A DNA stretch of 64,000 bases from a virus (Duplodnaviria; Caudoviricetes). The notes below the pieces were generated by a model. The model was not told the DNA's origin, did not search any database, and saw only the letters and a program-made list of their open reading frames with translations. Of this stretch, positions 1 through 64,000 are shown piece after piece; within the stretch, counting starts at the first letter, position 1; every line of letters begins with the position of its first letter. The stretch lies in IMG/VR virus record IMGVR_UViG_3300036770_005357. One strand, given 5' to 3'. Made by a program: the position numbers and the translations under genes.

Positions 1-412
1 CCAACATTCTTAATTTACTATAATATTGAGGATCTTTCTTTAGATTATTAACGACATTTTGTTTAGCCACTTGTTTATCCTTTAATACGAGTTTTTTCAT
101 TTCATAGTCTATACCCGCTAAAACTTCATCCGGAGTAACCTTATATTTGACTTGATCCACTCCTTTTTCATAATCTTCCGGATTTTGACCGGTGTACGGA
201 CCAAATGGAGCAATTACTTGCATAGATTCTTTATCTGTTGCGGTAATCTTGCTTTTATCGGTTAATGTACCGAATTTATCTGGATTTTGAGATATATCGG
301 GACTACTAAATGTATCCCAATTAGATGCTCCGGTAACAGCACCTCCTTGATTATAAGGCAATCCTTGCATCATTCTATCACCGGTATCACCTAGTTCTTG
401 TAAGTTAGACAT
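1..412 (-). CDS. Hypothetical phage protein, N-terminal part (runs off the window start)
   Basis: Manual translation from the ATG at 412 (MSNLQELGDTGDRMMQG...NNLKKDPQYYSKLRML) is open to position 1; not in the supplied ORF track. Confidence 0.7.
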   Translation of the reverse strand, partial: MSNLQELGDTGDRMMQGLPYNQGGAVTGASNWDTFSSPDISQNPDKFGTLTDKSKITATDKESMQVIAPFGPYTGQNPEDYEKGVDQVKYKVTPDEVLAGIDYEMKKLVLKDKQVAKQNVVNNLKKDPQYYSKLRML

Positions 413-441
413 ATATATAAATATTATATATTTTATTAATA

Positions 442-984
442 ATGACAACAAATGTCTTTAATGAGAAACAAATAGTGTGGCAAGAAGCACTAAATAATTT
501 TAGTAAAAAAGAAAATTTAATATTTTTAGAAACGGGTCGAATTAGAAACCCAGACTGGAAAACTAGTGATGGAAATTCAACGGATTTTTTCTCAAATCAA
601 CCGTGTATTAAAAAATGTTATTCAATAGATAACGATTCAGAGAATTTTTCCGGGTTTTCTACAACAGAAGAGTATTGTAGACACATACTAACAAATCATC
701 AGTTATCTAAAATAATTTTTTTAAACGGCAACTCAGTGGATATTATTAAAAAAATAAACGAAAAAATAGATGTTGTTCTGTTAGATTCTCTGAATGATTC
801 AGATTTAATCTTTAACGAATTTATTAATATAATAGAAAAAATATCTTCCGAATCTCTAATTATAGTTGATGATGTAAATGATAAAGGTATAAAAGGTAAA
901 AAAATAATAAAATTACTTGAAAAAAATAATATACCGTTTTTTATAAAAAAGCTAATCCAAATGACTGTTTGTTTTTTTATTTAA
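442..984 (+). CDS. Class I SAM-dependent methyltransferase (Methyltransf_24-like)
   Basis: FLETGRIR motif I-like; VVLLDS and LIIVDD motifs typical of small glycan O-methyltransferases. Confidence 0.65.
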   Translation: MTTNVFNEKQIVWQEALNNFSKKENLIFLETGRIRNPDWKTSDGNSTDFFSNQPCIKKCYSIDNDSENFSGFSTTEEYCRHILTNHQLSKIIFLNGNSVDIIKKINEKIDVVLLDSLNDSDLIFNEFINIIEKISSESLIIVDDVNDKGIKGKKIIKLLEKNNIPFFIKKLIQMTVCFFI

Positions 985-999
985 ATGAAAAATTAGTTT

Positions 1000-1830
1000 A
1001 TGAAATGTTGCATAACAATATTAGTACATAAAAATTATATTGGAAAAATTCAAAATATATTAAATAATTTAAATGAATTTTTTTCACCTAATAACCCAAA
1101 TGTTGACATAATATTCTTTATTGAAAAAAATTGTATCGAATATGTTCCGACAAACTTAAATTATAACGGTGGTAAAATAATTTTTTATCATTTAGATAAC
1201 TTTGAACATAAAAATTTAAAAAATTATAATCAAATTCCCGAAAAAGTTTTTTGGTTTGATATTGGTTATAGAATGATGTGTAAATTTTTTGCGGGAGATA
1301 TATTTACGATACTTAATAACTTAGGATATGATTATAGTATTAGATTGGATACGGATTCTAGATTTTATGCACCAATAAGAAATTTATTTGACGAATTTAT
1401 AAGTTTAGATATGGAGTATGGATATATTTCAATTTATAATGAATGCAATGAACTGTGTGCAAATCTTTCTTGTGAAATAAAAAAATATATATTAAATAAC
1501 AATTTAAAATTCAATAAAAATGTTATAATAGACAATTTACTAGATACAAATTTAGCATATTATAATAATTTTGAAATGTTAAAAACAAAAACATTTTTTT
1601 CAGAAAACCACTTAAATTTATTTAAATATTTAAATGAAATTTCCGATGGATTTTTAAAGTATAGATGGGGAGACTCGTTATTTAGATTTAAATATGTACA
1701 ACTGTTTATACCTAATCATAAAATATATTATTTTGGAAATTTATCGTATTTTCATAAAAGTGATTTAAAAAATAAACCGTTTATTTTACATGATTGGAAT
1801 TTTAATGAATTATTTAAAAAATTATTATGA
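1000..1830 (+). CDS. Glycosyltransferase family 15 (KRE2/MNT1-like alpha-1,2-mannosyltransferase)
   Basis: GYRMMCKFFAG, YSIRLDTDS, YYNNFEM and RWGDS match the GT15 hallmarks YRxMCRF, xxRxE/D, F/YxxNFEI and RWGDA. Confidence 0.8.
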   Translation: MKCCITILVHKNYIGKIQNILNNLNEFFSPNNPNVDIIFFIEKNCIEYVPTNLNYNGGKIIFYHLDNFEHKNLKNYNQIPEKVFWFDIGYRMMCKFFAGDIFTILNNLGYDYSIRLDTDSRFYAPIRNLFDEFISLDMEYGYISIYNECNELCANLSCEIKKYILNNNLKFNKNVIIDNLLDTNLAYYNNFEMLKTKTFFSENHLNLFKYLNEISDGFLKYRWGDSLFRFKYVQLFIPNHKIYYFGNLSYFHKSDLKNKPFILHDWNFNELFKKLL

Positions 1831-2492
1831 GTTATGCACCTGAAGAAAAATTTCTTTTAGAAACTATTTTTAAAAATAAAGACAATGTTCGTTTTTTAAA
1901 AATAGGTGCTCATGATGGAACAACATGTGCATTGTATGAAATAATAAAATCAAATAAAACATGGACCGGAATTTTTTTTGAACCTCACAAAAAATTATTT
2001 GAAGAATTAAAAATTAATTACAATAACGATTTTAGATTTTCTTTTGAGAATTATGCTGTATCTGATAAGGATGAAGAAAAAATATTTTATACATTAAATG
2101 AAAATATTGGAAAAATAGAAGGTAATGATAAAAAACTATGTAAATTCACAGAATTAAATTCTTTTTATGAACCTGTTTTAATGAAATTAAAAGATTATTT
2201 TAAATATACTGAAAAAGATGTAGAATGTAACTTAATAAAATCGGTATCTATAAATTCAGTTTTATATAAATATAATATACCCGTCGATTTAGATTTATTG
2301 TATATAGATACGGAAGGACATGATTTAGTAATTTTAAATAAAATAGATTTCTCTAAATATAGAATAAAAGTTTTAGTCTATGAATTTGATAATTCTAACA
2401 CCGATATGGTTTTAAATTTTAGAAATCAACTTAAAAATTTAGGTTATGATATTTATTCATTTTGGTCCGATGATGTTTGTGTTTTAAAATGA
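1827..2492 (+). CDS. FkbM-family methyltransferase
   Basis: FLKIGAHDG, FFEP, NYAVSD, LLYIDTEGHDLVIL, VLVYE motifs. Confidence 0.9.
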   Translation: MSYAPEEKFLLETIFKNKDNVRFLKIGAHDGTTCALYEIIKSNKTWTGIFFEPHKKLFEELKINYNNDFRFSFENYAVSDKDEEKIFYTLNENIGKIEGNDKKLCKFTELNSFYEPVLMKLKDYFKYTEKDVECNLIKSVSINSVLYKYNIPVDLDLLYIDTEGHDLVILNKIDFSKYRIKVLVYEFDNSNTDMVLNFRNQLKNLGYDIYSFWSDDVCVLK

Positions 2493-3106
2493 AAATTTGT
2501 TTAACAACATTGTACGATAAAAATTTCGAAAAATTTATACCGTATGTTTTAAAATCATTCGAAAATTTTTGTGAAATAAATTCATTTGATATTCAAGTAT
2601 ATGATAAATTATTCGATTCAAATTTACATCCATCGTGGAATAAACTATTAGCAATAAAAGAAAGCTTTAAAAAATATGATGTGGTATTTTGGAGCGATGC
2701 GGATTCTTTATTTACCGGTATAAATGAAAATTTTTTAAAAATAAACGATTTCAATGATCAATCTAATTTTATGGTTACATCCGATGAAAACGGAATTTGT
2801 TTAAGTCATATTCTGATTAAGAATGCGGACTACAATTTAAAATTAATCGATACATTATTGTTTTTAAAAGATGTAAAAAACGATGATCTGTTTGGAATTG
2901 GTCCGAAATGGGAACAGAATTCTCTAAAAGCTTTAATGCAACATTTTAATATAGAATTACAAATCATGCATAAAAGATCCATGAAATGGACTACACCTGA
3001 AATGTTTCATAATGATATTTTCTTCTTTCACTATGCCGTACAAACTAATGATAGTAGATATACAGCAATTAAAAACCATTTTGAAAAGTTATATTTAAGT
3101 AAATAA
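2489..3106 (+). CDS. Glycosyltransferase family 34-like (GMA12/MNN10)
   Basis: SWNKLLAI, VFWSDADS (DxD) and WEQNSL; start moved to ATG 2489, which overlaps the upstream stop (ATGA). Confidence 0.75.
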   Translation: MKICLTTLYDKNFEKFIPYVLKSFENFCEINSFDIQVYDKLFDSNLHPSWNKLLAIKESFKKYDVVFWSDADSLFTGINENFLKINDFNDQSNFMVTSDENGICLSHILIKNADYNLKLIDTLLFLKDVKNDDLFGIGPKWEQNSLKALMQHFNIELQIMHKRSMKWTTPEMFHNDIFFFHYAVQTNDSRYTAIKNHFEKLYLSK

Positions 3107-3847
3107 AACTTTTTGTTCACATCCACCAAACCACCAACTCATCTCAGAAAAGGTGCTAAGTTTTGTTCCGTAAAAATATTTACACTTTGATAGTAACAAC
3201 ATATCTACGAAATCATTTTGAATATCTGATAATTTTTCATCTCGTTCATATGTAATAATGTTAGAATATTTGTTTTTTAAATAAAATTTAAATTTAAAAT
3301 CATCACAGGATAGAAATACATTTTCATTTGTAGAAGATAATTTTTTTTCAAAATTGATGAGATAATGTTCATTTGATTTAGATTTTAAAAAAGTTGACCA
3401 ATCATCATATTCTTTATGGTAAGTAGACCACCAAGTTCTAATATGAAAACCTGTTAAATTATTAATTTGAAAATTATTAACTATATCATGTATTTCTTTT
3501 CTTACTATAAAAGAATTTATTATTGATAATATTTTTTCACGAAATATAGGAGGTATACGATCATATTCCGAATCTACATCTCTACATCTTAAATCTCTTT
3601 CCGGCAAATCAAGAGTAACATTATTAAAATAATCGGGAATTTCAATGTCATCATCTTTTATTATTATTCTCCAAGTACACAATGGTATATAATTAATCGT
3701 CGTATCTAATGTAACAAAATCGTTTTCAAAAATGTCACTAAATTGAGTAAAGTTACTTTTACTTTGATTTGATAATCTTAAAACAGAAATTAAGTTTTTC
3801 AATCTGTTACTCAAACCATTTACAGTTGTTGCCAAATATGCTTCCAT
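3095..3847 (-). CDS. Fucosyltransferase-like GT-B protein (NodZ/GT23/O-FucT-like)
   Basis: GLSNRL, GFHIRT, FLSCDD, DMLLLSKC and STFS motifs; start moved to MEAY at 3847, just after the upstream stop. Confidence 0.7.
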   Translation of the reverse strand: MEAYLATTVNGLSNRLKNLISVLRLSNQSKSNFTQFSDIFENDFVTLDTTINYIPLCTWRIIIKDDDIEIPDYFNNVTLDLPERDLRCRDVDSEYDRIPPIFREKILSIINSFIVRKEIHDIVNNFQINNLTGFHIRTWWSTYHKEYDDWSTFLKSKSNEHYLINFEKKLSSTNENVFLSCDDFKFKFYLKNKYSNIITYERDEKLSDIQNDFVDMLLLSKCKYFYGTKLSTFSEMSWWFGGCEQKVLFT

Positions 3848-3852
3848 AAAAT

Positions 3853-4503
3853 TTATTTCCAACTTTTTTCCCAATGATGTACTGCATATGCCAGTGGAGA
3901 AGTTTCTTTAAAATTTTCGTTTCGTCTATCTATTTCCGTAAACCAATATGGGTAAAAATATTCTTTTGTAAAGAAAAAATATGTAGATTCATTTTTATAT
4001 TGACAAGCAATTTTATTAAAAAATTCAGGGCCTGTTATCTTATGAATTTCACTCGGTAGATAAAAATGATTATCGATTGCAAATCGTATACTAATAGGTA
4101 TAGCATTTATGGCATTTTTTATTAATTCATTATTTTCGGCAGATCCAATAAATCCTATAGCAACTTCATTATTAGTTTGAATACCACCTAGAAAATCAAA
4201 TGATAAAAAACTGTCATTGAGTTTTTTTAAAGGTTCAAAATCAGTATCAAAATATAATCCGCCAAATTTATATAAAATTATATATCTTAATATATCGGCT
4301 TTAAAAGCATGTGCAAACTCGTTATTAAAATAATATTCATGTAAAAAATCAGGTATTAAATTATTTTTAATTACATCACCATCTGTCCACAATATTACTC
4401 GGTAATCATCATAAATAGACTTAAACGCATTAATGTTTTTCAAAGAATATTCCGGCAGCGGATTATTTCCAACCCATATAAAATGCAAAACTTTTGGTAT
4501 CAT
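3853..4503 (-). CDS. Glycosyltransferase family 32 (OCH1-like, DxD)
   Basis: IPKVLHFIW, KADILRYIILYKFGGLYFDTD, TGP and HHWEKSW. Confidence 0.9.
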   Translation of the reverse strand: MIPKVLHFIWVGNNPLPEYSLKNINAFKSIYDDYRVILWTDGDVIKNNLIPDFLHEYYFNNEFAHAFKADILRYIILYKFGGLYFDTDFEPLKKLNDSFLSFDFLGGIQTNNEVAIGFIGSAENNELIKNAINAIPISIRFAIDNHFYLPSEIHKITGPEFFNKIACQYKNESTYFFFTKEYFYPYWFTEIDRRNENFKETSPLAYAVHHWEKSWK

Positions 4504-5189
4504 TATTCGATCAAACTTTTAAATACTAAATTTTCGGGTTTGTTTTCTTTTTCTCTAAATGAAAGTTGTTTACATATTATTTCATTCGGAATATAACATT
4601 TCATGACCTCTTTTTTCTTTTCACATTTACAAATATGCGTGAAATAGTTGATTATAAAATCTATAGGAATCGTCGATGATATGATTTTTTCCGCAATTGT
4701 ACTTAATATATTTAAACCATTAAACGCAATCATATGCGTGGTCCAACTTACTTCGGCGTCGGATACATATTTATTAATTTCTGTAAACTTCCAAAATCCA
4801 TCATATTTTTTATGATGATAACCAAAATTTAATATATTCCAACAATTATCAACATTTTCCATAAAATTTAAAAATTTAATTTCATAATCTTTTTCAAAAA
4901 CAATATCATCTTCCAGTATTAAAATTTTATCTTTTTGCATATAAATACATTCTTTTAATATTGATAAATAACAAAGACACAAACTAATTTCATTTGAATT
5001 AGTTATTCTAGGCGAATTCCACAAATCTTTAACCGGATAATTATTTAAAAAATGAGACGGCACGGCAGTTCTAATTTCAAAAGATAAATCATTTTTTTTT
5101 AAATAATCGATTATATATTTTTGCCGTTCAGTATCTACCGATGTAGTTATTACATAGACATCTTTGAAAAAATTATTAATAATATTCAC
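4503..5189 (-). CDS. Glycosyltransferase family 25-like
   Basis: YVITTS..ERQ, EISLCLCY..IL, ILILEDDIVF, WTTHMIAF. Confidence 0.8.
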   Translation of the reverse strand: MNIINNFFKDVYVITTSVDTERQKYIIDYLKKNDLSFEIRTAVPSHFLNNYPVKDLWNSPRITNSNEISLCLCYLSILKECIYMQKDKILILEDDIVFEKDYEIKFLNFMENVDNCWNILNFGYHHKKYDGFWKFTEINKYVSDAEVSWTTHMIAFNGLNILSTIAEKIISSTIPIDFIINYFTHICKCEKKKEVMKCYIPNEIICKQLSFREKENKPENLVFKSLIE

Positions 5190-5210
5190 ACAAATATGTA
5201 GTTTATATAA

Positions 5211-6128
5211 ATGAAAAAAATAAATATTTTAACATATAATAATGGCGTTGGTATAGTTACAGATGCATTTCTTTTAAAAAAAATTATAGAGAATAACATT
5301 ACTGAGAATGTGACCGTGGAATTCATAAATGAAGATATAAAAAACGCAGATGTTGGGGTTTGGATTCAAAACTTTGATATAAATCATCTTTCTAATTTCA
5401 AAAAAAACATATTTTTTATAAATGAAGAATGGTCTGGGACACAAGAGCTAAACAACTTAAATTTATTCGATCATGTAATTTGTAAATCTAAATATGCTTA
5501 CAACTTAATAATCAATTATACTAAATTTAATAAAAATATAATATATATACCGTTTGTTTCACGGAATTTTCATGATAAAAACATTTCTAAAAATAGAAAA
5601 TGCCTACATTTCATGGGTAGATCGATTCAAAAAAATACTGAAGTGGTTTTAAACCAAAATGTAAATATAACTTTAATTGATCCATATAACAGATACAGAC
5701 CGAATACAAACTTTGATCACATCAATACTTATCAAACAGATGAACAAATAAATTATTTATTAAATTCACACAATATACATATATGCTGCAGTTTATATGA
5801 AAGTTGGGGACATTATTTATTTGAAGGGTTATCTACAGGTGCAGAAATAATATGTAGTGATATACCCATATTTAAAGAACAATTAGATCCGGATCTTGTA
5901 CATTTCATACCAACACAAGAAAAAATAGATACATCATATTTGTATTGTTCTGATAATGTAGATAATAAATTTATGATTAGAAAATCTTTTTTTGTAAATG
6001 AAAATTATTTTAAAAATTATATTGAAAATTTTAAACCTATTGGTAAATATGAAGAACGAATAAAATTATTTAACAATATTATAGATAATAATTCAAAAAA
6101 AATAGTAAATTTTTTCAAGAATATATAA
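5211..6128 (+). CDS. GT-B glycosyltransferase (GT4-like)
   Basis: HICCSLYESWGHYLFEGLSTGAEIICSD matches the Ex7E nucleotide-sugar-binding motif. Confidence 0.75.
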   Translation: MKKINILTYNNGVGIVTDAFLLKKIIENNITENVTVEFINEDIKNADVGVWIQNFDINHLSNFKKNIFFINEEWSGTQELNNLNLFDHVICKSKYAYNLIINYTKFNKNIIYIPFVSRNFHDKNISKNRKCLHFMGRSIQKNTEVVLNQNVNITLIDPYNRYRPNTNFDHINTYQTDEQINYLLNSHNIHICCSLYESWGHYLFEGLSTGAEIICSDIPIFKEQLDPDLVHFIPTQEKIDTSYLYCSDNVDNKFMIRKSFFVNENYFKNYIENFKPIGKYEERIKLFNNIIDNNSKKIVNFFKNI

Positions 6129-6173
6129 ACTTTGAATCGATTATGATAAATTGATATATCATATTAATTTAAA

Positions 6174-6917
6174 TTAAATACAATTTACGAATTTATAATT
6201 GATGTTATTGTTGTATTTTTTTAAAGAATAATTTTTCCACCCATGTGCTTCGTAATATTTTTCATTATAATTAATACCAAATTCACCGATATGTTTTACT
6301 CTAGATTCTTTTGGAACAATGATTGATGTATCGGTTTTGTATTTCTCAACAATTTCCCAGTCGTAAGATCGTTTTTTGTCCCAATATTTTAAAACTTCGG
6401 TCCAAACTCTTTTTGTAACCAACCAACCACATGAATTGAAAAAATCTATACCGTCATTCATGAAATTTTTTATTTCTACAACTTCATGATCGTTTTCCTT
6501 ATAAATTAGGTTTTTAATAAAATTTTCTTTATTTAATAAGGAGAAAATATTGTTATCGTCATAATATTTAGAATTTATATAAAAATTTACTATATCATAT
6601 ACATCATTAGAAAATTCTACATCATCTTCACTCATGAGTACATGATCCAATTTTAGATTTTCAAAACAATAATTTAAACAAATAAAATGATTTAAATTGG
6701 CACCGAATCTATAAGGATTTATTTTCAAATCAAAGTTTTCGTAAATACTAAGCTTTTTTAAAAAAGATTGAACCTGCGACTCTGGTTCATAAAAAAATAT
6801 AAAATTTATCTTATCAAAATTGTTTTGCCGCAGACAACTTTCTACATATTGAGTATGATAATTAACTCGGTGAGGATTCCCCAACCACGAAGCAGCTACG
6901 ATATTTAATTTATTCAT
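6174..6917 (-). CDS. GT-A glycosyltransferase (GT2/GT13-like)
   Basis: LMSEDDVEFS and SRVKHIGEFG motifs; start moved to MNKLNIV at 6917. Confidence 0.65.
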   Translation of the reverse strand: MNKLNIVAASWLGNPHRVNYHTQYVESCLRQNNFDKINFIFFYEPESQVQSFLKKLSIYENFDLKINPYRFGANLNHFICLNYCFENLKLDHVLMSEDDVEFSNDVYDIVNFYINSKYYDDNNIFSLLNKENFIKNLIYKENDHEVVEIKNFMNDGIDFFNSCGWLVTKRVWTEVLKYWDKKRSYDWEIVEKYKTDTSIIVPKESRVKHIGEFGINYNEKYYEAHGWKNYSLKKYNNNINYKFVNCI

Positions 6918-6918
6918 A

Positions 6919-7632
6919 TTAAACTTTAATAATTGGTACATTATAATAATTAATAAAATGACCTTCAAATATTCTTAAATCGTCTGTGATACTCATTTTT
7001 ATATTTTTGTAATAAAAATCGTAAAATTTAGATCTACATAAATATATTTTATTATCACTTATCAAAAAAGAGTTCCAATTTTTATTTTCATTTAAAAAGA
7101 TAGAAATAGCAGCCGAGACATTTGGCCAAAATGCATTAAATGCATCATCAACACATATAACAGTTTGATCAATTGAATTTTCTTTACAAAGATTTAAATC
7201 GGACAAACATTCATCAAGTGAATGACCTCCGTCAATATGATAAAAAGAAATATTATTAAATTTATGATTAACTAAATTACGAGAATTGTCTTTAATTAAT
7301 TTAATTTTATCTAAACAACCATATTTTTTAATTAAATTCAACAACTCAGACTGTATGTTTGTATTACATTTTCCAGACTGAGATATATTTTCCTCTTGAT
7401 TTTCAAATAAATCAATTCCAATAACAGATTTAAAATCTAAATTTGAAAGATGTATCGTCACTCTGCCAAAATATACACCGATTTCCAATGCATTTTCTAT
7501 TAGATTGTTCGAAAATTGAATATTTGAAATATAATTAAATAGTAATAAATCTTTTCTTTTAAAATAGCCAGGAATAGTTAAATCATATTCATCCAATGTA
7601 CACTCATATTTTTTAATATTATTAAAATTCAT
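6919..7632 (-). CDS. Class I SAM-dependent methyltransferase (Methyltransf_24-like)
   Basis: LEIGVYFGR, GIDLFE, YHIDGGHSLDECLSDL, ICVDD. Confidence 0.85.
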   Translation of the reverse strand: MNFNNIKKYECTLDEYDLTIPGYFKRKDLLLFNYISNIQFSNNLIENALEIGVYFGRVTIHLSNLDFKSVIGIDLFENQEENISQSGKCNTNIQSELLNLIKKYGCLDKIKLIKDNSRNLVNHKFNNISFYHIDGGHSLDECLSDLNLCKENSIDQTVICVDDAFNAFWPNVSAAISIFLNENKNWNSFLISDNKIYLCRSKFYDFYYKNIKMSITDDLRIFEGHFINYYNVPIIKV

Positions 7633-8513
7633 AAAATCATCGCGGGGACATTATATATTATATTTAAAAAATCTGCTTTTTTGATAATAATTTTTGATGA
7701 TATACAATCGTTTATTCCAGCGTAAATTTCTATTTTATCACTGGTTACATTAACTGTAGATGGAAATATCACATCCACAATGGTAGGAAATGAATTTAAG
7801 TTTCGTCTCCAATTATAATATTCAAGTTGAAGATTACATTCATATTTGTTAAACGATGGAAATAATGTGTCCCAATAGTAAGCTATAGGTTTTAATTGGG
7901 AATCCAATCTCAACAGTCCACAGTAATAATTTAAATTTATAAAATTCACATTTTTATAACTGTGAAAAAGTAAGTATTTTAATCCATCCACTTCAAATAT
8001 GTTTGTACTTAAACCTGGACAACCAAATCTTTCGATCCACGGTTGCCAATTTATTTTCTGTTTAAAAATTACATTTTCATTTTCATCTAAAATTGTATAT
8101 GGATTAACATGATAAATAATCTTATCACTGTAAAACTGCCAGTGTTTTTCAAAATGTGCATTTTGAGTTTTGAAATGTGTAAATTCTTTTGTGGTTAAAT
8201 TGTACTTTTTAAACTCCACATTTATAATTTTAACCAAATCGTTTTTGTCTCGTTTACAACAACAAACACTTATTTCATTTTCATTTATAAATCTAGCATC
8301 CTCATAACTACATAAATAATTGTCATCCACAAAATGATGTAAGATTACATTATCTTGATCATCCACAATATCACTTACAAGTAGTTTATTTTCAAACTTA
8401 CTTTCTCTGCGAAAAATAGTTTTACCATTAAAATGTGATGGATTGAAATAATTGGCAACACCGTCAAATTTTTTAAGTATATCTACTTGTAAATTATTTA
8501 AATTAAACATCAT
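7629..8513 (-). CDS. Predicted five-bladed beta-propeller carbohydrate-active protein (GH130/GT91-like)
   Basis: YEDARF (EDxR), EKHWQF (EKNW-like), LLFHS, VIFPS and IYAGINDC motifs. Confidence 0.55.
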   Translation of the reverse strand: MMFNLNNLQVDILKKFDGVANYFNPSHFNGKTIFRRESKFENKLLVSDIVDDQDNVILHHFVDDNYLCSYEDARFINENEISVCCCKRDKNDLVKIINVEFKKYNLTTKEFTHFKTQNAHFEKHWQFYSDKIIYHVNPYTILDENENVIFKQKINWQPWIERFGCPGLSTNIFEVDGLKYLLFHSYKNVNFINLNYYCGLLRLDSQLKPIAYYWDTLFPSFNKYECNLQLEYYNWRRNLNSFPTIVDVIFPSTVNVTSDKIEIYAGINDCISSKIIIKKADFLNIIYNVPAMIL

Positions 8514-8563
8514 AACTACACAATATATATTACGAGGATGAATATAATTGGGTTATGATAAGT

Positions 8564-9514
8564 TTATCCAACACGTTCTCCGTTTATAAATTTATTAACG
8601 TCGGATAAACTTTCATTTGAATATTTTTTTATTATATTTTTAAGAGGTAACGGATAATGTTCAACCGTTGGAAAGTTAATGCCGTCAAACGTACCAACCA
8701 TAGGAATCAAAGAAAATCCAACATCGATTGATTTACACCAATCTGCATATGTAGATGTTAACATTAATTGATCTGGATGACCTACAAAATTAACAGAAAC
8801 TGGATAATTAAAACTCTTTAATAATTCAACACGACTCTTATATAATTCCCATCTGAAATTTTTATCAGTCGGATGTAAACTACAATTAATAGCACCAAAA
8901 GATTCAGGAGGCGCCGCCATTACTATTTTTTTGAAAACATCAGCACTTATATTACTCGTTAATGCAATTTTAAAATTCTTTTGAGAAAAAAATGTAAAAA
9001 GTTTTTCAATACCATTATAATATAATGGTTCACCGCCATTTGTATGCCAAATACCACCATCAATTCCATTTATATTAAAAAATCTAGTAAAAGCTTCTAT
9101 CCATTCTTCCGCGGTAAATTGATCACATACATCTGGAATATCGGGATAAGTTTCTTTTGTAGGAAGAGTACAATATTTGCAAGAATAATTACATTTCCAA
9201 GTAGGCGCAAATAATATAGAAACAGCTTTCTTTTTTAACGAATAAGGATCTAAGTTTATAATTTCCTGATAATCTACTTCATTATCATCTTTATAAATTT
9301 TTTTTCTAGCCCAATGACGATCACATACTTGTAAGCATTGTTGGTTTGGACATCTAAATCCAAATTCGTCTTCTCTTAACTTTATTGTATCTTTTATGAT
9401 ATTACCTAAATATGCATCTTTTCGGTAAATTAAAGCATTGCATGTACTAACACGTCCTTCACTTCCAATGCTAAACCAATTATAGCCTGCTGAACAATAT
9501 AATCCATTTTTCAT
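8564..9514 (-). CDS. Radical SAM protein with N-terminal twitch/SPASM-like domain
   Basis: CNYSCKYC (CX3CX2C) and GGEPL; N-terminal CSAG..FSIGSEGRVSTC..LGNI..C..C..CD. Confidence 0.85.
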   Translation of the reverse strand: MKNGLYCSAGYNWFSIGSEGRVSTCNALIYRKDAYLGNIIKDTIKLREDEFGFRCPNQQCLQVCDRHWARKKIYKDDNEVDYQEIINLDPYSLKKKAVSILFAPTWKCNYSCKYCTLPTKETYPDIPDVCDQFTAEEWIEAFTRFFNINGIDGGIWHTNGGEPLYYNGIEKLFTFFSQKNFKIALTSNISADVFKKIVMAAPPESFGAINCSLHPTDKNFRWELYKSRVELLKSFNYPVSVNFVGHPDQLMLTSTYADWCKSIDVGFSLIPMVGTFDGINFPTVEHYPLPLKNIIKKYSNESLSDVNKFINGERVG

Positions 9515-9515
9515 A

Positions 9516-9884
9516 TCATTTAAAATATATTACTTTATAGTACCCTTCATCTATAGTTTTTTTGTTTTTAAAAAACAATTTATTAAATAAATCGCTTTTA
9601 GTCCCATCTAATGTATAACCAATACAAAAACTTATTTTATCACATCCTATTGATTTTGCCATTTCTATGGCTCTGTTTATTTCTTCTTCATCATCATTCC
9701 AAGTAAAAGCACCTTTATTTTCATCTTTCCAAATACTTTCAAATGAATCAATGTTTAAATCTCCAATTTGGCCGGATCCATCAGCATCGTTGCAATTACA
9801 AGAAACGGTTAAATCGGAATTTATACACGTATTATATGAAGTTTCTCCTGATAGGCTAGTACAATAATAATATTTATTAGACAT
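9516..9884 (-). CDS. Small SPASM-like Fe-S domain protein lacking the radical SAM core motif
   Basis: YC..INSDLTVSCNCND..IGDLNIDSFESIW is SPASM-like; no CX3CX2C. Confidence 0.5.
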   Translation of the reverse strand: MSNKYYYCTSLSGETSYNTCINSDLTVSCNCNDADGSGQIGDLNIDSFESIWKDENKGAFTWNDDEEEINRAIEMAKSIGCDKISFCIGYTLDGTKSDLFNKLFFKNKKTIDEGYYKVIYFK

Positions 9885-9896
9885 ATTAAAAATTAA

Positions 9897-10547
9897 TTAT
9901 TTATATCCTATCCATATGTGATGTAAAGACGAATAATTGTGCCCTATAGATTTTCCGTATTCGGTTGAAGATAACACATATGAATCATTGCACTGAATGT
10001 TTTTGAAACCAACTGTATTCATGATATTAATCCCGGATTTTTTAGATAACCACCATATTGATTCGTTTGCAGATTTAACTTCACTTTCAACATCACCTTT
10101 ACCTCTACCAAGATATGATTCAGTTCTTATATACGGTTCATCCACATCAATTCCACCAGTTGATAAAGTAAACTGACCATTATCTTTTAATGATGTATGT
10201 ATGATTTTTAATAAACTCATCGGATAAAAAACATGCATCAACAGGGATCCACAAAATACAAAATCAAATTTATTAATATAATCTATATCGTATAGATCTT
10301 TTCTAACAATATTCATATTATACCCAGTTTTTTCTTTTACTAGATTGATAACATCAGTGTTTATGTCAACACTTGTAACAGAACTAGCTCCCATCTCACA
10401 AAATAGTTTAGAGAAATAACCAGATGCACATCCAACATCTAATACATCTTTGTTTTTTAAGTCTGGAAATTTAAACAAATGTAAGTATGGTTCGTGGTCG
10501 TATATTCCAGTAATATTTAAATCTTTAAATGTATGGTAATAAAACAT
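9897..10547 (-). CDS. Class I SAM-dependent methyltransferase (DUF1698/CmoB-like)
   Basis: LKNKDVLDVGCASGYFS, GASSVTSVD, FDFVFCGSLLMH. Confidence 0.85.
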   Translation of the reverse strand: MFYYHTFKDLNITGIYDHEPYLHLFKFPDLKNKDVLDVGCASGYFSKLFCEMGASSVTSVDINTDVINLVKEKTGYNMNIVRKDLYDIDYINKFDFVFCGSLLMHVFYPMSLLKIIHTSLKDNGQFTLSTGGIDVDEPYIRTESYLGRGKGDVESEVKSANESIWWLSKKSGINIMNTVGFKNIQCNDSYVLSSTEYGKSIGHNYSSLHHIWIGYK

Positions 10548-10589
10548 AATAATACATATTAAATAAGTTCAATTTGAATCGTTTAATTT

Positions 10590-10955
10590 TCATGGAAAAA
10601 TTACCTCATCATCGACTAAAATTCCTATTATTCTAATTCCCAACACACGATCATCATTAACAACAGTAAATTCATTTTTCAGTTCAAATAAAAATTCATT
10701 TTTATCAGTCATGTTTAAATTAATAATGTTAAGACAATCCGATTTTATTTCCGACTCTTTATCGTCGTACAATAATACATTATCAATTTCACTAAATGCT
10801 TTGATTGTAATAGATTTAACATTTGAAACAATACCATATACTTTAGTTGAAGTCCAAACCCAAAAAAATTTTTTGTCAGTTTCTAATGGAAAAATTCCTT
10901 CTAAAAATTGAACTAATTTTTTTGAATCGTCTAATTTTTTATAATTTATTTTCAT
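10590..10955 (-). CDS. Hypothetical protein, possibly a carbohydrate-binding beta-sandwich
   Basis: 121 aa ORF tightly packed in the operon; beta-rich pattern ending DDRVLGIRI. Confidence 0.5.
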   Translation of the reverse strand: MKINYKKLDDSKKLVQFLEGIFPLETDKKFFWVWTSTKVYGIVSNVKSITIKAFSEIDNVLLYDDKESEIKSDCLNIINLNMTDKNEFLFELKNEFTVVNDDRVLGIRIIGILVDDEVIFP

Positions 10956-12033
10956 AAAACATTTTCATTAATTCATATGTATGATTCAAATCGGGATATC
11001 CCCATTCTTGGTCTTCGGTATAAGAAGTACTAAACCCATTCATGCCTGTAACTTTATTAATTTTAAAATCTACCAAACCTTTATAATCTTTACCCAAATA
11101 ATCTACTTGTCCACCATATCCAGTAGTTATGATGTTTTTTCCTAGATTATAAGCATCAAATATAGTTAAACCGAAACCTTCTCCTTTGTTTAAACTAACA
11201 TAACAGTCACCAAAACTATGTAATCCTAATATATGATCATTAGATAAATTATCTAACAATAAAAATATACTTTTACCCAATTTATTAGTTAATTTTGATA
11301 TTTTATCAATACAATAATGTTTATTCGTAAAACTATATTCTTTGTAATGAAGTTTTAAAATTAATTGTGTATCCGGAAAATTATTATTAAACTCATCAAA
11401 CACTTTAACTAAATCCTCAATACCCTTTCTACAATTCAATTCTCCTATACTATAAAATGTAAATTTACTGTCTGGCACTTTATTTCCCCAAAAATCATAA
11501 ATCTTAACTTCGTTTTTATTAAATAATTTTTGTTTATGCCATATATGAGGTATAACCTCAATCTTAGATTTTACACCAGAATTTATAAAACACTCTTTAT
11601 TAAAATTACTAGGTACCCAAACTTCAGATGCTAAATTTATATGTTCAACCCATTTATCGGGTAATTTATTGGTCTCCCATGTACAATAACCAATTACATC
11701 AGATATATTTTTATTTTCTTTAATGAATGATTCCCATAAATCGGGTGTACTATGCATTATTAATCGTTCATATTTATTATAATTTTTATTTAAAACACTT
11801 TCACATAAAGCATCTACATAATAATTTCTGTCATTTTTACTATCATCGAAATATAAAGGATGCCATGATATGTTAATATTTCTAAGAACATAATCTGCTA
11901 TATAACCCTTAGCAGCACATGCGTATCCACATGTACCAGATTGTCCAATATATTTTAAAACATTGTCAAAATTTATTTTTACTGAAAAAATAGTTTCTTC
12001 TACAGACTTTTTAAATTTTACACACTTTATCAT
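10939..12033 (-). CDS. Glycosyltransferase family 4-like
   Basis: SGTCGYA, YCTWETNKLP, RKGIEDL, YVSLNKGEGFGLTIFDA, ITTGYGG. Confidence 0.9.
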   Translation of the reverse strand: MIKCVKFKKSVEETIFSVKINFDNVLKYIGQSGTCGYACAAKGYIADYVLRNINISWHPLYFDDSKNDRNYYVDALCESVLNKNYNKYERLIMHSTPDLWESFIKENKNISDVIGYCTWETNKLPDKWVEHINLASEVWVPSNFNKECFINSGVKSKIEVIPHIWHKQKLFNKNEVKIYDFWGNKVPDSKFTFYSIGELNCRKGIEDLVKVFDEFNNNFPDTQLILKLHYKEYSFTNKHYCIDKISKLTNKLGKSIFLLLDNLSNDHILGLHSFGDCYVSLNKGEGFGLTIFDAYNLGKNIITTGYGGQVDYLGKDYKGLVDFKINKVTGMNGFSTSYTEDQEWGYPDLNHTYELMKMFYENKL

Positions 12034-12986
12034 TTAGAAACAGTTTTAATAATTTTAGCAATACAGGCCATAAATGTAATTTCTTTATCTACAACCATAC
12101 TACTTTGATATATATGTTCCGCTATATCAATAATTACAGAAGTTTCTTTATTTAAAGCATATTCATTCACCCTGCTATAGAGTTCACTGTACAATTCTTC
12201 AAATACCTTAGTACCAGCATCATTTACAAGTTGACGAATCTCATTAAAAGCCTTTGAATTAGTCTTACTACCCTTAATCAATTCAATAATCTTATTCTTA
12301 AGATCAAAACTTGCACTTTGAGTCTTAACAATCTTCAACTTACCACTAGTACTATTCTGTTGAACAAAGTTAATAATCTTACGAACATCTGGATAAAAAT
12401 CATCAAGAACAGTCTTTAAATCTGTCAATTCATAACCAATCTTCTCTTTATCCAGTATACCCTTAATATGTAAGGCTACATCCTTTTGAGTGGGTGGTTC
12501 AATATCAAACACTTGACACCGACTAATAAGCGGTTTGATAATCTTTTCAACATAATTACAGGTCAAAATAAATCGCGTAGTTTGACTATATGTTTCCATC
12601 AAGTTACGAAGAGCCGCTTGAGCTTCTGTAGTGAAGAAATCTGCTTCGTCAAGAATCACAACCTTCAATGATTGAAACCCAGCGGATCCAGCAAATCCTT
12701 TAATCTTGGTTCTTACCATTTCAATACCATTTGTATCACTTGCGTTAATATAAACACAGTCACATAGTATATTCTTTACAATGATCTTAGCTAGAGTGGT
12801 CTTACCCGTACCAGCATTACCGTGTAACAAAATATGGGGAATATCCTTACGATTGATAAAATCGGTAACAATACTTCTCAGATTACCATCGCAAATATAT
12901 CCTTCTAATGTATCAGGACGGTACTTTTCAGCCCAAAGACTGTGATTGCTTACAGAAACAGAATTTTCTTCACTAAAGAAACTCAT
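12030..12986 (-). CDS. Clamp loader AAA+ subunit (RFC small/T4 gp44-like)
   Basis: WAEKYRP, GNAGTGKTT Walker A, INASD, ILDEAD Walker B, SRC motif. Confidence 0.95.
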   Translation of the reverse strand: MSFFSEENSVSVSNHSLWAEKYRPDTLEGYICDGNLRSIVTDFINRKDIPHILLHGNAGTGKTTLAKIIVKNILCDCVYINASDTNGIEMVRTKIKGFAGSAGFQSLKVVILDEADFFTTEAQAALRNLMETYSQTTRFILTCNYVEKIIKPLISRCQVFDIEPPTQKDVALHIKGILDKEKIGYELTDLKTVLDDFYPDVRKIINFVQQNSTSGKLKIVKTQSASFDLKNKIIELIKGSKTNSKAFNEIRQLVNDAGTKVFEELYSELYSRVNEYALNKETSVIIDIAEHIYQSSMVVDKEITFMACIAKIIKTVSK

Positions 12987-12992
12987 AAAATA

Positions 12993-13730
12993 TTAGTCAA
13001 CATTCTTAATTTCAACCAAGTAATAATTGCTGTTAAATGTATCGTTATTAAACTCTACATGTGCCAATCCAGCATCACTAACCTTCAATACAGCATTCTC
13101 ACAATCACAGTTACTTGTAAGAATCTCCTTAAGATATTTAGCGCTAAAATGTAATGTCTTACCAAGAGTGTCTTTACCTTCAGTTGGTTTGATATCAATA
13201 TTGATACGGTTGCTATTAACATTGCTATAACCAATAACCAACTTAATCTTATCCTTCTTGTCCTTGATAAAGGTAAGAGTGTCTACATCACTCAAAGCAC
13301 TTTTAGCCTTTACGAATGTACTTACAAATTCCTTACTAAGGGGAATCTCAAGATTAAACGGAGGCAACTTCTTCAATGCCGGAACATTTGGAATAACACT
13401 GAGATCAGCAGTTACATACTGTACATCCGTTTGTTCACCACTAATTGATAGTGAAACAATCTTCTCATCTCTCTTGTTGAATGCAATATTCACTTCTTCA
13501 CCAAGAACATTCAACAACTTCTTGAGCTTAGTTGTATCGTTCACACCTAGTTCGGCATTATCAAGTCCAGCCGTATCCTTGATAACTACAAAACTAAGCA
13601 CATTCTTGTCATCACTAATGGATGATGTCTTAATCTGTTTATCGTTGTTGTCTACTACCCACTTAACACTTTCAATAGTGCCGTTGAGTGAATACTTGTC
13701 GATGAATGAATTTAATGTTTGTTTTTTCAT
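12993..13730 (-). CDS. DNA sliding clamp (T4 gp45-like)
   Basis: 245 aa from ATG 13730; ELGVNDTTKLKKLL and FSAKYLKEIL patterns; adjacent to the clamp loader. Confidence 0.75.
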   Translation of the reverse strand: MKKQTLNSFIDKYSLNGTIESVKWVVDNNDKQIKTSSISDDKNVLSFVVIKDTAGLDNAELGVNDTTKLKKLLNVLGEEVNIAFNKRDEKIVSLSISGEQTDVQYVTADLSVIPNVPALKKLPPFNLEIPLSKEFVSTFVKAKSALSDVDTLTFIKDKKDKIKLVIGYSNVNSNRINIDIKPTEGKDTLGKTLHFSAKYLKEILTSNCDCENAVLKVSDAGLAHVEFNNDTFNSNYYLVEIKNVD

Positions 13731-13770
13731 ATAACTTAATATTACTACACTTTCTCTTTTGTTCAATTTT

Positions 13771-14178
13771 TTATACCGCAAAATCGAAAAATTCTTCTGC
13801 TGTTTTTTGATAATCTTCGTTGTCAATTATACACGGAGATTCGTCTTCTTTATATAAATCAAACGGACTAATATAAAAATGATTAATTAAATAATCAGCA
13901 TATGCTACATTTCTCATTTGATAGTAGACCTTAACATTATTTTCAATGGTTCTAAACTCTATATAATATACTTTTGGATCGCTTAATCTATACAATTGAC
14001 TCTTTGGAATATACAATTCCGTATCAAGTATTTGATTTTTAGTAAATTCTACATATGGACCTCGTTGACCAATAACAACTCGTTGATATCCATATGCAAT
14101 TAAATTTGGATAATTTACAAATAACGGGATCTTTGCACCATCAATTGGGATGGTTAACATTTCACTATATTTTTTCAT
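13771..14178 (-). CDS. Conserved hypothetical protein
   Basis: YQRVVIGQRGPYVEF and VAYADY motifs; function not recognised. Confidence 0.6.
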   Translation of the reverse strand: MKKYSEMLTIPIDGAKIPLFVNYPNLIAYGYQRVVIGQRGPYVEFTKNQILDTELYIPKSQLYRLSDPKVYYIEFRTIENNVKVYYQMRNVAYADYLINHFYISPFDLYKEDESPCIIDNEDYQKTAEEFFDFAV

Positions 14179-14183
14179 AACAA

Positions 14184-16712
14184 TTAAAAACTAAAAAATT
14201 CACTTGCTTTTGCATCGTTTATTGACGGATATTCCCAGTTGAGAACATCATAAAAGTCTTTCAACTTACCCCTAAGCTCTTGTTCATACATAGCATTTCT
14301 ATCCACATACTTTTCAATAAACTCAAGTATTTGATCAGGATCAGTACCGTCTGCCTTCAAAGCAATACCTTCAGCTCCATATTCATTTTGTTTAAGATAT
14401 ACCCACTTAATTTTTTGACCATGAAGAATCTTAGGAATATTCTTAGTCAATCCATAATGTTCAAGTAAATCATTATAGAATATAGCAGCTTTAGCTTGAG
14501 CAGGAGTACCCAAAACATACTTAAATGGAGAACGAGTCTTAGGACTATATTCTTTTCTACCATCTTGACTCTTGAATTTAACACTCGTATTCTTTGCAAT
14601 CTCAATAACATTAAACTTTGGCAAATCTTCAACCAACTGAATAATATTTGCGTCGATCGTTTCTTTATTTACTTTACGAAGAATATCTTGCAAAAACTGT
14701 TCCATAAACTTCCTAAATCTCATAGGAAACGAAGTTCTAACTACATCAATACCCTTCACTTCAAGTTCATCACATTCAATACCACCTTTATTAATAATGA
14801 ACTGAGCATATCGTTTCTTTGCCAACCAAAACGAAGTCTTAGCAATAACCTCTTGTTTTGCATCAAAACGATGTTTGGTAACATTAAACATTCGTTTAGC
14901 CATTATATGAAATGTTTCATTTACATGATTCTGTGCTTCGGTACATACCTTTAGAATTGCCGATGTCATCTGTTTTTCATCATCCAGATTAATATCAGGC
15001 ATTGTATGTTTAATAATCGGTAAAGCACTGGCAAAACAACTGTCAGTATCTACATAAATAACATAATCGGTATTATCATTAACCCCAAGAGTTTTACGAT
15101 AATATTGATTGATCGCCTTATTTGCAGTTTTGATAATATCTTGACCAGTCAAAGTGACAGCGCTCGCATTATCCTTATCATAAAATCTGAAAATCGGTAG
15201 ACCCAATACACCATAAATGGAGTTGAGAAGTACCTTTTGAACCTTTTGTCGTTGATCGTAAAATTCATACTTGTCCCATTCCTTCGCATCACCGTGCTTT
15301 TTAGCTAGTTTACGAAGATCTTTTCGTTCATCGAACCACTTGACAAGAATTTCGGGTATGACACCTTGATAATTCTGTTTGTACATAACACCATTACTAG
15401 CGATACTGTACTGTGACTTCTCAAGTAATTCTTTAAACTCTTCTTTAGAATAAGTAGCAGATCCCACTTGAATAGTATCAAGTTCGTTCTTTACAAACTT
15501 TTCAGGATCCCAATTCTCAACCTTACCAATCTTTGTTTCGGGACTAATATTCAAACTAATAATGATATTCGGATACATTGATGTAAGATCCAAATCAAAT
15601 ACCCAATCATAACGGCCGGGAATCGGATCTTTTACATATGCACCTTCAAATCCCTCTTCACCTTCTTCCAACCTATTTTCATATTCTTCTCGTCCATCAA
15701 TAGGTTTATTTTTAGCAACTTGACCTTTACGACGAAGATACATCAAAATAGCACCCTCAATGAATCGTGAACTCATAGTAAAACAATCATATGGTACATG
15801 ACCTTTATGACAGATTGCTCTAGCCTGTTCAATAAACTGAAGTTTCTTCTCAAGTGCTACAATGATCTTTACATCGTTTAGATTGTATTCAATATACTTG
15901 TTTAGATCACTCTTGTACAAATCATCAAGACTACCCTTATAAGTAATCTTCTCCATCTTTACAACCTTTTTACCAATTGCACCCAAAGCGTAACTTGGTT
16001 CTTGTTTGATATTCCACTTCTTATAAAGAACCATGTAGTCAATAAATGAAATACCAGCAACAACGATTTTTTTATTCCAATCGTTTCTGTAACAGACTTG
16101 GATCGGAGAAAGTCGTTTTGCACTACGATCATCCAACACTCTCTTTATTCGATTGAACAAATAAGGCGTATCAAACTCATCAATATTCCAACCAGTAGCA
16201 ATTGTTGGTTGGATTTCTTCCCATTTGGTAAGAAAGTGTGTCAATAGACTTTCTTCATTATTAAAACTACGAACACTTACATTATCGGCAGTATAATCTT
16301 GCAACCGCATTTCTTTATCCAAAATAAAGGCAGTATACTGTTCAGTAGCAGCATCATACAAAGCAATAGCAGTAACTTCCTTATCAGCTTCATCAACCTT
16401 TGGAAATCCACCTTCAGTACTTACCTCAATATCAAAATAAACAACACGATGTCCTACAGATGGTTCATCACTATCTTCATAGGCATCAATAAGCACCCTA
16501 GTTTCTGCTGGTACATCACTTTCAAACAAACTGGGATCTTTTGGATTGAATTTATAAACCTTTTCGAGTTCGTCACCATAAATACTTTTATAAAGTCCAT
16601 TAGAACGCTTACGATAAGCATAAGGACGATAAGGAAACTTTATATAACCCTTTTGATCGTCCCAAAGATGTACTAAACCGTCCTTCTTTGAAATAAATAT
16701 ATTCTGATACAT
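14184..16712 (-). CDS. polB: Family B DNA polymerase with 3'-5' exonuclease (T4 gp43-like)
   Basis: ExoI FDIE, ExoII GWNIDEFD, ExoIII YNLND; polymerase motifs DLTSMYP, KVLLNSIYG, YVDTDS, KKRY. Confidence 0.97.
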   Translation of the reverse strand: MYQNIFISKKDGLVHLWDDQKGYIKFPYRPYAYRKRSNGLYKSIYGDELEKVYKFNPKDPSLFESDVPAETRVLIDAYEDSDEPSVGHRVVYFDIEVSTEGGFPKVDEADKEVTAIALYDAATEQYTAFILDKEMRLQDYTADNVSVRSFNNEESLLTHFLTKWEEIQPTIATGWNIDEFDTPYLFNRIKRVLDDRSAKRLSPIQVCYRNDWNKKIVVAGISFIDYMVLYKKWNIKQEPSYALGAIGKKVVKMEKITYKGSLDDLYKSDLNKYIEYNLNDVKIIVALEKKLQFIEQARAICHKGHVPYDCFTMSSRFIEGAILMYLRRKGQVAKNKPIDGREEYENRLEEGEEGFEGAYVKDPIPGRYDWVFDLDLTSMYPNIIISLNISPETKIGKVENWDPEKFVKNELDTIQVGSATYSKEEFKELLEKSQYSIASNGVMYKQNYQGVIPEILVKWFDERKDLRKLAKKHGDAKEWDKYEFYDQRQKVQKVLLNSIYGVLGLPIFRFYDKDNASAVTLTGQDIIKTANKAINQYYRKTLGVNDNTDYVIYVDTDSCFASALPIIKHTMPDINLDDEKQMTSAILKVCTEAQNHVNETFHIMAKRMFNVTKHRFDAKQEVIAKTSFWLAKKRYAQFIINKGGIECDELEVKGIDVVRTSFPMRFRKFMEQFLQDILRKVNKETIDANIIQLVEDLPKFNVIEIAKNTSVKFKSQDGRKEYSPKTRSPFKYVLGTPAQAKAAIFYNDLLEHYGLTKNIPKILHGQKIKWVYLKQNEYGAEGIALKADGTDPDQILEFIEKYVDRNAMYEQELRGKLKDFYDVLNWEYPSINDAKASEFFSF

Positions 16713-16716
16713 TCGT

Positions 16717-16947
16717 CTATGATACCTTCAATTTGTTGACAAGTCCATCAAAAATAACATAATGTTCTTCTTTTAAGAATCTTTTACATTGCATTACTCT
16801 ATCCATCAACATTTTATGATTTATTGACGGAAACAATGACGGATCTATTTGATAACCTGCCATAACAGGTGGATTCACAATATTAACAATTCCCCATAAC
16901 ATTGCCATTTCGTCATCTGATAGGCTTTTTAATTGATCTCTTGTCAT
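16717..16947 (-). CDS. Small hypothetical protein
   Basis: 76 aa ORF directly upstream of polB on the same strand. Confidence 0.6.
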   Translation of the reverse strand: MTRDQLKSLSDDEMAMLWGIVNIVNPPVMAGYQIDPSLFPSINHKMLMDRVMQCKRFLKEEHYVIFDGLVNKLKVS

Positions 16948-16972
16948 ACTCTATATATACTATATCATAGTT

Positions 16973-17584
16973 ATGCAAATAGATGAAGTAAAAAATGTTA
17001 TTAACCATTGTTTAAACCCGTTGATTATCAACAAATGTTATATTCAACAAGTAAAAGAAGAATTTACAGTATTAGCTTATTTTTTAAATTCTTTTAAACC
17101 ACACAACATTTTAGAAATAGGATGTAAAGGTGGTACTTTTTATCTGTTTAATAAATTTTCTACTGGTAAAAAAATTGGCTTAGATATCGACAACCAATAT
17201 GAAATGAATATGCACTTTTATTCATATGGACAAGACTTCACATTTATACATGCAAACTCTCAACTAGAAGAGACATTTAATAAGGTAAAAAATATTTGTA
17301 CATCATTCGACTTTGTTTTTATAGATGGAGATCATTCGTATGACGGTGTAAAAAAAGATTTTGAACTTTATAAAAATTTATTAAGCCCAAGAGGATATAT
17401 TGGATTTCACGATATAGATCCGAATCATGTCTTTAAAGATAATGCAGGTGGACAAGTTTATAAATTTTGGCAAGAATTAAATTTTGGAAGTAAAACTGAA
17501 ATTATTTGTCAAAAATCCAACGCCAATTATAATTTATGGGGACAACAAGAACATTACGGTGGAATCGGATTATGGCAACCCTAA
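16973..17584 (+). CDS. Class I SAM-dependent methyltransferase (Methyltransf_24)
   Basis: ILEIGCKGG, FDFVFIDGDHSYDGVKKDF, GYIGFHDI. Confidence 0.9.
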   Translation: MQIDEVKNVINHCLNPLIINKCYIQQVKEEFTVLAYFLNSFKPHNILEIGCKGGTFYLFNKFSTGKKIGLDIDNQYEMNMHFYSYGQDFTFIHANSQLEETFNKVKNICTSFDFVFIDGDHSYDGVKKDFELYKNLLSPRGYIGFHDIDPNHVFKDNAGGQVYKFWQELNFGSKTEIICQKSNANYNLWGQQEHYGGIGLWQP

Positions 17585-17585
17585 A

Positions 17586-18320
17586 TTATCTTATCTTAAC
17601 GCCAAATATATCATTATTATAATTTACAAACAAAACATTGTCAAGTTTACTTTGAAGCGTATCTAACTCTTTTTTATGATAACTTTTTTCTTCATCTTCA
17701 ATATCTTTGGTACTAAATGAATTACCTGTAGCTACCCTTGCATCCTTTGCACTCATAACAATTTGTGGAGTCACTACTAAATAGTCACCTTCTTTTAATT
17801 CCTTTTTCTTTTTAGATGATTTACTGTCTTGTACAATACACTTACCTTCACTTACATATATGTGTGTATATTTATCAGTTGATTTAACAAATAACTTGGC
17901 TTTATTAAACAATATATTCGCCATAGATGTACCCACTACATTTTGTTTATCACAATCACTAATTACATAAACCTCACCATTTACAGAAGGCGCAAATAAT
18001 GATTCATTAACCTTAATTACTTCAGGCAACTTAAAATCGTTTACATACTTTATATCGTCATAAGTAAAATAAACTCCCGTAGATTCTTTTTGTGTAAAAG
18101 CAATTCTGTGTGGAAAGGTATAGGTCGTTGTTGAATTGGTGTCCGTAGTTAAACTTAGATTATTTTTAAGATTATAAGATTTACCTACAAGAATTTCCAA
18201 GTTGTTTACCTTGTTGTTTATAACTTCACTCAGTTCCGGTTGACCCGTGAAATCATAAATAAACACATCGTTAGCACACAGTGCAAAAGCCATTGAAAAT
18301 ATTGAGATTAATCGTTTCAT
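17586..18320 (-). CDS. Secreted FecR-like domain protein
   Basis: N-terminal signal peptide MKRLISIFSMAFALCA; VGTSMANI..HIYVSEGKCIV..LKEGDYLVV resembles the FecR beta-helix. Confidence 0.55.
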   Translation of the reverse strand: MKRLISIFSMAFALCANDVFIYDFTGQPELSEVINNKVNNLEILVGKSYNLKNNLSLTTDTNSTTTYTFPHRIAFTQKESTGVYFTYDDIKYVNDFKLPEVIKVNESLFAPSVNGEVYVISDCDKQNVVGTSMANILFNKAKLFVKSTDKYTHIYVSEGKCIVQDSKSSKKKKELKEGDYLVVTPQIVMSAKDARVATGNSFSTKDIEDEEKSYHKKELDTLQSKLDNVLFVNYNNDIFGVKIR

Positions 18321-18344
18321 ATGTTAATAAATAGTTGTTATAGA

Positions 18345-18372
18345 TTGACTTAAATTAATTATAAGATACCAT
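18345..18372 (+). promoter_or_regulatory. Sigma70-like promoter, apparently leaderless
   Basis: TTGACT-16-TACCAT, ending 6 nt before the ATG at 18379. Confidence 0.5.
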
Positions 18373-18378
18373 GATTAA

Positions 18379-19260
18379 ATGGAATCTAATGAAACGAAGA
18401 AAAATAGAGTAAGTTTTAGCCAATATTCTACATACCTAAAGTGTCCACATAAATGGTATCTTGATTATGTAAAGAACTTACGGGAAAAGGAAGACAATAT
18501 CAATACCACATTTGGTACTGCTATACATCATGCATTTCAGACCTACCTAGATGCTTTGTACAAACAAAGTGTTAGTGTTGCGGATTCATTAGATGTTAAA
18601 AAATTGTTTCAAGATAAATTTGCCGAAGAAGTAAAGAAGATCAAACAACTAGATGAATCTGAATACACCGACTTTATTTTTGATGGACACGATATTATTG
18701 ATACATTTCTAAAGAGTGCTAATAGAATCAAACATTTTCCACACGGTGATTATGAATTGGTTGGTATTGAAATTCCACTAGAAATTCCTATTAAGAACAA
18801 TGTAGACTTTGTAGGTTTCGTTGATATTGTACTTAAAGAAACTAATAAAGAACGATATAGGATCATCGACTTTAAGACATCTAGTAATGGTTGGAATCAA
18901 TATCAGAGAGAAGATGAAAGTAAATATTCACAACTACACCTTTATAAAAGTGTTTACAGCAAAAAATTCAATGTACCACTTAATGCTATTGATGTAGAGT
19001 TCTTTATTGTTAAGAGAAAACTTTTTGAAAAGGCTACATTTCCTCAAAGCCGAATTCAAGTATTTAAGCCAGCAAGCGGTCCACAAATAATTAAAGAATC
19101 TATAAATAACTTTATTCAATTCTTGGATTATGGATTTAACAGTGACGGTACATACAATGATAAGAATCACTACCCCAAGATACCAGGTGATAGAAAGAAA
19201 AATTGCAAGTATTGTTTACATTATAAAAAGACATGTGATGGCAAAGCCGACAAATTATAA
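18379..19260 (+). CDS. PD-(D/E)XK exonuclease, Cas4/AddB-like with 4-Cys Fe-S staple
   Basis: SFSQYSTYLKCP, FGTAIH, GFVDIV, IIDFKTS, QLHLY, CKYC..C. Confidence 0.9.
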   Translation: MESNETKKNRVSFSQYSTYLKCPHKWYLDYVKNLREKEDNINTTFGTAIHHAFQTYLDALYKQSVSVADSLDVKKLFQDKFAEEVKKIKQLDESEYTDFIFDGHDIIDTFLKSANRIKHFPHGDYELVGIEIPLEIPIKNNVDFVGFVDIVLKETNKERYRIIDFKTSSNGWNQYQREDESKYSQLHLYKSVYSKKFNVPLNAIDVEFFIVKRKLFEKATFPQSRIQVFKPASGPQIIKESINNFIQFLDYGFNSDGTYNDKNHYPKIPGDRKKNCKYCLHYKKTCDGKADKL

Positions 19261-19265
19261 TTAAG

Positions 19266-19304
19266 CATATGTACATATGTAAATATATGTATATGTGAAT
19301 ATGT
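19266..19304 (+). promoter_or_regulatory. Putative operator: perfect palindrome CATATGTACATATG plus five ATATGT repeats
   Basis: ATATGT at 19267, 19275, 19285, 19291 and 19299, ending immediately before the RHH start codon. Confidence 0.55.
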
Positions 19305-19305
19305 T

Positions 19306-19521
19306 ATGGACCAATTTGTTACGACAGTAAAACTCAATCAAGAATTATATAATCGGTTTAAAGAACTAAACATTCGTGGAAAGATATCTTTCCAAGATTT
19401 TGTAAATAAGTGTCTTGAGAAGTATTTGGATGATATCGACTTTCAAAGTGAAATTAGTGAGAGTATCTGTCAAAAGTTGAGCCATAACACCCCATTTTCA
19501 TTATCAAAAGGAATTAAATGA
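19306..19521 (+). CDS. Ribbon-helix-helix DNA-binding protein
   Basis: TTVKL beta strand, then helices QELYNRFKELN and SFQDFVNKCLEKYL. Confidence 0.7.
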   Translation: MDQFVTTVKLNQELYNRFKELNIRGKISFQDFVNKCLEKYLDDIDFQSEISESICQKLSHNTPFSLSKGIK

Positions 19522-20063
19522 GTAAAAAGAAAATACTTTTATTAAGTGATGATTTACGAATGCATAGTGGTATAGCTACTATGAGTCGTGAATTGGTACT
19601 AGGCACACTTCACCATTATAATTGGGTACAAGTAGCAGGCGCAATTGAACATCCTGAACAAGGTAAAATCATTGATATGAAAGAAGCTTGTGATAAGTTA
19701 AATGGTAGAACTGACAATTATCTTAAATTATATCCCGTTAATGGATACGGTGATGAAGAAACTCTTTTTCAAATTATAGCTATGGAAAAACCAGATGCTA
19801 TAATGCATTTTACTGATCCTAGATTTTGGGGGTGGCTCTATGCTATAGAACACCAAATTCGTAGTAAAATTCCACTTACATATCTTGATATTTGGGATGA
19901 CTTACCGTATCCTATGTGGAATAAACCATTCTACAAGAGTTGTGATGCTTTATTTGCAATTAGTAAACAAACTGATAATATCAACAAATGGGTTTTAGGA
20001 CCAGAAAACTGTACTAGTATTTATGGTGATTTTGATAGTAACGGAAACATTATTAAAGGATAA
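19518..20063 (+). CDS. GT4-like glycosyltransferase, N-terminal half (split gene)
   Basis: KILLLSDDLRMHSGIATMSR, HFTDPRFW, IWDDLPYP; ends at an in-frame TAA. Confidence 0.75.
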   Translation: MSKKKILLLSDDLRMHSGIATMSRELVLGTLHHYNWVQVAGAIEHPEQGKIIDMKEACDKLNGRTDNYLKLYPVNGYGDEETLFQIIAMEKPDAIMHFTDPRFWGWLYAIEHQIRSKIPLTYLDIWDDLPYPMWNKPFYKSCDALFAISKQTDNINKWVLGPENCTSIYGDFDSNGNIIKG

Positions 20064-20066
20064 TTT

Positions 20067-21032
20067 ATGCCAGTAAAAGGAAAACATTTATTACATTTAG
20101 TACCACATGGTATCAACAGCGACGAATTTAAACCACTTCCAAAAAATGATAAAGAAGTGTTAAAACTTAAAAAAGAATATTTAGGCGACGGCGAATATAA
20201 CTTTATAGTGGCATTTAACAGTCGTAATGCACATCGTAAACATCCTGCAAATTTGATTATGGCGTTCAAGTCATTCTGTGCTTCAATCGATCAAGAATCG
20301 GCAAAGAAATGTGCATTGATAATGCATACTGATAAAGTATGTGAAGCGGGTACAGATTTGGTTGCTACAATACAAGCAATTTGTCCAGAATATAAAGTCG
20401 TATTAGATGAAAGTAGAAAATCACCGGAAGAGATGGTTGCTTTCTATAACTTAGCGGATGTGACTGCAAATATAAGTTCAAACGAAGGATTCGGTCTTAG
20501 TATCGCTGAAAGTATAATGTGTGGTACGCCTGTTATTGCAACTGTTACTGGTGGATTACAAGACCAATTAGGCATTGTAGATGATAATAACAACCCAGTC
20601 AAATTTAATCTTGAATTCGGTACCAATGTTACCGGTAAATACAAGAAACATGGTATATGGGCTAAACCGATTTGGACTAAGGTACAAAACCTTCAAGGCA
20701 GTCCACCAACACCATATATCATGGATGATTTGACAAACTATGATGATATAGCTGATGCAATTGCTTATTGGTACTTTTTGGGAAATGAAAAACGAGAAAA
20801 ATGTGGATTGGAGGGTAGAAGATGGGCAATGAATGAAGGTGGTATAAATTCTAAAAATATGTGTGATCAATTTATTAAAGCGATGGATTTTACACTTGAA
20901 AATTTCACATCTGTTAATAAATTTGACATTTTTACAACGGATGGTTATGATACTAAAAATCTACCTCAAGGAAAATTGGGATTTGAATTACATAAAGTGA
21001 ATGTAGATAAAATCAAAAGTGAAATACAATGA
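20067..21032 (+). CDS. GT4-like glycosyltransferase, C-terminal half (split gene)
   Basis: VPHGIN, NSRNAHRK, NEGFGLSIAESIMCGTPVIATVTGGL; same frame as 19518-20063. Confidence 0.8.
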   Translation: MPVKGKHLLHLVPHGINSDEFKPLPKNDKEVLKLKKEYLGDGEYNFIVAFNSRNAHRKHPANLIMAFKSFCASIDQESAKKCALIMHTDKVCEAGTDLVATIQAICPEYKVVLDESRKSPEEMVAFYNLADVTANISSNEGFGLSIAESIMCGTPVIATVTGGLQDQLGIVDDNNNPVKFNLEFGTNVTGKYKKHGIWAKPIWTKVQNLQGSPPTPYIMDDLTNYDDIADAIAYWYFLGNEKREKCGLEGRRWAMNEGGINSKNMCDQFIKAMDFTLENFTSVNKFDIFTTDGYDTKNLPQGKLGFELHKVNVDKIKSEIQ

Positions 21033-21763
21033 AGATACAAGTACTTAAAAACGAAGACTATCAAGAAGTTTCAAACTTACCATCAAAAGGTACGGAACGT
21101 GCCACAGGATATGATATAGTTGCTACAAGTGAACCAGAAATCGTTGGTGAAAAGAATGAAAATGGATCTTATAAAAGAATTGATTACATTCAATATAAAA
21201 CTAATCTTAAAGTTGCTGTACAGAAAGAAGAAAAGTCATTGACAGGTTTTAGTCTCGAACTTACCGACTATGATATTTTAGCATTTCCTCGTAGCAGTGT
21301 TAGTAAGTACAATCTTCAATTGGCCAATAGTATTGGATTGATTGATGCCGATTACAGAGGAGAATTACTACTTCGTTTTAATTATCTATGGCAACCGGAA
21401 GATTATAATTTATATACACATGAAGCCGGAGATGCAGTCAAAGGTGAATTATACACTTATATAGGCGGAAAAGTTAATTCAAGTAAAATCTATAAAAAAG
21501 GAGATAAGATCTGTCAACTTAAAGTAACAAGAGTAGAGAATGTTAACTTCGAACTTGTAAATGAATTAGACTCCACAAATAGAGGTGAAGGTGGATTTGG
21601 AAGCACCGATAACAAAAAATCAGAAAACGCTAGTGTGGCTGCTAAACAAATGTCTACAATGGAACACTTGTACAATAATATGACAAACAATGTGTCCACG
21701 CCAACAAAAAAATACAGTCAAACAATTAAGGAAAGAGATCAACAATTTTTTAATCAAAAATAA
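21029..21763 (+). CDS. dut: Trimeric dUTPase
   Basis: All five motifs: ATGYD, PRSS, GLIDADYRGE, GDKICQL, RGEGGFGST. Confidence 0.95.
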   Translation: MKIQVLKNEDYQEVSNLPSKGTERATGYDIVATSEPEIVGEKNENGSYKRIDYIQYKTNLKVAVQKEEKSLTGFSLELTDYDILAFPRSSVSKYNLQLANSIGLIDADYRGELLLRFNYLWQPEDYNLYTHEAGDAVKGELYTYIGGKVNSSKIYKKGDKICQLKVTRVENVNFELVNELDSTNRGEGGFGSTDNKKSENASVAAKQMSTMEHLYNNMTNNVSTPTKKYSQTIKERDQQFFNQK

Positions 21764-21765
21764 AT

Positions 21766-23100
21766 ATGAACAAACCATTATGTTTAATTTCAGGACCAGT
21801 TTTTAATCGTAGCGGATATGGCGATTGGGCAACTGCTGTTGCTAAAAGTATTATTCGTTATGACAAATATGATGTTAAAATCGCACCAACTAGATGGGGA
21901 AACTGTCAAACAAAACGATTTTTTGAAGAAATTACAGATCCCGAAGATAAGATGTTATCGAGTAAATTTTTACAAGGACAATTAAACAAACAACCCGAAT
22001 TATTTATTCAACTCACAATACCGGAAGAATTTCAACCAATTGGCAAATATAATATTGGTATGACTGCTGGTATTGAAACTACAATTTCACCGGGCCCTTG
22101 GTTAGAGGGAATTAACAAAATGAATTTAACTATAGGTTTGTCTAACCATGTTAAAAAAATATTTATGGACACTAAAATGTCTAAAAAACTTGAAAATGGA
22201 CAAACGGTAAGTGTTCAGGTTGATAAACCCATTGAAGTGTGTTTTTGGGGTGTAGATACAAACATTTATAAGAAAACGGAAGAAAAATCAGAAACAGTTG
22301 ATCAAGCTTTATCTAAAATTGAAGAAAAGTCCGCTTTCCTTTTTATTGGTCAATGGACACACGGCGGTTTATTTAATGACAGAAAAGATATTGGTAATTT
22401 AATTAAAACATTTTGTAATGCATTTAAAAATAATGACAAAAATGATAAACCGTGCTTAATTATAAAAACGAGTGGTGCAAACTATTCAACTGTAGATCGG
22501 TTTGATATCTTAGACAAAATAAAAAGAATTAAAAGTGGATTAGGTGATAATTTGCCAAATGTTTATCTCTTACACGGAGAATTAAGTGATGTGGAAATGA
22601 ACGCACTTTTAAATCATGAAAAAATAATAGCACATGTTTCATTTACTCATGGAGAAGGATTTGGTCATCCATTGTTGTTAGCAACAATGAGTGGAAAACC
22701 TTTATTAGCACCTGACTGGAGTGGACATTTAGATTATTTAAACCCACAATATGCAAATTTGTTACCAGGCAATTTAGTAGATGTGAATAGATCGTCGGTA
22801 AATAATTGGATTTTAAAAGAAAGTAAATGGTTCAAAGTTTCATATTCATTAGCTGAGACTAAAATGAAAGATGTTTATTCATTCCGTAAACAAGATAAGT
22901 TTAATAAACCAGCGGAATTTCTAAGAGCCGAGAATTTCGAAAAATTCAGTTTACAAGCAATGGATCAAAAATTGTGGGGTATTCTTGATAAGTATGTTCC
23001 TAAATTTGCAGTCGAAAATAGTTTTGTCTTACCAAAACTAAAACCCATAGCTAATAAAACAGATCAGAACAAAATTGTTTTACCTAAATTAAAAATTTGA
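21766..23100 (+). CDS. Glycosyltransferase family 4-like
   Basis: SGYG, DRKDIG, SFTHGEGFGHPLL, PDWSGHLDYL. Confidence 0.9.
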   Translation: MNKPLCLISGPVFNRSGYGDWATAVAKSIIRYDKYDVKIAPTRWGNCQTKRFFEEITDPEDKMLSSKFLQGQLNKQPELFIQLTIPEEFQPIGKYNIGMTAGIETTISPGPWLEGINKMNLTIGLSNHVKKIFMDTKMSKKLENGQTVSVQVDKPIEVCFWGVDTNIYKKTEEKSETVDQALSKIEEKSAFLFIGQWTHGGLFNDRKDIGNLIKTFCNAFKNNDKNDKPCLIIKTSGANYSTVDRFDILDKIKRIKSGLGDNLPNVYLLHGELSDVEMNALLNHEKIIAHVSFTHGEGFGHPLLLATMSGKPLLAPDWSGHLDYLNPQYANLLPGNLVDVNRSSVNNWILKESKWFKVSYSLAETKMKDVYSFRKQDKFNKPAEFLRAENFEKFSLQAMDQKLWGILDKYVPKFAVENSFVLPKLKPIANKTDQNKIVLPKLKI

Positions 23101-23105
23101 TTAAA

Positions 23106-23753
23106 ATGTTTTTATCTTATTTAATAACATCTCATAATGAAGAGGTTTGTTTGAGTAAACTTCTACAGAAATTGCTTTCATTTAAAAAAGAAAACCATGA
23201 AATAGTTTTATTAGATGATTATTCGGATAATCCGGAAACTATTTCTATAATAAACAGTTGTAAATCAAATATTAATTTTTATCAAAAAAAATTAGACAAA
23301 GATTATGGAGCACATAAAAACTATGGTATAAGTCTTTGCAAAGGTAAGTGGATATTTCAAATAGATGCAGATGAATGTCCGACAGACTTGCTTTTAGAAA
23401 ATATAGACGACATTTTAAAAGCAAACGATTCAAATGAAGCGATTTGGTTACCGAGGTTAAATTATTTTTACGGAGTAACTCAACAAGACATATTAACATG
23501 GGGATGGCAATATAACGACGGTATGATTAACTTTCCAGACTATCAATCTAGATTATATAAAAATTTACCTCATATTAAATATGAACGCAGATTACATGAG
23601 AAAGTTGAAGGATATAAAAGTTATGTATTTATTCCTGCGCAAAAAGATATTGCATTGATACATGAAAAAACTATAGAAAAACAACGACAAACAAATATAA
23701 AATACAATCAGTTGTTTACGGAAGATGAAAATAGGGGATATAGTGTAAAATAA
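23106..23753 (+). CDS. Glycosyltransferase family 2
   Basis: SYLITSHNE, LLDDYSD, WIFQIDADE, PDYQSRLY, LHEKV. Confidence 0.9.
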   Translation: MFLSYLITSHNEEVCLSKLLQKLLSFKKENHEIVLLDDYSDNPETISIINSCKSNINFYQKKLDKDYGAHKNYGISLCKGKWIFQIDADECPTDLLLENIDDILKANDSNEAIWLPRLNYFYGVTQQDILTWGWQYNDGMINFPDYQSRLYKNLPHIKYERRLHEKVEGYKSYVFIPAQKDIALIHEKTIEKQRQTNIKYNQLFTEDENRGYSVK

Positions 23754-23757
23754 ATTT

Positions 23758-24183
23758 ATGAAATATATTACAAATATAGATACTTTATCAGCATTATTTG
23801 ATCGATTAATAACGGAAAATATTAAATTATATTTTTTTGAAAAAGATAATTTAACAGAAAAAAGTAATCATCAAAAATTAATAATTGAAGAAATAAAAAA
23901 CAAAATCCGTACTCTATTGAGAGATACTTATGAAAATAAACAATATGATTATTTTTCCGAAAAAAGAACTTTTAATGAAAATACAATTGTAGAATCGTTG
24001 GAAGAGTTGATAATTAATGACATTAATATCGGAGAATCTGATAGAGAGCGTTTAAAACAAGTACAAAGCGATACACCCTCCATAGATAAGTTCATAGTAA
24101 ATGAAAAGAGACTTAGAAAATCGAATGAAGGTAGATCACGAAATAAAAATGAAATAGATCAACAATATAAAGATTTACTATGA
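23758..24183 (+). CDS. Helical hypothetical protein (DUF4254-like)
   Basis: LFDRLITENIKLY and RSRNKNEID pattern. Confidence 0.5.
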   Translation: MKYITNIDTLSALFDRLITENIKLYFFEKDNLTEKSNHQKLIIEEIKNKIRTLLRDTYENKQYDYFSEKRTFNENTIVESLEELIINDINIGESDRERLKQVQSDTPSIDKFIVNEKRLRKSNEGRSRNKNEIDQQYKDLL

Positions 24184-25166
24184 ATGTATTAATAACAGGT
24201 GTTGCGGGTTTACTCGGATCTAATTTAGCTGATTATTTAATCAATAAAAATATTAATGTAATCGGTATAGACGATTTAAGTGGCGGATATATTGAAAATG
24301 TTAATGATAAGGTAAATTTTCACAAACTAAATTTAATAAACGATGTCACTCGTTTAAACGAATTATTTAATACATTCAAGATCGATTTTGTTTATCACAT
24401 GGCAGCATATGCCGCTGAAGGATTAAGTCCTTTTATACGAAATTATAATTATAATAATAATTTAATTGCTACAACAAATATTGTAAACTGTTGTGTGAAT
24501 CACAATGTAAAACGACTCATATTCACATCTACTATGGCAGTTTATGGTGAAAACACTTTGCCGTTTGATGAAAAATACTTACCAAATCCCATTGATCCAT
24601 ATGGTATTGCAAAATATGCTTGTGAACTGGATATAAAAGTTGCTGGAGAACAACATGGATTAGACTGGTGTATAATCAGACCACATAATGTTTATGGTAA
24701 AAAACAAAATATCTGGGACAAATATAGAAATGTTTTAGGTATTTGGATGAATTTACATTTAAATAATAAACCATTAACAATCTATGGGGATGGAAAACAA
24801 ACCCGAGCGTTTTCTTATATCGACGACAGCGTTGAACCTTTATGGAATGCTGCAATTTTCCCAGAGGCTTCTAAACAAATAATTAATTTAGGAGGAATTT
24901 ATGAAACAAGTATCAATGAAGCATGTGATATTTTAATTAAAGTTATGGGAGGTGGAACTAAGGTGCATCTCGAAAAAAGACATGAAGTAAAACATGCATA
25001 TTCTACTTATCAAAAATCCATAGATATTTTGAAATTTAATCATCAAACTAATTTAGAAAATGGGTTAACCGATATGTGGACTTGGGCAAAAAATCAACCA
25101 CGAAAAAATCAATTTATATGGCAAAAGTACGAAATTGAAAAAGGAATTTATAATTACTGGAAATAA
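24180..25166 (+). CDS. NAD-dependent epimerase/dehydratase (extended SDR)
   Basis: TGVAGLLGS, TSTMAVYG, YGIAK (YxxxK), RPHNVYG, TRAFSYIDD. Confidence 0.95.
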   Translation: MNVLITGVAGLLGSNLADYLINKNINVIGIDDLSGGYIENVNDKVNFHKLNLINDVTRLNELFNTFKIDFVYHMAAYAAEGLSPFIRNYNYNNNLIATTNIVNCCVNHNVKRLIFTSTMAVYGENTLPFDEKYLPNPIDPYGIAKYACELDIKVAGEQHGLDWCIIRPHNVYGKKQNIWDKYRNVLGIWMNLHLNNKPLTIYGDGKQTRAFSYIDDSVEPLWNAAIFPEASKQIINLGGIYETSINEACDILIKVMGGGTKVHLEKRHEVKHAYSTYQKSIDILKFNHQTNLENGLTDMWTWAKNQPRKNQFIWQKYEIEKGIYNYWK

Positions 25167-25176
25167 ATTTTTAGTT

Positions 25177-25806
25177 ATGAAAAAAATAAAATTTGACATT
25201 CTTACAGAATCCGAACTAATCGAATACGGCGTGTTTTCATCGGTAGATGAAACCTATGACTTTATAAAATCCAATCCTGAAAACCAACGTGGAAAAAATT
25301 CCATACAATGGATATACTTGTATATGGATGAGTTATATCAACTTGCTAAAGAATGTAATCATATTACCGAGATGGGTGTGAATGAAGTAAATAGTTCATG
25401 GGCATTCTTAAAAGCGAGGCCCAAAAAATTAGTATGTATTGATATTACATTTTCTTATGCTTATAAAAGAGTTAATTTTGAAGATCACATTTGGTTAGAA
25501 TCATTAAAAGCTTTATCTAAAAAAGAAAATGTAGATTTAACATTAATAGAAGATGATACCACTAAAATAGAAATTGAAGAAACAGATTTATTATTTATCG
25601 ATACGAAACACACTTACCAACATCTTAAAAAAGAATTAAATTTACACGCTAATAAAGTTAAAAAATATATAGCATTTCACGATACAGTTTTGTTTCCGGA
25701 GTTAAATAACGCCATCATTGAATTTTTAGAAACGAATAGAAATTGGACAATATATAAAAATATAAAAACCAATCCCGGTCTTCTAATCATAAAAAATAAT
25801 ACATGA
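25177..25806 (+). CDS. Class I SAM-dependent methyltransferase (Methyltransf_24-like)
   Basis: ITEMGV, LVCIDI, LLFIDTKHTY, YIAFHDT. Confidence 0.8.
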   Translation: MKKIKFDILTESELIEYGVFSSVDETYDFIKSNPENQRGKNSIQWIYLYMDELYQLAKECNHITEMGVNEVNSSWAFLKARPKKLVCIDITFSYAYKRVNFEDHIWLESLKALSKKENVDLTLIEDDTTKIEIEETDLLFIDTKHTYQHLKKELNLHANKVKKYIAFHDTVLFPELNNAIIEFLETNRNWTIYKNIKTNPGLLIIKNNT

Positions 25807-26465
25807 ACAACATAATCAACGAAATTTTAAATAAAAAATTGACTCTAATTGATAGAGAAAGATTTGATTGTATTATTGATTTAAAACAGCAGGTTGAATC
25901 TCATGATGGCGATATAGTAGAATGTGGAGTTTATAAAGGAGGTATGGCTATATTTTTAGCTCATCTATTTCCTTTAAAAAAAATATGGGTGGTAGATTCA
26001 TTTAGAGGATGTCAACCTTTAAAAAACGCTTTATTTAAATATGAAAAAGAAGAAAGATGGAAAGATGGAGAATTTTCAGCTTCCATAGAAGAAGTAAAAA
26101 ATAACTTCAAAAAATTTAACATTTTAGATAAGAATCGAATAATTTATTTAGAGGGTTGGGTAAAAGATACATTACCTACATGTGATATAAATAAAATATT
26201 ACTGCTTAGAGTAGATGTTGATAGTTATAGTGCAACCCGTGAAGTATTAAGATATTTATATGACAAAGTTGTTTTAAATGGCGTAGTAGTGTTCGATGAT
26301 ACATGTTGTTATGAAGCTATGGATGCTATCAAAGATTTTTTCATAATCGAAAAACAACAGCCAAATATAAATTTTTATACAGCAAAACACGAAAAAATAG
26401 ATTTATTGAACATCGACTCAAAAAATGTTCCGTGTGGTTGTTACATGATTAAAAAATATGAGTAA
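25803..26465 (+). CDS. TylF/MycF-family sugar O-methyltransferase
   Basis: GDIVECGVYKGG, VDSFRG, EGWVKDTL, LRVDVDSY, VVFDD. Confidence 0.9.
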   Translation: MNNIINEILNKKLTLIDRERFDCIIDLKQQVESHDGDIVECGVYKGGMAIFLAHLFPLKKIWVVDSFRGCQPLKNALFKYEKEERWKDGEFSASIEEVKNNFKKFNILDKNRIIYLEGWVKDTLPTCDINKILLLRVDVDSYSATREVLRYLYDKVVLNGVVVFDDTCCYEAMDAIKDFFIIEKQQPNINFYTAKHEKIDLLNIDSKNVPCGCYMIKKYE

Positions 26466-27402
26466 AAAAATTGTAATAGTTCCAGTATTTTGTGAAACTC
26501 ACTTAATTAAACTTCAAATAGATAATATATTTAATACGATTGATCCAGATATATTAATTTACAACGAAGGAATGTTTCCTCATGGTCCCGAAAGTTGTAC
26601 TAATATGGCCGGATTTAAAGAAAAATATACTCTAAATAGTGAAGGAAAACGAGGGTTTGACTATCCGGAATTACAAGAAATAATATTTGAAGCTCAAAAA
26701 AAATATAGTAATAAGAAAATTATATTAAATGAGATGGAATACGATCCAAATGAAAAATCTGCTACCAAACATTATACAAAAGCGTGTAGTAATTTTAAAG
26801 AATTAAATATTGATGTTAATGTTGGTGATTTTATATTTCCATTTGAAGGAGATGTATTTCATCTAGAGAGTGATAAAGATTCGATTGAATCGTACATGTC
26901 CCAATTAAATCCAGACACCGGTTTTAGAAGTATATGGGTAGATTTCGTACAAAATCAATATTACGCGGAACTTAAAAGTCTCAAACCATTCTTTAAAAAT
27001 CAAGAGGGTAGTACCAGAAAAATTTGCATAAAATATGGCACTCAAAAATTTTACGAATCTGTTATAGGAAATTTTGAATCTAGAAATTATGAAGCGTTGT
27101 ATTCTACAGAACTAGTAACATACCACTATCCGTGGTTTAGATTTGGAAAATATTTAGACTTAAGATACGATCAACTTAATAGACCCGATTATTATTGGAA
27201 ATACTTTTCTCAGGCTTTAAATTACATAGATGAATTAAAATACGCACGTGTATGTGCTAAGCCTGATAAACAAGGTACATACAGATATTTAAGTGCAGTA
27301 AAAATAAATCACCCAGAAGCTATAAAATCACATCCAAACTATATATCCGATATTGATATTGAAACTATTATTAACAATAACCACATCATCGATTATAAAT
27401 GA
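26458..27402 (+). CDS. GT-A-like glycosyltransferase
   Basis: IVPVFCE, IYNEG, FIFPFEGDVF, YHYPW; cluster context. Confidence 0.55.
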   Translation: MSKKIVIVPVFCETHLIKLQIDNIFNTIDPDILIYNEGMFPHGPESCTNMAGFKEKYTLNSEGKRGFDYPELQEIIFEAQKKYSNKKIILNEMEYDPNEKSATKHYTKACSNFKELNIDVNVGDFIFPFEGDVFHLESDKDSIESYMSQLNPDTGFRSIWVDFVQNQYYAELKSLKPFFKNQEGSTRKICIKYGTQKFYESVIGNFESRNYEALYSTELVTYHYPWFRFGKYLDLRYDQLNRPDYYWKYFSQALNYIDELKYARVCAKPDKQGTYRYLSAVKINHPEAIKSHPNYISDIDIETIINNNHIIDYK

Positions 27403-28409
27403 AATTACAAAATAAATATGCAATAGGCACACATGTTATGTTCTATGAAATAGAAATGTATCCGGATTTTATAAACGGATTAATAAATCTATTAGAAGCT
27501 GTAGAGAACAAAGAAAATGTCTACTTAGATTTTTGTTTTAATACATCTGAATATTTTGAAAAGATTGATAAAAACAAAATAAGTTTAGATAACTTGTTCA
27601 TTAAGTTTAATAGTGGTATAGAAAAATTAAAAGCATTGGGTTATAATAACATAAAAACTGATATTAAAAACATCAACGATGAAATTTACAATATAGCAGA
27701 TTATAGAAGAGACTTTAACAACAACTATTGCAAAAAAGTTGATTTTTTAATGTGGGGAGAAACTGACAGTTTCTTTCCAAAAGAATCATTTAAAGTACTC
27801 GAATCTTTAAAAAATTATACAGATAAAAATAATTTTCATCGTTATATCTTATCGTGGTCGGAACGGAAAATGTGGGATGAATCTTGGAAAGTTACTGAAC
27901 ATGTTGACTATGAAAATATAATTTTTGTAGATACACCGGATCAAGTTGATAATGAAAATTATGCTAAATCTCCGTTGTCCATCGAAAAAATGAATTTAAT
28001 AAATTCAAAAACTGTAGATATAGATATCAGAGTAACAAATGAACCTAAAATTGATGGCAGTTGTTTAGTAATCAGTTCAGATTTGATTAAATGTGGAGTC
28101 AACATTCCTCACAGTCTTTTGTGTAGTGGTGATGATAGTAGTTTAGGCGTAATTGCAAAACAACTTCTGGGAGATAAATTCATACAAATCGTCGTTAAAA
28201 ATATATTAAAAGTACATGCTAGAAGACATCCCAAAAAAAGAATGTATATTTTAAATGAAAACAATCCCCGTGGTTTTTGTGGTAAAGAAAAGGGTGATTG
28301 GTGGAAAATTTTACAAGATTACTCTAAATCCAATTTAAACATTTTATTAAATAATCAAAATAAATTCTATACATTTGACGATGTATTTGATAAAATAAAA
28401 AACATATGA
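27399..28409 (+). CDS. GT-A-like hypothetical glycosyltransferase
   Basis: LMWGETDSFFP, KIDGSCLVIS, LKVHARRHP; cluster context. Confidence 0.5.
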   Translation: MKLQNKYAIGTHVMFYEIEMYPDFINGLINLLEAVENKENVYLDFCFNTSEYFEKIDKNKISLDNLFIKFNSGIEKLKALGYNNIKTDIKNINDEIYNIADYRRDFNNNYCKKVDFLMWGETDSFFPKESFKVLESLKNYTDKNNFHRYILSWSERKMWDESWKVTEHVDYENIIFVDTPDQVDNENYAKSPLSIEKMNLINSKTVDIDIRVTNEPKIDGSCLVISSDLIKCGVNIPHSLLCSGDDSSLGVIAKQLLGDKFIQIVVKNILKVHARRHPKKRMYILNENNPRGFCGKEKGDWWKILQDYSKSNLNILLNNQNKFYTFDDVFDKIKNI

Positions 28410-28759
28410 AAATGCCAATATCAGAAATAGCAGATAGATATAGTATAACTCTTTTAAAAAGTGAACGAATTGAAGGAGTAAATCTAACAGATGAATTAAA
28501 TGCCTATTTACAAGAATTAAATAAGTACGAAGGTATACAAAGTTATTTAGAAAGACTGTATCAGATAAACGGAGAAATTTGGGATTTGGAATCCGACATT
28601 AGAAAAGGTAAGGAGAATATACTCGGACTTGAAGAAGTTGGTAGACGAGCAATTATGATTCGAGGTAAGAATAAGATTCGAGTTGGAATTAAAAATGAAA
28701 TGGTAGAGAAATACGAAGAAGGATTCAAAGATATAAAAATGAATCATGCTAGTGTATGA
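28406..28759 (+). CDS. DUF6165/DUF4254-like helical protein
   Basis: ISEIADRYSITLLK, LYQINGEIWDLESDIR, NKIRVGIKNE. Confidence 0.65.
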   Translation: MKMPISEIADRYSITLLKSERIEGVNLTDELNAYLQELNKYEGIQSYLERLYQINGEIWDLESDIRKGKENILGLEEVGRRAIMIRGKNKIRVGIKNEMVEKYEEGFKDIKMNHASV

Positions 28760-29697
28760 ATGTATGTTTTGTAAGCCAAAACGGTCATATAGGAAAACTA
28801 CCACGAAATTTTGAAAATTGTAGAGTAGAGTTTGCTTGGCAAATTGCATTAAACTCGGATCATCTATCTTTTGATTATATTTGTAAAAACAAAGTACAAT
28901 CGTACGACTTAGTTATAATAATTCTACCGAAGAAACTTGAATTGATTAATATCAATCAAATATTAGATATTTGTAAATCTATTGGTAAAAAAGTAACAGT
29001 AATGCAAGAAGGTCCGTGTTGGTATTACCAAGATTACAAATACGAAGATCAAGTTAATTATATAAACTTTTTGAATGAGATGGACTTTTTATTAGTCCAT
29101 AATAAAAGTGATGTAGCTTATTTTAAAGGTATATTTAAGAAACCTACATTTAATCTACAATCTTTAATGATTGAAGATACAGTTAAAAATATAATTAATA
29201 AAAATAGTGGATATCCAATCATCGGTGGTAACTTTTGTAGCTGGTACGGTGGAGTAGATAGTTATTTTGTTGCCCGTAATTTTAATAAAGATATATACAT
29301 ACCTAGTATGGGTAGGAAAATAACCAATGAGGAAAACTTCCCAAACTTAAAACATTTACCTTATATGCAATGGACGCAATGGATCCATACACTATCTCAA
29401 TTCAACATAGGTATTCATTTGATGAGAACACATGCGGCTGGTACATTTGCCCTTAATTGTGCTTATTTAGGTATACCGTGTATCGGTTATAAAGGATTGG
29501 ATACTCAACAAATATTACATCCATTATTAACGGTTGATGTAGGTAATATAGAAAAAGCAAACGAATTAGCTATACAATTAAGAGATGATGTAGATTTTTA
29601 TAATAATTGTTCTTTTCATTCTAAAGAATTATATCAAATATATTATACAGAAGAAAAGTGGTTACAAAATTGGAATAAAATTTATGAACAAATTTAA
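28756..29697 (+). CDS. GT-B-like hypothetical glycosyltransferase
   Basis: IHLMRTHAAGTFALNCAYLGIPCIG resembles the GT-B C-terminal donor-binding motif. Confidence 0.55.
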   Translation: MNVCFVSQNGHIGKLPRNFENCRVEFAWQIALNSDHLSFDYICKNKVQSYDLVIIILPKKLELININQILDICKSIGKKVTVMQEGPCWYYQDYKYEDQVNYINFLNEMDFLLVHNKSDVAYFKGIFKKPTFNLQSLMIEDTVKNIINKNSGYPIIGGNFCSWYGGVDSYFVARNFNKDIYIPSMGRKITNEENFPNLKHLPYMQWTQWIHTLSQFNIGIHLMRTHAAGTFALNCAYLGIPCIGYKGLDTQQILHPLLTVDVGNIEKANELAIQLRDDVDFYNNCSFHSKELYQIYYTEEKWLQNWNKIYEQI

Positions 29698-30487
29698 AAT
29701 TGGCATTGTTGGTTACGGATATGTTGGAAAAGCGTTTCATAATTTTTTTAAAAATCATTACGAATGTTTAATTTATGATCCAAACTTAAATACAAGCGTA
29801 ACCAAAGACGAAATCAATAAATGTAATTTAGCAGTTGTATGCGTTCCTACTCCCGAAAAACAAGATGGTAGTTGTGATACGAGTATTGTGGAAGAAACAA
29901 TTAGTTGGTTAAAAACGGAATTAATTCTTTTAAAAAGTACAGTTGAAATTGGCACAACCGATAAACTAATCAACACTTTTAATAAAGAAATTGTATTTAG
30001 TCCCGAATTTGCAGGTGAGTCAAAATATTGGACACCGGATGGATTTACAACTGATGTTAAACAAACACCATTCTTTATATTTGGTGGTAAAAAAGAACTA
30101 TGTTACAAATTAATTGAAATTTACACACCTATAACCGGTCCAAGCAAAACATACCGGGTAACAGATACAATCAGCGCGGAGATTACAAAATATGTAACAA
30201 ATACACATCTAGCTATGAAAGTTGCATATTGCAATGAAATATACGATTTGTGTGAAAAACTCGGAATAAATTATTATGAAATGAGAGATTTATGGTTATT
30301 AGATCCCCGTACTACTAAATCCCATACAGCTGTATTTGCAAATGACCGTGGATTCGGAGGAAAATGTTTTCCAAAAGACACAAAAGCTTTAGTCAAATTG
30401 GGAGATAAAGTTGATATAAATCTTTCAATTTTAAAAAGTGTGTTAAAAAGTAATGAAGAAATGATCAAAAAAAATAATGTTATTTGA
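29684..30487 (+). CDS. UDP-glucose/GDP-mannose dehydrogenase family protein, short form
   Basis: GYGYVG, VCVPTP, KSTV..GTT, SPEF, KYVTN, GFGGKCFPKD; C-terminal domain absent. Confidence 0.9.
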   Translation: MNKFKIGIVGYGYVGKAFHNFFKNHYECLIYDPNLNTSVTKDEINKCNLAVVCVPTPEKQDGSCDTSIVEETISWLKTELILLKSTVEIGTTDKLINTFNKEIVFSPEFAGESKYWTPDGFTTDVKQTPFFIFGGKKELCYKLIEIYTPITGPSKTYRVTDTISAEITKYVTNTHLAMKVAYCNEIYDLCEKLGINYYEMRDLWLLDPRTTKSHTAVFANDRGFGGKCFPKDTKALVKLGDKVDINLSILKSVLKSNEEMIKKNNVI

Positions 30488-30490
30488 ATT

Positions 30491-31294
30491 ATGATTGAAG
30501 ATAAATTTACCATATGTACTAGTTTTAATCATAGACTTTTTAAAGATCCACATCAAATTGCATATAAAAGTCTACCAAAAATTTTCAAAAATAGTAAATT
30601 TTATGTCTATCACGAAAATTCTTTTGATTCAAAAGTAGATAACATATCAATCGATTTTTCTGACAAATCGGACAATGTTATATTATACGATTTATATGAA
30701 AAATTTCCGTGGTTAGAAAATTACTTAAAAACAAGTCATTTTTCAAAACTATCTAATCATTCTAATTATTGGATAAGAAATTCGGAATATTGGTTTAGAA
30801 AAGTAGTAAGTCTTGTAGATTTTATTATGACTGCAAATGAAACCGAATATGGTATTTGGTTTGATTGTGATTCTACTGTTATCAAACCATTTGACCAAAG
30901 ATTTTTAAACCAGTTATCAAATAATGATTGGTGTTGTATTTTCAGAGAAGAGTGGGGAGTAACTATTGAAACCGGATTTCAAGTTTTTAAACTAAATGAC
31001 GACCGTGTTAAAAATTTTTGTTTAAAGTATTTAGAATATTATACAAGCGGCGATGTTTTTAAAAATGAAAAACAATATGCCGATAATTTTGTATTGGAAT
31101 CATGTTTTAAAAAATTTGACCACGATTTAAAATTAGGCCGGTTATTAACAAATAACTTTGATATTTACGAATATATCAAACACTTTAAACGCCCTTTAGG
31201 ATTAGTCCGTGAACGGAAACGATTGATTGAAAAAAAGAACGAATTTTATTTAAAAAATAACAAACTTTTTAATAAATCAATTATCAATATTTAA
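30491..31294 (+). CDS. GT-A-like hypothetical glycosyltransferase
   Basis: WFRKV..GIWFDCDS (DxD), ETGF; cluster context. Confidence 0.55.
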   Translation: MIEDKFTICTSFNHRLFKDPHQIAYKSLPKIFKNSKFYVYHENSFDSKVDNISIDFSDKSDNVILYDLYEKFPWLENYLKTSHFSKLSNHSNYWIRNSEYWFRKVVSLVDFIMTANETEYGIWFDCDSTVIKPFDQRFLNQLSNNDWCCIFREEWGVTIETGFQVFKLNDDRVKNFCLKYLEYYTSGDVFKNEKQYADNFVLESCFKKFDHDLKLGRLLTNNFDIYEYIKHFKRPLGLVRERKRLIEKKNEFYLKNNKLFNKSIINI

Positions 31295-31299
31295 TTTTT

Positions 31300-32055
31300 A
31301 TGAATGCTAATTGTATAGTAATGATCGCAATTGAAGATAATTTTTCAAAATACAACCATAAAGACTATTTTGAAATTTCAATTGAAGCTTGGAAGAAATA
31401 TTGTACTAAAAACAGTATAGATTTTATCTTAATTGATAAAAAATTAAATTCAATTCCACATTCAAAATGGACAAAACATTTTTTATTTGATTATATTGAA
31501 GATAAATATGAAAAGATAGGAATGGTAGATTTCGATACTATACCTAAGTGGGATATGCCTAATCCGTTTGAATTGTATAATGATGAATTTTGTGGAGTTA
31601 TTGATAATTGTAATTTAAATTGGTTAAACAATAGTCTAAATGCATATAAATCTACATTTCAAGAATTGGATGTCGATATAAAAATAAGCGAATACATAAA
31701 TAGCGGAGTCTTATTTTTTACAAAAAATCACAAATTTGTTTTTGAGGAAATGAAGCACTTTTATTTCAATAACAAAACGGTTTTAGATAATTGGAGTGTT
31801 TCAAACACCGGTCGAGATCAAACTATTCTAAACTTAGTTTTAAAAAAACTTAATATTAAAAAGAAATATTTTCCATATAGTTGGAACACAGTTTCTATGA
31901 TAAAAAAAGGAATGTTTTTTTATAATGATAAGTTACAAGATTTTACTCCTTTTTTTATAAAATATGGAAATATATGGCACTTTACCGGATTTTCAATTGA
32001 GGAAAGAACTAATATTATTAGACAACTTTGGTCTCAAACAAAACACTTATATTAA
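31300..32055 (+). CDS. Glycosyltransferase family 8-like
   Basis: MVDFDT, YINSGVLFF, DQTILN, WHFTG. Confidence 0.8.
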   Translation: MNANCIVMIAIEDNFSKYNHKDYFEISIEAWKKYCTKNSIDFILIDKKLNSIPHSKWTKHFLFDYIEDKYEKIGMVDFDTIPKWDMPNPFELYNDEFCGVIDNCNLNWLNNSLNAYKSTFQELDVDIKISEYINSGVLFFTKNHKFVFEEMKHFYFNNKTVLDNWSVSNTGRDQTILNLVLKKLNIKKKYFPYSWNTVSMIKKGMFFYNDKLQDFTPFFIKYGNIWHFTGFSIEERTNIIRQLWSQTKHLY

Positions 32056-32828
32056 TGAAAAACATAATATTTATCCCAGCAGTAATTTCTGACAAAGGAG
32101 AAAAAAAGTTGAGAAACACTCCTTTAATCAAAAAAATATTTGACTATAGTATACGAAGTTGGAAATACTTTGCTAATAAACATAATTGTACAGTAGTTGT
32201 TTTAGACGAACCAATATTAGATACTAATGTTACTAGTATGGCGTGGCAAAGATATTATGTTTTAGATTTATTGGAACAAAGTAATATTAAATACAATCAA
32301 GTCTTAATAGTAGATGCGGATACTATTGTACATCCAAATTGTCCTAACTTTTTTGAATTAACTGAAAACAAATATACCGGCGTACACGATGGTGTAGTAT
32401 ATGAATGGGTAATGAGAAGTGTAGAGTGTTACAGCAAATTATTATTTAACAACTATAACTTAAATGTTTGGAATTATATTAATGGTGGATTTCAAATAAT
32501 CAACGAATCACATAAAAATCATATAAATAAGTTCAAAGAATTTTATATAAATAACCGAGAGGAAATTTATCAAGTTGAATCCAATATAAAATTAGGTACA
32601 GATCAAACACCTATGAATTTCTTTCTACAAATAAATAATGTTGATACTAAAATTCTACCGTATGAATTTAACATGACGGGATTACATCTATCTGAAGGTT
32701 TGAACGAAGATTTAATTTTTACAAATTTAGGATGGGTTTATCATTTTAATGGTATACCTGATGAAACTTACGGTTCAAAAGTAGAATATTATATGAATAA
32801 AACTTTTAAAAAATTGTATGATAACTAA
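32055..32828 (+). CDS. Glycosyltransferase family 8-like (tandem paralogue)
   Basis: IVDADT, YINGGFQI, DQTPMN, YHFNG; TAATG coupling at 32053-32057. Confidence 0.8.
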   Translation: MKNIIFIPAVISDKGEKKLRNTPLIKKIFDYSIRSWKYFANKHNCTVVVLDEPILDTNVTSMAWQRYYVLDLLEQSNIKYNQVLIVDADTIVHPNCPNFFELTENKYTGVHDGVVYEWVMRSVECYSKLLFNNYNLNVWNYINGGFQIINESHKNHINKFKEFYINNREEIYQVESNIKLGTDQTPMNFFLQINNVDTKILPYEFNMTGLHLSEGLNEDLIFTNLGWVYHFNGIPDETYGSKVEYYMNKTFKKLYDN

Positions 32829-33780
32829 AAAGAACATCAATGGAAATCCAGAATTTGGTTGTGAGTTAACTTTAACCCTACCATATGCATATCATCTCCA
32901 TCTAAAGAATGAATTGGGAACCGTTAGAACTGTTAAAGGCATGAAACCATTTTATTTTTTTACAGACCAAATTGAAGAATATTATAATGATCGATCTGTA
33001 GATAATAAAGTGGCTTTAAAAGATGTACCGAATAATTGGATACACCACAATGCATTAGCAATAACCGGTAAAGATTATAGTGAACTAACAGACGAAGAAA
33101 AAAGAAATGTAAATGGTGTATTAGATTATAGAGAATGGACTCCACCTCCCATAAGGGAACATTATCTTAAAAATAATGAAATAAATATAAAAGAAAAATT
33201 CGTAGTAATATGCAATAGATTTAATCTTGAACACGGACACTTTCCATATGGATACTTTGATATTCCACTTTTACAAGATATCTTTGAATACTTTAATAAA
33301 ATTAATTACAAAGTAATTTATAAACGACCTGAAAATAATGAATTTCCAGTTGATTGTAATGAAACTAGTGATATCATAAATAAATACGGCATTAAAGCAG
33401 AAGATGCAAATGGAAATGTTGTTGATGATAAACAAATAAGCCGAATGTATGATAATGTTATCGTATTTGATGATTTACATAAAGAATATTCACATTTATC
33501 TTACAATGTTTTTCAATTACAATTATTTTCTAAATCTTCCGGTTTTATTTCGATGGGAGGTGGAAACACCCTATTGAGTTGTTATTTTAAACAACCTGTA
33601 GTTTCTTATTTTACTACTACAAAAGAAATGAGAGATAATTACTTTGGTAAAAATTCCTATTATAGGAAACTTTCAAATTGTGATTTTTATCCAATAAAAG
33701 ATCCAGAAAAAAATATACAAGAAAGAGGATATAGAGATTACACGGAATTATTAGAAACAATAAAAACAGTTTTTAAATGA
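32818..33780 (+). CDS. Hypothetical protein, possibly GT-B (GT9-like)
   Basis: PEFGCEL..LPYAY, VVICNR, FISMGGG; cluster context. Confidence 0.4.
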   Translation: MITKKNINGNPEFGCELTLTLPYAYHLHLKNELGTVRTVKGMKPFYFFTDQIEEYYNDRSVDNKVALKDVPNNWIHHNALAITGKDYSELTDEEKRNVNGVLDYREWTPPPIREHYLKNNEINIKEKFVVICNRFNLEHGHFPYGYFDIPLLQDIFEYFNKINYKVIYKRPENNEFPVDCNETSDIINKYGIKAEDANGNVVDDKQISRMYDNVIVFDDLHKEYSHLSYNVFQLQLFSKSSGFISMGGGNTLLSCYFKQPVVSYFTTTKEMRDNYFGKNSYYRKLSNCDFYPIKDPEKNIQERGYRDYTELLETIKTVFK

Positions 33781-34703
33781 AAAACAAGAAAATATTTATC
33801 ACAGGAGGAGCAGGCTTTTTAGGTAAAAATATCGTCAAAAGATATTATGACGATAATGAAATAACTGTATTTAGTCGTGATGAAGCAAAACACTATTATT
33901 TAAAAAAGCAATTTCCTAAAATAAAATGTGTTGTTGGTGATATAAGAAATTATGATCTGCTTAAAAGAAGCAGTAAAAATCACGAAGTAGGAATATTTGC
34001 TGCAAGTTTAAAGCAAATTGAAGCTGTCGATCAAAATGTTGAAGAATCGGTAAAAATTATAATTAATGGTGCCATTAATAGTAGAAGAGTCTCTGAAGAA
34101 AATAATTTTGAATCTGCATGTTTCATTTCTTCTGATAAAAGTCGATCCGCTACAACGCTTTATGGATCTATGAAATTCGTCGCAGGTGAAAGTTTTATTG
34201 TAAATTCAGACGCAAATTTCCCAAAACTAAGCACGGCTATTTACGGAAATGTATTAAACTCGACAGGTAGTATAATTCCACTAATTTGGAACGCTTTACA
34301 AAACAAATATGCATTAAAATTGTATTCTACGGAAATGACTCGATTTATGATATCAGTCGATGAGGCTATTGATTTAATAGAAGCTTCATTAAAAGTTAAT
34401 GGGTATAATGTAATACCCGAAGTAAAAAGTTTTCGTATACAAGATTTATTTGAAATATACGCCGAATTATTTGGTTTGAAATACGATGTAGATAAACCCC
34501 GAATTTCAGAAAAACTCCACGAAATCATGATATCGAGTGAAGAAATACCGCGTGTTAAAAAAGAAGATGCATATTTTTATATGCATTACAAAGAAACATA
34601 TAATCGAGTATCGTTTCCAAATAATGAATTCTCTAGTAAAGATGTATGTATAAGTAAAGAAAAACTAAACAATATTTTGAAATCCTTTAATTATTTTGAA
34701 TAA
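33777..34703 (+). CDS. Nucleotide-sugar 4,6-dehydratase (CapD/PseB/FnlA-like)
   Basis: TGGAGFLG, FSRDEAK, GDIRN, AASLKQ, SSDK, YGSMK, YGNV..STGS, MTRF. Confidence 0.9.
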   Translation: MKNKKIFITGGAGFLGKNIVKRYYDDNEITVFSRDEAKHYYLKKQFPKIKCVVGDIRNYDLLKRSSKNHEVGIFAASLKQIEAVDQNVEESVKIIINGAINSRRVSEENNFESACFISSDKSRSATTLYGSMKFVAGESFIVNSDANFPKLSTAIYGNVLNSTGSIIPLIWNALQNKYALKLYSTEMTRFMISVDEAIDLIEASLKVNGYNVIPEVKSFRIQDLFEIYAELFGLKYDVDKPRISEKLHEIMISSEEIPRVKKEDAYFYMHYKETYNRVSFPNNEFSSKDVCISKEKLNNILKSFNYFE

Positions 34704-35928
34704 TATGTATCCAGAGTATAAATTAAGAACCAGTTGTGCAATTTGTAAAAATTTAGAACTAAAAACAATTTTTGATTTCGATGAAATATCTTTAGCGGGA
34801 AATTTTCCAAAAAAAGATGAACTAAATCACTGTAAAAAATATCCTTTAAAATTAAAATATTGTACAAACTGTTCTTTGGTACAGACAGATAGTATAATTA
34901 ATTCGGATTTTTTATTCAAAGATTATCGTTACATGTCATCTATAGGTTTAAGTAAACATTTTTCTTCTGTAGCAATGTTGTACAAAGAAAAGTTCGGCTT
35001 AAATAATAACAGTAAAGTATTAGAAATAGGATCCAATGATGGAGTTTTATTAAAACCATTCATGGATTTAGGTATACCGTGTATGGGATTTGATCCATCC
35101 ATAAATATATCTAAAGTAGCACAAGAAAAGGGATGTAATGTAATTGTAGATTATTTTAGCAAAACGACGGCAACTAAATACCTAAAAGAAAATGATTATG
35201 ACATAATTTGTTCAAATAATTGTTTTGCACATATCGATGACATTCATTCTATACTGGAAGGAGTATCATATAGTTTAAAACCAGATGGACATTTCATAAT
35301 TGAAGTACATTATTTAAAAAACTTAATCGAACAGTTACAATATGACTTCGTATATCATGAACATTTATATTATTACTCGTTATCAGCTTTAAATTATTTA
35401 TTTAATTTACACGGATTATCAATTGTAGATTTTGAAGAAATCTCTATTCATTCGGGTAGTATAAGAGTATACGCTTCAAAAAATAAAAAAACAAATGAAA
35501 AGGTGGATAATCAATTAAATTTTGAAAAAAATATCGGAATGACAAATTTTGAGTATTTTGAAAATTACAGTCTCAAAGTTAAGAACCATATCATTTCTTT
35601 ACAAAATATAATAAAAAATTTAAAGAACGAAGGTTTTACTATAGCTGGGTACGGTGCATCTGGTCGAGGTAATGTGTTACTTAACATGTGTAAGTTTACT
35701 TCAAATGATATATCATTTATAATAGATGAATCACCCGAACGTTACGATCGTTATGTAGGTGGTACTGACATTCCCATATTCAATAAAAACTATTTAAACT
35801 TAAATAAACCGAATTATATTTTAATTTTGGCTTGGAACTATTCGGATATGATAATGGAAAAATTAAAATCCGAAAATTTCAAATATATAATTCCTTTTCC
35901 AACTGTAAAAATTCACTGTATTCCGTGA
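34696..35928 (+). CDS. NDP-hexose 3-C-methyltransferase
   Basis: Zn-binding CAIC..CTNC, LEIGSNDG, NNCFAH, YHEHLYYYS, GYGASGRG, LILAWNY. Confidence 0.92.
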   Translation: MNNMYPEYKLRTSCAICKNLELKTIFDFDEISLAGNFPKKDELNHCKKYPLKLKYCTNCSLVQTDSIINSDFLFKDYRYMSSIGLSKHFSSVAMLYKEKFGLNNNSKVLEIGSNDGVLLKPFMDLGIPCMGFDPSINISKVAQEKGCNVIVDYFSKTTATKYLKENDYDIICSNNCFAHIDDIHSILEGVSYSLKPDGHFIIEVHYLKNLIEQLQYDFVYHEHLYYYSLSALNYLFNLHGLSIVDFEEISIHSGSIRVYASKNKKTNEKVDNQLNFEKNIGMTNFEYFENYSLKVKNHIISLQNIIKNLKNEGFTIAGYGASGRGNVLLNMCKFTSNDISFIIDESPERYDRYVGGTDIPIFNKNYLNLNKPNYILILAWNYSDMIMEKLKSENFKYIIPFPTVKIHCIP

Positions 35929-36722
35929 AGATTTTAATACTAGGACATAAAGGAATGTTAGGACATATGGTGATGAAATATGTATCTCACCTTCAGATAA
36001 ATCATGAAATAATAGAACAACGATGGCCATCAAATGAATTCACGGAATCAATTAAAAATTCTAATTCAGACTTTTTAATAAATTGTATAGCATGTATTCC
36101 ACAAAAATATTCTACATGGAATTTATATAAAGAAACAAATATCGATTTACCGATTTTTTTAATAAAAAATTTCAACGGTAAAATAATAAATCCCACATCC
36201 GATTGTGAGTTTTCTGGAAATATAAAATTAGGCAAGTTTTACGAAAAAAACCATATGAAAGATGTTACAGATGATTATGGAATAAGTAAATCACATACAA
36301 CAAATATTTTATTAAACTATAATAATGTAAAACAAATAAGATCTTCATTAATAGGACCGGAAATAAAAGGTAAAGTGTGTTTAATGGAATGGTTTTTTAG
36401 ACAAAATAAAGATATACACGGTTATAATAACCATTATTGGAATGGTATAACTACCTTAGAATGGACAAAACAGTGCTTAAAATTAATAGAGAACTGGGAT
36501 AGATCGGATAACTTAATTCAGTTAGGTACAACTCCCATAACTAAGTATGATCTTTTATGTTTTTTAAATAAAATATTTGAATGTAAAAAAAACATAATAT
36601 CTATTAGTACGGAGTTTATTAATAGAAGTTTAAAAAGTGACTATTTAATAAAGAATATTGAAGATCAATTAATTGAGTTAAAACAGTTTTATTATGAAAA
36701 TAAGTTTCATTCAGCCGAGTAG
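35925..36722 (+). CDS. RmlD-like NDP-4-keto-6-deoxyhexose reductase
   Basis: GTG start overlapping the upstream TGA; ILGHKGMLG, INCIA, SDCEFSG, YGISK, IRSSLIGPE, WNGITT. Confidence 0.85.
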   Translation: MKILILGHKGMLGHMVMKYVSHLQINHEIIEQRWPSNEFTESIKNSNSDFLINCIACIPQKYSTWNLYKETNIDLPIFLIKNFNGKIINPTSDCEFSGNIKLGKFYEKNHMKDVTDDYGISKSHTTNILLNYNNVKQIRSSLIGPEIKGKVCLMEWFFRQNKDIHGYNNHYWNGITTLEWTKQCLKLIENWDRSDNLIQLGTTPITKYDLLCFLNKIFECKKNIISISTEFINRSLKSDYLIKNIEDQLIELKQFYYENKFHSAE

Positions 36723-37896
36723 AAATAACCTAAAATATCTTAAATGGAGTTATGAAGCTATTCGTAAAAATCTAAGCCATAAAGAACACGAAATATGTGT
36801 AGCAGACGATTTTAGTAATGATGGTACAGAGGATTGGTGTAAAGAAACCGCAGCAAAAGATCCAAATTTTAAATATATTCGTAATAACGGTCCAACTCGG
36901 TTGGGACATACTATTTTATATGATCGTTTAATCAATGAAGTTGCAACTAATGATGTGGTAATGATCTACCACGCAGATATGTACGCATGTCCTAATTTTG
37001 ATAAATATGTTGAAAAATATATTCAACCAGGCACAATTGTTAGTTTAACTCGTATAGAACCACCTCTACATCCACCAGGACCAGAAAAAATTTGTGTTGG
37101 ATTTGGTCAAGAGCCAGAAGAGTTTAAGGAACAAGAATTCTTAAAATGGTTCAAAGATACCAGTCTATCCCGTAAAGATAAAACCACAGAGGGTATTTTT
37201 GCGCCGTGGGCCCTTTATAAGAAGGATTTCCAATCTATAGGAGGTCATGATGAACTATATGCACCTCAAAGTAAAGAAGACAGTGATATATTTAATCGTT
37301 TCTTACTTAATGGTTATAAGTTTATTCAGACATGGGAAGGTTGTGTATATCATATGACTTGTAGAGGCAGTAGATATAATCCAACTATCACCACTGTAGG
37401 TAAAGAAAGTGACGAATGGTTAGCTCAAAACAATCGTAGTGCTAGAAACTTCATTCGTAAGTGGGGTCACTTTGTTAAACACAATGATACAATGAAACCT
37501 ATCGTACCTAAACGATATGATATTGGATTCGTTGTTAAGAATTGTGATGCTTATAAATTAGCTTTGTTAGAACCGTGGTGTGATACAATCTATACCGATG
37601 TACCATATGATCAATACATCAATATTGAACAAAAAAATACTAAGTTTGATTTAGATAAGAAACTCAAACGATATGAAGATCAAAAGATTAATGATGTTAT
37701 CATAGAATTTGATGCTAATAAATTAACCAACGAAAGTTTTGAATTTTTTAACTCGTTACAACTTATACTCGAAGATAGTGGTCAAATAGGTGATTCTGAA
37801 TTTGATATATTTAAATTAAAAATAAAAAATTTAAGTGATTATAGTAAAAACTTAATAAGTATTAACGATAATTGGTACAAAAATAAATTATTGTAA
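36694..37896 (+). CDS. Glycosyltransferase family 2
   Basis: SFIQPSRN, ADDFSNDGT, YHADM, GGHDE, EDSD, VYHMTCRG. Confidence 0.9.
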   Translation: MKISFIQPSRNNLKYLKWSYEAIRKNLSHKEHEICVADDFSNDGTEDWCKETAAKDPNFKYIRNNGPTRLGHTILYDRLINEVATNDVVMIYHADMYACPNFDKYVEKYIQPGTIVSLTRIEPPLHPPGPEKICVGFGQEPEEFKEQEFLKWFKDTSLSRKDKTTEGIFAPWALYKKDFQSIGGHDELYAPQSKEDSDIFNRFLLNGYKFIQTWEGCVYHMTCRGSRYNPTITTVGKESDEWLAQNNRSARNFIRKWGHFVKHNDTMKPIVPKRYDIGFVVKNCDAYKLALLEPWCDTIYTDVPYDQYINIEQKNTKFDLDKKLKRYEDQKINDVIIEFDANKLTNESFEFFNSLQLILEDSGQIGDSEFDIFKLKIKNLSDYSKNLISINDNWYKNKLL

Positions 37897-37909
37897 CTAA
37901 ACAAATATC

Positions 37910-38500
37910 ATGAACATAGAAAAAATTCTATCGATATTACCAGATAAATTTGCTAGTAAACGAACCACCTCAAAAAAATTTAAAACGGATCTTTACAACT
38001 TTTTTAACGAAGAAAAATATAAAGACTTTAAATGTGCTGAATTAGGCATTTTTAATGGCGATTCTACACTTTTATTATGTAATTTATTTAAACATGTAAT
38101 TGGAATAGAATATTCACAAAAACAAATTGATATAGCTACAAATTTTTTAAAAAAGAATAATTTAAATAATTTTGATTTTTTACTTCACGATTTATATAAT
38201 CGAAAATTTCCATATGTCGGTGAAATAGATGTTTTTATGATTGACGCTGTACATACGTATGAATGTGTTAAAATAGACACATTTAATTGTATAAATAGTA
38301 AAAAAGAATCTTCGATTGAAAACAAAAAATTATACTTTATATACGACGATTATGGTGCATTTCCCCCAGTTAAACAAGCAGTCGATGAACTAATTTCATC
38401 GAATGTTTTATCCGTAGTTAAAAAAATAGGATATATGCCTGGAGAAAATTTTGTAAACAAATTATTTGATTATGAAGGCATAATTTGTATAGAAACATAA
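37910..38500 (+). CDS. Class I SAM-dependent methyltransferase
   Basis: AELGIFNGDST, GIEYS, FMIDAVHTY, IYDDYG. Confidence 0.85.
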   Translation: MNIEKILSILPDKFASKRTTSKKFKTDLYNFFNEEKYKDFKCAELGIFNGDSTLLLCNLFKHVIGIEYSQKQIDIATNFLKKNNLNNFDFLLHDLYNRKFPYVGEIDVFMIDAVHTYECVKIDTFNCINSKKESSIENKKLYFIYDDYGAFPPVKQAVDELISSNVLSVVKKIGYMPGENFVNKLFDYEGIICIET

Positions 38501-38515
38501 AACCAATTTAAGAAA

Positions 38516-38911
38516 ATGACTTTATTTCACATGATAAATTACTTTATAATAGATTTTTCGTTACTATGTTTTATTTCTTTTATATTAATAGTGTGGTTTG
38601 AAAGTGATATAGTACAAACCTTTGCTAAATTAACAAAGACTCGGAATTTACTTAAGATACCGGAGTTTGAAAAATATAAACTTGAAGAAGACATAATGTC
38701 CAATTACGCTAACTTTTTATATGCAAAATATCCTGGCTATCTAACGAAATTGATTAGTTGTCCAATTTGTTTATGTTTTTGGACAAATTTAATTCTTGGT
38801 AATGTACTTTTATATTATTTAGGATTTCCCCAACTATATTTTTTAATTATTTTTTCTATAAACTATATTTTTAGTTTATTCTTTTATCTAATTATTAGAA
38901 AATTATTATGA
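38516..38911 (+). CDS. Membrane protein with CPxC..W motif (DUF1360-like)
   Basis: Three hydrophobic segments and LISCPICLCFW. Confidence 0.6.
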   Translation: MTLFHMINYFIIDFSLLCFISFILIVWFESDIVQTFAKLTKTRNLLKIPEFEKYKLEEDIMSNYANFLYAKYPGYLTKLISCPICLCFWTNLILGNVLLYYLGFPQLYFLIIFSINYIFSLFFYLIIRKLL

Positions 38912-39189
38912 CTGTAGGTGGTTATCAGGACTTTATAAATAAATTTGGCGCTGACAATATACCATCAATAGATAATTTAAAAAATTGTTTATTGATACTA
39001 GGAAAAATTTGCAATTGTCAAAAACAAAGAAAACATTTAAAATCGGAAGAATGTAATAAAGTTTATATTAACTTGATAAATTCTACAATTTCAAACATGG
39101 TAGATTATTTAAAAACAAAAACTACCGATGATGAAATAATATTTTATTACAACGGTAGTCATGAAATTAAAAGAATTAAATTGCGTTAA
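38908..39189 (+). CDS. Small hypothetical protein
   Basis: 93 aa, ATGA-coupled to the upstream gene, Cys-containing (CNC). Confidence 0.55.
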   Translation: MTVGGYQDFINKFGADNIPSIDNLKNCLLILGKICNCQKQRKHLKSEECNKVYINLINSTISNMVDYLKTKTTDDEIIFYYNGSHEIKRIKLR

Positions 39190-39817
39190 TCTTCTTTAGA
39201 GCCGTAGTTACATTCTCTAGAATATATGGATGTTCTTCTAGCTTAACATCATTTAGTTTAAACTTATAATCCTCCCACTCAAACGCATAATCTGCTTTAG
39301 CCTTAACTTTAGGGTTATTAAACAATTCATGTTCATTGGGAGCAGCTTCATAAATCTTTACAGGTTTAGCTGTACTAATTCTTCGTTTAGAAGGAGCTTC
39401 AGCCATCTGATATTTAGTAATATGAATCAACTTACCATCCATCTTTCGTTGTAACCAATAACACTCATCTTGTGGATAAACATCGTACCTTATATCAGTA
39501 ATAAAAACAAAATCAGCCTTGGATGTACTCATCCGAGTTTCTACTTTAGTAGTCCAATACTTACCTTCGCTGATTTTACGCATTACATCACCATACGCAA
39601 CAAGCAATGGTCTAATAACATTTTTCTCTTCAGTCTTTTCTGTAAAAACATCTATACCGGTTTTGTCTTTAAGCAATCCCTTCAAATCGCTCTTCAATTC
39701 ATATGCAAGTGCGTGTCGTTCAGTCTTAAAACCTTTATCAGTTAAAATCTTTTGTGCAACTGTAGTAAACAAATCTTTACCACTTCTAGCCAATCCACTT
39801 ATTCCTATAATCTTCAT
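39176..39817 (-). CDS. Deoxynucleoside monophosphate kinase
   Basis: IIGISGLARSGKD P-loop, RPLLVAYG, ITDIRY; start moved to MKIIG at 39817. Confidence 0.85.
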   Translation of the reverse strand: MKIIGISGLARSGKDLFTTVAQKILTDKGFKTERHALAYELKSDLKGLLKDKTGIDVFTEKTEEKNVIRPLLVAYGDVMRKISEGKYWTTKVETRMSTSKADFVFITDIRYDVYPQDECYWLQRKMDGKLIHITKYQMAEAPSKRRISTAKPVKIYEAAPNEHELFNNPKVKAKADYAFEWEDYKFKLNDVKLEEHPYILENVTTALKKINAI

Positions 39818-39818
39818 A

Positions 39819-40295
39819 TTATTTAAATAACTTTTCAATTTCCTTTTCACTATAACCGTATCCCTCGATTAGAGATACTAGTTCTTGAATACCTTTATCG
39901 TTAGACATAAGTATGTTGTAATAATCTGTGGCATCTCGTTCACCCACTTTAAATTTATTACATATACAATCCAATATAGTTTGGTTTATACTTTCAGTAC
40001 TTTTCTTAATATACTTACAAAACTTACGACCATGTGGTATCACATCAATCAATACTTTATAAAATTGTTCTTCAGGTATAACTTGAAAATATTTTGATAC
40101 TATCGCCATTTCTTCAATCACATCACTATCCATACTCAATATACGCACAAGCATATATTTGTTAAATGACTTCTTTTCTTCATCGGTCAAATTAACATAA
40201 TAATTAGGATCTTTTACCTCACGAATGTGATTGATGTGATCAAACAATCCTTTAGTCTTTGGCTTTTCGGCTACGGCTGTTTTCTTTGACTTCAT
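39819..40295 (-). CDS. Clamp loader A subunit (T4 gp62-like)
   Basis: LFDHINHI..FNKYMLVRILSM..FYKVLIDVIP..KFCKYIKK pattern. Confidence 0.7.
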   Translation of the reverse strand: MKSKKTAVAEKPKTKGLFDHINHIREVKDPNYYVNLTDEEKKSFNKYMLVRILSMDSDVIEEMAIVSKYFQVIPEEQFYKVLIDVIPHGRKFCKYIKKSTESINQTILDCICNKFKVGERDATDYYNILMSNDKGIQELVSLIEGYGYSEKEIEKLFK

Positions 40296-40509
40296 TGTTC
40301 ATCATTCTAACACTTTTCTTCAACAACTCAATATCTTTTACAATTTGAGATAATTGTTCATTATATACTTCAAGTGCTTCTGACACAACAAGCATATTGT
40401 CATCCAATTTCTTTAACAACCTATAGAACAAATAGGTATTAATTAAAGAAAATGTGGTTGCTAGTATAACTAGCAACCACATCCAAACCAAGTTATGGTT
40501 TTCGTTCAT
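40252..40509 (-). CDS. Small membrane-anchored coiled-coil protein
   Basis: N-terminal TM (VWMWLLVILATTFSLI) followed by a heptad-like helix. Confidence 0.6.
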   Translation of the reverse strand: MNENHNLVWMWLLVILATTFSLINTYLFYRLLKKLDDNMLVVSEALEVYNEQLSQIVKDIELLKKSVRMMNNEVKENSRSRKAKD

Positions 40510-40519
40510 TCGTCAACAA

Positions 40520-40777
40520 TTAAGCGCGGCTAGCACGGGTAGTGCGAGTAGCGGTACGTGTAGCACTGGTAGCATTGGAGCTATACCCAGCTGCCAAAAC
40601 TTCACGAAGAGCATTGATCTGACGACCGGTGAGATCAACACGAGCGTTTCCAGCACGGACAGTCAATCGTGAAGCCTTCTTAGCCTTCGGAAATGGAGTA
40701 GAGAGATAAATCTCAACACCAGTGGAGTTGTGGCCGACGAAGTTAGTCTTGTTACGAGTATTCTTACGAGTATACAT
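40520..40777 (-). CDS. Small basic protein with Thr/Arg/Ala-repeat tail
   Basis: 85 aa, Arg/Lys-rich, tail ATSATRTATRTTRASRA; strong promoter and AAAGGA leader upstream. Confidence 0.7.
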   Translation of the reverse strand: MYTRKNTRNKTNFVGHNSTGVEIYLSTPFPKAKKASRLTVRAGNARVDLTGRQINALREVLAAGYSSNATSATRTATRTTRASRA

Positions 40778-40841
40778 ATTACTTATTTTCCTTTTATTTT
40801 TTGTTTGTTTTGTTTCGTTAGTTGTTCGCTAACTTAGATTA

Positions 40842-40870
40842 ATCTTACTATAGGTTGTTAAAACTGTCAA
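40842..40870 (-). promoter_or_regulatory. Strong sigma70-like promoter
   Basis: TTGACA-17-TAAGAT on the minus strand. Confidence 0.75.
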
Positions 40871-40882
40871 CAACTTTTTTGA

Positions 40883-41794
40883 TTAAATTTTATATTCTTT
40901 CTCAAATCGTTCAATGGCATAGTCTTTCGCCTTGAACTCGAACTCAAAGTCTGCATCAAAATTAACATACTCACTAGGCAATTCACGAACATAATCACCG
41001 TGTGCTCGAGGATTACTATTATTAGGATCGTTGTCACTAAAATGAAATAGTGGTCGATACTTACCCCAAGTAGATTTAGCTAGATTTACAGCTTCTTTAG
41101 CAGTCAATTTACCACCATTACAACGAAAATGAAGATTGTCATAGGTAATTGGAATACCAGTCTTAGAATAAATTAGATCATACAACTGTTCAATTTTCCA
41201 ACTATTAGGTTTGTCTTCGTTTTCGAGGGTCAATCTAGACTTCACATTATGAGAAAGGCTGTTATATACATCAATAAAACGCAAGGCGATGTCATTTATG
41301 TTACCTTTATAACAGTTCATATGAATGTTGATAGGAGATTCATAACTTTGAGGTAATCCCATCATGTCCATCATTTTAGCATGCATGTTCAATTCTTCAA
41401 CGGATTTCTTAACTACATTAGAATTTGCACTTGCAGGTACAACAAATTGGTCTGGATGTGTACTACAACGAATATTATTTTCCTTGATTATTTTAGCACA
41501 CAGATCAAATTCATTCTTAATAGCTTTGAAATTGTAAGTATTTTCAAGCAATAAATTGGCTTCTGGAAGTGTTTCTAGTGGCATCATTCCACTACTGATA
41601 CGGTAGTTCCACTTGTTTTGTGCACAAAATTCAAGTGTTCTACGAGTAACAAAAATATTGTTGAGTGTACGATCCGCTACGATTTTTTCAGCTTCATTGC
41701 GTTTAAGTGTAAAAAATCGCGTCTTAGTCATTGTAGACGCTTTGATACCTTGTTCTTGTAGTTTAAGGGAAATGCAGCAAAGAGATTTATTCAT
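40883..41794 (-). CDS. uvsE: UV damage endonuclease UvsE/UvdE
   Basis: YRISSG, STHPDQF, NIH, LTLENED, YDNLH, LFHFS, HGDY, EFKAKD. Confidence 0.95.
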   Translation of the reverse strand: MNKSLCCISLKLQEQGIKASTMTKTRFFTLKRNEAEKIVADRTLNNIFVTRRTLEFCAQNKWNYRISSGMMPLETLPEANLLLENTYNFKAIKNEFDLCAKIIKENNIRCSTHPDQFVVPASANSNVVKKSVEELNMHAKMMDMMGLPQSYESPINIHMNCYKGNINDIALRFIDVYNSLSHNVKSRLTLENEDKPNSWKIEQLYDLIYSKTGIPITYDNLHFRCNGGKLTAKEAVNLAKSTWGKYRPLFHFSDNDPNNSNPRAHGDYVRELPSEYVNFDADFEFEFKAKDYAIERFEKEYKI

Positions 41795-41801
41795 CTCTCT
41801 A

Positions 41802-41830
41802 CTTATAACACAGTTTTTATATTATGTCAA
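41802..41830 (-). promoter_or_regulatory. Sigma70-like promoter, apparently leaderless
   Basis: TTGACA-17-TATAAG with extended TG, ending 7 nt before the uvsE ATG. Confidence 0.7.
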
Positions 41831-41836
41831 TTTTTA

Positions 41837-44437
41837 TTACCAAGCGTATAATGGAATTTTATATTTAGTTCCATTAATCATAATTCCCATATATCCTTGT
41901 AAAGCACCTGCACCAGAAATAAACAATTTGTGAGATGAGGGTCCGGATCCGGTCAAAGGAAATCTAAATTTTAGACTACCACTTATTTCAACATCATCCA
42001 ATATTCTAATATCGTTTTGAACTAAAACCGTGCTTCCCGTCAAAGTTGTAAAATACGCAGTACTTCCAGATGTGTTTATTAATTTGTTATTACTACTTGT
42101 TAAATAATTTATATTAGCTTTTTCTATAGACGATGTATAAGCATATGTACGACTACTGGTAAGCCTTTCTATTCTAGCTCTACTAGCACTAAATTTACTA
42201 AATCTAGCATTGCTACCCGTAAGACTGCCTGATATCATTACAAAACTAGAAAGATTTCCTATTTTAATTCTTGGAGCAATATTGCCTACATTTACAAAAT
42301 TAGAATTATTACCTACATAAACTTGAGGTACATCTCTAAACAAACTGGCTGTAGTTAAAGAAGTGCTTCCTAAGTCATAACCTATGTATAAATTACCATC
42401 AATAGTACATTCATTTCTAAAAGGATTGTATTGAATACCTCCATCTGTATATAAATTACTTTGTCCTACAGTTTTATCTACCAAAGGTACATATAAATCG
42501 GTATCAACATTAATTAGTGAAACATTAATGGATCCACTTATACTCGAAGTTATATTCGTAACTTTCAATGAGATAAATTTAGCGTTACTCGAAGTGAGTT
42601 GTGTAAAAATACCGTTACTTCCACTTATACTACCGGTAAATGATCTTGCAACCACATTATCAACAAATACCGCATTTGATCCACTTATACTACCAGTGAA
42701 CGATGTAGCGATTACACGACCTTCTATAGTTGCATTACTCGCGCTTAACTTAGTAAAACTAGCTAAATTTCCTTTTATACTTCCCGTAAATTCCGCTGCA
42801 TTTACATAACCAACGATTTTAGCATTGCTACCACTTAATTTCGTAAATATACCTTTGCTACCACTTATGCTGCCGGAAAATTCAGGAGCGATCGCTCTTA
42901 TTGTGAATCTAGCTGTACTACTAGTGATTCTTGTAAAAAATCCTCTTGTGCCTGTTATACTTCCGGTAAATGATGTTGCTATGACTCGGCCGCTTATTCT
43001 AGCATTACTACCACTTAATCTGGTAAAAATAGCCCTACTACCACTAGCACTACCACTAAAATTTAACGCGGTAACTCTATTCATCGAATAAATGTTTGCT
43101 CCGGTCAAATTTGTAATTTTAGCAAGACTCCCACTAAAACTGCCTGTAAAATCCGTGGCTTTAACATTTCCGTCTATTTCTAAATTTGCTAAAGGTGATG
43201 CTTTATTAATACCAACATTTCCATTTGTATCAATTACTAATCTGTTATTTACGCCTAAAATAGGCGGTGTTTTTGAAGCTGCATAACTTATTTTAAACTT
43301 ATCGTCTGTAACATCCAACCCAAGTGTAAAACTGTGTGTATCAGGACCAACAAACTGTACAGTAGAATCGTTTGAACCTTGAATTCTTAATTCTGCGGCT
43401 GAACTAGAAGATATATGTAATATTTCGGCAGGATTGCTTGTACCAATACCGATATTGGTGCCATCATCAAAAATTAAACTATTTCCCAACGAACTGTTGG
43501 ATGTAAATTTAGGTACATAATCAATTGTACCGTCTATATTGGCAACGCTTCCGCTAAAACTGCCTGTAAATGATTTAGCTACTACTCGGCCTTCAATTTT
43601 AGCATTACTTCCACTTAATTTTGTGAAATTAGCTCTACTACCACTTATACTGCCTGTAAAGTTTGTTGCTATAACTTTTCCACTTATCCTAGCGTTACTT
43701 CCACTTAATTTTGAAATATTTGTATTAATAAGTGTAGCTAAACTAGCACTTATACTTCCTGTAAAAGAATTCGCTACTACTCTTCCGGTAATTTTAGCGT
43801 TACTGCCGCTTAATCTGGTAAAATTAGATGTACTTCCACTTATACTAGCTGTTAAATTTGAAACATTTAAACTTCTGAACCTACCGTTGCTACCCGATAT
43901 ACTTCCGGTAAAGCTACCAGTAAAATTGCGTGCGCGGACTTGATTTGATAAAAACTTTGAGTATGTGCCCACACCATTACTACCTATGATAAGATCTGTA
44001 GCACTAGCTCCAAAGTTTATACTTTGTGGGTTTGATAACAAATTAAAAGAAGTATTATTTGTTTCAAATGAAATACCCGCGTAGATTGTACCATCTACAG
44101 TCAAATTATCATTTGCGGCATCATATAAAAAGCTAGTACTATCCGTTCTTAGCACACGTCTACCATCACCACTTGGACTTACAAATAACACACTTGAGTA
44201 TCCAACTAGAGAAGTTGAGTTTTTGACATATACACTACCACTTACGCTGCCTGTATAATTAGTAGCTGTTACATAACCTTCTTTTGTTACTTTAAACTTA
44301 GAAGTACCACCTATTTGTAAATCTATTAATTTACTACTCGCGTCGGATGGACCGGAATCGGTCACATTCATTAATATTGCTGTTTGATCACCTATACCAA
44401 ACGTAGCAGTCATTGCGTTAATAGGAGTATTAGCCAT
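41837..44437 (-). CDS. Repeat-rich fibre/adhesin-like virion protein
   Basis: 866 aa, Ser/Thr/Gly-rich; many FTGSISGS..FTKLSGSNAKI repeats around an IGIGTSNP/VGINKASP fibre-type segment. Confidence 0.7.
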   Translation of the reverse strand: MANTPINAMTATFGIGDQTAILMNVTDSGPSDASSKLIDLQIGGTSKFKVTKEGYVTATNYTGSVSGSVYVKNSTSLVGYSSVLFVSPSGDGRRVLRTDSTSFLYDAANDNLTVDGTIYAGISFETNNTSFNLLSNPQSINFGASATDLIIGSNGVGTYSKFLSNQVRARNFTGSFTGSISGSNGRFRSLNVSNLTASISGSTSNFTRLSGSNAKITGRVVANSFTGSISASLATLINTNISKLSGSNARISGKVIATNFTGSISGSRANFTKLSGSNAKIEGRVVAKSFTGSFSGSVANIDGTIDYVPKFTSNSSLGNSLIFDDGTNIGIGTSNPAEILHISSSSAAELRIQGSNDSTVQFVGPDTHSFTLGLDVTDDKFKISYAASKTPPILGVNNRLVIDTNGNVGINKASPLANLEIDGNVKATDFTGSFSGSLAKITNLTGANIYSMNRVTALNFSGSASGSRAIFTRLSGSNARISGRVIATSFTGSITGTRGFFTRITSSTARFTIRAIAPEFSGSISGSKGIFTKLSGSNAKIVGYVNAAEFTGSIKGNLASFTKLSASNATIEGRVIATSFTGSISGSNAVFVDNVVARSFTGSISGSNGIFTQLTSSNAKFISLKVTNITSSISGSINVSLINVDTDLYVPLVDKTVGQSNLYTDGGIQYNPFRNECTIDGNLYIGYDLGSTSLTTASLFRDVPQVYVGNNSNFVNVGNIAPRIKIGNLSSFVMISGSLTGSNARFSKFSASRARIERLTSSRTYAYTSSIEKANINYLTSSNNKLINTSGSTAYFTTLTGSTVLVQNDIRILDDVEISGSLKFRFPLTGSGPSSHKLFISGAGALQGYMGIMINGTKYKIPLYAW
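42600..43100. repeat. Intragenic imperfect tandem repeats (about 30 aa unit), second block
   Basis: Recurring ccacttatac(t/c)tccggtaaa-type units encoding FTGSISGS; boundaries approximate. Confidence 0.7.
43550..43940. repeat. Intragenic imperfect tandem repeats (about 30 aa unit), first block
   Basis: Repeated VIATNFTGSISGS(R/N)ANFTKLSGSNAKI(E/S/T)G; boundaries approximate. Confidence 0.7.
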
Positions 44438-44500
44438 AAATTACGATATCATCTATTTAATAATTATAAATAGATAACACTTTAAGTAATTTATAACTAA

Positions 44501-45685
44501 TTATCGTCCTACTTCTTTAAAATAAGCGTCTTTGGCTTCATCGTAACTCATACCTATCATTTTATTATAATAATGTATTTCAGGCTTTAAATTACCTTCA
44601 CTCTTTAATTTTTTATATCTTTCTATCGCTTTAGGTCTCCACCATTCCAAAATACCAGTTATATCCTTCTTAAAGAGGTCTTTTATCTTCAATTGATCAT
44701 CGTTAATTTTATTTTGAAGGTACTCTTTAGTATTCTCATAAAAACAACTATAATACACACCACGTTCGTATCCATGCATATAATGACTTTGTTTTATTCC
44801 ACATTTACTAAAGATCATGGATATCACCCTACTCTTAGCACCTGTTACAGGACCGGATACACCTTCCTTTTGAGTCATTGCTTTCTCATATTTATCAGCA
44901 TAATTTTCTTTTACCCATTCATGCCAAACTTTGTAAATGGTATCATCCGGTTTAATTGCAATCTTACCAGCACTGGTACCACATTTATGCCACCACTTCA
45001 AACTATTATACATACTATAACTACCATACAAACTAGTTGTAGTCATACCTACAAGAGTTTGATTGTATAGTTCTTTCCATTTATCTTGTACACCTTTACT
45101 TACAACCATAGCAGCCGCAAGTTTACCACCCAAAAAATTATAACCAAATGGTTGTGTACTAATAATACTACTACCAATAGCACTGTGAGCTAATTTCTTA
45201 TCCTTTATCTTATTGTTCTTGTTCCAACCAATATAATTGTCACGGTCGGTAATTGTAATAACATCACTACTTACAGCCAATACACCGATATATGGTGTTT
45301 CGGGTTTATTTCTATCTACAATAAGAAACTTAAGAAATCTACCAGGTGTTTGATTAAACTCAAATGTGCTTACAAATACCCTAAGCAATGTCCAATCTTC
45401 ATTTTGTTGTTTGGTTTCTACATATACCAACTCAGGTTGACAATTCTCAATTTCTTTAATCGTAGATACCTCATCATTTATATCCGTAGGATGCCAGATC
45501 TTAGCTTTAATAGTATTTAATTTACTAGCGACATCTCTATAATTTTGAGTCTCTAACCACTTCTTATAGAATGTCTGTTCTTCCACAGACATCGCTTTTA
45601 AATAATCTAAATTTGTTATCAAACTTTTCTTATTAGAATCAAAATCAAATGCTTCTACACCAAAAAATTCTTGTAATGCGTCCAT
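44501..45685 (-). CDS. DUF4338/DruA-like protein
   Basis: PGRFLKFLIVD, YIGVLAVSSD, RDNYIGW, QPFGYNFLGGKL, TTTSLYG. Confidence 0.75.
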   Translation of the reverse strand: MDALQEFFGVEAFDFDSNKKSLITNLDYLKAMSVEEQTFYKKWLETQNYRDVASKLNTIKAKIWHPTDINDEVSTIKEIENCQPELVYVETKQQNEDWTLLRVFVSTFEFNQTPGRFLKFLIVDRNKPETPYIGVLAVSSDVITITDRDNYIGWNKNNKIKDKKLAHSAIGSSIISTQPFGYNFLGGKLAAAMVVSKGVQDKWKELYNQTLVGMTTTSLYGSYSMYNSLKWWHKCGTSAGKIAIKPDDTIYKVWHEWVKENYADKYEKAMTQKEGVSGPVTGAKSRVISMIFSKCGIKQSHYMHGYERGVYYSCFYENTKEYLQNKINDDQLKIKDLFKKDITGILEWWRPKAIERYKKLKSEGNLKPEIHYYNKMIGMSYDEAKDAYFKEVGR

Positions 45686-45691
45686 ATATAC

Positions 45692-45720
45692 ACTATATCA
45701 CCCCACTCAAAAAAACTCAA
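45692..45720 (-). promoter_or_regulatory. Sigma70-like promoter, apparently leaderless
   Basis: TTGAGT-17-TATAGT with extended TG, ending 6 nt before the ATG. Confidence 0.6.
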
Positions 45721-45732
45721 TTCGAAGTTATA

Positions 45733-45969
45733 TTATATTTTTCTTTGTATTAATTTGAATTCGATAGACAATCTATTTTTAGATCTTTTAACAGTCTGCA
45801 ATTCCCATTTTTCTTTAAACTGATCTATATACTTGTTCGTACCATTATCTATAAATTCCAACGGTTTCTTACCGTCGAGAAATTCTTTTTCATCATAAAC
45901 CAAAAATATTTTTTTATCGGTTTTATCCAAATACAATATTATTTTATCTTTATTTTCAGCCATACCCAT
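45733..45969 (-). CDS. Small hypothetical protein
   Basis: 76-78 aa ORF; true start possibly 45963. Confidence 0.55.
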   Translation of the reverse strand: MGMAENKDKIILYLDKTDKKIFLVYDEKEFLDGKKPLEFIDNGTNKYIDQFKEKWELQTVKRSKNRLSIEFKLIQRKI

Positions 45970-45976
45970 ATAAATA

Positions 45977-46009
45977 GAAAAAGCAGACTCTTAAATTAAG
46001 AATCTGCTC
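45977..46009 (-). terminator. Rho-independent terminator
   Basis: Minus strand AGCAGATTCTT-AATTT-AAGAGTCTGCT followed by TTTT. Confidence 0.75.
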
Positions 46010-46032
46010 TTCATTATTATGACAGTGAAAGA

Positions 46033-46395
46033 TTAAGCAGTTACCTTATCGCTAACATCGGCATCGATTGTAACAATCTTACTAGATGCAGCAGCATCAA
46101 TCTTCATAACATTAACAGTCAACCCATCCTTGAGAATAACCTCACGGGACTTAGCTTCCTCAATATGAGCGGCCGTAGGATTGCCGTGTACAAATACAAT
46201 AGTAGGACGACCCTTACCATTGTGTAGTACTCCAATATCATTAACTTCACCAGTTTCAATAGCCCTCTTCAAACGAACTCGTAGAGTAATCTCTACAAAC
46301 TCCTTGTTAGCCTCATTCAACTCCTTAATTGTAAAGATATTGGTAGGCCAAGTAATAGTTAGGTTGGTCTTGTTCTTACGATCAGTCTTCTTCAT
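46033..46395 (-). CDS. Winged-helix DNA-binding protein
   Basis: FTIKEL..ITLRVRLKRAIETGEV..GKGRPTIVF wHTH pattern; AAGGAG SD upstream. Confidence 0.65.
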   Translation of the reverse strand: MKKTDRKNKTNLTITWPTNIFTIKELNEANKEFVEITLRVRLKRAIETGEVNDIGVLHNGKGRPTIVFVHGNPTAAHIEEAKSREVILKDGLTVNVMKIDAAASSKIVTIDADVSDKVTA

Positions 46396-46453
46396 TTTTA
46401 TTTCTCCTTATTATTTTTGTTTATGTTTGCTGGTTTATTACACCATAAATTAT

Positions 46454-46481
46454 ATTATATCACTCTTATATTATATGTCAA
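46454..46481 (-). promoter_or_regulatory. Sigma70-like promoter
   Basis: TTGACA-16-TATAAT with extended TG, overlapping the VWA gene stop codon. Confidence 0.7.
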
Positions 46482-48528
46482 CACTTTCCATCATCTTTTT
46501 ATTAAGAGTGTTTGTAATCTGTACAAAGCTCTCCGTATTAATGTAATTAGCATCACTGCCATACATCATGTTGAAAAGATTCTTACTATCCGGATTCATA
46601 TAGTCATAGATAAAATAACTAATAACATTGTATCCATTGTTACGAATCTTCTTCACTTGAGTCTGTGTATGTTTAGCCGCTTCAGGTCCATTATATGAAA
46701 ACATACTACCACCATCTCCAGTATAATGAAAATACGGTTCACCGTCACTCAAGTTAACAAAATAACTATTTGTATCATTATCAACAACAGGCAAATACTT
46801 CATAATCGCTTCGTAACACAAACCTTCAGGTGTAACACCCGTACAGTCTAAATACGGAAACAAATTACGAATCTTACTAAACTTATCAACCTTAGAATTA
46901 TACGCTATCAGAATGTATGGATTACGATGTGTAGTAGTTCTAAAGCTAATAGTAAGATGTACATTATCAAGCATTGACGCTGCTTTTGCCAAAGCAACAC
47001 ACATACGAAGAGCACGATGCCACTTTTTACCCCTCATGCTAGAACTAGCGTCAACACTAACATGAAAATTAATCTTCTTATACTTTTCAGTAACGGTAGT
47101 ATAAAAAATGTTCTCGTCGCTAAATCCTAGTTCGTGAATCAAACGCTTATCCAGCTTTCCAGTATATCTACGAGAAAACTTATGAGTATTAACTTCATTA
47201 CGAACTTGTAGACGACGACCAATCTTAGTACCAAGAATAATTCCTTCGTTAACAATATTTGTATTAATCCTAACCATTTCACCGCTAGAATCATTTACAA
47301 ACATGGGACACTCATCGGAAAAGAGTAGTTCCTTTGTCATATTCTTAACAAGAATACACTCTACAGCACCCGTCAGATTGTGACGCTTGACCAGATCATG
47401 TGCCACATCAACAAGTTCAACCTTACTCTTTTCAAGCGTATCAAGAACATTCTTGTCACGACGAGATACCTTCTTCTTTTTAATCGTACCCTTCAAGAAA
47501 TCCTTCTGTTTAGCAAAAGCCTTCTTGATTCGTTCCAACTTAGCTTTGGAAATGTTAGAGTCTTGTCCAATATTATCAACAATAGGATTATTTTCTTGAA
47601 TAACTTCAGACGATTGACCGCCTAGAAGGTCGTCAATAGAAACCATAGAGGATCCAACATTATTAGTGTCATCCTTATTAGGATCAGAACCATCGCCTGA
47701 TCCACTACCGGTACTAACAACCTCGCTCTCATACTTATATTCATTAATATTCTTGAAAACAATTTCAGCAATATCGAGTGCAACATTCAAACGATCTTGA
47801 GGAGAAGTCAAACGCTTAATATTACTAAGATCAAGCTTCCTCGCAATCTCAATCAATCCAGGCAATGCCTTCAGATCCGTATTAGGATTTGTAAAATTAA
47901 TAATACGAAACATATATGACTCTGCACTTGGTACCTTGTACAGATCACTCTCCAATGCTTCGGTAATAACCTTAGCATTAAAATATTTATCGTACAACGC
48001 TTCATAATAACCTCTATAACCGGGTGCGTTAGCATGTACAGTGTAGTCAATAAAACGATCCTCAACATAATTGAAAAGATCCTTACAAAAATGACCCACA
48101 TCCTCTTTATTAATATTAAGAGGTTCTGTAATATCGTAAATGCTACGGGGAATTTTCATCCATGTAGTCTTGAACAATTCAAAATCACTGTACTTAACAT
48201 GACTAGCCTCATGTAGAGCCAATCCTACAGCAACATCAAAATTATCCTTTTTATTGATATCACTGCTAAGATAAACTTGAGTACCGTCAGTACAATTAAT
48301 ATTTGAATCATTAAATGATACCGGAATATTTTTGTTCGTCAGAATACTAACATAGTTAGCAATGGCACGACGAGCCGAAGACAACTTAATCAACTGACGA
48401 GTATGTTCGCTTTGACGATCATTATCGATGATTGAATTGTCATCAGCATTCTCTTCGTCACGACGAGCATCATCAATAAAATCCCACTCGTCATACTCTG
48501 TTAGCCAAAAATCACTTAGGCCGCTCAT
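46471..48528 (-). CDS. VWA-domain protein with N-terminal HExxH zincin-like region (CobT-like partner)
   Basis: GLALHEASH; C-terminal VSVDASSSM (DxSxS MIDAS), TPEG and LSDGEP. Confidence 0.85.
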   Translation of the reverse strand: MSGLSDFWLTEYDEWDFIDDARRDEENADDNSIIDNDRQSEHTRQLIKLSSARRAIANYVSILTNKNIPVSFNDSNINCTDGTQVYLSSDINKKDNFDVAVGLALHEASHVKYSDFELFKTTWMKIPRSIYDITEPLNINKEDVGHFCKDLFNYVEDRFIDYTVHANAPGYRGYYEALYDKYFNAKVITEALESDLYKVPSAESYMFRIINFTNPNTDLKALPGLIEIARKLDLSNIKRLTSPQDRLNVALDIAEIVFKNINEYKYESEVVSTGSGSGDGSDPNKDDTNNVGSSMVSIDDLLGGQSSEVIQENNPIVDNIGQDSNISKAKLERIKKAFAKQKDFLKGTIKKKKVSRRDKNVLDTLEKSKVELVDVAHDLVKRHNLTGAVECILVKNMTKELLFSDECPMFVNDSSGEMVRINTNIVNEGIILGTKIGRRLQVRNEVNTHKFSRRYTGKLDKRLIHELGFSDENIFYTTVTEKYKKINFHVSVDASSSMRGKKWHRALRMCVALAKAASMLDNVHLTISFRTTTHRNPYILIAYNSKVDKFSKIRNLFPYLDCTGVTPEGLCYEAIMKYLPVVDNDTNSYFVNLSDGEPYFHYTGDGGSMFSYNGPEAAKHTQTQVKKIRNNGYNVISYFIYDYMNPDSKNLFNMMYGSDANYINTESFVQITNTLNKKMMESVDI

Positions 48529-48553
48529 ATTATTATTAAGTTAAATGTTCTAA

Positions 48554-49543
48554 TTAGAACGGAGGTTCGAACGGAGGTTGGTCACTCTTAAGCGGGTCAT
48601 TGAACAGAGTATCCTTAGTCTCGCTAGGAACATACTTCTGTACAAGCTGCTTCATGTAGGTTCGTTCACTGTCAACTCCACCGTCCTCAGTAAAATTAGG
48701 ATAGATGGTACTCTCAGCGATTTCAAGCAAATTAAATCCGTCAACAATAAGTTCAGCAATTTCAACCGTACTACGAGTAGGAATAAAATTAGTCAACTTA
48801 CTATCATCTTGCTTGACTTGCTTACGAGTGTGATCGGCAATCTCACAAACAGACTTGAGTGTATGTAGCTGACTATCATCAGCAATATTGAAACGAGTCT
48901 TAAGAAGATTAAACTCACTATCAACATCCAACGGATTCATCTCAATCTTAACCGGAAAACGGCTAAGTAGAGCACGATCCATAACACGGGTAGCCGTATA
49001 CTCGTTACCAACATTAGCAGTAGCAATAAAAGTAACACCATCGGCAACCTTCACAATTTCACTGTCTTCCTTTTCATCCAAACGAAGATATCGTTGAAGA
49101 TCGTCAAGCACAGTCATCAAAATGTTCACACCGTCGTGATGAGCACGGCTAATCTCGTCAAGAAGAATAATAGCACTTGGAGTACGAATAGCCTTGACAA
49201 AACTGGACTCCTTAAAAAGCGTACCAGTGCTCTTATCAAAATGAGTATTACCAATAAGTGCAGACCTAGCATCTTGCGTAGCACCCAGATTGAAATAAAA
49301 GAAAGAGGATTCCTTACCAAGTACCTTAGCGACGGTTTGTGCAGCAAGAGTCTTACCACATCCAGTAGGCCCTAGAAGCAAAATGTTCTTGCCACGAATA
49401 GCGGACCTAACCATGTACTTCCACTTCAAATCATCCATGATAAGAGAAGTAGGACGCAAATTAATACACTTATCAAGATAATCCTTGATATTGAAGTTTT
49501 TAGAAGTGAGAAGGTTAATGTTGTCGTTCTTGTTGTTTTTCAT
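48554..49543 (-). CDS. MoxR/CbbQ/CobS-like AAA+ ATPase
   Basis: GPTGCGKT, LLDEISR, FIATANVG, DRALLSRF. Confidence 0.92.
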   Translation of the reverse strand: MKNNKNDNINLLTSKNFNIKDYLDKCINLRPTSLIMDDLKWKYMVRSAIRGKNILLLGPTGCGKTLAAQTVAKVLGKESSFFYFNLGATQDARSALIGNTHFDKSTGTLFKESSFVKAIRTPSAIILLDEISRAHHDGVNILMTVLDDLQRYLRLDEKEDSEIVKVADGVTFIATANVGNEYTATRVMDRALLSRFPVKIEMNPLDVDSEFNLLKTRFNIADDSQLHTLKSVCEIADHTRKQVKQDDSKLTNFIPTRSTVEIAELIVDGFNLLEIAESTIYPNFTEDGGVDSERTYMKQLVQKYVPSETKDTLFNDPLKSDQPPFEPPF

Positions 49544-49565
49544 ATTGTTTTAATGTTATAAGACA

Positions 49566-49593
49566 ATATTACCACAGTTTTAAAGAAAGTCAA
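49566..49593 (-). promoter_or_regulatory. Sigma70-like promoter
   Basis: TTGACT-16-TAATAT with extended TG. Confidence 0.65.
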
Positions 49594-49598
49594 CTGAC

Positions 49599-49631
49599 AA
49601 AATAAAAAAACCGCTGAATTTCTTCAGCGGT
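49599..49631 (-). terminator. Rho-independent terminator
   Basis: Minus strand ACCGCTGAA-GAAA-TTCAGCGGT followed by a long T tract. Confidence 0.9.
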
Positions 49632-49650
49632 CCATAATACTTTGTTTTTA

Positions 49651-50001
49651 TTAACGACGACCGCGATGGTATCTATGACCTCCACTTGCACCACCCACCC
49701 ATACGGTACCTGTTACTGGAGAACGATAACAGTCAGGACGATAATAATTTACTACGGGTATTGTACAATTAGGTTGAACAACTATAGGAGCCGGGGCAGT
49801 ATAAACCACTTGTTGTACAACAGGTTGAGCAATTACTACTGGTTGTGTATAAACTACAGGAACATAAACAACCGGAGGAGCATATACACGAGCACATCCA
49901 CCACCGATTCCGAAAGATATTCCCCAACTAAAGCCACCTGCTTGTACAGATGCAATAGAGAATATGCTTGTTAAAGCAGCTAGAATAATTGATTTTTTCA
50001 T
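49651..50001 (-). CDS. Secreted Pro/Val-rich small protein (PXPV-repeat-like)
   Basis: Signal peptide MKKSIILAALTSIFSIASVQA, then GGFSWGISFG, xPVV repeats and a basic tail. Confidence 0.75.
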   Translation of the reverse strand: MKKSIILAALTSIFSIASVQAGGFSWGISFGIGGGCARVYAPPVVYVPVVYTQPVVIAQPVVQQVVYTAPAPIVVQPNCTIPVVNYYRPDCYRSPVTGTVWVGGASGGHRYHRGRR

Positions 50002-50050
50002 ATAGTTATTAAACTAATTTAAGTATAACAGATTACAAAATATTATCAAA

Positions 50051-50419
50051 TTATTTATTTGCTAAAGTAGATTGTGTTTTTACACCCGACTCTAGTTTAT
50101 GTATTGAAAAATCTTTTTGATGATTATAATAAGATATCGCAATAAAAACGGCTACGCCTACTATGATTGTACAACTAGTAGTTATCCAAGTTCTAAAATG
50201 TTCTAGTTTAGAAACTCTATCATAAAGACCTTTAAATTTTTCGTGAATACCAGGTTTTGCTTCACTAACATTTTCAACATAACCAATAAAATCTTTTATT
50301 TTTATTACATTTTGATCGGTTTTATCTACTGTAAGTTTTATATGTTCAACATCTTTTTTGATACTGTTTAGTGTAACATAAAAATTTGTTAAATCCGAAG
50401 AAGACAATAAATCGCTCAT
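50051..50419 (-). CDS. Coiled-coil protein with single C-terminal TM (XhlA/holin-like architecture)
   Basis: LYDRVSKLEHFRTW followed by the hydrophobic helix ITTSCTIIVGVAVFIAISYY. Confidence 0.55.
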   Translation of the reverse strand: MSDLLSSSDLTNFYVTLNSIKKDVEHIKLTVDKTDQNVIKIKDFIGYVENVSEAKPGIHEKFKGLYDRVSKLEHFRTWITTSCTIIVGVAVFIAISYYNHQKDFSIHKLESGVKTQSTLANK

Positions 50420-50434
50420 TTTTTATCCTATAAC

Positions 50435-51064
50435 TTATTTTTTCTTAGTCTTACCGCCTTTTGTATATTTAACTACTAGCTTTTGTAAATTTTTTGGTAG
50501 TGTTGGTGGAGTATAATCTGGCTTCTTTGATTTATAATCTACTTGTCTTTCAAACTTACCAACTTCTCGCATTGGTTGTGTTGGATCATCAACCTCTTTA
50601 TTCATTGGTTCGGCTTTTATTTGCTTAGAAGGTTTATTGTCCTTTTCAGGATCTACCATACTTTCATCAGATAACTTATCACCTTTCTTACCACCTTCTT
50701 TATCCTTACTATTCTCAACATTTCTACTATATGTACTATCTACATAATTTAGTTCATTTTCATCTAAATAATCCTTAACGAACTTCTTTACATCTTCGTA
50801 CTTTACATATAGTTTCTTTACTCTATCGGTACCGTCTTTAAATGCTTGTATATCGTAAATATTATGAGTTATCGGTCTAATGCTGATATGATGTGGCTCA
50901 CACTCACATACATTATAGTTACCCTTATCATCTAATACTACCGGCTTCTTTATCTCCTTCGCTAACTCCTCCATCATATCAGCAAAAGATTCCGATGCGT
51001 TCGTGTATTTTTGTTCAAGCGTTTCTTTAACTAGCTTATTTACGGTTTTTTTGGAATAGCTCAT
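50435..51064 (-). CDS. Hypothetical protein with charged low-complexity C-terminus
   Basis: 209 aa ORF preceded by TATTTATA. Confidence 0.65.
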   Translation of the reverse strand: MSYSKKTVNKLVKETLEQKYTNASESFADMMEELAKEIKKPVVLDDKGNYNVCECEPHHISIRPITHNIYDIQAFKDGTDRVKKLYVKYEDVKKFVKDYLDENELNYVDSTYSRNVENSKDKEGGKKGDKLSDESMVDPEKDNKPSKQIKAEPMNKEVDDPTQPMREVGKFERQVDYKSKKPDYTPPTLPKNLQKLVVKYTKGGKTKKK

Positions 51065-51102
51065 ATCTCTATATATAAATAGTATCTGTTATATAATTAT
51101 TA

Positions 51103-51660
51103 TTATTTTTTAATTTCTTCTAATACATGTATATGTCCAATATAACCGTAATTTTCGTTTCTTATAGCAGTTACCTTTACATTATAAATATTACCTTCTC
51201 TATCTACTACTCTATGTTCACTGATACTACTTCTTTTATCTCTTATAGCTTTATCCCATTCTTTTTCAACATGTTCTAAATCTTCACCATGTACTCCATT
51301 TTTCCATCCATTACCCAAGAAATATTCAACATCGTGTTTCAATAATTGACAATATTTCTCATTTACCCATGTACAACTACCACTCGTATTACATTCAAAT
51401 ATAGGTTCGGGTCTATTATCCAATATCCACTTTTGTCTACAACATATGGTATTTATTGCATCTGAATCTTTGTTCACCTGAGTTTGTATAGCGGTAACTC
51501 TATCTTTTAAAGACTTACCACCATTAGGTTTAACTTCTTCAAGAATATCTTTAATATTCTTATTTAGATTATTAACCCACTTAAATACTACAAATAAAAA
51601 TCCACCAACAGTTACCAATGCTATTATAGTTTGAAGAATGGAAAAAATAAGGTTCATCAT
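51103..51660 (-). CDS. Membrane-anchored PAS/PAC domain protein
   Basis: N-terminal TM, PNGGKSLKD motif, then PIFECNTSGSCTWVNEKYCQLL..LGNGWKNGVHGED..EHRVVDREG (PAS_3-like). Confidence 0.85.
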   Translation of the reverse strand: MMNLIFSILQTIIALVTVGGFLFVVFKWVNNLNKNIKDILEEVKPNGGKSLKDRVTAIQTQVNKDSDAINTICCRQKWILDNRPEPIFECNTSGSCTWVNEKYCQLLKHDVEYFLGNGWKNGVHGEDLEHVEKEWDKAIRDKRSSISEHRVVDREGNIYNVKVTAIRNENYGYIGHIHVLEEIKK

Positions 51661-51693
51661 ATTATAAAAATAATTGTTTATATAAATATAAAT

Positions 51694-51727
51694 AAAAAAG
51701 CACTTAACTTAATAAGTGCTCTTTTTT
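51694..51727. terminator. Probable bidirectional rho-independent terminator
   Basis: AAAAAAGCACTTA-ACTTAA-TAAGTGCTCTTTTTT. Confidence 0.75.
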
Positions 51728-51741
51728 AAATGTTTTTTATA

Positions 51742-53718
51742 TTATCTAACTGGACATACACCACTTTCACATTCAATGCCTTGTAGAAGTTCTCCACTTG
51801 TATTGATAGTAAGGTTACTGAGTGGTTTAACCTTCTCTTTAGCCTTCAAATAAGCATCTTTATCTATTTCTTGATAAGGAGCTTGCTTAAAGCCGTGTTT
51901 CTGTCTTAACAAGAAACTTACACTCTTGACATTATTCTTATAATTATCTTTCAACCAACCCTTAAGCTCATTCAACTCAGATGGTTCATAATAAGCCGTA
52001 ACACTTACAGCATTATCACTCCATACCTTTTGAAGTTCCTTAACCATGTTCAATTGTTTAATAACACCCATATCATCCGCTAAGATTGCACCTTCCGGAG
52101 TTTCACATGGAAAATAAACAACAACTGTATCATGATTTTCCGTACCATCAAAATTCAACAAGAATTCGGTGTGGTATCCCAAATCTTTACAAATTTGTAC
52201 GAGCTTGTCACTACTGCTCATACGAACTGTTCGCATATAATACTTACTGTAAGCAGGATGTACACCTGGAGTAGCTCCTCCAAGCAAACTCAATGTACCA
52301 CTTGGCTTAACTGTGGTCAACTTAATGCTTTCCGGCCATCCTCGTTCCTTACTCCAGCTCTTATCAAACTTACGAAGTTCAACATAACACTTATCTAACC
52401 AAGGAACTTTATCAAGTGATTGACAAATACCAGTAACACCCAACCCGAGTCTCATGTTCTTATGAACAATCTTATTGGTTTCTTCGTGAATAAATGGAAG
52501 TGCTGCAATAGCCTTTTGAGTCTTATAAAGCAACTTAGCACAATCATTTAATTCGTCTTGTGACTCAATATTATTTAAATAAAGTTCACAAAGATTACAA
52601 CATTCATAATCACTCAAACTAATTTCACCACACGGATTTGTTCCAATAACATTATCAACATCTGTTGGATACAACTTACTATCCTTAAGAGGACCATCCT
52701 TCAATCGTCCATACTTTTGACTGAGTGGTAAATTGAAGAATCCATATGGTTCACCATTAGCAAAACCGGTTTCTTTATTAATCTCATAACCATTAGTCCA
52801 AAACTCATCAATCAAATGACTATAATCGTCAACATAAAGAGTATTGTTGCTCATGGCTCTCCAGTTAGGTACATTACCAGCACTCCAATTCTTAGCTCTT
52901 ATATAAAGAATATCATCAGGATCACCCAAAGCAATTTCAGCACTTCTACGAACATTACCAGCAACAACAATGCTACCAATAATATTACAAATATCAAGTA
53001 CATCAATACTTCTAAGCTTCTTAGCTTCTCTGCTTTGGAAGATTTTTGTAATCTTCTCAATACCATCAACTAAGATAGATGGACCACTTGCTTTACCACC
53101 AAATCCACTAATCTTTTCACCGGCACCACGAACAAGAATTGTGCTATATGTAAAACTTTTACCGGTAACATAAAAAGCATCAAGTACATTAGCCAACAAC
53201 TTGACCCATCCTTCTCTTGTATCAGGTACAATAAAATCAGCATCCTTGGTTGGTTGATGTGTAACATTTACATCTTTCTTGATTCTAGGAAGTTCGTGTA
53301 CATCTTCACGACGAACGCTGTATCCAACACCTCCACCCAACATCAAATTCTCAAATAAAAACAAAAATGCTTTGGGTTCTCTAATACTTGTAAACCAACA
53401 ATTTAGAAGACTGTTTGCACCGAATCTATCAACTGTGCTAGTGCCTAATTGCCAAAGCATTCTTCCGGCAAAATTACACTTCAAGTTAAAGACATAATCA
53501 AAAAGTCTTTCAGCTTCTTCTTTAGTATATTGGGCACCAATCTTTTGCGCACCGTTTATACACCTTTCAATGGTTTCATGCCATTCTTCGGTATTACCAT
53601 CATCTTTCAATCTAGCATATGTTCTTTTATATACTATATAGCCCAATCCATTAAAACCCCAATTGGGTTGTTTCTTTGCATACTTCTTGACAAAATCTTT
53701 ACTTAAAATATCACTCAT
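51742..53718 (-). CDS. nrdJ: Class II (adenosylcobalamin-dependent) ribonucleotide reductase, monomeric type
   Basis: AGRMLWQLG, LLNCWF, GNVRRSA, TNPCGEI, CNL, RLGLGVTG, TTVKPSGT, C-terminal CESGVCP. Confidence 0.93.
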   Translation of the reverse strand: MSDILSKDFVKKYAKKQPNWGFNGLGYIVYKRTYARLKDDGNTEEWHETIERCINGAQKIGAQYTKEEAERLFDYVFNLKCNFAGRMLWQLGTSTVDRFGANSLLNCWFTSIREPKAFLFLFENLMLGGGVGYSVRREDVHELPRIKKDVNVTHQPTKDADFIVPDTREGWVKLLANVLDAFYVTGKSFTYSTILVRGAGEKISGFGGKASGPSILVDGIEKITKIFQSREAKKLRSIDVLDICNIIGSIVVAGNVRRSAEIALGDPDDILYIRAKNWSAGNVPNWRAMSNNTLYVDDYSHLIDEFWTNGYEINKETGFANGEPYGFFNLPLSQKYGRLKDGPLKDSKLYPTDVDNVIGTNPCGEISLSDYECCNLCELYLNNIESQDELNDCAKLLYKTQKAIAALPFIHEETNKIVHKNMRLGLGVTGICQSLDKVPWLDKCYVELRKFDKSWSKERGWPESIKLTTVKPSGTLSLLGGATPGVHPAYSKYYMRTVRMSSSDKLVQICKDLGYHTEFLLNFDGTENHDTVVVYFPCETPEGAILADDMGVIKQLNMVKELQKVWSDNAVSVTAYYEPSELNELKGWLKDNYKNNVKSVSFLLRQKHGFKQAPYQEIDKDAYLKAKEKVKPLSNLTINTSGELLQGIECESGVCPVR

Positions 53719-53834
53719 AATAAGAACCTTTCTGTAGGTAGAAAATAACTATCAATTTAAAAAATAAAATTTTATTTGCATCAAAAACTTTTAAAAACTT
53801 TTTTATAACTTTTTATAAATTTTATAACTATGAA

Positions 53835-55220
53835 TTACTCATCGTCTTCATCAACATTGTGAGCATTCCACTTGTTCTTGAGAACTTTCTTTACTTGATT
53901 CTCACCGTCCATCATTTCATTCAATACAGCAAGACCTTCACGACTGTTCTCAGCAAAAATTTCAATTTGACCACAACCAGCATTCATCTTACTCGGGAAT
54001 GTCAAACCATCTGGTCCGAAACGATTCTTAATAACATGAAAACGAGCAGTATGACTTTGTTTATCTTGAACCTTACGACTCAAACTCATAACAAAGTCAG
54101 CAGTCATAATCTTACGATAACTGTCAGCAATATTATTCGCCTGAATAATATCTTCATCCATGGCAGCTCTATTTGATTGTGAAGCACTCCAAATAGGAAC
54201 TTGTAATTCACCGGCGACACCACGAAGTTCTTCATAAATACCACCAGCTTCGCTATAACTGTTACTATTTCGTTCACTCTGTGATGGACGAAGAATATCG
54301 GCGTAATCAACAATAATCATATCCACTTTTGTACCAAGTAATGCTAATCGTTCACAATGTGCCTTGAGACTATAGGCACTAACAGTCTTAATTGGGAAAT
54401 ACTTAATAACAAGTTTACCAGGCACTTCTGTAATCTTCTGTTTTACAATATCAATATTGTTCCTAATATTTTGGAAATCAATACCTGTAAAACAACTGTC
54501 GTATCTCAATCCAACATAATTTTCATTCAACTCAAGTGTAAAATGTACAACATTCTTACCTTGTCTCATAGCTTCAGCGCCAAGCTTACAGAGTACCCAG
54601 CTCTTACCACTACCGGCACAAGCTGTAATAATGCCAAGTTCGCCAGGTCCAAGTCCACCGTCCATAATTGTATCAATTTCTGTCCAATTGGTTTTGATGC
54701 AATTACGGCTCATCACGCTCATTCGTTTTTCAATTTCTTCACCATAGTCATGTCCAATATTGCGTTCCATACCCGCCTTTAAAGCATGGTCAACAACATT
54801 CTTAATCTTTTCATACTGACCCGTAGCAAGCAAATCGGCACTTTCAAAGATTGCATTCTTCAACTTTTGATTCTTACAAAATTCAAGAAACTGTTCCTTA
54901 ACAAACTTAAGATCGTTATCATTTACCTTTTGATAAACAAGTTTAAGATTATCTACGATAGATTTCTTTAACACTTCATTATCTACAGTATCAATCTTAA
55001 TTTTAAATACGGTAAGAGTAGGAATATCTTTGTATTCGTTATAATAATTCAAACTCTCCTTAAGGATCCACTTATGTGCATCACTCTCAAAAAACTCAGC
55101 TTCTACAATGTCGTGAATTCGTTCAATAAAAGAACGATCTGACAATAGACACGAAATGCACTTAATCTGGAAGTCCAGACCATATTTTTTTAAATTATCA
55201 ATAATTTGTTTGTTCTCCAT
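53835..55220 (-). CDS. dnaB: Replicative DNA helicase (DnaB/T4 gp41-like)
   Basis: ACAGSGKS Walker A, FTLELNE, IVDYADIL, SASQSNR, KNRFG. Confidence 0.92.
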   Translation of the reverse strand: MENKQIIDNLKKYGLDFQIKCISCLLSDRSFIERIHDIVEAEFFESDAHKWILKESLNYYNEYKDIPTLTVFKIKIDTVDNEVLKKSIVDNLKLVYQKVNDNDLKFVKEQFLEFCKNQKLKNAIFESADLLATGQYEKIKNVVDHALKAGMERNIGHDYGEEIEKRMSVMSRNCIKTNWTEIDTIMDGGLGPGELGIITACAGSGKSWVLCKLGAEAMRQGKNVVHFTLELNENYVGLRYDSCFTGIDFQNIRNNIDIVKQKITEVPGKLVIKYFPIKTVSAYSLKAHCERLALLGTKVDMIIVDYADILRPSQSERNSNSYSEAGGIYEELRGVAGELQVPIWSASQSNRAAMDEDIIQANNIADSYRKIMTADFVMSLSRKVQDKQSHTARFHVIKNRFGPDGLTFPSKMNAGCGQIEIFAENSREGLAVLNEMMDGENQVKKVLKNKWNAHNVDEDDE

Positions 55221-55226
55221 AAAAAT

Positions 55227-55254
55227 AGTATACCTGCGTAATTAAGTTTTACAA
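55227..55254 (-). promoter_or_regulatory. Sigma70-like promoter, apparently leaderless
   Basis: TTGTAA-16-TATACT, ending 6 nt before the helicase ATG. Confidence 0.5.
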
Positions 55255-55266
55255 CTTGTTATATGC

Positions 55267-56334
55267 TTATAACACAAAACTATTTAGTTTTCCAAATGTT
55301 TCCTGTACCCAAACCATATAATTGGGAAGATTATTCCACATTTTGTCTTCTGTTATTAACTTGCTGAACCCCATCTTGTCAATTTTAGGAATTTGTTTAG
55401 CAACTATTTCCTCAATTCTCAACTGTGTAAAAGATTGTATTTGAGTATTGTGTAACTGCATCAATTCATAATTGCGTTCAAGCAATAGCTTATTATCCAA
55501 TACTCTTTCGTAAATCTTATACTTTCCCTTATTATTCTCACTATAATTGTAGATTTGTTGTAAGCAAACCTGTGGTTCTTCACCTAGAAAAGGAAATGCT
55601 TGTAACACTCTCTTCAATCCAACACCATCCAATCCGGGTATGTTATCACTTACATCACCTTCCATAACTCTGTAGAAAACAAAATTCTTGCAGTTGATTC
55701 CGTATTCATCTACAATTTCTTTACAACCAAAAATCTTTTTCTTTACCGGACTCCAAATATTAATCTTATCACTAGCTAACTGCAAAAAATCTTTATCCGT
55801 AGACATTATTGTTACATTACTATCTTTGAATGTCTGTTTAGCCAAATAAGCAATAGTATCATCAGCTTCTACTTGATCTAGCGCCATTACAGTAACAGGC
55901 AATACATCCAAATAATTTACAGTACGAATCAATTCTTTTTTGAAATTTTGCGATTCTGTAATACTGTCTGACAACTCTTCGTAAGTTCTATTCAACCTAA
56001 TGTCAGTTCTTCTACCGTTTTTATAACCGGGATATATTTTTCTTCTCTTTTGAGAACCACCTTTACCGTCAAATACAACAATAACCCGTGTAGGATTTAA
56101 TAATTTAATTGCATATCCTACGCTCTTAAGAAATCCAGCAATACCACCTGTGTGTAATCCATCATCATTAAGAGATGGTACCGCCATAAAACTTCTAATG
56201 TAAGTATTTAATCCATCAACAAGAAGAATATCGGAGTTAATATTCTTTTGCAGTCCACTAACTCCGACATCTTCTTTTATGTTCTCAAATAACGAGAACA
56301 GTTTCTTTCGTTCGTTGGAAGTAAATCCACTCAT
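55267..56334 (-). CDS. 5'-3' exonuclease/flap endonuclease (T4 RNase H-like)
   Basis: LVDGLN, VFDGKGG, EADD, STDKDFLQL, GDVSDNIPG. Confidence 0.93.
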   Translation of the reverse strand: MSGFTSNERKKLFSLFENIKEDVGVSGLQKNINSDILLVDGLNTYIRSFMAVPSLNDDGLHTGGIAGFLKSVGYAIKLLNPTRVIVVFDGKGGSQKRRKIYPGYKNGRRTDIRLNRTYEELSDSITESQNFKKELIRTVNYLDVLPVTVMALDQVEADDTIAYLAKQTFKDSNVTIMSTDKDFLQLASDKINIWSPVKKKIFGCKEIVDEYGINCKNFVFYRVMEGDVSDNIPGLDGVGLKRVLQAFPFLGEEPQVCLQQIYNYSENNKGKYKIYERVLDNKLLLERNYELMQLHNTQIQSFTQLRIEEIVAKQIPKIDKMGFSKLITEDKMWNNLPNYMVWVQETFGKLNSFVL

Positions 56335-57470
56335 TCTTCAGAACCAGCAGTTTCTTCTTCCGTATCAACAACAGCATCCTCAACAATTTGACTATTGGGA
56401 TCCTTGTACTTCATAATCACAGCTTCACAAATCTTAAGATAAAGTTCTTCTTTAAGTTTTTCATCAGATTGCATTGTGCTTACAAAGTCCTTAGATTGAA
56501 ACTTCCAATCTTCGCCATTATCCTTCTTATAGGAATAATAAGCGCCGCCTTGTTTAATAATACTATTGTCTTTCAGAATCTTAATCCAACTACTATAGTC
56601 AGCAATACCACTGTCAAAGTAGATCTCAAAGTTAGCTTGTCTCTGAGGCGGACCCATTCTGTTCTTGATAACAACCGCCTTACACTCATTACCGATGATT
56701 TCTTCACCCTTCTTGAGCTTACCAGTGTTATTCAAACGAACTCGTACACTACAATGATAAGCAAGTGCCTTACCACCACTCACCACATACTTGTCACCGA
56801 ATGCCATAGCATTTAGGTTTTGACGAAGCTGGTTAGTAAATACAGTGAGAACCTTTTGCTTACCAATCATGTTGGTGATCTTTCTCATAGCCTTACTAAT
56901 AATAATACTCTTACCAGTAGCGAAACCATCTTTACCATGTTCACTTTCCAACTCAGCCTTTGTAGAAGCTGCGGCTACAGAGTCAATGATAAGTGTAAGA
57001 ATACGATCCTTATTGCTCTTACGAACGATTGCGATCATTTGTTCCATCTTTTCAAAGATATCTTCAACGGTTTCACATTGAACATACAGAAGTTTAGACA
57101 GATTTACACCAAGGCTCTTCCAGAATTCCGGAGCAGCTGCATTTTCAGTATCAATTACGACTGCAACACCACCCTTGCGTTGTGTTTCAGCACAAATATG
57201 AGCCGATACTAGACTCTTACCAGTACCTTCCAATCCGTTAAATTCAACCATCTTTCCTACAGGCAATCCACCGTGTGGGCGGTTGCTAATAGCTAAATCT
57301 AACAGTGAAGAACCTGTACCGATCCAATCACTAACTTCTGCTGGATTTTCTTCTTCATCCAAGAAATAAGCGATCTTACCACCGTCTTTATTTGCTTTGT
57401 TTAACTCATTTGCCAATAACTCAACAAGTTCATCTCGTTGATTAGTTTCTTTATTAGATTTTTTTGCCAT
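56331..57470 (-). CDS. recA: RecA/UvsX recombinase
   Basis: TGSSLLDLAI, GLEGTGKS, IDTENA, IIDSVAA, NQLR, GGKAL..SVRVRL; start moved to MAKK at 57470. Confidence 0.95.
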   Translation of the reverse strand: MAKKSNKETNQRDELVELLANELNKANKDGGKIAYFLDEEENPAEVSDWIGTGSSLLDLAISNRPHGGLPVGKMVEFNGLEGTGKSLVSAHICAETQRKGGVAVVIDTENAAAPEFWKSLGVNLSKLLYVQCETVEDIFEKMEQMIAIVRKSNKDRILTLIIDSVAAASTKAELESEHGKDGFATGKSIIISKAMRKITNMIGKQKVLTVFTNQLRQNLNAMAFGDKYVVSGGKALAYHCSVRVRLNNTGKLKKGEEIIGNECKAVVIKNRMGPPQRQANFEIYFDSGIADYSSWIKILKDNSIIKQGGAYYSYKKDNGEDWKFQSKDFVSTMQSDEKLKEELYLKICEAVIMKYKDPNSQIVEDAVVDTEEETAGSEE

Positions 57471-57485
57471 AACAGGTATAACTAG

Positions 57486-57518
57486 AAAACCGGTGGCATA
57501 TAAAAATACCACCGGTTT
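57486..57518 (-). terminator. Rho-independent terminator after ssb
   Basis: AAACCGGTGG/CCACCGGTTT perfect stem with a T run on the minus strand. Confidence 0.75.
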
Positions 57519-57528
57519 AATTTATTTT

Positions 57529-58356
57529 TTAGGAGTTAAACAAATCGTCAAAAGCAGCGGTAACATCGTCCGTTGCAGCTGACTTAGCCTTGGCAGCACT
57601 TGGAGATGCTGTCGGCTTGGAAGCAGCTGGAGCAGCTGCTGGTTGTGCTGGAACATCGTCATCATCAGCAGAAACTACTGGTGTTTCGGTTGTCTCAGCA
57701 GTGTCAGGATTCAACCACTTATCCATGACATCCTTAAGTTCATCATAAGAGAACTCAGGAAATAGATCAAGAATGTTAACTTGAGACTTGAGTGCTTCAA
57801 GCAACTGAGCGTTCTTCGGATCAACAGCGATACTCGTATTTGGCTTAACACGAATATTAGTTTCAGGGAAACTCTTACCAGATTCATCGCCAGTCTTGAA
57901 CTCAACAACAATGTCTCGTCCACTGGTCAAGTCGGTAATATCACCGAAATCGGGATCGCTGATAATAGAAAGCAGCTCTTGATAAACTTGCTTGCCAAAT
58001 CCCCAAAACTTGACACCTTCATGTTCCTCACCGCGAACGATGACAGGAGCAAAAGTACGCATCTTGGGTTCCATCTTACGACCCATCTTCCAATCCTCCT
58101 TATCACCGGTCTTCTTGAGACGGTTACTGAACTCAACAATAGGATCTGGACGACCGAAACTATCAGGACTCAAATATGTCTTACCATTAATGTTGTAATG
58201 AAACTTGAGTTCAATGAAAGGATTTTCCGGAACATACTTATAGGGAACAATACGAACAACTTGCTTGCCCGGCTTGGGCTTCCAAATAAGATTGGACTTT
58301 TGATTTGTGTTTGAAAGAGAGTTCAAACGACTCTTTAGTTTACTAATGTCTAGCAT
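57529..58356 (-). CDS. ssb: Single-stranded DNA-binding protein (T4 gp32-like)
   Basis: WKPKPG..VRIVP, VKFWGFGKQVY, DITDLTSGRD, Ala/Pro linker and acidic tail AFDDLFNS. Confidence 0.85.
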   Translation of the reverse strand: MLDISKLKSRLNSLSNTNQKSNLIWKPKPGKQVVRIVPYKYVPENPFIELKFHYNINGKTYLSPDSFGRPDPIVEFSNRLKKTGDKEDWKMGRKMEPKMRTFAPVIVRGEEHEGVKFWGFGKQVYQELLSIISDPDFGDITDLTSGRDIVVEFKTGDESGKSFPETNIRVKPNTSIAVDPKNAQLLEALKSQVNILDLFPEFSYDELKDVMDKWLNPDTAETTETPVVSADDDDVPAQPAAAPAASKPTASPSAAKAKSAATDDVTAAFDDLFNS

Positions 58357-58425
58357 AATTTTAATTGATTAATTGTTAATTGTTTAATTAGATAATTGAT
58401 AATTATTTAAGTACTTACTCAAGTA
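58357..58425 (-). promoter_or_regulatory. AATTA-repeat 5' leader of ssb with a small hairpin
   Basis: Seven AATT cores at 6-8 nt spacing up to the start codon; TACTT-GAGT-AAGTA hairpin upstream. Confidence 0.55.
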
Positions 58426-58454
58426 TAAAACGAACTATCAATAAATACATATTA

Positions 58455-59360
58455 TCACAAAAGATAATCTTGTAAACTTATTTTAGTAAACAATTTTTTA
58501 ACCTCGTCGTACCGCCAAAATTCACATTTTAAAAAATTAATAATATTAATCATTCGGTTAATATCTTTTTTTCTCAATGATCCATTCGGATAATAATGTC
58601 GGGGTTCATCATATTCAACTACAATATTTTTTTCTACATCATACGCATCTAGCCAATAACCCAATTCTTTTATATAAAATTCACCGCCATTTAAAGCATG
58701 TCTCAGTTTCCATCCATATTCTTTATTAAGTTGTTCAAAATATTCACATGCTTTTAAATTGAAATTTGGACAAATTTTACCATGTTTCATTTCCAACTCT
58801 TGAAGTTTTTTAAGTCTCATTTTAGTTTTGACTTCACTTCTTTTAGCCGGATTTTTGTCGCCTGTAAATTTTCCCTTTAAAGATTCACTAATTTTTATTT
58901 TTGATTCAACATTATGATTTTTTCCATACATCGGATGATTTGGACCTCGCATACCAACCTTACCTAAGTGTTTATTTCTTATTTTTTCTTTTGTTTCATC
59001 TGTATGTTTTTTGCCGTACATAGGATGATTTTTTCCCTTTATTTTTTTACTTATATTATTTCTTTGTTCCGGCGATAAAATTCTTCCTTTGTTTTTTGAA
59101 GAAATTTTATTTTTACTGACACATGTATGATTTTTTCCATGCATGGGGTTGTTTTGACCACTATAATTTCTACACATCATACATTTAGATTTTTTATTAA
59201 TTTGACGGATCATATCAAGTTTAAGACCATATAATTGAATAGATTCACACCCATCACATTTTTTAAAGTATTTTCTAGTATTATTAATTAAAATATACGG
59301 ATAATCTTTTGATCTATCATAAAAACACTCATATACACAATCATTTATAGTAATATTCAT
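58455..59360 (-). mobile_element. Free-standing homing endonuclease: NUMOD3 repeats plus Vsr/EDxHD-like nuclease domain
   Basis: NPMHGKNHT, HPMYGKKHT and HPMYGKNHN repeats; GGEFYI..YWLDAYD..VVEYDEPRH. Confidence 0.85.
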
Positions 59361-59423
59361 AATATAGTTTAGTTATATCAATAGCCATAAATAAATATAA
59401 AACAAAAATACAAAAGTATTATA

Positions 59424-59822
59424 TTAAGCTGAAACTATAGAAAATAGTTTTAATGGAACAACTTTTACCCCAATTTCATTGGTTAGGATGATACAATCCT
59501 TATACAGATCCCAATTTAATTGGTATGATTTATCGTATACACCGCCGTTTTCTTCAGCAATGAGCTTGTTCATAGCATTGAGTGTATATAGTGTATTTGT
59601 TTGTTTTTTACGATGTATACTAATAGTACCTTTATAACGATTATTTTGTTGTCCTTTTAATATATTAAAGGTTAGATATAACTCTTTTAAATTCTTTTCA
59701 TTCACAAAAACAAACAGTTTCCGATCAATTAAATCATATTGATATTTAACTTCGTCTATAACTTGATTGTAATTGGTACTATTAGCAAATGTACACAATA
59801 ATTGTTTTTGTGGTAAATTCAT
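59424..59822 (-). CDS. Conserved phage hypothetical protein
   Basis: KQLLCTF and IHRKKQTNTLYTLNAMN motifs; function not recognised. Confidence 0.7.
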   Translation of the reverse strand: MNLPQKQLLCTFANSTNYNQVIDEVKYQYDLIDRKLFVFVNEKNLKELYLTFNILKGQQNNRYKGTISIHRKKQTNTLYTLNAMNKLIAEENGGVYDKSYQLNWDLYKDCIILTNEIGVKVVPLKLFSIVSA

Positions 59823-59828
59823 GTTATG

Positions 59829-61658
59829 TTAAGATAGTACATCTACAAAACCAGCAAAATTTTTTCCTTCTTTTGCAGTGAAATTAATTAATGTCTTATT
59901 TGTTTTTTTGTTTATTATTTTAATTGTTACTTTACCGGGTTCATTTACAATATCAATGTCAGATAAATCTAATGAAGGATGTTTATCAATTATTTGTGAT
60001 TTTCCAGATTTAACTTGTTTGGTACCTACAAGTGCCATTAAAAACTTAGTTTCAGTATCTTCAAATCCCATTACTTTTAATACATTTTTAATAAATTTAT
60101 CTCTATTTTCGGTTGAAGATGTATAAAAAGATTTTAATTTATTAGCTACTTTTTCAGCTAGATATTGATTAAGAGGATATCTTGCTCTTTCTCTGATGCC
60201 CCTTAAAGCTTCAAGATAATCTTCACTTTCCTTAGCTTTTTTAGCATGCGCTACAGCTAAATTTGCTTCACTTGCATTTTTATTCAATTCTTTGAATTTA
60301 GGATCCGATTTCAATTCTTTCATAAATTGTTCAGCAACATCTTCTCCACATAAATGTTTTACTAAACTATTTTTCGTAGTATTAGCCAAATTAACTTGTT
60401 TCGTTTGGTACATCTTAAGACTATATGCATCAAGAACTTCTTCACCGGATGATTTTTTGACCTTTAATCTTATATCCGCTTTAAATTCTGCGCCTTGCAA
60501 AAATGATTTATTATCAAGAAATATTTGTAATATATTACCTTTGTTTTTACCAACCGAATTTATTATGTAAGATGCCATATCGTTACTAGCCAATGATATG
60601 ACGGATCGGATTTGTTCATACTTACTACCGGCAGCTTTTCTTAATTTTGCATCCCAATCATTTACAGTAGTTTCTACTTCGGGTATATATCGTTTACCAT
60701 TTGCGTCTAATTGTACAACTTTAAAAACCAATCCTTCTGTTAATACAACATCAATTGGAGTTTCATTTTTTTCAATTACATATTTAACAGTCAATGCTTC
60801 ATTATAGTTGCCTCTTATAGCTTCTAATGCACCTTCTGTTTTTATAGAATCTGGATTTTCTAAACCAGTGTTGTCTTTAGCAATTGATGATGGAATAGTA
60901 ATATCAGTTTCTTCACCGGGTGATAAATCTGCCATTGAATTATCAACTAAACGACTTACGGTACTTTTAAAATAAGATTTAACTTTATTCCAAGTAGATT
61001 TTAAAATATCACTTACTTTAGTTAAAAGAGATTCATTAGTTACAATTAACGGTTTATTAATTTTTTCATCAAATATTTGTTCGCCAATCAGATTTCCTTC
61101 AGTATCATACCATGTCAAACCTTTGTTGTAAAAACCGTACCTTTTAGCTTCATCTACACTATAGTTTACTAAAGGAGTTTCTCCAGTCAAAATATAATCT
61201 ACGGCATGTGCATCTACTACTTTTTCTTTTGGAGTTCTATCTTCATAACTATCTTCAGACGCATCGTCTGCGTTTTTTGCTAATTCCGTATCTATAGGCA
61301 CACTGCCTTTTGGCTCTTCAGGTTTTTGTTCAATATCAACAGGTGGTTCCGTAAATATGTTTGTTTCACCCTTCTTAGGATTTTCAGCAAAATGAGTACC
61401 CTTATTTATTGCTCTATCACGATATTCTTTGTTTGGAAATGTGACAAGTATACCATCTTTATTATAAGCCTGTCTGTCAGGAAATTTACCAGCTTCAAAT
61501 AATTGTGCGGTTTTATTTACAATTGTTTCAATATCAAAACCAGCGTTTTCAAGATATTCTTGAAGCACAAAAACATGATCTGCGTTTTTCAGATCTATAA
61601 CACCATTTTTAATACGGTTATCGCAACATACATCATTTAATACGGATTTAAAGTTCAT
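59829..61658 (-). CDS. Large hypothetical protein with possible C-terminal PD-(D/E)XK-like domain
   Basis: 609 aa; NYNEALTV ... FKADIRLKV ... AYSLKMY. Confidence 0.55.
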   Translation of the reverse strand: MNFKSVLNDVCCDNRIKNGVIDLKNADHVFVLQEYLENAGFDIETIVNKTAQLFEAGKFPDRQAYNKDGILVTFPNKEYRDRAINKGTHFAENPKKGETNIFTEPPVDIEQKPEEPKGSVPIDTELAKNADDASEDSYEDRTPKEKVVDAHAVDYILTGETPLVNYSVDEAKRYGFYNKGLTWYDTEGNLIGEQIFDEKINKPLIVTNESLLTKVSDILKSTWNKVKSYFKSTVSRLVDNSMADLSPGEETDITIPSSIAKDNTGLENPDSIKTEGALEAIRGNYNEALTVKYVIEKNETPIDVVLTEGLVFKVVQLDANGKRYIPEVETTVNDWDAKLRKAAGSKYEQIRSVISLASNDMASYIINSVGKNKGNILQIFLDNKSFLQGAEFKADIRLKVKKSSGEEVLDAYSLKMYQTKQVNLANTTKNSLVKHLCGEDVAEQFMKELKSDPKFKELNKNASEANLAVAHAKKAKESEDYLEALRGIRERARYPLNQYLAEKVANKLKSFYTSSTENRDKFIKNVLKVMGFEDTETKFLMALVGTKQVKSGKSQIIDKHPSLDLSDIDIVNEPGKVTIKIINKKTNKTLINFTAKEGKNFAGFVDVLS

Positions 61659-61686
61659 TTAGTATAAATTATAAATATAAATATAT

Positions 61687-62967
61687 TTAAACTAATACTA
61701 AATCATTGTAATTCTTTCCTTTGTAAACCTTTACCTTAAATCGTTTATTCTTAATAATTTCTATCAAATCAACTATTTCAGATTCTTCTACATTGCCCAC
61801 ATCAAACAATATAGCGTCATAATTGTACAATATAGGAAGTATTTCTTTACCACTTACATATTTCAAACAAGCATTCAATCTATCAATACCATACTCAGTT
61901 TCAGTAGCTTGTATGATATATGCAAACAGTTTATTTTTATTTGCGTCTACGATGTGTTTATTTGATATCTTACGCTTATAAATCGGAGTGGTTACATAAC
62001 CTCTAGATTCAAACTTTTGCCAATATTCATCCTTAAGTTTCTCAACAGCAGCAAAATATGGTATATCACAATACTGTTTAGGTATTTGACCATATAGGTT
62101 TACCATCGTAAGTTTCTTACTTTTACCCAATAATTCAGCACTTACAGTATCGGTTTTATAATAGTATTTAGCTAAATGTTCGTATATCGTCTGGTTATCC
62201 GGTACTTTATAATCTACCAGATTAGCAACAATATATGGATGAAATCCCGTGAAATCCACCATCAGTAGATGACCGTTTTCATATCTAGATACAAAACTAG
62301 CTCTAGACCCATCATCCTTCTTAAGTGCTACATAATTTACACCGTCATAACAGTTACTAGGTCTACCGGTTGGATTATAGATATGATAGTCGGTATATAC
62401 AAAATTCTTGTATGTTCGTGCTTCAAAGTACTTATCGTATACATCTTTATCAATCTTTATACCATTCTTTTCCACTTGATAAAGCGTTTCACTAATAACA
62501 TTATTGAAGAATTTGAAACAATAAGTGTCCGTTTTATATTCACCCAAGTCTTTTACTTGTTCCACTTCAGTATCAAAGATTTTCTGATGAACTGCATATG
62601 GCAATATCAAATTAAAATCTTTTATATTACGATTTGATATCAAAAATGTATTCTTGCATAAATCATCAGGTTCATCTATTACTTCATTGTTTCTAATGAA
62701 ACTAAACAGATTTACATCAATTAACTCACAATTCAACCAATACTTATAGGTCTTCTTATTGTTTACATAAACAGTTTTATCACTCAATGAGTTTTTGAAT
62801 TCTTCAAATGTACAATCACTTGGCAAATCTGTGTGGGTAAAATTGATATAATTCTTATCACCGGTTGTATAATCATAAACAAATGCAGCAATAGGTTTAT
62901 TGCACACATTATGACGATTTATGTCTTGTGTGATAAGTTTTAAATATATCTTATTGGATAACCGCAC
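61687..62967 (-). CDS. Divergent family A DNA polymerase-like protein
   Basis: NPTGRPS, motif A DFTGFHP, motif B KKLTMVNLYG, IQATET, motif C YNYDAILFD; GTG start. Confidence 0.8.
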   Translation of the reverse strand: MRLSNKIYLKLITQDINRHNVCNKPIAAFVYDYTTGDKNYINFTHTDLPSDCTFEEFKNSLSDKTVYVNNKKTYKYWLNCELIDVNLFSFIRNNEVIDEPDDLCKNTFLISNRNIKDFNLILPYAVHQKIFDTEVEQVKDLGEYKTDTYCFKFFNNVISETLYQVEKNGIKIDKDVYDKYFEARTYKNFVYTDYHIYNPTGRPSNCYDGVNYVALKKDDGSRASFVSRYENGHLLMVDFTGFHPYIVANLVDYKVPDNQTIYEHLAKYYYKTDTVSAELLGKSKKLTMVNLYGQIPKQYCDIPYFAAVEKLKDEYWQKFESRGYVTTPIYKRKISNKHIVDANKNKLFAYIIQATETEYGIDRLNACLKYVSGKEILPILYNYDAILFDVGNVEESEIVDLIEIIKNKRFKVKVYKGKNYNDLVLV

Positions 62968-62973
62968 AATATA

Positions 62974-63002
62974 ACACTACACCAAAACAAATTATTTGTC
63001 AA
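62974..63002 (-). promoter_or_regulatory. Sigma70-like promoter, apparently leaderless
   Basis: TTGACA-17-TAGTGT, ending 6 nt before the GTG start. Confidence 0.65.
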
Positions 63003-63388
63003 CTCGGTTTATAAAACTGGGTGTAGTTTGTAAAAATATCTTTGACACCCGGAATTTCACTACTGACATCATTTACTTGTTTACGGTTAAAATCAACAAC
63101 TCCTTGTTGTATCAACATATTTCCTTGATATTTGTTGTTCAAAGTACCTGTTATTTTCCATCTAAACTTTATTTTTTTATACAGAACGGTAGAGACAAAA
63201 CTATAATTGTCTTTTGAGACTTCAATTATTTCATTTGAATTAATTCTACCTACGACATAACGGTCTATGAATCCGATTCTATAATCATTTTGATTGGGTT
63301 GTGGCAAAAACGCTATAGGTAGATTTAGATTAAAATCGCCCAGATCTAATTTCATTTTTACAGAATCAGATGTATCTTTTATGTTCAT
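62999..63388 (-). CDS. Hypothetical protein, probably virion/baseplate-associated
   Basis: PQPNQNDYRIGFIDRY and RWKITG motifs; coupled to the upstream hub-like gene. Confidence 0.5.
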   Translation of the reverse strand: MNIKDTSDSVKMKLDLGDFNLNLPIAFLPQPNQNDYRIGFIDRYVVGRINSNEIIEVSKDNYSFVSTVLYKKIKFRWKITGTLNNKYQGNMLIQQGVVDFNRKQVNDVSSEIPGVKDIFTNYTQFYKPS

Positions 63389-64000
63389 AATGGCACTAAT
63401 TCAATATCTTGACCAGCTACACATCTAGCTAAACAACCAACAACTGTTTCCCACTTACCACCGCCTTCAACTATGTTATGTGTTACATCTGTTATCATAA
63501 ACAAAACATTTTCCGGTATATAAGGTTTTGGTAAGTTGGTTATTCCAAAATGTTGAAACATTCTGAATCCGAATATTCCATCAAATGTAACAGTTATTTG
63601 AAAGTTAGGAGATATACCACTATATAATGGCAAGTTATTTTCAACATCACCGTCATCTATTATTTGAGATAATTTATCTTTTAATTCGGGTGGTAAATTA
63701 AGTTGTTTATAATTTTTATCAGCATTGTCTGGATTTTGACCGTCTTTTACATAAGCACTAGTCATCATCAAAACATTTTCGGATTTACCGTATGTTTGTA
63801 TACCAGCAATAAGTGGATTTTGATCAACTGTTATTTCACTCTTTGAAGGCACTTCATTGCTTTCACCCGTACCGTCATCGGTTGGATTAAATTTTTCTAA
63901 TCTATCAATATAAGAAATTGCGGGTTGACTTGAATTTCTAGCAGACATTGATGTGTCACTATTAATTGGTTTATTTTGTCCCGCTTGAAATAATGTTAAT
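63385..64000 (-). CDS. C-terminal part of a baseplate-hub-like protein (starts beyond the window end)
   Basis: Frame is open from 63948 to 64000; C-terminus TFDGIFGFRMFQHFGITNLP..FMITDVTHNI..WETVV. Confidence 0.55.
   Translation of the reverse strand, partial: LTLFQAGQNKPINSDTSMSARNSSQPAISYIDRLEKFNPTDDGTGESNEVPSKSEITVDQNPLIAGIQTYGKSENVLMMTSAYVKDGQNPDNADKNYKQLNLPPELKDKLSQIIDDGDVENNLPLYSGISPNFQITVTFDGIFGFRMFQHFGITNLPKPYIPENVLFMITDVTHNIVEGGGKWETVVGCLARCVAGQDIELVPL

What the first reader, a model, noticed from the sequence alone, without database searches (positions are those of the whole stretch)
442..38500. Phage-encoded glycan factory of about 38 kb: about 20 glycosyltransferases, 9 methyltransferases and nucleotide-sugar enzymes
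Most ORFs here are glycosyltransferase-like (GT2, GT4, GT8, GT15, GT25, GT32, GT34, FucT-like, several unclassified GT-A/GT-B), sugar-type methyltransferases (FkbM, TylF, several Methyltransf_24, a C-methyltransferase) or donor-synthesis enzymes. No flippase, polymerase or ABC exporter is visible, so this does not look like a captured O-antigen or capsule locus. Inference: a self-contained system building a heavily methylated complex glycan on virion proteins, conceptually like chlorovirus and Mimivirus host-independent glycosylation, or one remodelling the host surface or DNA. This is the best candidate for an undescribed system in the window.
Basis: partly seen in the sequence, partly recalled or inferred. 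Interest (0 to 1): 0.85.

Follow-up and report, generated by a model that had tools for sequence, protein, structure and literature searches.

The report
Giant phage sugar-chain gene islands
An uncultured large aquatic phage really does carry about 15-20 sugar-transferring and 9 methyl-adding enzyme genes, made of a small cassette shared by its whole lineage plus two fast-changing islands, and they most likely build a strain-specific methylated sugar coat inside the infected cell, probably on the phage's own particle, though the target is unproven.

Summary
Of 48 ORFs in 442-38500, 16 are supported glycosyltransferase ORFs (15 enzymes, one split in two), 9 are methyltransferases and 5 are sugar-nucleotide or radical-SAM enzymes. 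Four more are weak GT leads.

It is phage DNA, not a misassembled bacterial locus. A PolB/clamp-loader block sits in the middle. About 80 IMG/VR relatives are syntenic, and contigs from three other studies cover it.

It is not one uniform factory. A lineage-conserved operon head (nuclease, RHH, split GT-B, GT-B, GT2) plus a GT4 beside the clamp loader is shared with Microcystis phage Mel-JY01 and Flavobacterium phage immuto. Two hypervariable islands flank it. Relatives hold 124 protein clusters at these sites, and 97 are absent here.

No polytopic membrane protein occurs in these islands in any relative, so assembly is cytoplasmic.

The system is not self-contained: it has no sugar nucleotidyltransferase. 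DNA is an unlikely target. No hydroxymethylase gene was found, and published LC-MS of immuto DNA shows no glycosylated base.

Virion glycosylation is my favoured reading (about 0.45). Host envelope remodelling is the main rival.

The kind is known from P-SSM2-type cyanophage "LPS" clusters, and this scan has flagged similar phage islands on other DNA, including relatives.

The parts
442..984 (+). Methyltransf_24-like SAM methyltransferase (below Pfam cut-off)
   Evidence: 24.3 bits against a cut-off of 26.3. No homologue in 80 relatives' flanks.
1000..1830 (+). GT15-like (Kre2/Mnt1-type) GT-A glycosyltransferase, compact 276-aa soluble form
   Evidence: PF01793 33.7 bits, above the cut-off of 25. 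Only 40 homologues in 5.8 billion proteins, and all carry PF01793.
1827..2492 (+). FkbM-family methyltransferase
   Evidence: PF05050 56.9 bits. A paralogue lies at G000 21821-22453.
2477..3106 (+). GT34-like GT-A glycosyltransferase, preceded by the late-type motif
   Evidence: PF05637 32 bits, above the cut-off of 23. TATTTAT[AT] lies 19 nt upstream.
3095..3874 (-). Unknown 259-aa protein; faint fucosyltransferase hint only
   Evidence: phrog_32718, unknown function. O-FucT E 0.052.
3853..4503 (-). GT32 (DXD sugar-binding region) glycosyltransferase
   Evidence: PF04488 48.6 bits.
4503..5189 (-). GT25 (LOS/LPS-type) glycosyltransferase, with the late-type motif upstream
   Evidence: PF01755 33.3 bits, above the cut-off of 24. 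Motif 29 nt upstream.
5211..6128 (+). GT4-like GT-B glycosyltransferase (just below cut-off)
   Evidence: PF00534 25.2 bits against 26.4. Found in 8 loci; dN/dS 0.12.
6174..6968 (-). GT13 (GNT-I-like) GT-A glycosyltransferase
   Evidence: PF03071 30.7 bits, above the cut-off of 25.4.
6919..7632 (-). Methyltransf_24 methyltransferase
   Evidence: 36 bits.
7629..8513 (-). Unknown 294-aa protein; possible GH130/DUF1861-type beta-propeller (hint)
   Evidence: DUF1861 E 0.008. A relative fuses GT4 to a GH130-like domain (L049). No PDB profile hit. dN/dS 0.16.
8564..9514 (-). Radical-SAM/SPASM-like enzyme (below cut-off)
   Evidence: PF04055 26.4 bits against 29.5. NCBIfam hits are weak. 91% identical in L013; dN/dS 0.06.
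9897..10547 (-). Class I SAM methyltransferase
   Evidence: Methyltransf_23/11/31, 52-54 bits.
10939..12033 (-). Lineage-conserved GT4 beside the clamp loader; the inner end of island A
   Evidence: PF00534 35.5 bits. Present in 57-63 of 80 loci. In relatives it is an 850-1090-aa multidomain protein.
12030..16947 (-). Replication block that interrupts the glycan genes: clamp-loader ATPase, 277-aa conserved protein, 135-aa protein, family B DNA polymerase, 76-aa ORF
   Evidence: Pfam AAA/DNA_pol3_delta2 and DNA_pol_B. Conserved in 49-80 loci. Syntenic with Mel-JY01.
16973..17584 (+). Methyltransf_24/CmcI-type O-methyltransferase; a strain-variable inserted gene
   Evidence: 48.8 bits. Found in only 7 loci. 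Contigs of runs X6 and X7 join 16947 to 17596 without it.
17586..18320 (-). Late gene for a 244-aa protein with a signal-peptide-like N-terminus; probably not a glycosyltransferase
   Evidence: Late motif 5 nt before the start. N-terminus MKRLISIFSMAFALCA. No PDB profile hit. Only a 1.8e-4 self-hit to the GT32 gene.
18379..19260 (+). PD-(D/E)XK (Cas4-like) nuclease, first gene of the conserved + strand operon
   Evidence: PF12705 90 bits. In 70 loci. 38-39% identical to Mel-JY01 and immuto genes at the same position.
19306..19521 (+). 71-aa ribbon-helix-helix-like protein at the head of the GT cassette (inferred from the sequence pattern)
   Evidence: Conserved in 59-60 loci with a TTVKL..ELY..FK....QDFVNKCL pattern. 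The RHH assignment is inference, not a family hit.
19518..20063 (+). N-terminal Rossmann half of a split GT-B glycosyltransferase
   Evidence: 59% identical to the N-part of immuto gp90 (480 aa). Fused in 11 distant loci and split in 58, with varied gaps and frames and its own SD/ATG. dN/dS 0.03.
20067..21032 (+). C-terminal half of the split GT-B (GT4)
   Evidence: PF00534 46.5 bits. 40% identical to the C-part of immuto gp90.
21029..21763 (+). dUTPase with an insertion; a housekeeping gene embedded in the cassette
   Evidence: TIGR00576 73.8 bits in two stretches. Absent from this position in Mel-JY01 and immuto.
21766..23100 (+). Lineage-conserved 444-aa GT-B glycosyltransferase
   Evidence: PF00534 21.7 bits, below the cut-off. 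43% and 41% identical over 96% of its length to Mel-JY01 and immuto ('glycosyltransferase, RfaG'). Paralogue of 10939-12033.
23097..23753 (+). Lineage-conserved GT2 glycosyltransferase, last gene of the conserved cassette
   Evidence: PF00535 51.9 bits. In 59-62 loci. 38% identical to Mel-JY01 and immuto.
24180..25166 (+). NAD-dependent sugar epimerase/dehydratase/reductase (GalE-like SDR)
   Evidence: PF01370 165 bits. All NCBIfam equivalog hits fall below their cut-offs, so specificity is open.
25135..26465 (+). Two O-methyltransferase genes (weak CmcI/Methyltransf_24-like, then TylF) that form a strain-variable cassette
   Evidence: TylF 119.9 bits. Contigs of X6 and X7 join 25100 to 26453 with 67 other letters between.
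26458..28409 (+). Two unclassified ORFs (314 and 336 aa); GT-A leads only
   Evidence: The nearest Atlas clusters with a family are GT2/CgtA/GT7C-like (0.93-0.97), and all are phage clusters. No support from Pfam, PHROGs, a PDB profile or hhalign.
28756..29697 (+). Pfam-less GT-B fold glycosyltransferase from a very abundant metagenomic phage family
   Evidence: 4249 homologues with no Pfam hit. AF2 pLDDT 90.7. Foldseek matches GT4, BshA, GtfC/Gtf3 and T4 AGT at E 1e-8 to 1e-6, TM 0.6-0.7. Profile against BshA E 7e-4.
29684..30487 (+). Short NDP-sugar dehydrogenase (N-terminal and central domains, no C-terminal domain)
   Evidence: TIGR03026 157 bits, matching positions 67-298 of 413. GxGxxG lies at the N-terminus. 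A 262-aa homologue has the same length; dN/dS 0.19.
31300..32828 (+). Two paralogous GT8-like GT-A glycosyltransferases
   Evidence: Paralogues at 1e-22. 315 representative homologues. The profile hits glycogenin (7e-4), a GT8 (1.7e-3), PBCV-1 A64R (8e-3) and LgtC (0.06). DxD and NSG/DQ motifs are in the consensus.
32818..33780 (+). Pfam-less GT-B superfamily protein, GT9 (heptosyltransferase)-like
   Evidence: 636 homologues, including Tara and GOS. pLDDT 90.7. Foldseek matches GT9/WaaC/TibC, TagF and UDP-GlcNAc 2-epimerase at E 1e-4 to 1e-3, TM up to 0.49. The Atlas lead is GT9.
33777..36722 (+). Three-gene sub-pathway: PseB/FnlA-like NDP-hexose 4,6-dehydratase, sugar C-methyltransferase, weak SDR (putative ketoreductase). 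Inferred to make a C-methyl-branched 6-deoxy sugar.
   Evidence: Polysacc_synt_2 134 bits and PseB 156 bits (below the equivalog cut-off). Methyltransf_14/13/23 at 132/45/74 bits. Epimerase E 0.006. The pathway order is inference from these families.
36694..37896 (+). GT2 glycosyltransferase with a GT7C-like tail
   Evidence: PF00535 46.4 bits. 83% identical in L081.
37910..38500 (+). SAM methyltransferase (below cut-offs)
   Evidence: Methyltransf_25/24 at 25 bits. In 21 loci.
38516..38911 (+). 131-aa protein with about 4 hydrophobic segments at the end of island B; unexplained
   Evidence: Kyte-Doolittle hydropathy scan. No Pfam family hit, GtrA included, at E 0.5 or better apart from DUF1360 E 0.038.

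Best explanation
The region is a genuine phage-encoded, export-less, cytoplasmic glycan-assembly system with two layers.

Layer 1 is conserved across the lineage. It is one operon head made of a PD-(D/E)XK nuclease, an RHH-like protein, a GT-B split into two polypeptides, a 444-aa GT-B and a GT2. A further GT4 sits beside the clamp loader.

Layer 2 is two hypervariable islands (about 442-10955 and 23758-38500). They are filled with soluble GT-A and GT-B enzymes of many families, O- and C-methyltransferases and NDP-sugar tailoring enzymes.

Proposed mechanism:
- Host UDP- and GDP-sugars are tailored. Steps include Gmd just upstream of the window, 4,6-dehydration, C-methylation, reduction and oxidation.
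- Soluble glycosyltransferases add the sugars one by one to an acceptor in the cytoplasm.
- Methyltransferases, which come and go between strains, decorate the sugars.

I think the acceptor is most likely a phage-encoded protein of the particle (Ser/Thr-rich fibres or head/tail surface proteins). The conserved enzymes would build an inner core and the islands a strain-specific outer glycan. This is a phage counterpart of chlorovirus and mycobacteriophage virion glycosylation.

Shown: gene content, phage origin, the conserved-versus-variable architecture, the absence of membrane machinery, and purifying selection.

Inferred: the sugar chemistry, the order of steps and the acceptor.
For: Phage origin:
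- The window lies in a 173-kb IMG/VR record.
- PolB, clamp loader, RecA, DnaB, RNR and the clamp-loader A subunit are interleaved with the glycan genes.
- It is syntenic with Mel-JY01 and about 80 viral contigs.
- Near-identical contigs occur in three other studies.

Conserved cassette:
- It is shared at 37-59% identity, in the same order after the nuclease, with Microcystis phage Mel-JY01 and Flavobacterium phage immuto.
- Their hosts belong to different phyla, and each cassette is followed by different sugar genes. A phage-intrinsic acceptor explains this most simply.

Hypervariability:
- The two island positions in relatives hold 124 protein clusters; 97 have no homologue here.
- Those 97 are again MT24, FkbM, GT2, GT61, GT11, GT25, GT6, Anp1, NodZ, DegT and NTP-transferase families.
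- Methyltransferase genes are gained or lost as gene-sized units between near-identical strains.

Soluble pathway:
- No GT has a membrane segment, and the only polytopic protein in the record is Amt.
- 0 of 322 island ORFs in relatives is polytopic.

Functional constraint: dN/dS is 0.03-0.29, similar to PolB at 0.10. dS is saturated, so the ratios are rough.

Links to the particle:
- A sulfotransferase and an Anp1-like paralogue are translationally coupled downstream of the giant fibre genes.
- The late-gene motif TATTTAT[AT] (38 found against 3 expected) precedes the GT34 and GT25 genes and an Anp1-like gene.
- Fibre proteins are 23-36% Ser+Thr against a median of 12%.

Against DNA as target: see the rival explanations.
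Against: - No glycoprotein data exist for any member of the lineage.
- The islands sit in the replication module, not the structural module as in mycobacteriophages.
- The 21-kb + strand block from 18379 onwards has almost no intergenic gaps and no late motif. It looks co-transcribed with a nuclease and a dUTPase, which points to early or middle rather than late expression.
- GT25, GT32, GT8 and GT9-like enzymes are classic LOS/LPS-core families. They act on lipid A-core at the inner leaflet and need no dedicated flippase.
- Both cultured hosts are Gram-negative-type cells, so a conserved host acceptor is not excluded.
- Ser/Thr-rich fibres are common in phages that are not known to be glycosylated.
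Confidence: 0.45

Rival explanations
1. Host-envelope remodelling. The soluble GTs and MTs modify host lipid A-core/LOS, lipid-linked precursors or other envelope glycans at the cytoplasmic face. Host transporters such as MsbA, Wzx or ABC systems then export the product. The result changes the cell surface during infection, for example to block superinfection by other phages or to alter grazer recognition. This is the standard reading of cyanophage 'LPS' clusters.
For: - The literature reading of P-SSM2-type clusters (15-gene cluster, at least 8 GT families, polymorphic between related phages) is production of diversified outer polysaccharide (PMC7824862; PMC12801897).
- LOS/LPS-type families are present: GT25, GT32, GT8-like, GT9-like.
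- Hypervariability resembles O-antigen/LOS loci.
- The operon organisation with replication genes fits early expression.
Against: - The cassette is conserved between phages of Cyanobacteria and Bacteroidota, whose envelopes differ.
- Not one initiating transferase, flippase, polymerase, ligase or ABC permease appears among 322 island ORFs across the lineage.
- A lytic phage has little time to benefit from re-coating the host.
- Some glycan genes carry the late motif or sit in the fibre operon.
Confidence: 0.33
2. DNA hypermodification. The conserved GT-B/GT2 cassette next to the nuclease, dUTPase and polymerase glycosylates phage DNA, as T4 alpha/beta-glucosyltransferases and the multi-GT systems on 5-hmC do. 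The nuclease would degrade unmodified host DNA.
For: - The cassette lies in the replication module, behind a nuclease and around a dUTPase.
- A T4 gp1-like dNMP kinase is nearby.
- The GT-B model of 28756-29697 matches T4 alpha-glucosyltransferase among its top hits, but GT4 enzymes match equally well.
Against: - No ThyA-family hydroxymethylase is found in this record, in two complete relatives (296 and 365 kb) or in Mel-JY01. ThyX is present.
- Published HPLC-UV-MS of immuto_2-6A DNA shows canonical dA, dC and dT, with dG replaced by formyl-preQ1. No glycosylated nucleoside was seen, yet immuto carries the cassette (bioRxiv 10.1101/2023.04.13.536721).
- About 20 GTs with O- and C-methyl sugar tailoring far exceeds any known DNA glycan.
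- The record is only about 73% complete, so absence of a gene is not proof.
Confidence: 0.06
3. Another soluble acceptor. The enzymes would make a free or lipid-anchored methylated oligosaccharide, a glycolipid, or a glycosylated small molecule. Deoxysugar, C-methyl and TylF/FkbM enzymes recall antibiotic sugar pathways. The product would serve host takeover, storage-carbon diversion or signalling.
For: - TylF, FkbM and C-methyltransferase families and the 4,6-dehydratase/ketoreductase logic are typical of natural-product deoxysugar pathways.
- A GH130/DUF1861-type hint and a GT4-GH130 fusion in a relative recall mannoside phosphorylase or mannogen-type metabolism.
- Iyer et al. propose a secondary-metabolite cluster in some cyanophages.
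Against: - No aglycone-forming enzymes (PKS, NRPS, terpene) were seen in the ORFs scanned.
- The number and diversity of GTs points to a complex heteroglycan rather than one or two sugar additions.
Confidence: 0.12
4. Artefact: a bacterial polysaccharide locus wrongly joined to phage DNA during assembly.
For: Low-GC island A (24-26% against 31-34% in the replication block) could suggest foreign DNA.
Against: - Glycan genes are interleaved with phage replication genes on both sides and share overlapping start/stop junctions.
- The same architecture occurs in two cultured phage genomes and about 80 viral contigs.
- Independent runs cover all 30 bins of 14001-34000.
- A protein identical to 32818-33780 lies on a 305-kb contig.
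Confidence: 0.01

Closest known systems
'LPS' / capsular-polysaccharide-modification gene clusters of jumbo T4-like cyanophages (P-SSM2, S-SCSM1, S-SCSM2R; Iyer et al. 2021, PMC7824862; PMC12801897)
   Same: - Large blocks of paralogous GTs from many families plus NAD-dependent epimerases/dehydratases and O-methyltransferases.
- Polymorphic between related phages.
- No experimental function.
   Different: - It belongs to a different phage lineage (nearest cultured: Mel-JY01 and immuto).
- It is larger: at least 15 supported GTs in the window, against 13 claimed as a possible record for a marine phage.
- No nucleotidyltransferase was found.
- It is anchored by a cassette conserved across host phyla.
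- It includes a split GT-B and a C-methyl-sugar sub-pathway.
[quoted passage not shown]
   Same: - Homologous nuclease, GT-B, GT-B, GT2 core in the same order (37-59% identity).
- The core is followed by variable sugar genes.
   Different: - Those phages carry only about 5-8 further sugar genes of different kinds (WecE aminotransferases, acetyltransferase, WcaG).
- The first GT is fused in immuto.
- There is no dUTPase inside the cassette.
- immuto uses PolA.
Mycobacteriophage virion glycosylation (Che8, Corndog, Myrna; Freeman et al. 2023, as cited in PMC12619734)
   Same: Phage-encoded soluble GTs, with an O-methyltransferase in some, presumed to act in the cytoplasm on phage proteins.
   Different: - Those cassettes have 2-4 genes and sit inside the structural module.
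- Their glycans on capsid and tail-tube C-termini were shown by mass spectrometry.
- Here the genes sit in the replication module, number about 30, and no glycoprotein is shown.
Chlorovirus (PBCV-1) and Mimivirus host-independent glycosylation
   Same: - Virus-encoded soluble GTs and GDP-sugar enzymes (GMD).
- Methylated 6-deoxy sugars.
- A conserved core with variable decorations.
- The GT8-like profile weakly hits PBCV-1 A64R (E 0.008).
   Different: - Those are eukaryotic giant viruses.
- Their glycan structures have been solved chemically.
- The resemblance here is at gene level and by analogy only.
T4 alpha/beta-glucosyltransferase DNA modification
   Same: GT-B enzymes encoded among early or replication genes.
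   Different: That system requires hydroxymethyl-cytosine synthesis, which was not found here. One or two GTs suffice for it. DNA of the relative immuto shows no glycosylated nucleoside.

Membership tests
Jumbo-cyanophage LPS/capsular-polysaccharide modification cluster (P-SSM2 type, Iyer et al. 2021) | One or more paralogous GT genes from several distinct GT families | tested here: met
   GT2, 4, 8-like, 9-like, 13, 15, 25, 32 and 34.
Jumbo-cyanophage LPS/capsular-polysaccharide modification cluster (P-SSM2 type, Iyer et al. 2021) | 1-4 NAD-dependent epimerase/dehydratase paralogues | tested here: met
   24180-25166, 33777-34703 and (weak) 35832-36722, plus Gmd upstream of the window.
Jumbo-cyanophage LPS/capsular-polysaccharide modification cluster (P-SSM2 type, Iyer et al. 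2021) | Complete sugar activation: sugar kinase plus nucleotidyltransferase | tested here: not met
   PF00483 is absent from the 173-kb record while the control genomes ring. A sugar kinase was not searched for. The record is about 73% complete.
Jumbo-cyanophage LPS/capsular-polysaccharide modification cluster (P-SSM2 type, Iyer et al. 2021) | Sporadic presence and polymorphism between related phages | tested here: met
   124 clusters at the two sites, 97 not in this genome. Gene-sized indels occur between strains.
Jumbo-cyanophage LPS/capsular-polysaccharide modification cluster (P-SSM2 type, Iyer et al. 2021) | Carried by group 2.1 T4-like cyanomyoviruses | tested here: not met
   PolB is 28-31% identical to the Synechococcus phage enzymes. 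The nearest is Mel-JY01 at 44%. The core GT occurs only in Mel-JY01 and immuto among 50,697 phage records.
Mycobacteriophage-type virion glycosylation cassette | GT (and O-MT) genes embedded in the virion structural module next to capsid or tail-tube genes | tested here: not met
   The islands flank PolB and the clamp loader. Only the sulfotransferase and an Anp1-like gene outside the window lie in the fibre operon.
Mycobacteriophage-type virion glycosylation cassette | Glycans demonstrated on virion proteins | not testable with these tools
   This needs glycoproteomics of purified virions.
Chlorovirus/Mimivirus host-independent glycosylation | Virus-encoded soluble GTs without membrane or export machinery | tested here: met
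   Hydropathy scans.
Chlorovirus/Mimivirus host-independent glycosylation | Virus-encoded nucleotide-sugar synthesis (for example GMD) | tested here: inconclusive
   Gmd scores 354 bits, below the equivalog cut-off of 415, at G000 84844-85962. No nucleotidyltransferase was found.
Chlorovirus/Mimivirus host-independent glycosylation | Glycan chemically shown on the major capsid protein | not testable with these tools
   No virion material is available.
T4-type DNA glycosylation | Synthesis of a hydroxymethyl-pyrimidine (ThyA-family hydroxymethylase) or a TET/JBP oxygenase | tested here: not met
   PF00303 is absent in G000, G001, G008 and Mel-JY01. PF12851 is absent, but its control was silent.
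T4-type DNA glycosylation | Glycosylated nucleosides in virion DNA | not testable with these tools
   Published LC-MS of the relative immuto shows none. This phage has not been tested.
Bacterial O-antigen/capsule locus (Wzx/Wzy or ABC type) | Initiating phosphoglycosyltransferase, flippase, polymerase or ABC permease (all polytopic) | tested here: not met
   No polytopic ORF in the region. Amt is the only one in the record. 0 of 322 island ORFs in relatives is polytopic.
Seroconverting phage Gtr cluster (GtrA/GtrB/Gtr-type) | Small 4-TM GtrA flippase, membrane-anchored GT2 GtrB and a polytopic serotype-specific GT | tested here: not met
   The 4-TM ORF 38516-38911 has no Pfam family hit (GtrA included) at E 0.5 or better apart from DUF1360 (E 0.038). 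The neighbouring GT2 has no membrane segment, and there is no polytopic GT.

The most novel reading that the evidence does not exclude
A whole lineage of large aquatic phages, infecting at least Cyanobacteria and Bacteroidota, glycosylates its own virions without host glycosylation machinery. A conserved GT trio lays down an inner core on a phage protein. Two hypervariable islands then generate strain-specific, heavily O- and C-methylated outer glycans. These would amount to virion 'serotypes' that evolve like bacterial O-antigens.
Probability: 0.4. Interest if true: 0.85.

Novelty: new variant of a known kind. Interest (0 to 1): 0.6.

Why it matters
The role of the large 'LPS-like' sugar gene clusters in big aquatic phages has been open since they were first seen in cyanophage P-SSM2.

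This locus is the richest example I could find. It has at least 15 supported glycosyltransferases and 9 methyltransferases in 38 kb.

The comparison shows that it is built on a small cassette shared with two cultured phages, immuto on Flavobacterium and Mel-JY01 on Microcystis. That makes the question testable at the bench: stain and analyse their virions and the host LPS.

If the target is the virion, glycan coats would be a widespread and rapidly diversifying feature of environmental phages. That would bear on adsorption, on defence evasion and on how phage particles interact with grazers and mucus.

The locus also exposes several abundant GT families without a Pfam model. One has more than 4000 metagenomic members.

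Tried and rejected
- Megablast of 20 kb against 50,697 phage records found no match.
- PHROGs on ten ORFs without a Pfam hit returned only unknown-function families.
- PDB profile searches for the 27399, 17586 and 7629 families found nothing. The 32818 family gave only chance-level hits.
- hhalign of the 27399 family, 26458 and 30491 against the window's GT2 and GT8-like profiles gave no signal. These ORFs stay unclassified.
- The weak self-hit of 17586-18320 to the GT32 gene was dropped. That protein has a signal-peptide-like N-terminus and a late motif.
- The sense-strand T4 late promoter TATAAATA is barely enriched (8 found against 3.3 expected).
- The sigma-70 and terminator consensus scans are at chance level (157 against 149, and 147 against 139). 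They were not used to define operons.
- The Tet_JBP search gave no hit, but the control was silent, so it is uninformative.
- No RNA holder is listed for this stretch, so nothing can be said about expression. Read laying used contigs only, so depth was not interpreted.
- The in-frame stop between the two GT-B halves was considered as readthrough or recoding. It was rejected because relatives have different gaps and frames, each with its own SD and ATG.
- Freeman et al. 2023 could not be read here. It is cited only through PMC12619734.

Full report
**1. What the DNA is**

The window is bases 92041-156040 of a 173,066-bp IMG/VR viral record that CheckV rates about 73% complete. A protein identical to 32818-33780 also lies on a 305-kb contig, so the true genome is probably larger.

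The record is 32% G+C and 95.5% coding. It encodes:
- family B DNA polymerase, clamp-loader subunits, DnaB-type helicase, RecA, a 5'-3' exonuclease, a class II ribonucleotide reductase and UvdE
- ThyX, an RNA ligase and an Amt ammonium transporter
- giant fibre proteins

The nearest cultured phage by PolB is Microcystis phage Mel-JY01 at 44% identity. Eighty IMG/VR contigs carry PolB at 53-89% identity.

**2. The observation**

Pfam scans of all ORFs from 442 to 40295 give 11 glycosyltransferase ORFs:
- GT15, GT34, GT32, GT25 and GT13
- four GT4/GT1-type, two of them below Pfam's cut-off
- two GT2

They also give 9 methyltransferase ORFs:
- FkbM, TylF and a sugar C-methyltransferase
- four Methyltransf_24/CmcI-type
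- two class-I type
- three of the nine score below the cut-off

Other sugar-related genes are a GalE-like SDR, a PseB/FnlA-like 4,6-dehydratase, a short NDP-sugar dehydrogenase, a weak SDR and a weak radical-SAM enzyme. NCBIfam places none of the sugar enzymes above an equivalog cut-off, so their exact substrates are open.

I then worked on the ORFs without a Pfam hit:
- 28756-29697 belongs to a family of more than 4000 metagenomic proteins with no Pfam domain. With an alignment it folds at pLDDT 90.7. It is a GT-B enzyme by Foldseek (GT4, BshA, GtfC/Gtf3, T4 AGT; E 1e-8 to 1e-6) and by profile search (BshA 7e-4).
- 32818-33780 (636 homologues) folds at pLDDT 90.7. It matches GT9 heptosyltransferases, TagF and UDP-GlcNAc 2-epimerases. 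All are GT-B superfamily, with E about 1e-4 to 1e-3 and TM up to 0.49.
- 31300-32055 and 32028-32828 are paralogues. Their family profile hits glycogenin, another GT8, PBCV-1 A64R and LgtC.
- 19518-20063 is the detached N-terminal Rossmann domain of the GT encoded by 20067-21032.

This gives 16 ORFs and 15 enzymes with support. Two further ORFs have only language-model leads to GT-A families, and two have faint hints. In total, 30 of 48 ORFs are glycan-related with support, and 34 if the leads and hints are counted.

**3. It is phage DNA and the genes are functional**

The glycan genes overlap or abut replication genes on both sides. The arrangement recurs in two cultured phage genomes and in the viral contigs. 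Contigs from runs of three other studies cover every bin of 14001-34000. For every glycan gene that has a 55-97% identical homologue, pairwise dN/dS is 0.03-0.29, against 0.10 for PolB. dS is saturated, so these figures are rough.

**4. Architecture: a conserved core and two variable islands**

tblastn of every window protein against the 80 loci separates two classes.

Present in about 57-70 loci:
- the GT4 at 10939-12033
- the run from the PD-(D/E)XK nuclease (18379) through a 71-aa protein, the split GT-B, the dUTPase, the 444-aa GT-B and the GT2 (to 23753)

Nearly everything else from 442-10955 and 23758-38500 is in 0-21 loci.

[quoted passage not shown] In immuto the first GT is a single 480-aa protein. 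The split is old and real. Fifty-eight loci have two genes with differing gaps and frames and their own ribosome-binding site; eleven more distant loci have the fused form.

The 71-aa protein has a ribbon-helix-helix-like pattern. That assignment is my inference, not a family hit.

Within only 10 kb either side of PolB, the relatives hold 124 protein clusters of at least 150 aa at the two island positions, and 97 have no homologue in this genome. Those 97 are again dominated by Methyltransf_24, FkbM, GT2, GT61, radical SAM, GT11, GT25, DegT aminotransferases, Anp1, GT6, nucleotidyltransferases and NodZ.

Turnover is visible even between near-identical strains. Contigs of two other studies lack the methyltransferase gene 16973-17584 and the methyltransferase pair 25135-26465. 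Island A is also lower in G+C (24-26%) than the replication block (31-34%).

Counts of four Pfam families in 11 longer relatives show that all but one carry several GT and epimerase genes. This genome is at the high end, especially for methyltransferases.

**5. How it probably works**

No GT or MT has a membrane segment. The only polytopic protein in the record is Amt. None of 322 island ORFs in relatives is polytopic. Assembly therefore takes place in the cytoplasm, by sequential transfer from nucleotide sugars.

The record has no sugar-1-phosphate nucleotidyltransferase and no DegT aminotransferase. The starting donors must be host UDP- and GDP-sugars, so 'self-contained' is not right.

Tailoring steps I infer from the families:
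- GDP-mannose 4,6-dehydratase just upstream of the window (354 bits), with an SDR, gives GDP-6-deoxyhexoses.
- The contiguous 4,6-dehydratase, C-methyltransferase and SDR (33777-36722) gives a C-methyl-branched 6-deoxy sugar.
- A short dehydrogenase may give a uronic acid.
- TylF, CmcI, FkbM and Methyltransf_24 enzymes give O-methyl sugars.

The conserved enzymes plausibly build an invariant inner part, and the islands a variable outer part.

**6. Which acceptor?**

DNA is unlikely. No ThyA-family hydroxymethylase is present here, in two complete relatives or in Mel-JY01. HPLC-UV-MS of immuto DNA, published in another context, shows canonical dA, dC and dT plus formyl-preQ1 in place of dG, and no glycosylated nucleoside. 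Yet immuto carries the cassette.

That leaves the virion or the host envelope.

For the virion:
- The cassette is conserved between phages of Cyanobacteria and Bacteroidota.
- Export genes are completely absent.
- A sulfotransferase and an Anp1-like gene are coupled to the fibre operon.
- A late-gene motif is strongly enriched before late genes (38 against 3 expected). It precedes the GT34 and GT25 genes and an Anp1-like gene.
- The fibres are very rich in Ser and Thr.

For the host envelope:
- This is the usual reading in the literature.
- LOS-type GT families are present, and they need no dedicated flippase.
- The 21-kb + strand block looks co-transcribed with a nuclease and a dUTPase and has no late motif.

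I put the virion at about 0.45, the host envelope at 0.33, other soluble acceptors at 0.12 and DNA at 0.06.

**7. Novelty**

Large GT/epimerase clusters in jumbo cyanophages are known. P-SSM2 has a 15-gene cluster with at least eight GT families, and 13 GTs in S-SCSM2R were proposed as a possible record. This scan has flagged many phage GT/MT islands, including the same operon in relatives.

What is new here:
- the size of the complement
- the conserved cassette shared across host phyla and with two cultured phages
- the extreme clade-wide turnover at two fixed sites
- the split GT-B
- several abundant GT families without a Pfam model

I class it as a new variant of a known kind, of moderate to high interest. 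It turns an old open question into an experiment that can be done with existing phage-host pairs.

Noticed in passing
window 44501-45685 (-): A lone Druantia DruA-like gene (PF14236, 81 bits) carried by the phage among early genes. No other Druantia genes were seen nearby.
   Followed up: no
window 17616-17644 (-) and 16947-17596: A perfect 12/12 sigma-70-type promoter on the - strand points at the 76-aa ORF/PolB operon. The methyltransferase gene 16973-17584 lies between the two in the opposite orientation. Strains in two other studies lack that gene and have only TTAATT between 16947 and 17596.
   Followed up: partly
whole record G000; in the window before 2477, 4503, 17586, 41837, 50435, 51103, 58455 and 59829: The coding-strand motif TATTTAT[AT] lies within 40 nt upstream of start codons 38 times, against 3 expected. 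It is mostly before fibre and other late genes. It is the reverse complement of the T4 late promoter.
   Followed up: partly
L084:2786-5387 (G000 22786-25387, -): A sulfotransferase (PF13469, 60 bits) and an Anp1/GT62-like paralogue are translationally coupled directly downstream of the 2768-aa and 1332-aa fibre genes. This hints at sulfated or glycosylated fibres.
   Followed up: partly
L083:13676-15133 (-): The phage encodes an Amt-family ammonium transporter (381 bits). It is the only polytopic membrane protein in the record.
   Followed up: no
L087:685-3309 (+): An SNF2-type helicase is interrupted by an intein (Hint plus LAGLIDADG homing-endonuclease domains).
   Followed up: no
L087:4844-6380 (+): GDP-mannose 4,6-dehydratase is followed by a NifU-like Fe-S scaffold protein (160 bits). 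Gmd-like genes occur in most relatives searched.
   Followed up: partly
window 29684-30487 (+): An NDP-sugar dehydrogenase is reduced to its N-terminal and central domains (267 aa, no C-terminal domain). A relative has the same short length, and it is under purifying selection. Its activity is unclear.
   Followed up: partly
window 38516-38911 (+): A small 131-aa protein with about four hydrophobic segments closes island B. It has no GtrA or other family match.
   Followed up: partly
L041:18745-21882, L069:18292-21555, L027:14844-17405, L049:6065-8119: In relatives the clamp-loader-adjacent GT4 is part of 680-1090-aa multidomain proteins. One has a GH130-like (mannoside phosphorylase fold) domain and one has a weak second GT2-like domain.
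   Followed up: partly
window 32818-33780: An identical protein is recorded on a 305,194-bp contig, so the real genome is probably over 300 kb. The 73% completeness estimate may be too high.
   Followed up: no

What the first reader, a model, noticed from the sequence alone, without database searches (positions are those of the whole stretch)
33777..36722. Compact three-gene route to a branched 6-deoxy-3-C-methyl sugar
Overlapping genes encode a 4,6-dehydratase (CapD/PseB-type), an NDP-hexose 3-C-methyltransferase and an RmlD-like 4-ketoreductase. That is the established logic for branched sugars such as virenose or nogalose. The dehydratase family often uses UDP-GlcNAc, so the product might be an unusual C-methylated amino-deoxysugar. 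A GT2 and an O-methyltransferase follow directly and could install and cap it.
Basis: partly seen in the sequence, partly recalled or inferred. Interest (0 to 1): 0.7.

Follow-up and report, generated by a model that had tools for sequence, protein, structure and literature searches.

The report
Phage pathway for C-methylated deoxy-amino sugar
A large uncultured phage carries three tightly packed enzyme genes that most likely turn the common building block UDP-GlcNAc into a rare methyl-branched 6-deoxy amino sugar; the same untested gene set recurs in many other uncultured viruses and in some bacteria.

Summary
Window 33777-36722 holds three intact, contiguous genes.
- g1 is a Polysacc_synt_2 4,6-dehydratase. 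Its closest solved relative is Megavirus Mg534, a UDP-GlcNAc 4,6-dehydratase/5-epimerase.
- g2 is a TylC3/MtmC/TcaB9-type sugar C-methyltransferase with all catalytic and zinc residues.
- g3 is a short, divergent RmlD-like reductase. Its real start is GTG 35925, not 35832.

The window lies in a 173-kb phage record, inside a ~20-kb soluble glycan gene island.

The trio is not a chance neighbourhood. It is syntenic in two related IMG/VR contigs. A variant 95-97% identical, without indels, occurs in an independent metagenome. The families recur together in huge phages, a giant-virus MAG, Terrimonas ferruginea DSM 30193 and other bacteria. On a C-methyltransferase tree the window's clade is linked to Polysacc_synt_2 dehydratases. 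Other clades sit beside RmlB or neither.

Best reading (about 0.55): UDP-GlcNAc to a 4-keto-6-deoxy-HexNAc, then C-methylation (C3 likelier than C5), then 4-reduction. I found no description of such a sugar or route.

The claimed GT2/O-methyltransferase coupling is weak.

The scan has noted phage branched-sugar pathways before on other DNA (e1-991196, e1-5377305, e1-5347645), with other dehydratase types.

Rating: new variant of a known kind, moderate interest.

The parts
33777..34703 (+). g1: Polysacc_synt_2 (PseB/Mg534-type) NDP-HexNAc 4,6-dehydratase, 308 aa
   Evidence: PF02719 at 134 bits. Best PDB hits: 4TQG = Megavirus Mg534 at 9e-41, then H. pylori FlaA1/PseB 2GN4 at 5e-32, then FnlA, CapE and PglF. 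TGGAGFLG, D120-K121 and Y129-x3-K133 align with the catalytic residues of 4TQG and 2GN4. Below the PseB equivalog cut-off (156 against 408 bits). Identity: 81% to L003, 65-69% to L001/L006, 68% to Terrimonas ferruginea.
34705..35928 (+). g2: NDP-4-keto-sugar C-methyltransferase (TylC3/MtmC/TcaB9 family), 407 aa; alternative TTG start at 34696
   Evidence: PF08421 + PF13489 + PF08484. PDB: MtmC 4RV9 at 5e-75, TcaB9 at 4e-52, KijD1 at 7e-49. C14/C17/C56/C59, H179, Y220, E222 and H223 (410-aa numbering) align with the TcaB9 zinc and active-site residues. 74% identical in L003/L004.
35925..36722 (+). g3: short divergent RmlD-like NAD(P)H 4-ketoreductase, 265 aa; GTG start overlaps the g2 stop (GTGA)
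   Evidence: GxxGxxG (G7, G10, G13) and the S92/Y118/K122 triad lie in conserved columns of the family. The profile hits RmlD 1VL0 at 1e-10. AF2 pLDDT is 95 and the best folds are RmlD chains.
32818..33780 (+). Flanking ORF of 320 aa with no Pfam or PHROG family; predicted GT-B fold (probable glycosyltransferase); not part of the conserved trio
   Evidence: No Pfam or PHROG hit. More than 600 homologues without a Pfam family. AF2 pLDDT 91. Best folds are GT9 heptosyltransferases (WaaC, TibC), TagF and UDP-GlcNAc 2-epimerases, at TM about 0.46. Absent at this place in L003.
36694..37896 (+). GT2-family glycosyltransferase, 400 aa, overlapping the g3 end by 29 nt; candidate transferase, link to the trio unproven
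   Evidence: PF00535. 87% identical in L003. 59-61% identical copies lie near the C-methyltransferase in L100, L104, L106 and L107. A homologue also sits in Flavobacterium phage immuto behind a different sugar pathway.
37910..38500 (+). 196-aa class-I methyltransferase-like protein; role unknown
   Evidence: Only sub-threshold hits to PF13649, PF13578 and PF13847. No homologue at this position in L003.

Best explanation
The three genes form one nucleotide-sugar tailoring pathway that the phage expresses in the host cytoplasm.

Step 1 (inferred from homology). g1 takes host UDP-GlcNAc and performs NAD(P)-dependent 4,6-dehydration, probably with inversion at C5 as in Mg534 and PseB. The product is a UDP-2-acetamido-2,6-dideoxy-hexos-4-ulose.

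Step 2 (inferred). g2 uses the acidity next to the 4-keto group. A His/Glu/Tyr site removes the C3 proton, and the enolate attacks the methyl of SAM. This gives a 3-C-methyl tertiary alcohol. C5 is the less likely alternative.

Step 3 (inferred). g3 reduces the 4-keto group with NAD(P)H. The product is a UDP-2-acetamido-2,6-dideoxy-3-C-methyl-hexose of undetermined stereochemistry.

The sugar is then used by one or more of the many soluble glycosyltransferases of the surrounding ~20-kb island. The acceptor is most likely cytoplasmic, such as virion proteins. The phage record holds no lipid-carrier priming enzyme or flippase, and the island holds no membrane protein apart from one small ORF.

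Shown here: gene integrity, family membership, conserved catalytic residues, and conserved co-occurrence. Not shown: any substrate, product, regiochemistry or acceptor.
For: Enzyme identities and intact active sites.

Tight packing: TAAtATG between g1 and g2, GTGA between g2 and g3, within an array whose gaps are at most 15 nt.

Conservation and recurrence:
- Same order and content in IMG/VR contigs L003/L004, at 81/74/57% identity.
- A variant 95-97% identical, without indels, in a metagenome of another study.
- The three families recur together in huge phage LR745206, in huge IMG/VR contigs and a GVMAG contig, in Terrimonas ferruginea DSM 30193 in the same order with g1 68% identical, and in bacterial capsule-type loci L007 and L008.

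C-methyltransferase tree of 83 rows:
- The window's 9-row clade (support 100) is entirely Polysacc_synt_2-positive.
- The enclosing 32-row clade has 21 positive and 5 negative rows.
- The other 51 rows hold 1 positive.
- The actinomycete (dTDP-type) clade is entirely negative.
- Loci without Polysacc_synt_2 often have a true RmlB beside the C-methyltransferase instead.

Six viral loci keep g1 next to g2 with no g3-like hit anywhere in the locus. This argues that g1 feeds g2.

The phage record has no RmlA and no real RmlB.

Mg534 plus the 270-aa RmlD-like Mg535 are a proven viral UDP-GlcNAc to UDP-L-RhaNAc route (PMC9614988, PMC10117803). That gives the frame into which a C-methyltransferase is inserted here. 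Relative phage L001 has g1 and g3 without g2.
Against: No biochemical data exist for any Polysacc_synt_2-coupled C-methyltransferase.

To my knowledge, all characterised family members use dTDP sugars, and the ones solved in the PDB carry no 2-acetamido group.

In Terrimonas the trio lies directly behind RmlB and RmlA genes. There, a dTDP-4-keto-6-deoxyglucose substrate is equally possible.

L001 shows that g1 and g3 can work as a pair without the methyltransferase.

g3 is only 29-37% identical to the reductases of the Chitinophagales loci, so the module is a mosaic.

The tree is a quick LG+G4 tree, and related rows share neighbourhoods by descent.

The record is about 73% complete, so missing genes are weak evidence.

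C3 against C5 is not resolved.
Confidence: 0.55

Rival explanations
1. Two separate routes share the operon. g1 and g3 make an unbranched UDP-6-deoxy-L-HexNAc (Mg534/Mg535-like, e.g. L-RhaNAc). The C-methyltransferase acts on a different 4-keto sugar: host dTDP-4-keto-6-deoxy-glucose, or the product of the 328-aa SDR at 24180-25166.
For: L001 has g1 and g3 homologues (65% and 58% identical) and no C-methyltransferase. The Terrimonas locus has RmlB and RmlA immediately upstream of the trio. All solved C-methyltransferases of the family are annotated with dTDP-sugar pathways (own knowledge for the substrates). The island holds another extended SDR with weak dehydratase-like scores.
Against: The C-methyltransferase clade tracks Polysacc_synt_2 genes, not RmlB. 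This holds across phages, a giant-virus MAG, bacteria and archaea. Six viral loci keep g1 adjacent to g2 with no g3-like hit in the locus. There is no RmlA or RmlB in the phage record or within 8 kb in L003, L005-L008 and L011. g2 sits between g1 and g3 with coupled stops and starts. A separately methylated sugar would need its own 4-reductase.
Confidence: 0.2
2. Same single pathway from UDP-GlcNAc, but the methyl group goes on C5, as NovU does in noviose synthesis. The product is a 5-C-methyl (gem-dimethyl) 6-deoxy-HexNAc.
For: C5 is also alpha to the 4-keto group, and g1-type enzymes already deprotonate it. NovU/CloU-type 5-C-methyltransferases belong to the same family (own knowledge). No test here separates the two positions.
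Against: The closest solved relatives (MtmC, TcaB9, KijD1) are all 3-C-methyltransferases. Most characterised members act at C3 (own knowledge).
Confidence: 0.12
3. g1 acts on UDP-glucose or another non-acetamido NDP-hexose. The product is then a neutral 6-deoxy-3-C-methyl-hexose, evalose- or virenose-like, as the finding's title suggests.
For: Substrate specificity cannot be read from sequence. g1 scores far below the PseB and FnlA equivalog cut-offs. Some viral sugar enzymes are nucleotide-promiscuous (R141 and L780, PMC9614988).
Against: The matched Polysacc_synt_2 structures whose substrate is named in the PDB titles or the cited papers (Mg534, FlaA1/PseB, FnlA) act on UDP-GlcNAc. CapE, Pen/CapD and PglF are UDP-GlcNAc enzymes by my own knowledge (PMC9614988). 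The UDP-Glc dehydratase R141 (6VLO) belongs to another SDR branch and matches g1 only at 7.5e-5 over the Rossmann region.
Confidence: 0.08
4. The sugar serves DNA hypermodification (glycosylated bases), not a glycan.
For: The island lies among replication and nucleotide-metabolism genes: a dUTPase-like ORF, dNMP kinase, clamp loader, RNR. All its proteins are soluble.
Against: About ten glycosyltransferase-like ORFs, several methyltransferases and a variable cassette structure resemble polysaccharide or oligosaccharide loci. Bacterial copies of the trio sit in Wza/Wzc/Wzx capsule-type loci. No hydroxymethylase or base-modifying enzyme was seen in the island.
Confidence: 0.03

Closest known systems
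Megavirus chilensis Mg534/Mg535 route to UDP-L-RhaNAc (PDB 4TQG; PMC9614988, PMC10117803)
   Same: It is virus-encoded. The first enzyme is the closest solved relative of g1 (9e-41, full length, same D-K and Y-x3-K residues). The second enzyme is a short (270-aa) RmlD-like NADPH reductase, like g3 (265 aa). UDP-GlcNAc is the start. The genes lie in a clade-variable viral glycan cluster used to decorate the virion.
   Different: It has no C-methyltransferase and the product is unbranched. Mg535 also epimerises C3. Homology of g3 to Mg535 itself could not be tested because the sequence was not retrievable. The host is an amoeba, not a bacterium.
Actinomycete dTDP-sugar 3-C-methylation: MtmC (D-mycarose), TylC3, TcaB9 (tetronitrose), KijD1
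   Same: g2 has the same three-domain C-methyltransferase, with the zinc cysteines and the Tyr/Glu/His site conserved. The logic is the same: 4,6-dehydratase, methylation next to the 4-keto group, 4-ketoreduction.
   Different: Those use dTDP sugars made by RmlA and RmlB, mostly 2-deoxy or 3-amino substrates, for antibiotics. On the tree the actinomycete clade is separate and never neighbours a Polysacc_synt_2 gene. Identity to g2 is only about 30-38%.
PseB / FnlA / CapE / PglF pathways (UDP-GlcNAc 4,6-dehydratases of bacterial glycans)
   Same: Same Pfam family and catalytic residues as g1. The same 4-keto-6-deoxy-HexNAc intermediate is expected.
   Different: Their downstream partners are aminotransferases, FnlB/CapF-type reductases or 2-epimerases, never a C-methyltransferase. 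g1 is far below the PseB and FnlA equivalog cut-offs.
Proposed GDP-virenose pathway of Coxiella burnetii (PMC3539893, PMC3204966) and NovU/noviose
   Same: A C-methylated 6-deoxy sugar destined for a surface glycan. The outline of dehydratase, C-methyltransferase and reductase is the same.
   Different: These use GDP-mannose or dTDP routes with Gmd/RmlB-type dehydratases and make neutral sugars. The virenose route is itself only an in-silico proposal. NovU methylates C5.

Membership tests
Polysacc_synt_2 (PF02719) UDP-GlcNAc 4,6-dehydratases | Full-length match to the family model above the curated cut-off | tested here: met
   134.4 bits against 20.2; residues 6-267 on model positions 1-289 of 293.
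Polysacc_synt_2 (PF02719) UDP-GlcNAc 4,6-dehydratases | N-terminal GxxGxxG nucleotide fold, Asp-Lys acid/base pair and Tyr-x3-Lys | tested here: met
   TGGAGFLG, D120-K121 and Y129/K133 align with FlaA1 (sTDK ... YgatK) and with Mg534 Y140/K144 (PMC9614988).
PseB equivalog (TIGR03589) / FnlA equivalog (TIGR04130) | Score above the equivalog cut-off | tested here: not met
   156 bits against 407.75 for PseB, and 104 against 730 for FnlA. g1 is a family member, not an orthologue of either.
Polysacc_synt_2 (PF02719) UDP-GlcNAc 4,6-dehydratases | Activity on UDP-GlcNAc; inverting or retaining at C5 | not testable with these tools
   Needs an enzyme assay.
NDP-hexose C-methyltransferases (TylC3/TcaB9/MtmC; PF08421 + class I MT + PF08484) | Three-domain architecture above the cut-offs | tested here: met
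   PF08421 at 45.5 against 31.3; PF13489 at 73.7 against 27; PF08484 at 132.2 against 23.5.
NDP-hexose C-methyltransferases (TylC3/TcaB9/MtmC; PF08421 + class I MT + PF08484) | Four zinc-binding cysteines and the His/Tyr/Glu/His active-site residues of TcaB9 | tested here: met
   C14, C17, C56, C59, H179, Y220, E222 and H223 align with the corresponding TcaB9 positions. All are invariant in 17 relatives. The roles of the residues come from my own knowledge of the TcaB9 mutant work.
NDP-hexose C-methyltransferases (TylC3/TcaB9/MtmC; PF08421 + class I MT + PF08484) | Methylation at C3 of a 4-keto sugar; nucleotide specificity | not testable with these tools
   The closest solved enzymes are 3-C-methyltransferases. 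5-C enzymes (NovU) could not be put on the tree.
RmlD-type 4-ketoreductases (PF04321) | Match to the family model above the cut-off | tested here: not met
   No PF04321 hit for g3 itself; only PF01370 at E 0.006 and 16.5 bits against 20.9. No NCBIfam hit.
RmlD-type 4-ketoreductases (PF04321) | Homology detectable by profile and fold; Rossmann motif and Ser/Thr-Tyr-Lys triad | tested here: met
   Most homologues carry PF04321. The profile hits RmlD 1VL0 at 1e-10 and 2GGS at 3e-9. In the AF2 model the top folds are RmlD at TM 0.76-0.83. G7/G10/G13, Y118 and K122 are invariant; position 92 is Thr in at least 90% of the family and Ser in the window.
Mg535-type 3-epimerase/4-reductase | Sequence homology to Mg535 and C3-epimerase residues | not tested
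   The Mg535 sequence could not be retrieved. The only likeness is size (265 against 270 aa), the RmlD-like nature, and partnership with an Mg534-like enzyme.

The most novel reading that the evidence does not exclude
The module makes a monosaccharide class not yet described in nature: a UDP-activated 2-acetamido-2,6-dideoxy-C-methyl-hexose. A wide, uncultured set of phages, huge phages and at least one giant-virus lineage uses it, together with Bacteroidota, CPR and DPANN cells. In the phage it is assembled by soluble glycosyltransferases onto virion proteins in the cytoplasm. C-methyl and O-methyl groups have the same mass, so such sugars may already have been misread in MS-only glycan surveys.
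Probability: 0.35. Interest if true: 0.7.

Novelty: new variant of a known kind. Interest (0 to 1): 0.55.

Why it matters
C-branched sugars are rare in glycans. A 2023 review-C-methyl sugars 'quite uncommon' (PMC9912281). To my knowledge their biosynthesis is known only from dTDP-based (and proposed GDP-based) routes.

This module couples the C-methyltransferase family to the UDP-GlcNAc branch of deoxysugar chemistry. It predicts a new nucleotide sugar that three small soluble enzymes could make in one pot.

The module recurs in dozens of uncultured viruses and in a cultured bacterium, Terrimonas ferruginea DSM 30193. It is therefore directly testable.

It would add a new building block to viral and bacterial glycobiology. 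It would add a variable 'serotype-like' cassette to the biology of large phages. It would also give glyco-engineering a new enzyme.

Tried and rejected
- Pfam, NCBIfam, PHROGs and phmmer-against-PDB on g3 alone gave nothing significant. A family profile and a fold model were needed.
- The promoter and terminator scan of 18000-37999 was no richer than shuffles (140 against 136.7; 6 against 5.5). It says nothing about transcription units.
- No RNA holder was listed among the sequencing runs, so expression is untested.
- Literature searches joining C-methyltransferase terms with UDP-GlcNAc, PseB or phage terms found no relevant paper. The library is partial, so this is weak evidence of novelty.
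- PHROGs found no family for the unnamed island ORFs, apart from one marginal match of unknown function.
- Host assignment failed. The closest cellular g1 and g2 are in Chitinophagales. The closest GT2 DNA is in a Flavobacterium phage. The closest RecA is in a Microcystis phage.
- The idea that the downstream GT2 is dedicated to the new sugar was weakened by phage immuto.
- A loss of the putative epimerase Cys (position 94) in C-methyltransferase-linked reductases was considered. The window keeps Cys and L003 has Gly, so there is no pattern.
- The DNA-modification reading was considered and set low.
- No complex-prediction job was run, because no binding claim is made.

Full report
Setting.
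The window is bases 92041-156040 of a single 173,066-bp virus record. The record has 32% G+C and six tRNA genes. CheckV estimates it about 73% complete. Around the finding lie phage replication genes: clamp-loader subunit, dNMP kinase, UvdE, RNR, DnaB-like helicase, RecA and a 5'-3' exonuclease. The finding sits near the 3' end of a + strand array of about 25 ORFs (19518-39189) with gaps of at most 15 nt. The array encodes GT4, GT2 and unassigned glycosyltransferase-like proteins, a GalE-like SDR, a truncated NDP-sugar dehydrogenase-like protein, a TylF-type O-methyltransferase and other methyltransferases.

The three genes.
- g1 (33777-34703, 308 aa) is a full-length Polysacc_synt_2 protein. 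Its best solved relative is 4TQG (9e-41, residues 3-305). [quoted passage not shown] Next come FlaA1/PseB, FnlA, CapE, a Bacillus CapD and PglF. The Rossmann motif, D120-K121 and Y129/K133 align with the catalytic residues. g1 is well below the PseB and FnlA equivalog cut-offs, so it is a family member and not an orthologue of either.
- g2 (34705-35928) has the complete zinc-domain, SAM-domain and C-terminal-domain architecture of sugar C-methyltransferases. It matches MtmC (5e-75), TcaB9 (4e-52) and KijD1 (7e-49) over its whole length. The four cysteines and the His/Tyr/Glu/His site are conserved and invariant among 17 relatives.
- g3 is more divergent. It has no Pfam, NCBIfam, PHROG or single-sequence PDB hit. 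Its abundant ~260-aa homologues mostly carry PF04321. A 26-sequence profile finds RmlD structures at 1e-10. A pLDDT-95 model superposes best on RmlD enzymes at TM 0.76-0.83. GxxGxxG and the Ser/Thr-Tyr-Lys triad are conserved. Its true start is GTG 35925, overlapping the g2 stop as GTGA. g2's ATG follows the g1 stop by one base.

Is the grouping meaningful?
- Two IMG/VR contigs (L003, L004) carry the same three genes in the same order, at 81, 74 and 57% identity, followed by the same GT2 at 87%.
- Contigs of a run from a different study cover the trio at about 95-97% identity with no insertions or deletions.
- Among 50,697 deposited phage records, only the 635-kb uncultured phage LR745206 holds all three families, within 7 kb.
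- A wider scan of IMG/VR found 30 loci with C-methyltransferase relatives. Of the 23 at 44% identity or more, 16 have a g1-type gene within 8 kb, mostly directly adjacent, and about half also have a g3-type gene. A contig labelled as a giant-virus MAG (L113) has all three.
- In cellular genomes the trio stands in the same order in Terrimonas ferruginea DSM 30193 (g1 68% identical), in a Sphingobacteriales MAG and in a Chitinophagales MAG. It also occurs, in another order, in the bacterial capsule-type locus L007 (with Wza, Wzz, Wzx and EpsG genes) and in the polysaccharide gene cluster L008.

Which dehydratase feeds the methyltransferase?
On a quick maximum-likelihood tree of 83 C-methyltransferases:
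- the window falls in a 9-member clade (support 100), every member of which has a Polysacc_synt_2 gene nearby;
- the enclosing 32-member clade (support 100) has 21 positive and 5 negative rows;
- the remaining 51 rows include one positive;
- the actinomycete clade is entirely negative.

Loci without Polysacc_synt_2 frequently carry a genuine RmlB next to the methyltransferase (L029, L038, L041, L050, L053, L054, L061). The phage record has no RmlA and only a 26%-identical GalE-like SDR. Six viral loci keep g1 beside g2 with no g3-like hit in the locus.

I read this as a C-methyltransferase lineage specialised on the product of Polysacc_synt_2 dehydratases, that is, on a UDP-4-keto-6-deoxy-HexNAc.

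Caveats:
- The tree is a quick one, and kin share neighbourhoods.
- In Terrimonas, RmlB and RmlA lie directly upstream.
- The related phage contig L001 has g1 and g3 without any C-methyltransferase. The two can therefore act as a Mg534/Mg535-like pair.

Mechanism proposed.
UDP-GlcNAc is converted by g1 to a UDP-2-acetamido-2,6-dideoxy-hexos-4-ulose, L-arabino if the enzyme inverts as Mg534 does. g2 deprotonates next to the keto group and transfers a methyl from SAM, by analogy with the closest solved enzymes at C3. g3 reduces C4. All three steps are inferred from homology and context. None is shown. C5 methylation, a neutral-sugar substrate and a split-pathway reading remain as rivals.

Fate of the sugar.
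- None of the island proteins from 19518 to 38500 has a transmembrane-like segment. Only the 131-aa ORF 38516-38911 does.
- The record has no Bac_transf or WecA-type priming transferase and no Wzx-type flippase. The control genomes do have them.
- This fits cytoplasmic glycosylation of a soluble acceptor such as virion proteins, as in giant viruses (PMC9614988). It is context, not proof, and the record is incomplete.

The upstream ORF 32818-33780 has no family. It folds confidently (pLDDT 91) as a GT-B protein nearest to GT9 heptosyltransferases, including the protein-glycosylating TibC.

The downstream GT2 is the most conserved gene of the region. It accompanies the module in several diverged viral loci. 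Its homologue in the cultured Flavobacterium phage immuto follows an aminotransferase, acetyltransferase and SDR route instead. It therefore cannot be called specific for the C-methyl sugar.

The 196-aa methyltransferase-like protein is below all Pfam cut-offs and is absent from the closest relatives.

Taken together, the window, L003, L001 and immuto suggest an island that behaves like an O-antigen locus. It has a conserved frame with exchangeable sugar-tailoring cassettes.

Comparison with what is known.
The enzymes belong to known families, and the dehydratase, C-methyltransferase, reductase logic is textbook for dTDP sugars of antibiotics. The closest viral precedent is the Mg534/Mg535 route to UDP-L-RhaNAc.

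What is different here:
- the insertion of a C-methyltransferase into a UDP-GlcNAc-type route;
- the predicted product, a C-methylated 6-deoxy-HexNAc, for which I found no description (the library is partial);
- its carriage by phages.

Earlier notes of this scan report other phage branched-sugar pathways on other DNA: a fused SDR-cupin-C-methyltransferase, yersiniose-like routes, and fibre-linked clusters. Those are unchecked leads and involve other dehydratase types.

Verdict.
This is a new variant of a known kind, of moderate interest and directly testable.

Noticed in passing
window 29684-30487 (+): A 267-aa NDP-sugar dehydrogenase-like ORF. It covers only model positions 67-298 of 413. 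The start of the N-terminal Rossmann fold and the whole C-terminal domain are missing. It is conserved at 83% identity in L003, but there it lies at a different place, after the GT2. It could be a truncated enzyme or a repurposed domain.
   Followed up: partly
window 32818-33780 (+): A 320-aa ORF with no Pfam or PHROG family but more than 600 metagenomic homologues. The AF2 model (pLDDT 91) is a GT-B fold nearest to GT9 heptosyltransferases (WaaC, the protein-glycosylating TibC), TagF and UDP-GlcNAc 2-epimerases. It looks like an unnamed glycosyltransferase family common in aquatic viral contigs.
   Followed up: partly
window 36694-37896 (+): The GT2 gene is the most conserved of the region: 87% amino-acid identity in L003, against 57-81% for its neighbours. 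In four metagenomes it draws far more contigs at 85-90% likeness than the trio does. It has a homologue in the cultured Flavobacterium phage immuto (immuto26A_102).
   Followed up: partly
L006 2604-3800 and 4991-6205: A 27.6-kb metagenomic contig carries two C-methyltransferase paralogues in one cluster, behind a g1-type dehydratase and a g3-type reductase. This may mean double C-methylation or two branched sugars.
   Followed up: no
L113 (IMG/VR contig labelled GVMAG), 7206-12007: A contig labelled as a giant-virus MAG holds a g3-like reductase, a C-methyltransferase (33% identical) and a g1-like dehydratase within 5 kb.
   Followed up: no
window 21029-21763 (+): A 244-aa ORF inside the glycan island. 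Only its last ~40 residues match the dUTPase family. It sits oddly between two GT4-like genes.
   Followed up: no
window 31300-32055 and 32028-32828 (+): Two adjacent paralogous ORFs, about 30% identical to each other through their L003 counterparts. Neither has a family, and both are conserved in L003 at 70-80%.
   Followed up: no
window 38516-38911 (+): The only ORF of the island with transmembrane-like segments (three). It is 131 aa, has no family, and is 61% identical in L003.
   Followed up: no
window 44501-45685 (-): A lone DruA (Druantia) family gene in the phage (PF14236 at 1e-22). No other Druantia genes were seen among the neighbours scanned.
   Followed up: no
L001 10001-13717: A related phage contig has the g1 and g3 homologues without a C-methyltransferase. 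It also has a 381-aa extended SDR, and lies next to RecA, DnaB and ThyX. The glycan island is thus a variable cassette in this phage group.
   Followed up: partly

Follow-up and report, generated by a model that had tools for sequence, protein, structure and literature searches.

Lysis inhibition in phage T4 operates through the holin T together with the antiholins RI and RIII, the globular domain of T being periplasmic, and only a few inputs are known that set when phages lyse their hosts, namely collapse of the proton-motive force and, in T4, lysis inhibition by superinfection. XhlA (PF10779), from the PBSX lysis cassette of Bacillus, has an N-terminal coil and one transmembrane (TM) helix. 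Among sensory proteins, the short PAS/LOV proteins W619_1-LOV (5LUV) and PpSB2-LOV (7A6P), as well as the PAS domains 3LYX and 3BWL from structural genomics, have a PAS core flanked by helices, with no output domain. A literature search on PAS domains with holins, on the motif string considered below and on PAS domains in jumbo phages found nothing relevant.

The locus described here, located in a window of 64,000 nucleotides (the whole stretch of phage DNA that was analysed), carries on its minus strand four open reading frames of 185, 209, 122 and 116 aa, flanked by two strong terminator-like hairpins. The upstream terminator (51694..51725, minus strand) is a hairpin with a T-run lying 3' of a class II ribonucleotide reductase (RNR) gene; its fold energy is −15.0 kcal/mol (z −5.35; 0 of 200 shuffles equally stable), and an A-run 5' of the stem together with the T-run 3' makes it bidirectional in form. 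Relatives also carry a hairpin and T-run at this site, with a different stem sequence. The closing hairpin with its T-run (49608..49633, minus strand) has a fold energy of −16.2 kcal/mol (z −5.13, again with none of 200 shuffles equally stable), and 3' of it a sigma-70-like promoter serves AAA+/vWA genes. An earlier note, made from the sequence alone, had described this terminator-bounded four-gene layout and had seen no endolysin in the window. The layout holds, in that the four frames are located and both hairpins have z below −5, and no endolysin lies near the unit, whose neighbours are the RNR and AAA+/vWA genes. The sole lysozyme domain in the 173-kb record belongs to an ORF of 721 aa that immediately precedes the window, approximately 55 kb away.

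The first gene (51103..51660, minus strand) encodes a 185-aa protein with a TM helix at residues ≈ 5–27, a loop running from E42 to PNGGKSLKD53 between two long helices, and a PAS domain at residues 76–183. The domain is recognised by the Pfam models PAS_4 (PF08448; E 1.3e-8, 35.4 bits against a curated cut-off of 23.1) and PAS_3 (PF08447; E 1.1e-7, 32.5 bits against 25.6). The AF2 model (overall pLDDT 84) places the PAS fold at residues 87–183, with a five-stranded antiparallel sheet and flanking helices present and pLDDT of 90–95 across residues 81–180, and Foldseek returned probability 1.0 to many PAS structures, the TM-score (target) against solved PAS domains reaching 0.83. No output domain (histidine kinase, GGDEF or HTH) was found on the chain by Pfam, and the protein stops at the PAS domain. 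Its homologues are 101–324 aa long with PAS as the sole domain type, the only long forms of the fusions being those with two PAS domains; no longer fused homologue was found at E ≤ 1e-5, which is weak evidence. The earlier reading of a membrane-anchored PAS sensor lacking an output domain is thus borne out by the TM helix, by the Pfam and AF2 assignments and by the absence of any further domain.

The short PAS/LOV proteins named above are among the top fold matches; however, they are soluble, and the LOV members possess a flavin-binding Cys, whereas the phage family has a membrane module and its alignment contains no invariant His or Cys, Cys96 being replaced by Phe in distant members. The best Foldseek matches of the domain span all cofactor classes (heme, FMN and FAD) at similar scores. 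Neither the protein by tblastn nor the region by megablast gave any match among 50,697 phage records.

The neighbouring genes do not travel with the PAS gene. In the closest relative, L225, the order is RNR-g2-g3-g4-AAA and the PAS gene is missing with a clean gap, as seen by blastn, tblastn and at the junction: 598 nt (51084..51681, minus strand), comprising the PAS ORF and its spacer, are replaced by 9 nt. Moreover, 30 of 56 distinct g2 loci have no PAS gene at the position adjoining g2, and in two related giant phages the distance between it and g2 is ≈ 80 and ≈ 130 kb. RNR-g2-AAA-vWA forms the stable backbone, with the PAS gene, g3 and g4 as separate variable inserts, and the PAS gene is an independent accessory cassette in this lineage of large phages from fresh water. 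These observations bear directly on the candidate module for sensor-gated lysis or envelope functions of the earlier note, read as a single dedicated operon whose PAS protein would control a holin- or XhlA-like g3 and a secreted g4. It is true that no terminator lies between the flanking hairpins, so read-through transcription is likely, and that g3 has a coil-plus-TM architecture and g4 a signal peptide. Nevertheless, with g2-g3-g4 kept in L225 without the PAS gene, and with the PAS gene missing at over half of the g2 loci and far removed in two relatives, the four genes do not behave as one functional module, and the single-operon reading is largely refuted by gene content; we regard it as very improbable.

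The g2 product (50435..51064, minus strand; 209 aa, charged and soluble) has an N-terminal helix and a small beta domain followed by a disordered basic tail; it matched no Pfam or PHROG family, neither BFVD nor PDB gave a significant fold match to its AF2 model (pLDDT 65), and the Atlas gave no match. A complex prediction of the cytoplasmic part of the PAS protein with the N-terminal domain of g2 scored 0.00, which is evidence neither way. For g3 (50051..50419, minus strand; 122 aa), the coil-plus-TM shape proposed earlier is real, with one TM helix at ≈ 78–97 after an N-terminal coil, as in XhlA, but no XhlA HMM match was obtained for g3 at E ≤ 0.1 or anywhere in the record at E up to 10, and its best PHROGs, phrog_5553 (E 0.00059) and phrog_4462 (E 0.00089), are both of unknown function, the holin phrog_689 reaching only E 0.012. 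These searches gave no support to an XhlA homology of g3 and no confident holin match. An Atlas search with g3 gave unnamed viral clusters and DUF7201 (score 0.90). It is a rare accessory insert with homologues in 7 clusters only, whose position is filled in other relatives by unrelated coil-plus-TM proteins or by nothing; no homology was detectable between g3 and the coil-plus-TM proteins occupying its position in one of these (L010). The rarity of g3, its lack of an XhlA or confident holin match and the varied content of its position speak against the single-operon reading, as does g4 (49651..50001, minus strand; 116 aa), which has its own sigma-70-like promoter and lacks a lipobox. Its description as a secreted Pro-rich protein fits the sequence: a signal peptide is followed by Pro/Val-rich repeats and a basic His/Arg tail. 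The signal peptide ends in ...SIASVQA/GG (in relatives ...QTFA/GD), with no spanin-type lipobox Cys. The protein is 78% identical in L225, and relatives commonly carry at this position a 105–126-aa protein with a signal peptide, (QPxPVVY)n repeats and a His-rich tail.

The doubled TATTTATA that the earlier note had placed before the PAS gene is indeed there (51694–51681, on the minus, i.e., sense, strand), 29–35 nt 5' of the start codon. This is the commonest upstream motif of the phage, found also 5' of the tail-fibre and tape-measure genes; the commonest enriched upstream 8-mer was ATATTTAT, which occurs in 31 of the 229 regions examined, 7 times as often as expected, and CTATTTAT had a higher enrichment ratio of 8.7, though on 8 upstream regions. 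Of 37 distinct regions upstream of PAS genes, 28 contained TATTTAT. Since the TATTTATA motif is common to tail genes, the PAS gene is probably expressed late, as judged from the content of the promoter-sharing genes only. The g2 gene has a promoter-like site of its own, a CTATTTATA motif (51074..51082, minus strand) 18 nt 5' of its start, which is kept in L225 directly 3' of the first motif. The promoter 5' of g4 (TTGATA, 16 nt, TG-TATACT; 50022..50049, minus strand) was the best-scoring promoter-like site in the scan, with 10 of 12 matches and an extended −10, a consensus match only. Additionally, one aquatic metatranscriptome run contained 5% of the sampled words and yielded six short contigs, which do not show transcription, ends or level; they included an identical 224-nt piece on g2 and a piece spanning the PAS start.

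The N-terminal part of the PAS protein proved to be a family in itself. The PNGGKSLKD segment (residues 45–53) lies inside a motif that the alignments show to be family-invariant, with I39, E42, N46, G48, S50, K52 and D53 retained down to 31% identity, and the module as a whole (a TM helix, E..PNxGxSxKD and a second helix) occupies the first ≈ 75 residues. Residues 35–68 match phrog_9869 (E 9.7e-8, PHROG HMM), and small proteins of 58–130 aa, consisting of the module alone with a short charged coil at the end, match it at E 1e-5 to 1e-11. The PAS protein shares with these stand-alone members the TM helix, the E..PNGG(S/K)S(I/L)KD turn and the next helix; it differs in its added PAS domain and in its location among replication genes, whereas the stand-alone members usually lie by an endolysin-type peptidase. 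A search with the module profile gave 1103 representative clusters; among the best 148 matches, 94 were proteins of 141–260 aa and 31 were proteins of up to 140 aa, both groups with the motif, and at least 550 IMG/VR loci contained a module match. Two profile matches of 3336 and 2491 aa were YSIRK/LPXTG surface proteins without the motif, i.e., composition artefacts. Against PDB sequences the profile matched designed coiled coils only, and searching with the stand-alone members returned two unannotated records at most; three stand-alone representatives lie on contigs shorter than 1 kb, without informative neighbours. Judged from these searches, the TM-plus-motif family is large and phage-borne and matches no Pfam model.

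The earlier note had likened the motif to PNGGSSxxD, which it ascribed to DUF2746-like (PF10874) small membrane proteins encoded close to phage lysis genes. The part of this claim that stands is that the motif belongs to small membrane proteins that are widespread in phages and encoded near peptidases; the link to DUF2746 does not, as no HMM match was found in any set searched, i.e., with the N-terminal parts at E up to 10, with the stand-alone members at E up to 1, in the whole record, or in four actinobacterial genomes with motif proteins. The stand-alone members weakly match a holin-annotated PHROG across the motif itself, the holin PHROG matches ranging from E 3e-4 to 0.07, and for the PAS protein they reach only E 0.067. 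A reading in terms of lysis is weakened by the lack of an assigned function for phrog_9869 and by the low significance of these holin PHROG matches. Holins are small membrane proteins with one or more TM helices and a charged cytoplasmic tail, expressed late; set against this class, the PAS protein has a single TM helix and a promoter motif of the late type, and is atypical in its 185 aa and folded C-terminal domain. In 114 of the top module matches Lys and Arg are enriched on the C-terminal side of the TM helix, and in none are they enriched before it; the richer charge after the helix places the C-terminus inside, so the motif and the PAS domain are predicted to be cytoplasmic and the short N-terminus to lie outside.

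The gene neighbourhoods of the module were also informative. Among 71 non-redundant loci of stand-alone members, which were picked by similarity to one query and hence are not independent, 52 carried a VldE-like or NlpC/P60-like peptidase, and this endolysin-type peptidase was no more than two genes away in 48 of these 52 (48 of all 71 loci), against 34% expected, a strong enrichment; in 27 it was adjacent. Frequently, another small TM protein adjoins this peptidase. The VldE-like neighbour is a putative endolysin-type peptidase, given an Atlas lead (PF26571, with CW_7+VldE clusters labelled "putative endolysin") and an Hx6D...HxH pattern read by eye; its profile had no match among PDB sequences. 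In some unrelated phages, fusions of the TM helix, motif and PAS domain lie 3' of tail genes, by small TM proteins, lipoproteins or a weak Rz-like match, and PAS homologues of 31–37% identity adjoin a protein of 317–319 aa that begins like a lipoprotein and ends in TM helices; the neighbours of PAS fusions in L175 and L182 had no match in PDB. At the same time, no endolysin, holin or spanin was detected by Pfam, PHROG or synteny beside the PAS gene in its own large-phage lineage, where RNR, dCMP deaminase and AAA+/vWA genes surround it. The expected linkage of homologues to lysis genes is therefore found for the stand-alone relatives, which are linked to peptidases, but not for the PAS gene in its own lineage.

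Two phage groups have the module among their packaging/head genes (TerS-module-TerL and TerL-...-PAS fusion-portal). It lies directly 5' of large-terminase and portal genes at five loci as a stand-alone protein, preceded in all five by a 155–163-aa protein that matched no family and looks terminase-small-like by eye, and at six loci as a PAS fusion directly 5' of the portal gene. Such positions would suit a membrane-associated helper of assembly or packaging, a function that we consider improbable: these loci are a minority, lysis and moron genes often stand where functional gene blocks of a genome meet, no match to a family of virion or assembly proteins was obtained, and the large-phage lineage has the gene among replication genes.

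In another alternative, the membrane-tethered PAS protein would act on the host rather than on lysis, for example by pairing with the PAS domain of a host sensor kinase or chemoreceptor or by sensing the host state for the control of superinfection or metabolism, with the module as an anchor or docking site. PAS domains commonly heterodimerise, the cassette is accessory and moron-like, no lysis gene is nearby, and nucleotide-metabolism genes are its neighbours in two arrangements, RNR-PAS and PAS-dCMP deaminase. However, the module is also a complete small protein by endolysins, which argues for an activity of its own, the motif is conserved as strongly as the PAS core, beyond the needs of an anchor, and a promoter common to tail genes would be late for host takeover. 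Action on the host is possible but rather unlikely.

We tentatively prefer, at somewhat less than an even chance, the explanation that the PAS gene, as a mobile cassette expressed late, specifies a membrane module of holin/antiholin type to which a cytoplasmic PAS sensor has been joined. The cassette consists of the terminator on its upstream side, a ATATTTATA promoter of putatively late type and a single ORF; it moves independently, and it is predicted to encode a single-pass inner-membrane protein with its bulk in the cytoplasm. The first ≈ 75 residues form the conserved phage module, which in hundreds of smaller phages is an entire 58–130-aa protein encoded by the endolysin gene's side; here a PAS_3/PAS_4-type domain is fused to it. 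The membrane module would most likely be the effector, a holin/antiholin-type component setting the time of membrane breach, and the PAS domain would make it respond to a cytoplasmic cue, such as a ligand or the redox or energy state; g2, g3 and g4 would be co-transcribed bystanders rather than partners of the PAS protein. The anatomy, the membership in the family, the independence of the cassette, the promoter motif common to PAS and tail genes and the endolysin linkage of stand-alone relatives are established here; the late timing, the membrane orientation and any part in lysis are what we infer. The suggestion of the earlier note that the PAS protein modulates holin timing is thus retained in part: relatives of its N-terminal module lie by peptidases, but the PAS gene itself has no linked lysis gene, and its part in lysis timing is conjectural.

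Compared with textbook T4 T, the predicted PAS protein would likewise be a late single-TM protein with a large globular domain and signal-responsive lysis timing, and T4, too, has its lysis genes dispersed over a large genome. However, the two have no sequence or fold relation, the C-terminus of the PAS protein is predicted to be inside, and hole formation by it is conjectural. It is rather doubtful, though conceivable, that the TM + PNxGxSxKD module is a new holin/antiholin class whose PAS-fused forms gate the lysis clock by a cytoplasmic sensor on the same chain.

The locus cautions that terminator-bounded gene groups in large phage genomes need not be functional operons, and it provides a clean example of a promoter-plus-gene cassette changing position among such genomes. 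If the module is indeed such a holin/antiholin class, many phages, including giant freshwater ones, would time the bursting of the cell by a host metabolite, redox or energy signal. A module located beside endolysins and repeatedly fused to PAS domains would be a direct route coupling lysis to host physiology.

The four minus-strand genes occupy 51660-51103 (the PAS gene, 185 aa), 51064-50435 (g2, 209 aa), 50419-50051 (g3, 122 aa) and 50001-49651 (g4, 116 aa), between a class II ribonucleotide reductase (RNR) gene at 51742-53718 upstream and a MoxR/CobS-like AAA+ gene at 48554-49543 downstream. Terminator-like hairpins followed by T-runs were found by pattern scan at 51725-51694 (fold -15.0 kcal/mol) and 49633-49608 (-16.2 kcal/mol), with 0 of 200 shuffles equally stable in either case; the scan detected no terminator between any of the four genes, and transcription starting at the first promoter therefore probably continues into the later ones. 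The bracketing of the four genes by two terminators, described in the earlier note, was thus confirmed by the ORFs, the hairpin scan and the fold energies. The record itself is a linear virus contig of 173 kb (estimated completeness 73%, GC ~24-39%), and helicase comparison placed it nearest, among cultured phages, to Flavobacterium phages and a Microcystis phage (37-45% identity). No endolysin of the phage was located: a Phage_lysozyme domain occurs only once in the 173 kb (G000:C1:88391-88693, ~3.3 kb before the window start), within a 721-aa ORF whose size favours a baseplate-hub or virion lysozyme over the endolysin.

In approximately 55 IMG/VR loci of the same lineage, the gene order was DnaB-RNR-PAS-g2-(small gene)-AAA-vWA-p120-DruA. 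The small gene behind g2 was usually of the g4 type (signal peptide, conserved GDREWATVGKVLTGV segment, QPxPVVY repeats in variable number and a His-rich C-terminal tail); a coil-plus-TM protein stood in the g3 position in few loci only, with no detectable homology to g3 of the window, and homologues of the latter formed only seven clusters. The closest relative found, L225, whose flanking genes are ~93% identical to those of the window, has the order RNR-g2-g3-g4-AAA and lacks the PAS gene; its alignment stops exactly at window position 51681 and restarts at 51084, and it carries two TATTTAT motifs 9-10 nt apart. A g2-centred scan of 56 distinct loci placed PAS between RNR and g2 in 26 and not in 30, the latter having RNR-g2-AAA-vWA or an unrelated 257-266-aa gene in the PAS position. 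Two contigs without PAS at RNR-g2, of 303 and 172 kb, carried it ~82 and ~133 kb from g2, respectively. The GC content was 29% for PAS and 27% for g3, against 33-40% for the backbone genes. The stable backbone is RNR-g2-AAA-vWA, into which PAS, g3 and g4 have been inserted separately, at two variable positions, so the original reading of the terminator-bounded group as a four-gene lysis operon is largely excluded; the four genes do not behave as one functional unit, given the absence of PAS from L225 and from 30 of the 56 g2 loci and its remote location in the two contigs.

In a sister lineage, the place between RNR and g2 is taken by the 257-266-aa protein, which has a KNHYTHKWT motif, whether or not PAS is there too (L057, L060, L062, L068, L070 (~6570-7385) and L294-L306). 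Where PAS is away from RNR in jumbo-phage relatives, a dCMP deaminase gene directly follows it (L004:7001-8169 and L333:945-2100), as seen in the 172-kb contig and, for L004, in a separate 260-kb contig; PAS thus has a nucleotide-metabolism gene next to it either way, which may be coincidence or a link. No family or fold match was found for g2, which consists of a helix, a small beta domain and a disordered basic tail. The g4-type proteins (window 49651-50001; L001, L007, L012, L027 and L030, among others) are encoded immediately ahead of the AAA+/vWA pair (CobS/CobT-like), and a periplasmic metal-binding role is conceivable. At L007:2016-3128 and L070:1291-4803, relatives have an intein/HINT signal in the DnaB helicase gene and, in L070, a class I RNR large-subunit gene into which an ORF has been inserted; in the window these genes run without interruption.

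The PAS gene travels with a promoter-like motif. Over the 100 nt ahead of ORFs in the 173-kb record, ATATTTAT was the commonest enriched 8-mer on the sense strand, present in 31 of 229 such regions and 7-fold enriched; CTATTTAT gave a higher ratio, 8.7, but on 8 regions only. The former is typically found 12-36 nt ahead of the start codon, often in the doubled form ATATTTATATTTATA, and the doubled motif reported ahead of the PAS gene is indeed present. Among ten motif-bearing genes scanned, four encode tail-fibre, virion-structural or tape-measure proteins, one a homing endonuclease, one a nucleotidase fusion and four proteins without a family; from this gene content, motif genes are presumably expressed late. 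The motif is absent before RNR, DnaB, AAA+ and vWA. A sigma-70-like promoter (TTGACT, 16 nt, TAATAT with TG) stands instead at 49566-49593, between the terminator and the AAA+/vWA genes, which would therefore use a different promoter class from PAS and g2; g2 has its own CTATTTATA motif, and g4 a sigma-70-like site with an extended -10. A hairpin, a T-run, ATATTTATA and 13-30 nt to the ATG recur before most PAS genes. TATTTAT was found in 28 of 37 distinct PAS upstream regions, relocated copies included, and most of these show the hairpin too (exceptions include L057 and L061). The stem sequences differ among PAS genes, which argues for a selected terminator-promoter unit.

Residues 76-183 of the PAS protein matched PAS_4 (E 1.3e-8) and PAS_3 (E 1.1e-7), exceeding Pfam cut-offs. 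An AlphaFold2 model built with 21 homologues as input (mean pLDDT 84) comprises a long helix at 2-43 with a hydrophobic stretch at ~5-27, a loop of low confidence formed by the PNGGKSL segment (44-50), another helix (51-81) and then a canonical PAS core. Foldseek returned many PAS structures at probability 1.0, with about equal scores for heme, FAD, LOV and cofactor-free examples, and no His or Cys is invariant in the family alignment. The absence of an output domain was borne out by the Pfam search and by homologues of similar length, which are PAS only. A search for longer forms found none, which is weak evidence, and the only longer relatives have two PAS domains each.

Residues 35-68 matched phrog_9869 (E 9.7e-8), a PHROG without assigned function, and I39, E42, N46, G48, S50, K52 and D53 are invariant in full-length homologues down to 31% identity, a conservation equal to that of the PAS core. 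A profile of this module (the first ~75-100 residues), searched against 1.84 billion cluster representatives, yielded 1103 proteins at E <=1e-3. Among the best 148 of these, 94 were of 141-260 aa, with ~130 residues beyond the motif (the size of a PAS domain), and 31 were of <=140 aa, with only ~33. Two giant matches, Gram-positive surface proteins without the motif, were rejected as composition artefacts. Lys/Arg were enriched on the C-terminal side of the TM helix in 114 proteins and on its N-terminal side in 0, so by the positive-inside rule the motif and PAS are predicted to face the cytoplasm. Only 24 module loci, mostly in freshwater MAGs, were found in 185,579 species genomes, and the family is therefore essentially phage-borne. 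Stand-alone members matched phrog_9869 (E 1e-5 to 1e-11) and, weakly and over the motif itself, phrog_15431, an annotated holin; they had no Pfam match.

An IMG/VR scan for the stand-alone module gave at least 550 loci, of which 80 were fetched. A peptidase of one of two kinds was present in 52 of the 71 non-redundant loci, which were picked by likeness to one query and are not independent. Its distance to the module gene was two genes or fewer in 48 loci, and the two were direct neighbours in 27, the baseline being that 34% of genes in module loci fall within two genes; it preceded the module gene in one architecture and followed it in another, and a second small TM protein often flanked it. 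The earlier note had placed the PNGG motif in small phage membrane proteins near lysis genes, and these loci agree; the family name DUF2746 was not upheld, being unmatched by the window protein, the stand-alone members, the whole record and four actinobacterial genomes with motif proteins. One peptidase kind is NlpC/P60-like (cell-wall hydrolase match, E 0.013). The other, phrog_32486 (141-215 aa, annotated unknown), has by eye an Hx6D...HxH pattern with invariant residues (loci among L087-L166, e.g. L153:5162-5614 and L166:4397-4831); the protein Atlas groups it with PF26571 VldE clusters, some of which carry the name "putative endolysin" and combine VldE with a wall-binding CW_7 domain, and it resembles an endolysin class of freshwater phages that has been under-annotated.

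The positions of PAS fusions in other phages were mixed. In six loci of one small-phage group the fusion directly precedes the portal gene, and in L174 and L179 it is the last gene of a tail-fibre operon; in five stand-alone loci, the module lies directly before the large-terminase and portal genes, behind a 155-163-aa protein without a family match. An assembly or packaging role, on which the placements by portal and terminase genes bear, is improbable. Elsewhere the fusion is followed by an 82-aa TM protein, a 174-aa protein and a 247-aa TM protein with a weak Rz-like spanin match, E 7e-4 (L175); by a 72-aa TM protein, a 307-aa protein, a lipoprotein and a TM protein (L182/L183); or by a Peptidase_C92-like and a secreted trypsin-like protein (L180/L181). 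Full-length homologues of the window protein (31-37% identity) adjoin a 317-319-aa protein, and some are also near an outer-membrane beta-barrel-like protein and an ankyrin/cyclase protein. Such surroundings hint at envelope functions. The 317-319-aa neighbour (L072:4935-5888, L074:4968-5927, L078:2762-3721, L226:5011-5970) starts with a lipoprotein signal (…GC FST) and, after a long middle region, has 2-3 TM helices at its C terminus, its only match being phrog_10579 (E 6e-4). The ankyrin/cyclase protein (583-594 aa; L075:4161-5912, L078:4189-5973), encoded immediately ahead of the PAS homologue in one group of phages, combines ankyrin repeats (E 1e-35) with a C-terminal region matching the adenylate/guanylate cyclase catalytic domain (E 1.4e-5) and is a possible phage nucleotide-signalling enzyme.

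That the module also occurs alone, as an entire protein encoded next to endolysins, makes it most probable that it is active by itself in the inner membrane. The main rival explanation would make it a docking anchor only, for a host-directed or superinfection-related sensor, and is considered somewhat unlikely. The module fits the operational description of holins/antiholins by its small size, single TM helix and charged cytoplasmic tail, and further by its partner small TM protein and the probable late expression of its gene. As a holin/antiholin-type component, it would act in the inner membrane, and with a PAS domain fused to it on the cytoplasmic side, a cue from the cytoplasm would shift its oligomerisation or the way it acts on a holin; this tuning by PAS fusion is proposed tentatively. 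The observation in the earlier note thus stands and its interpretation is partly supported, and the object of interest is the single PAS cassette with its uncharacterised N-terminal family rather than the four-gene group.
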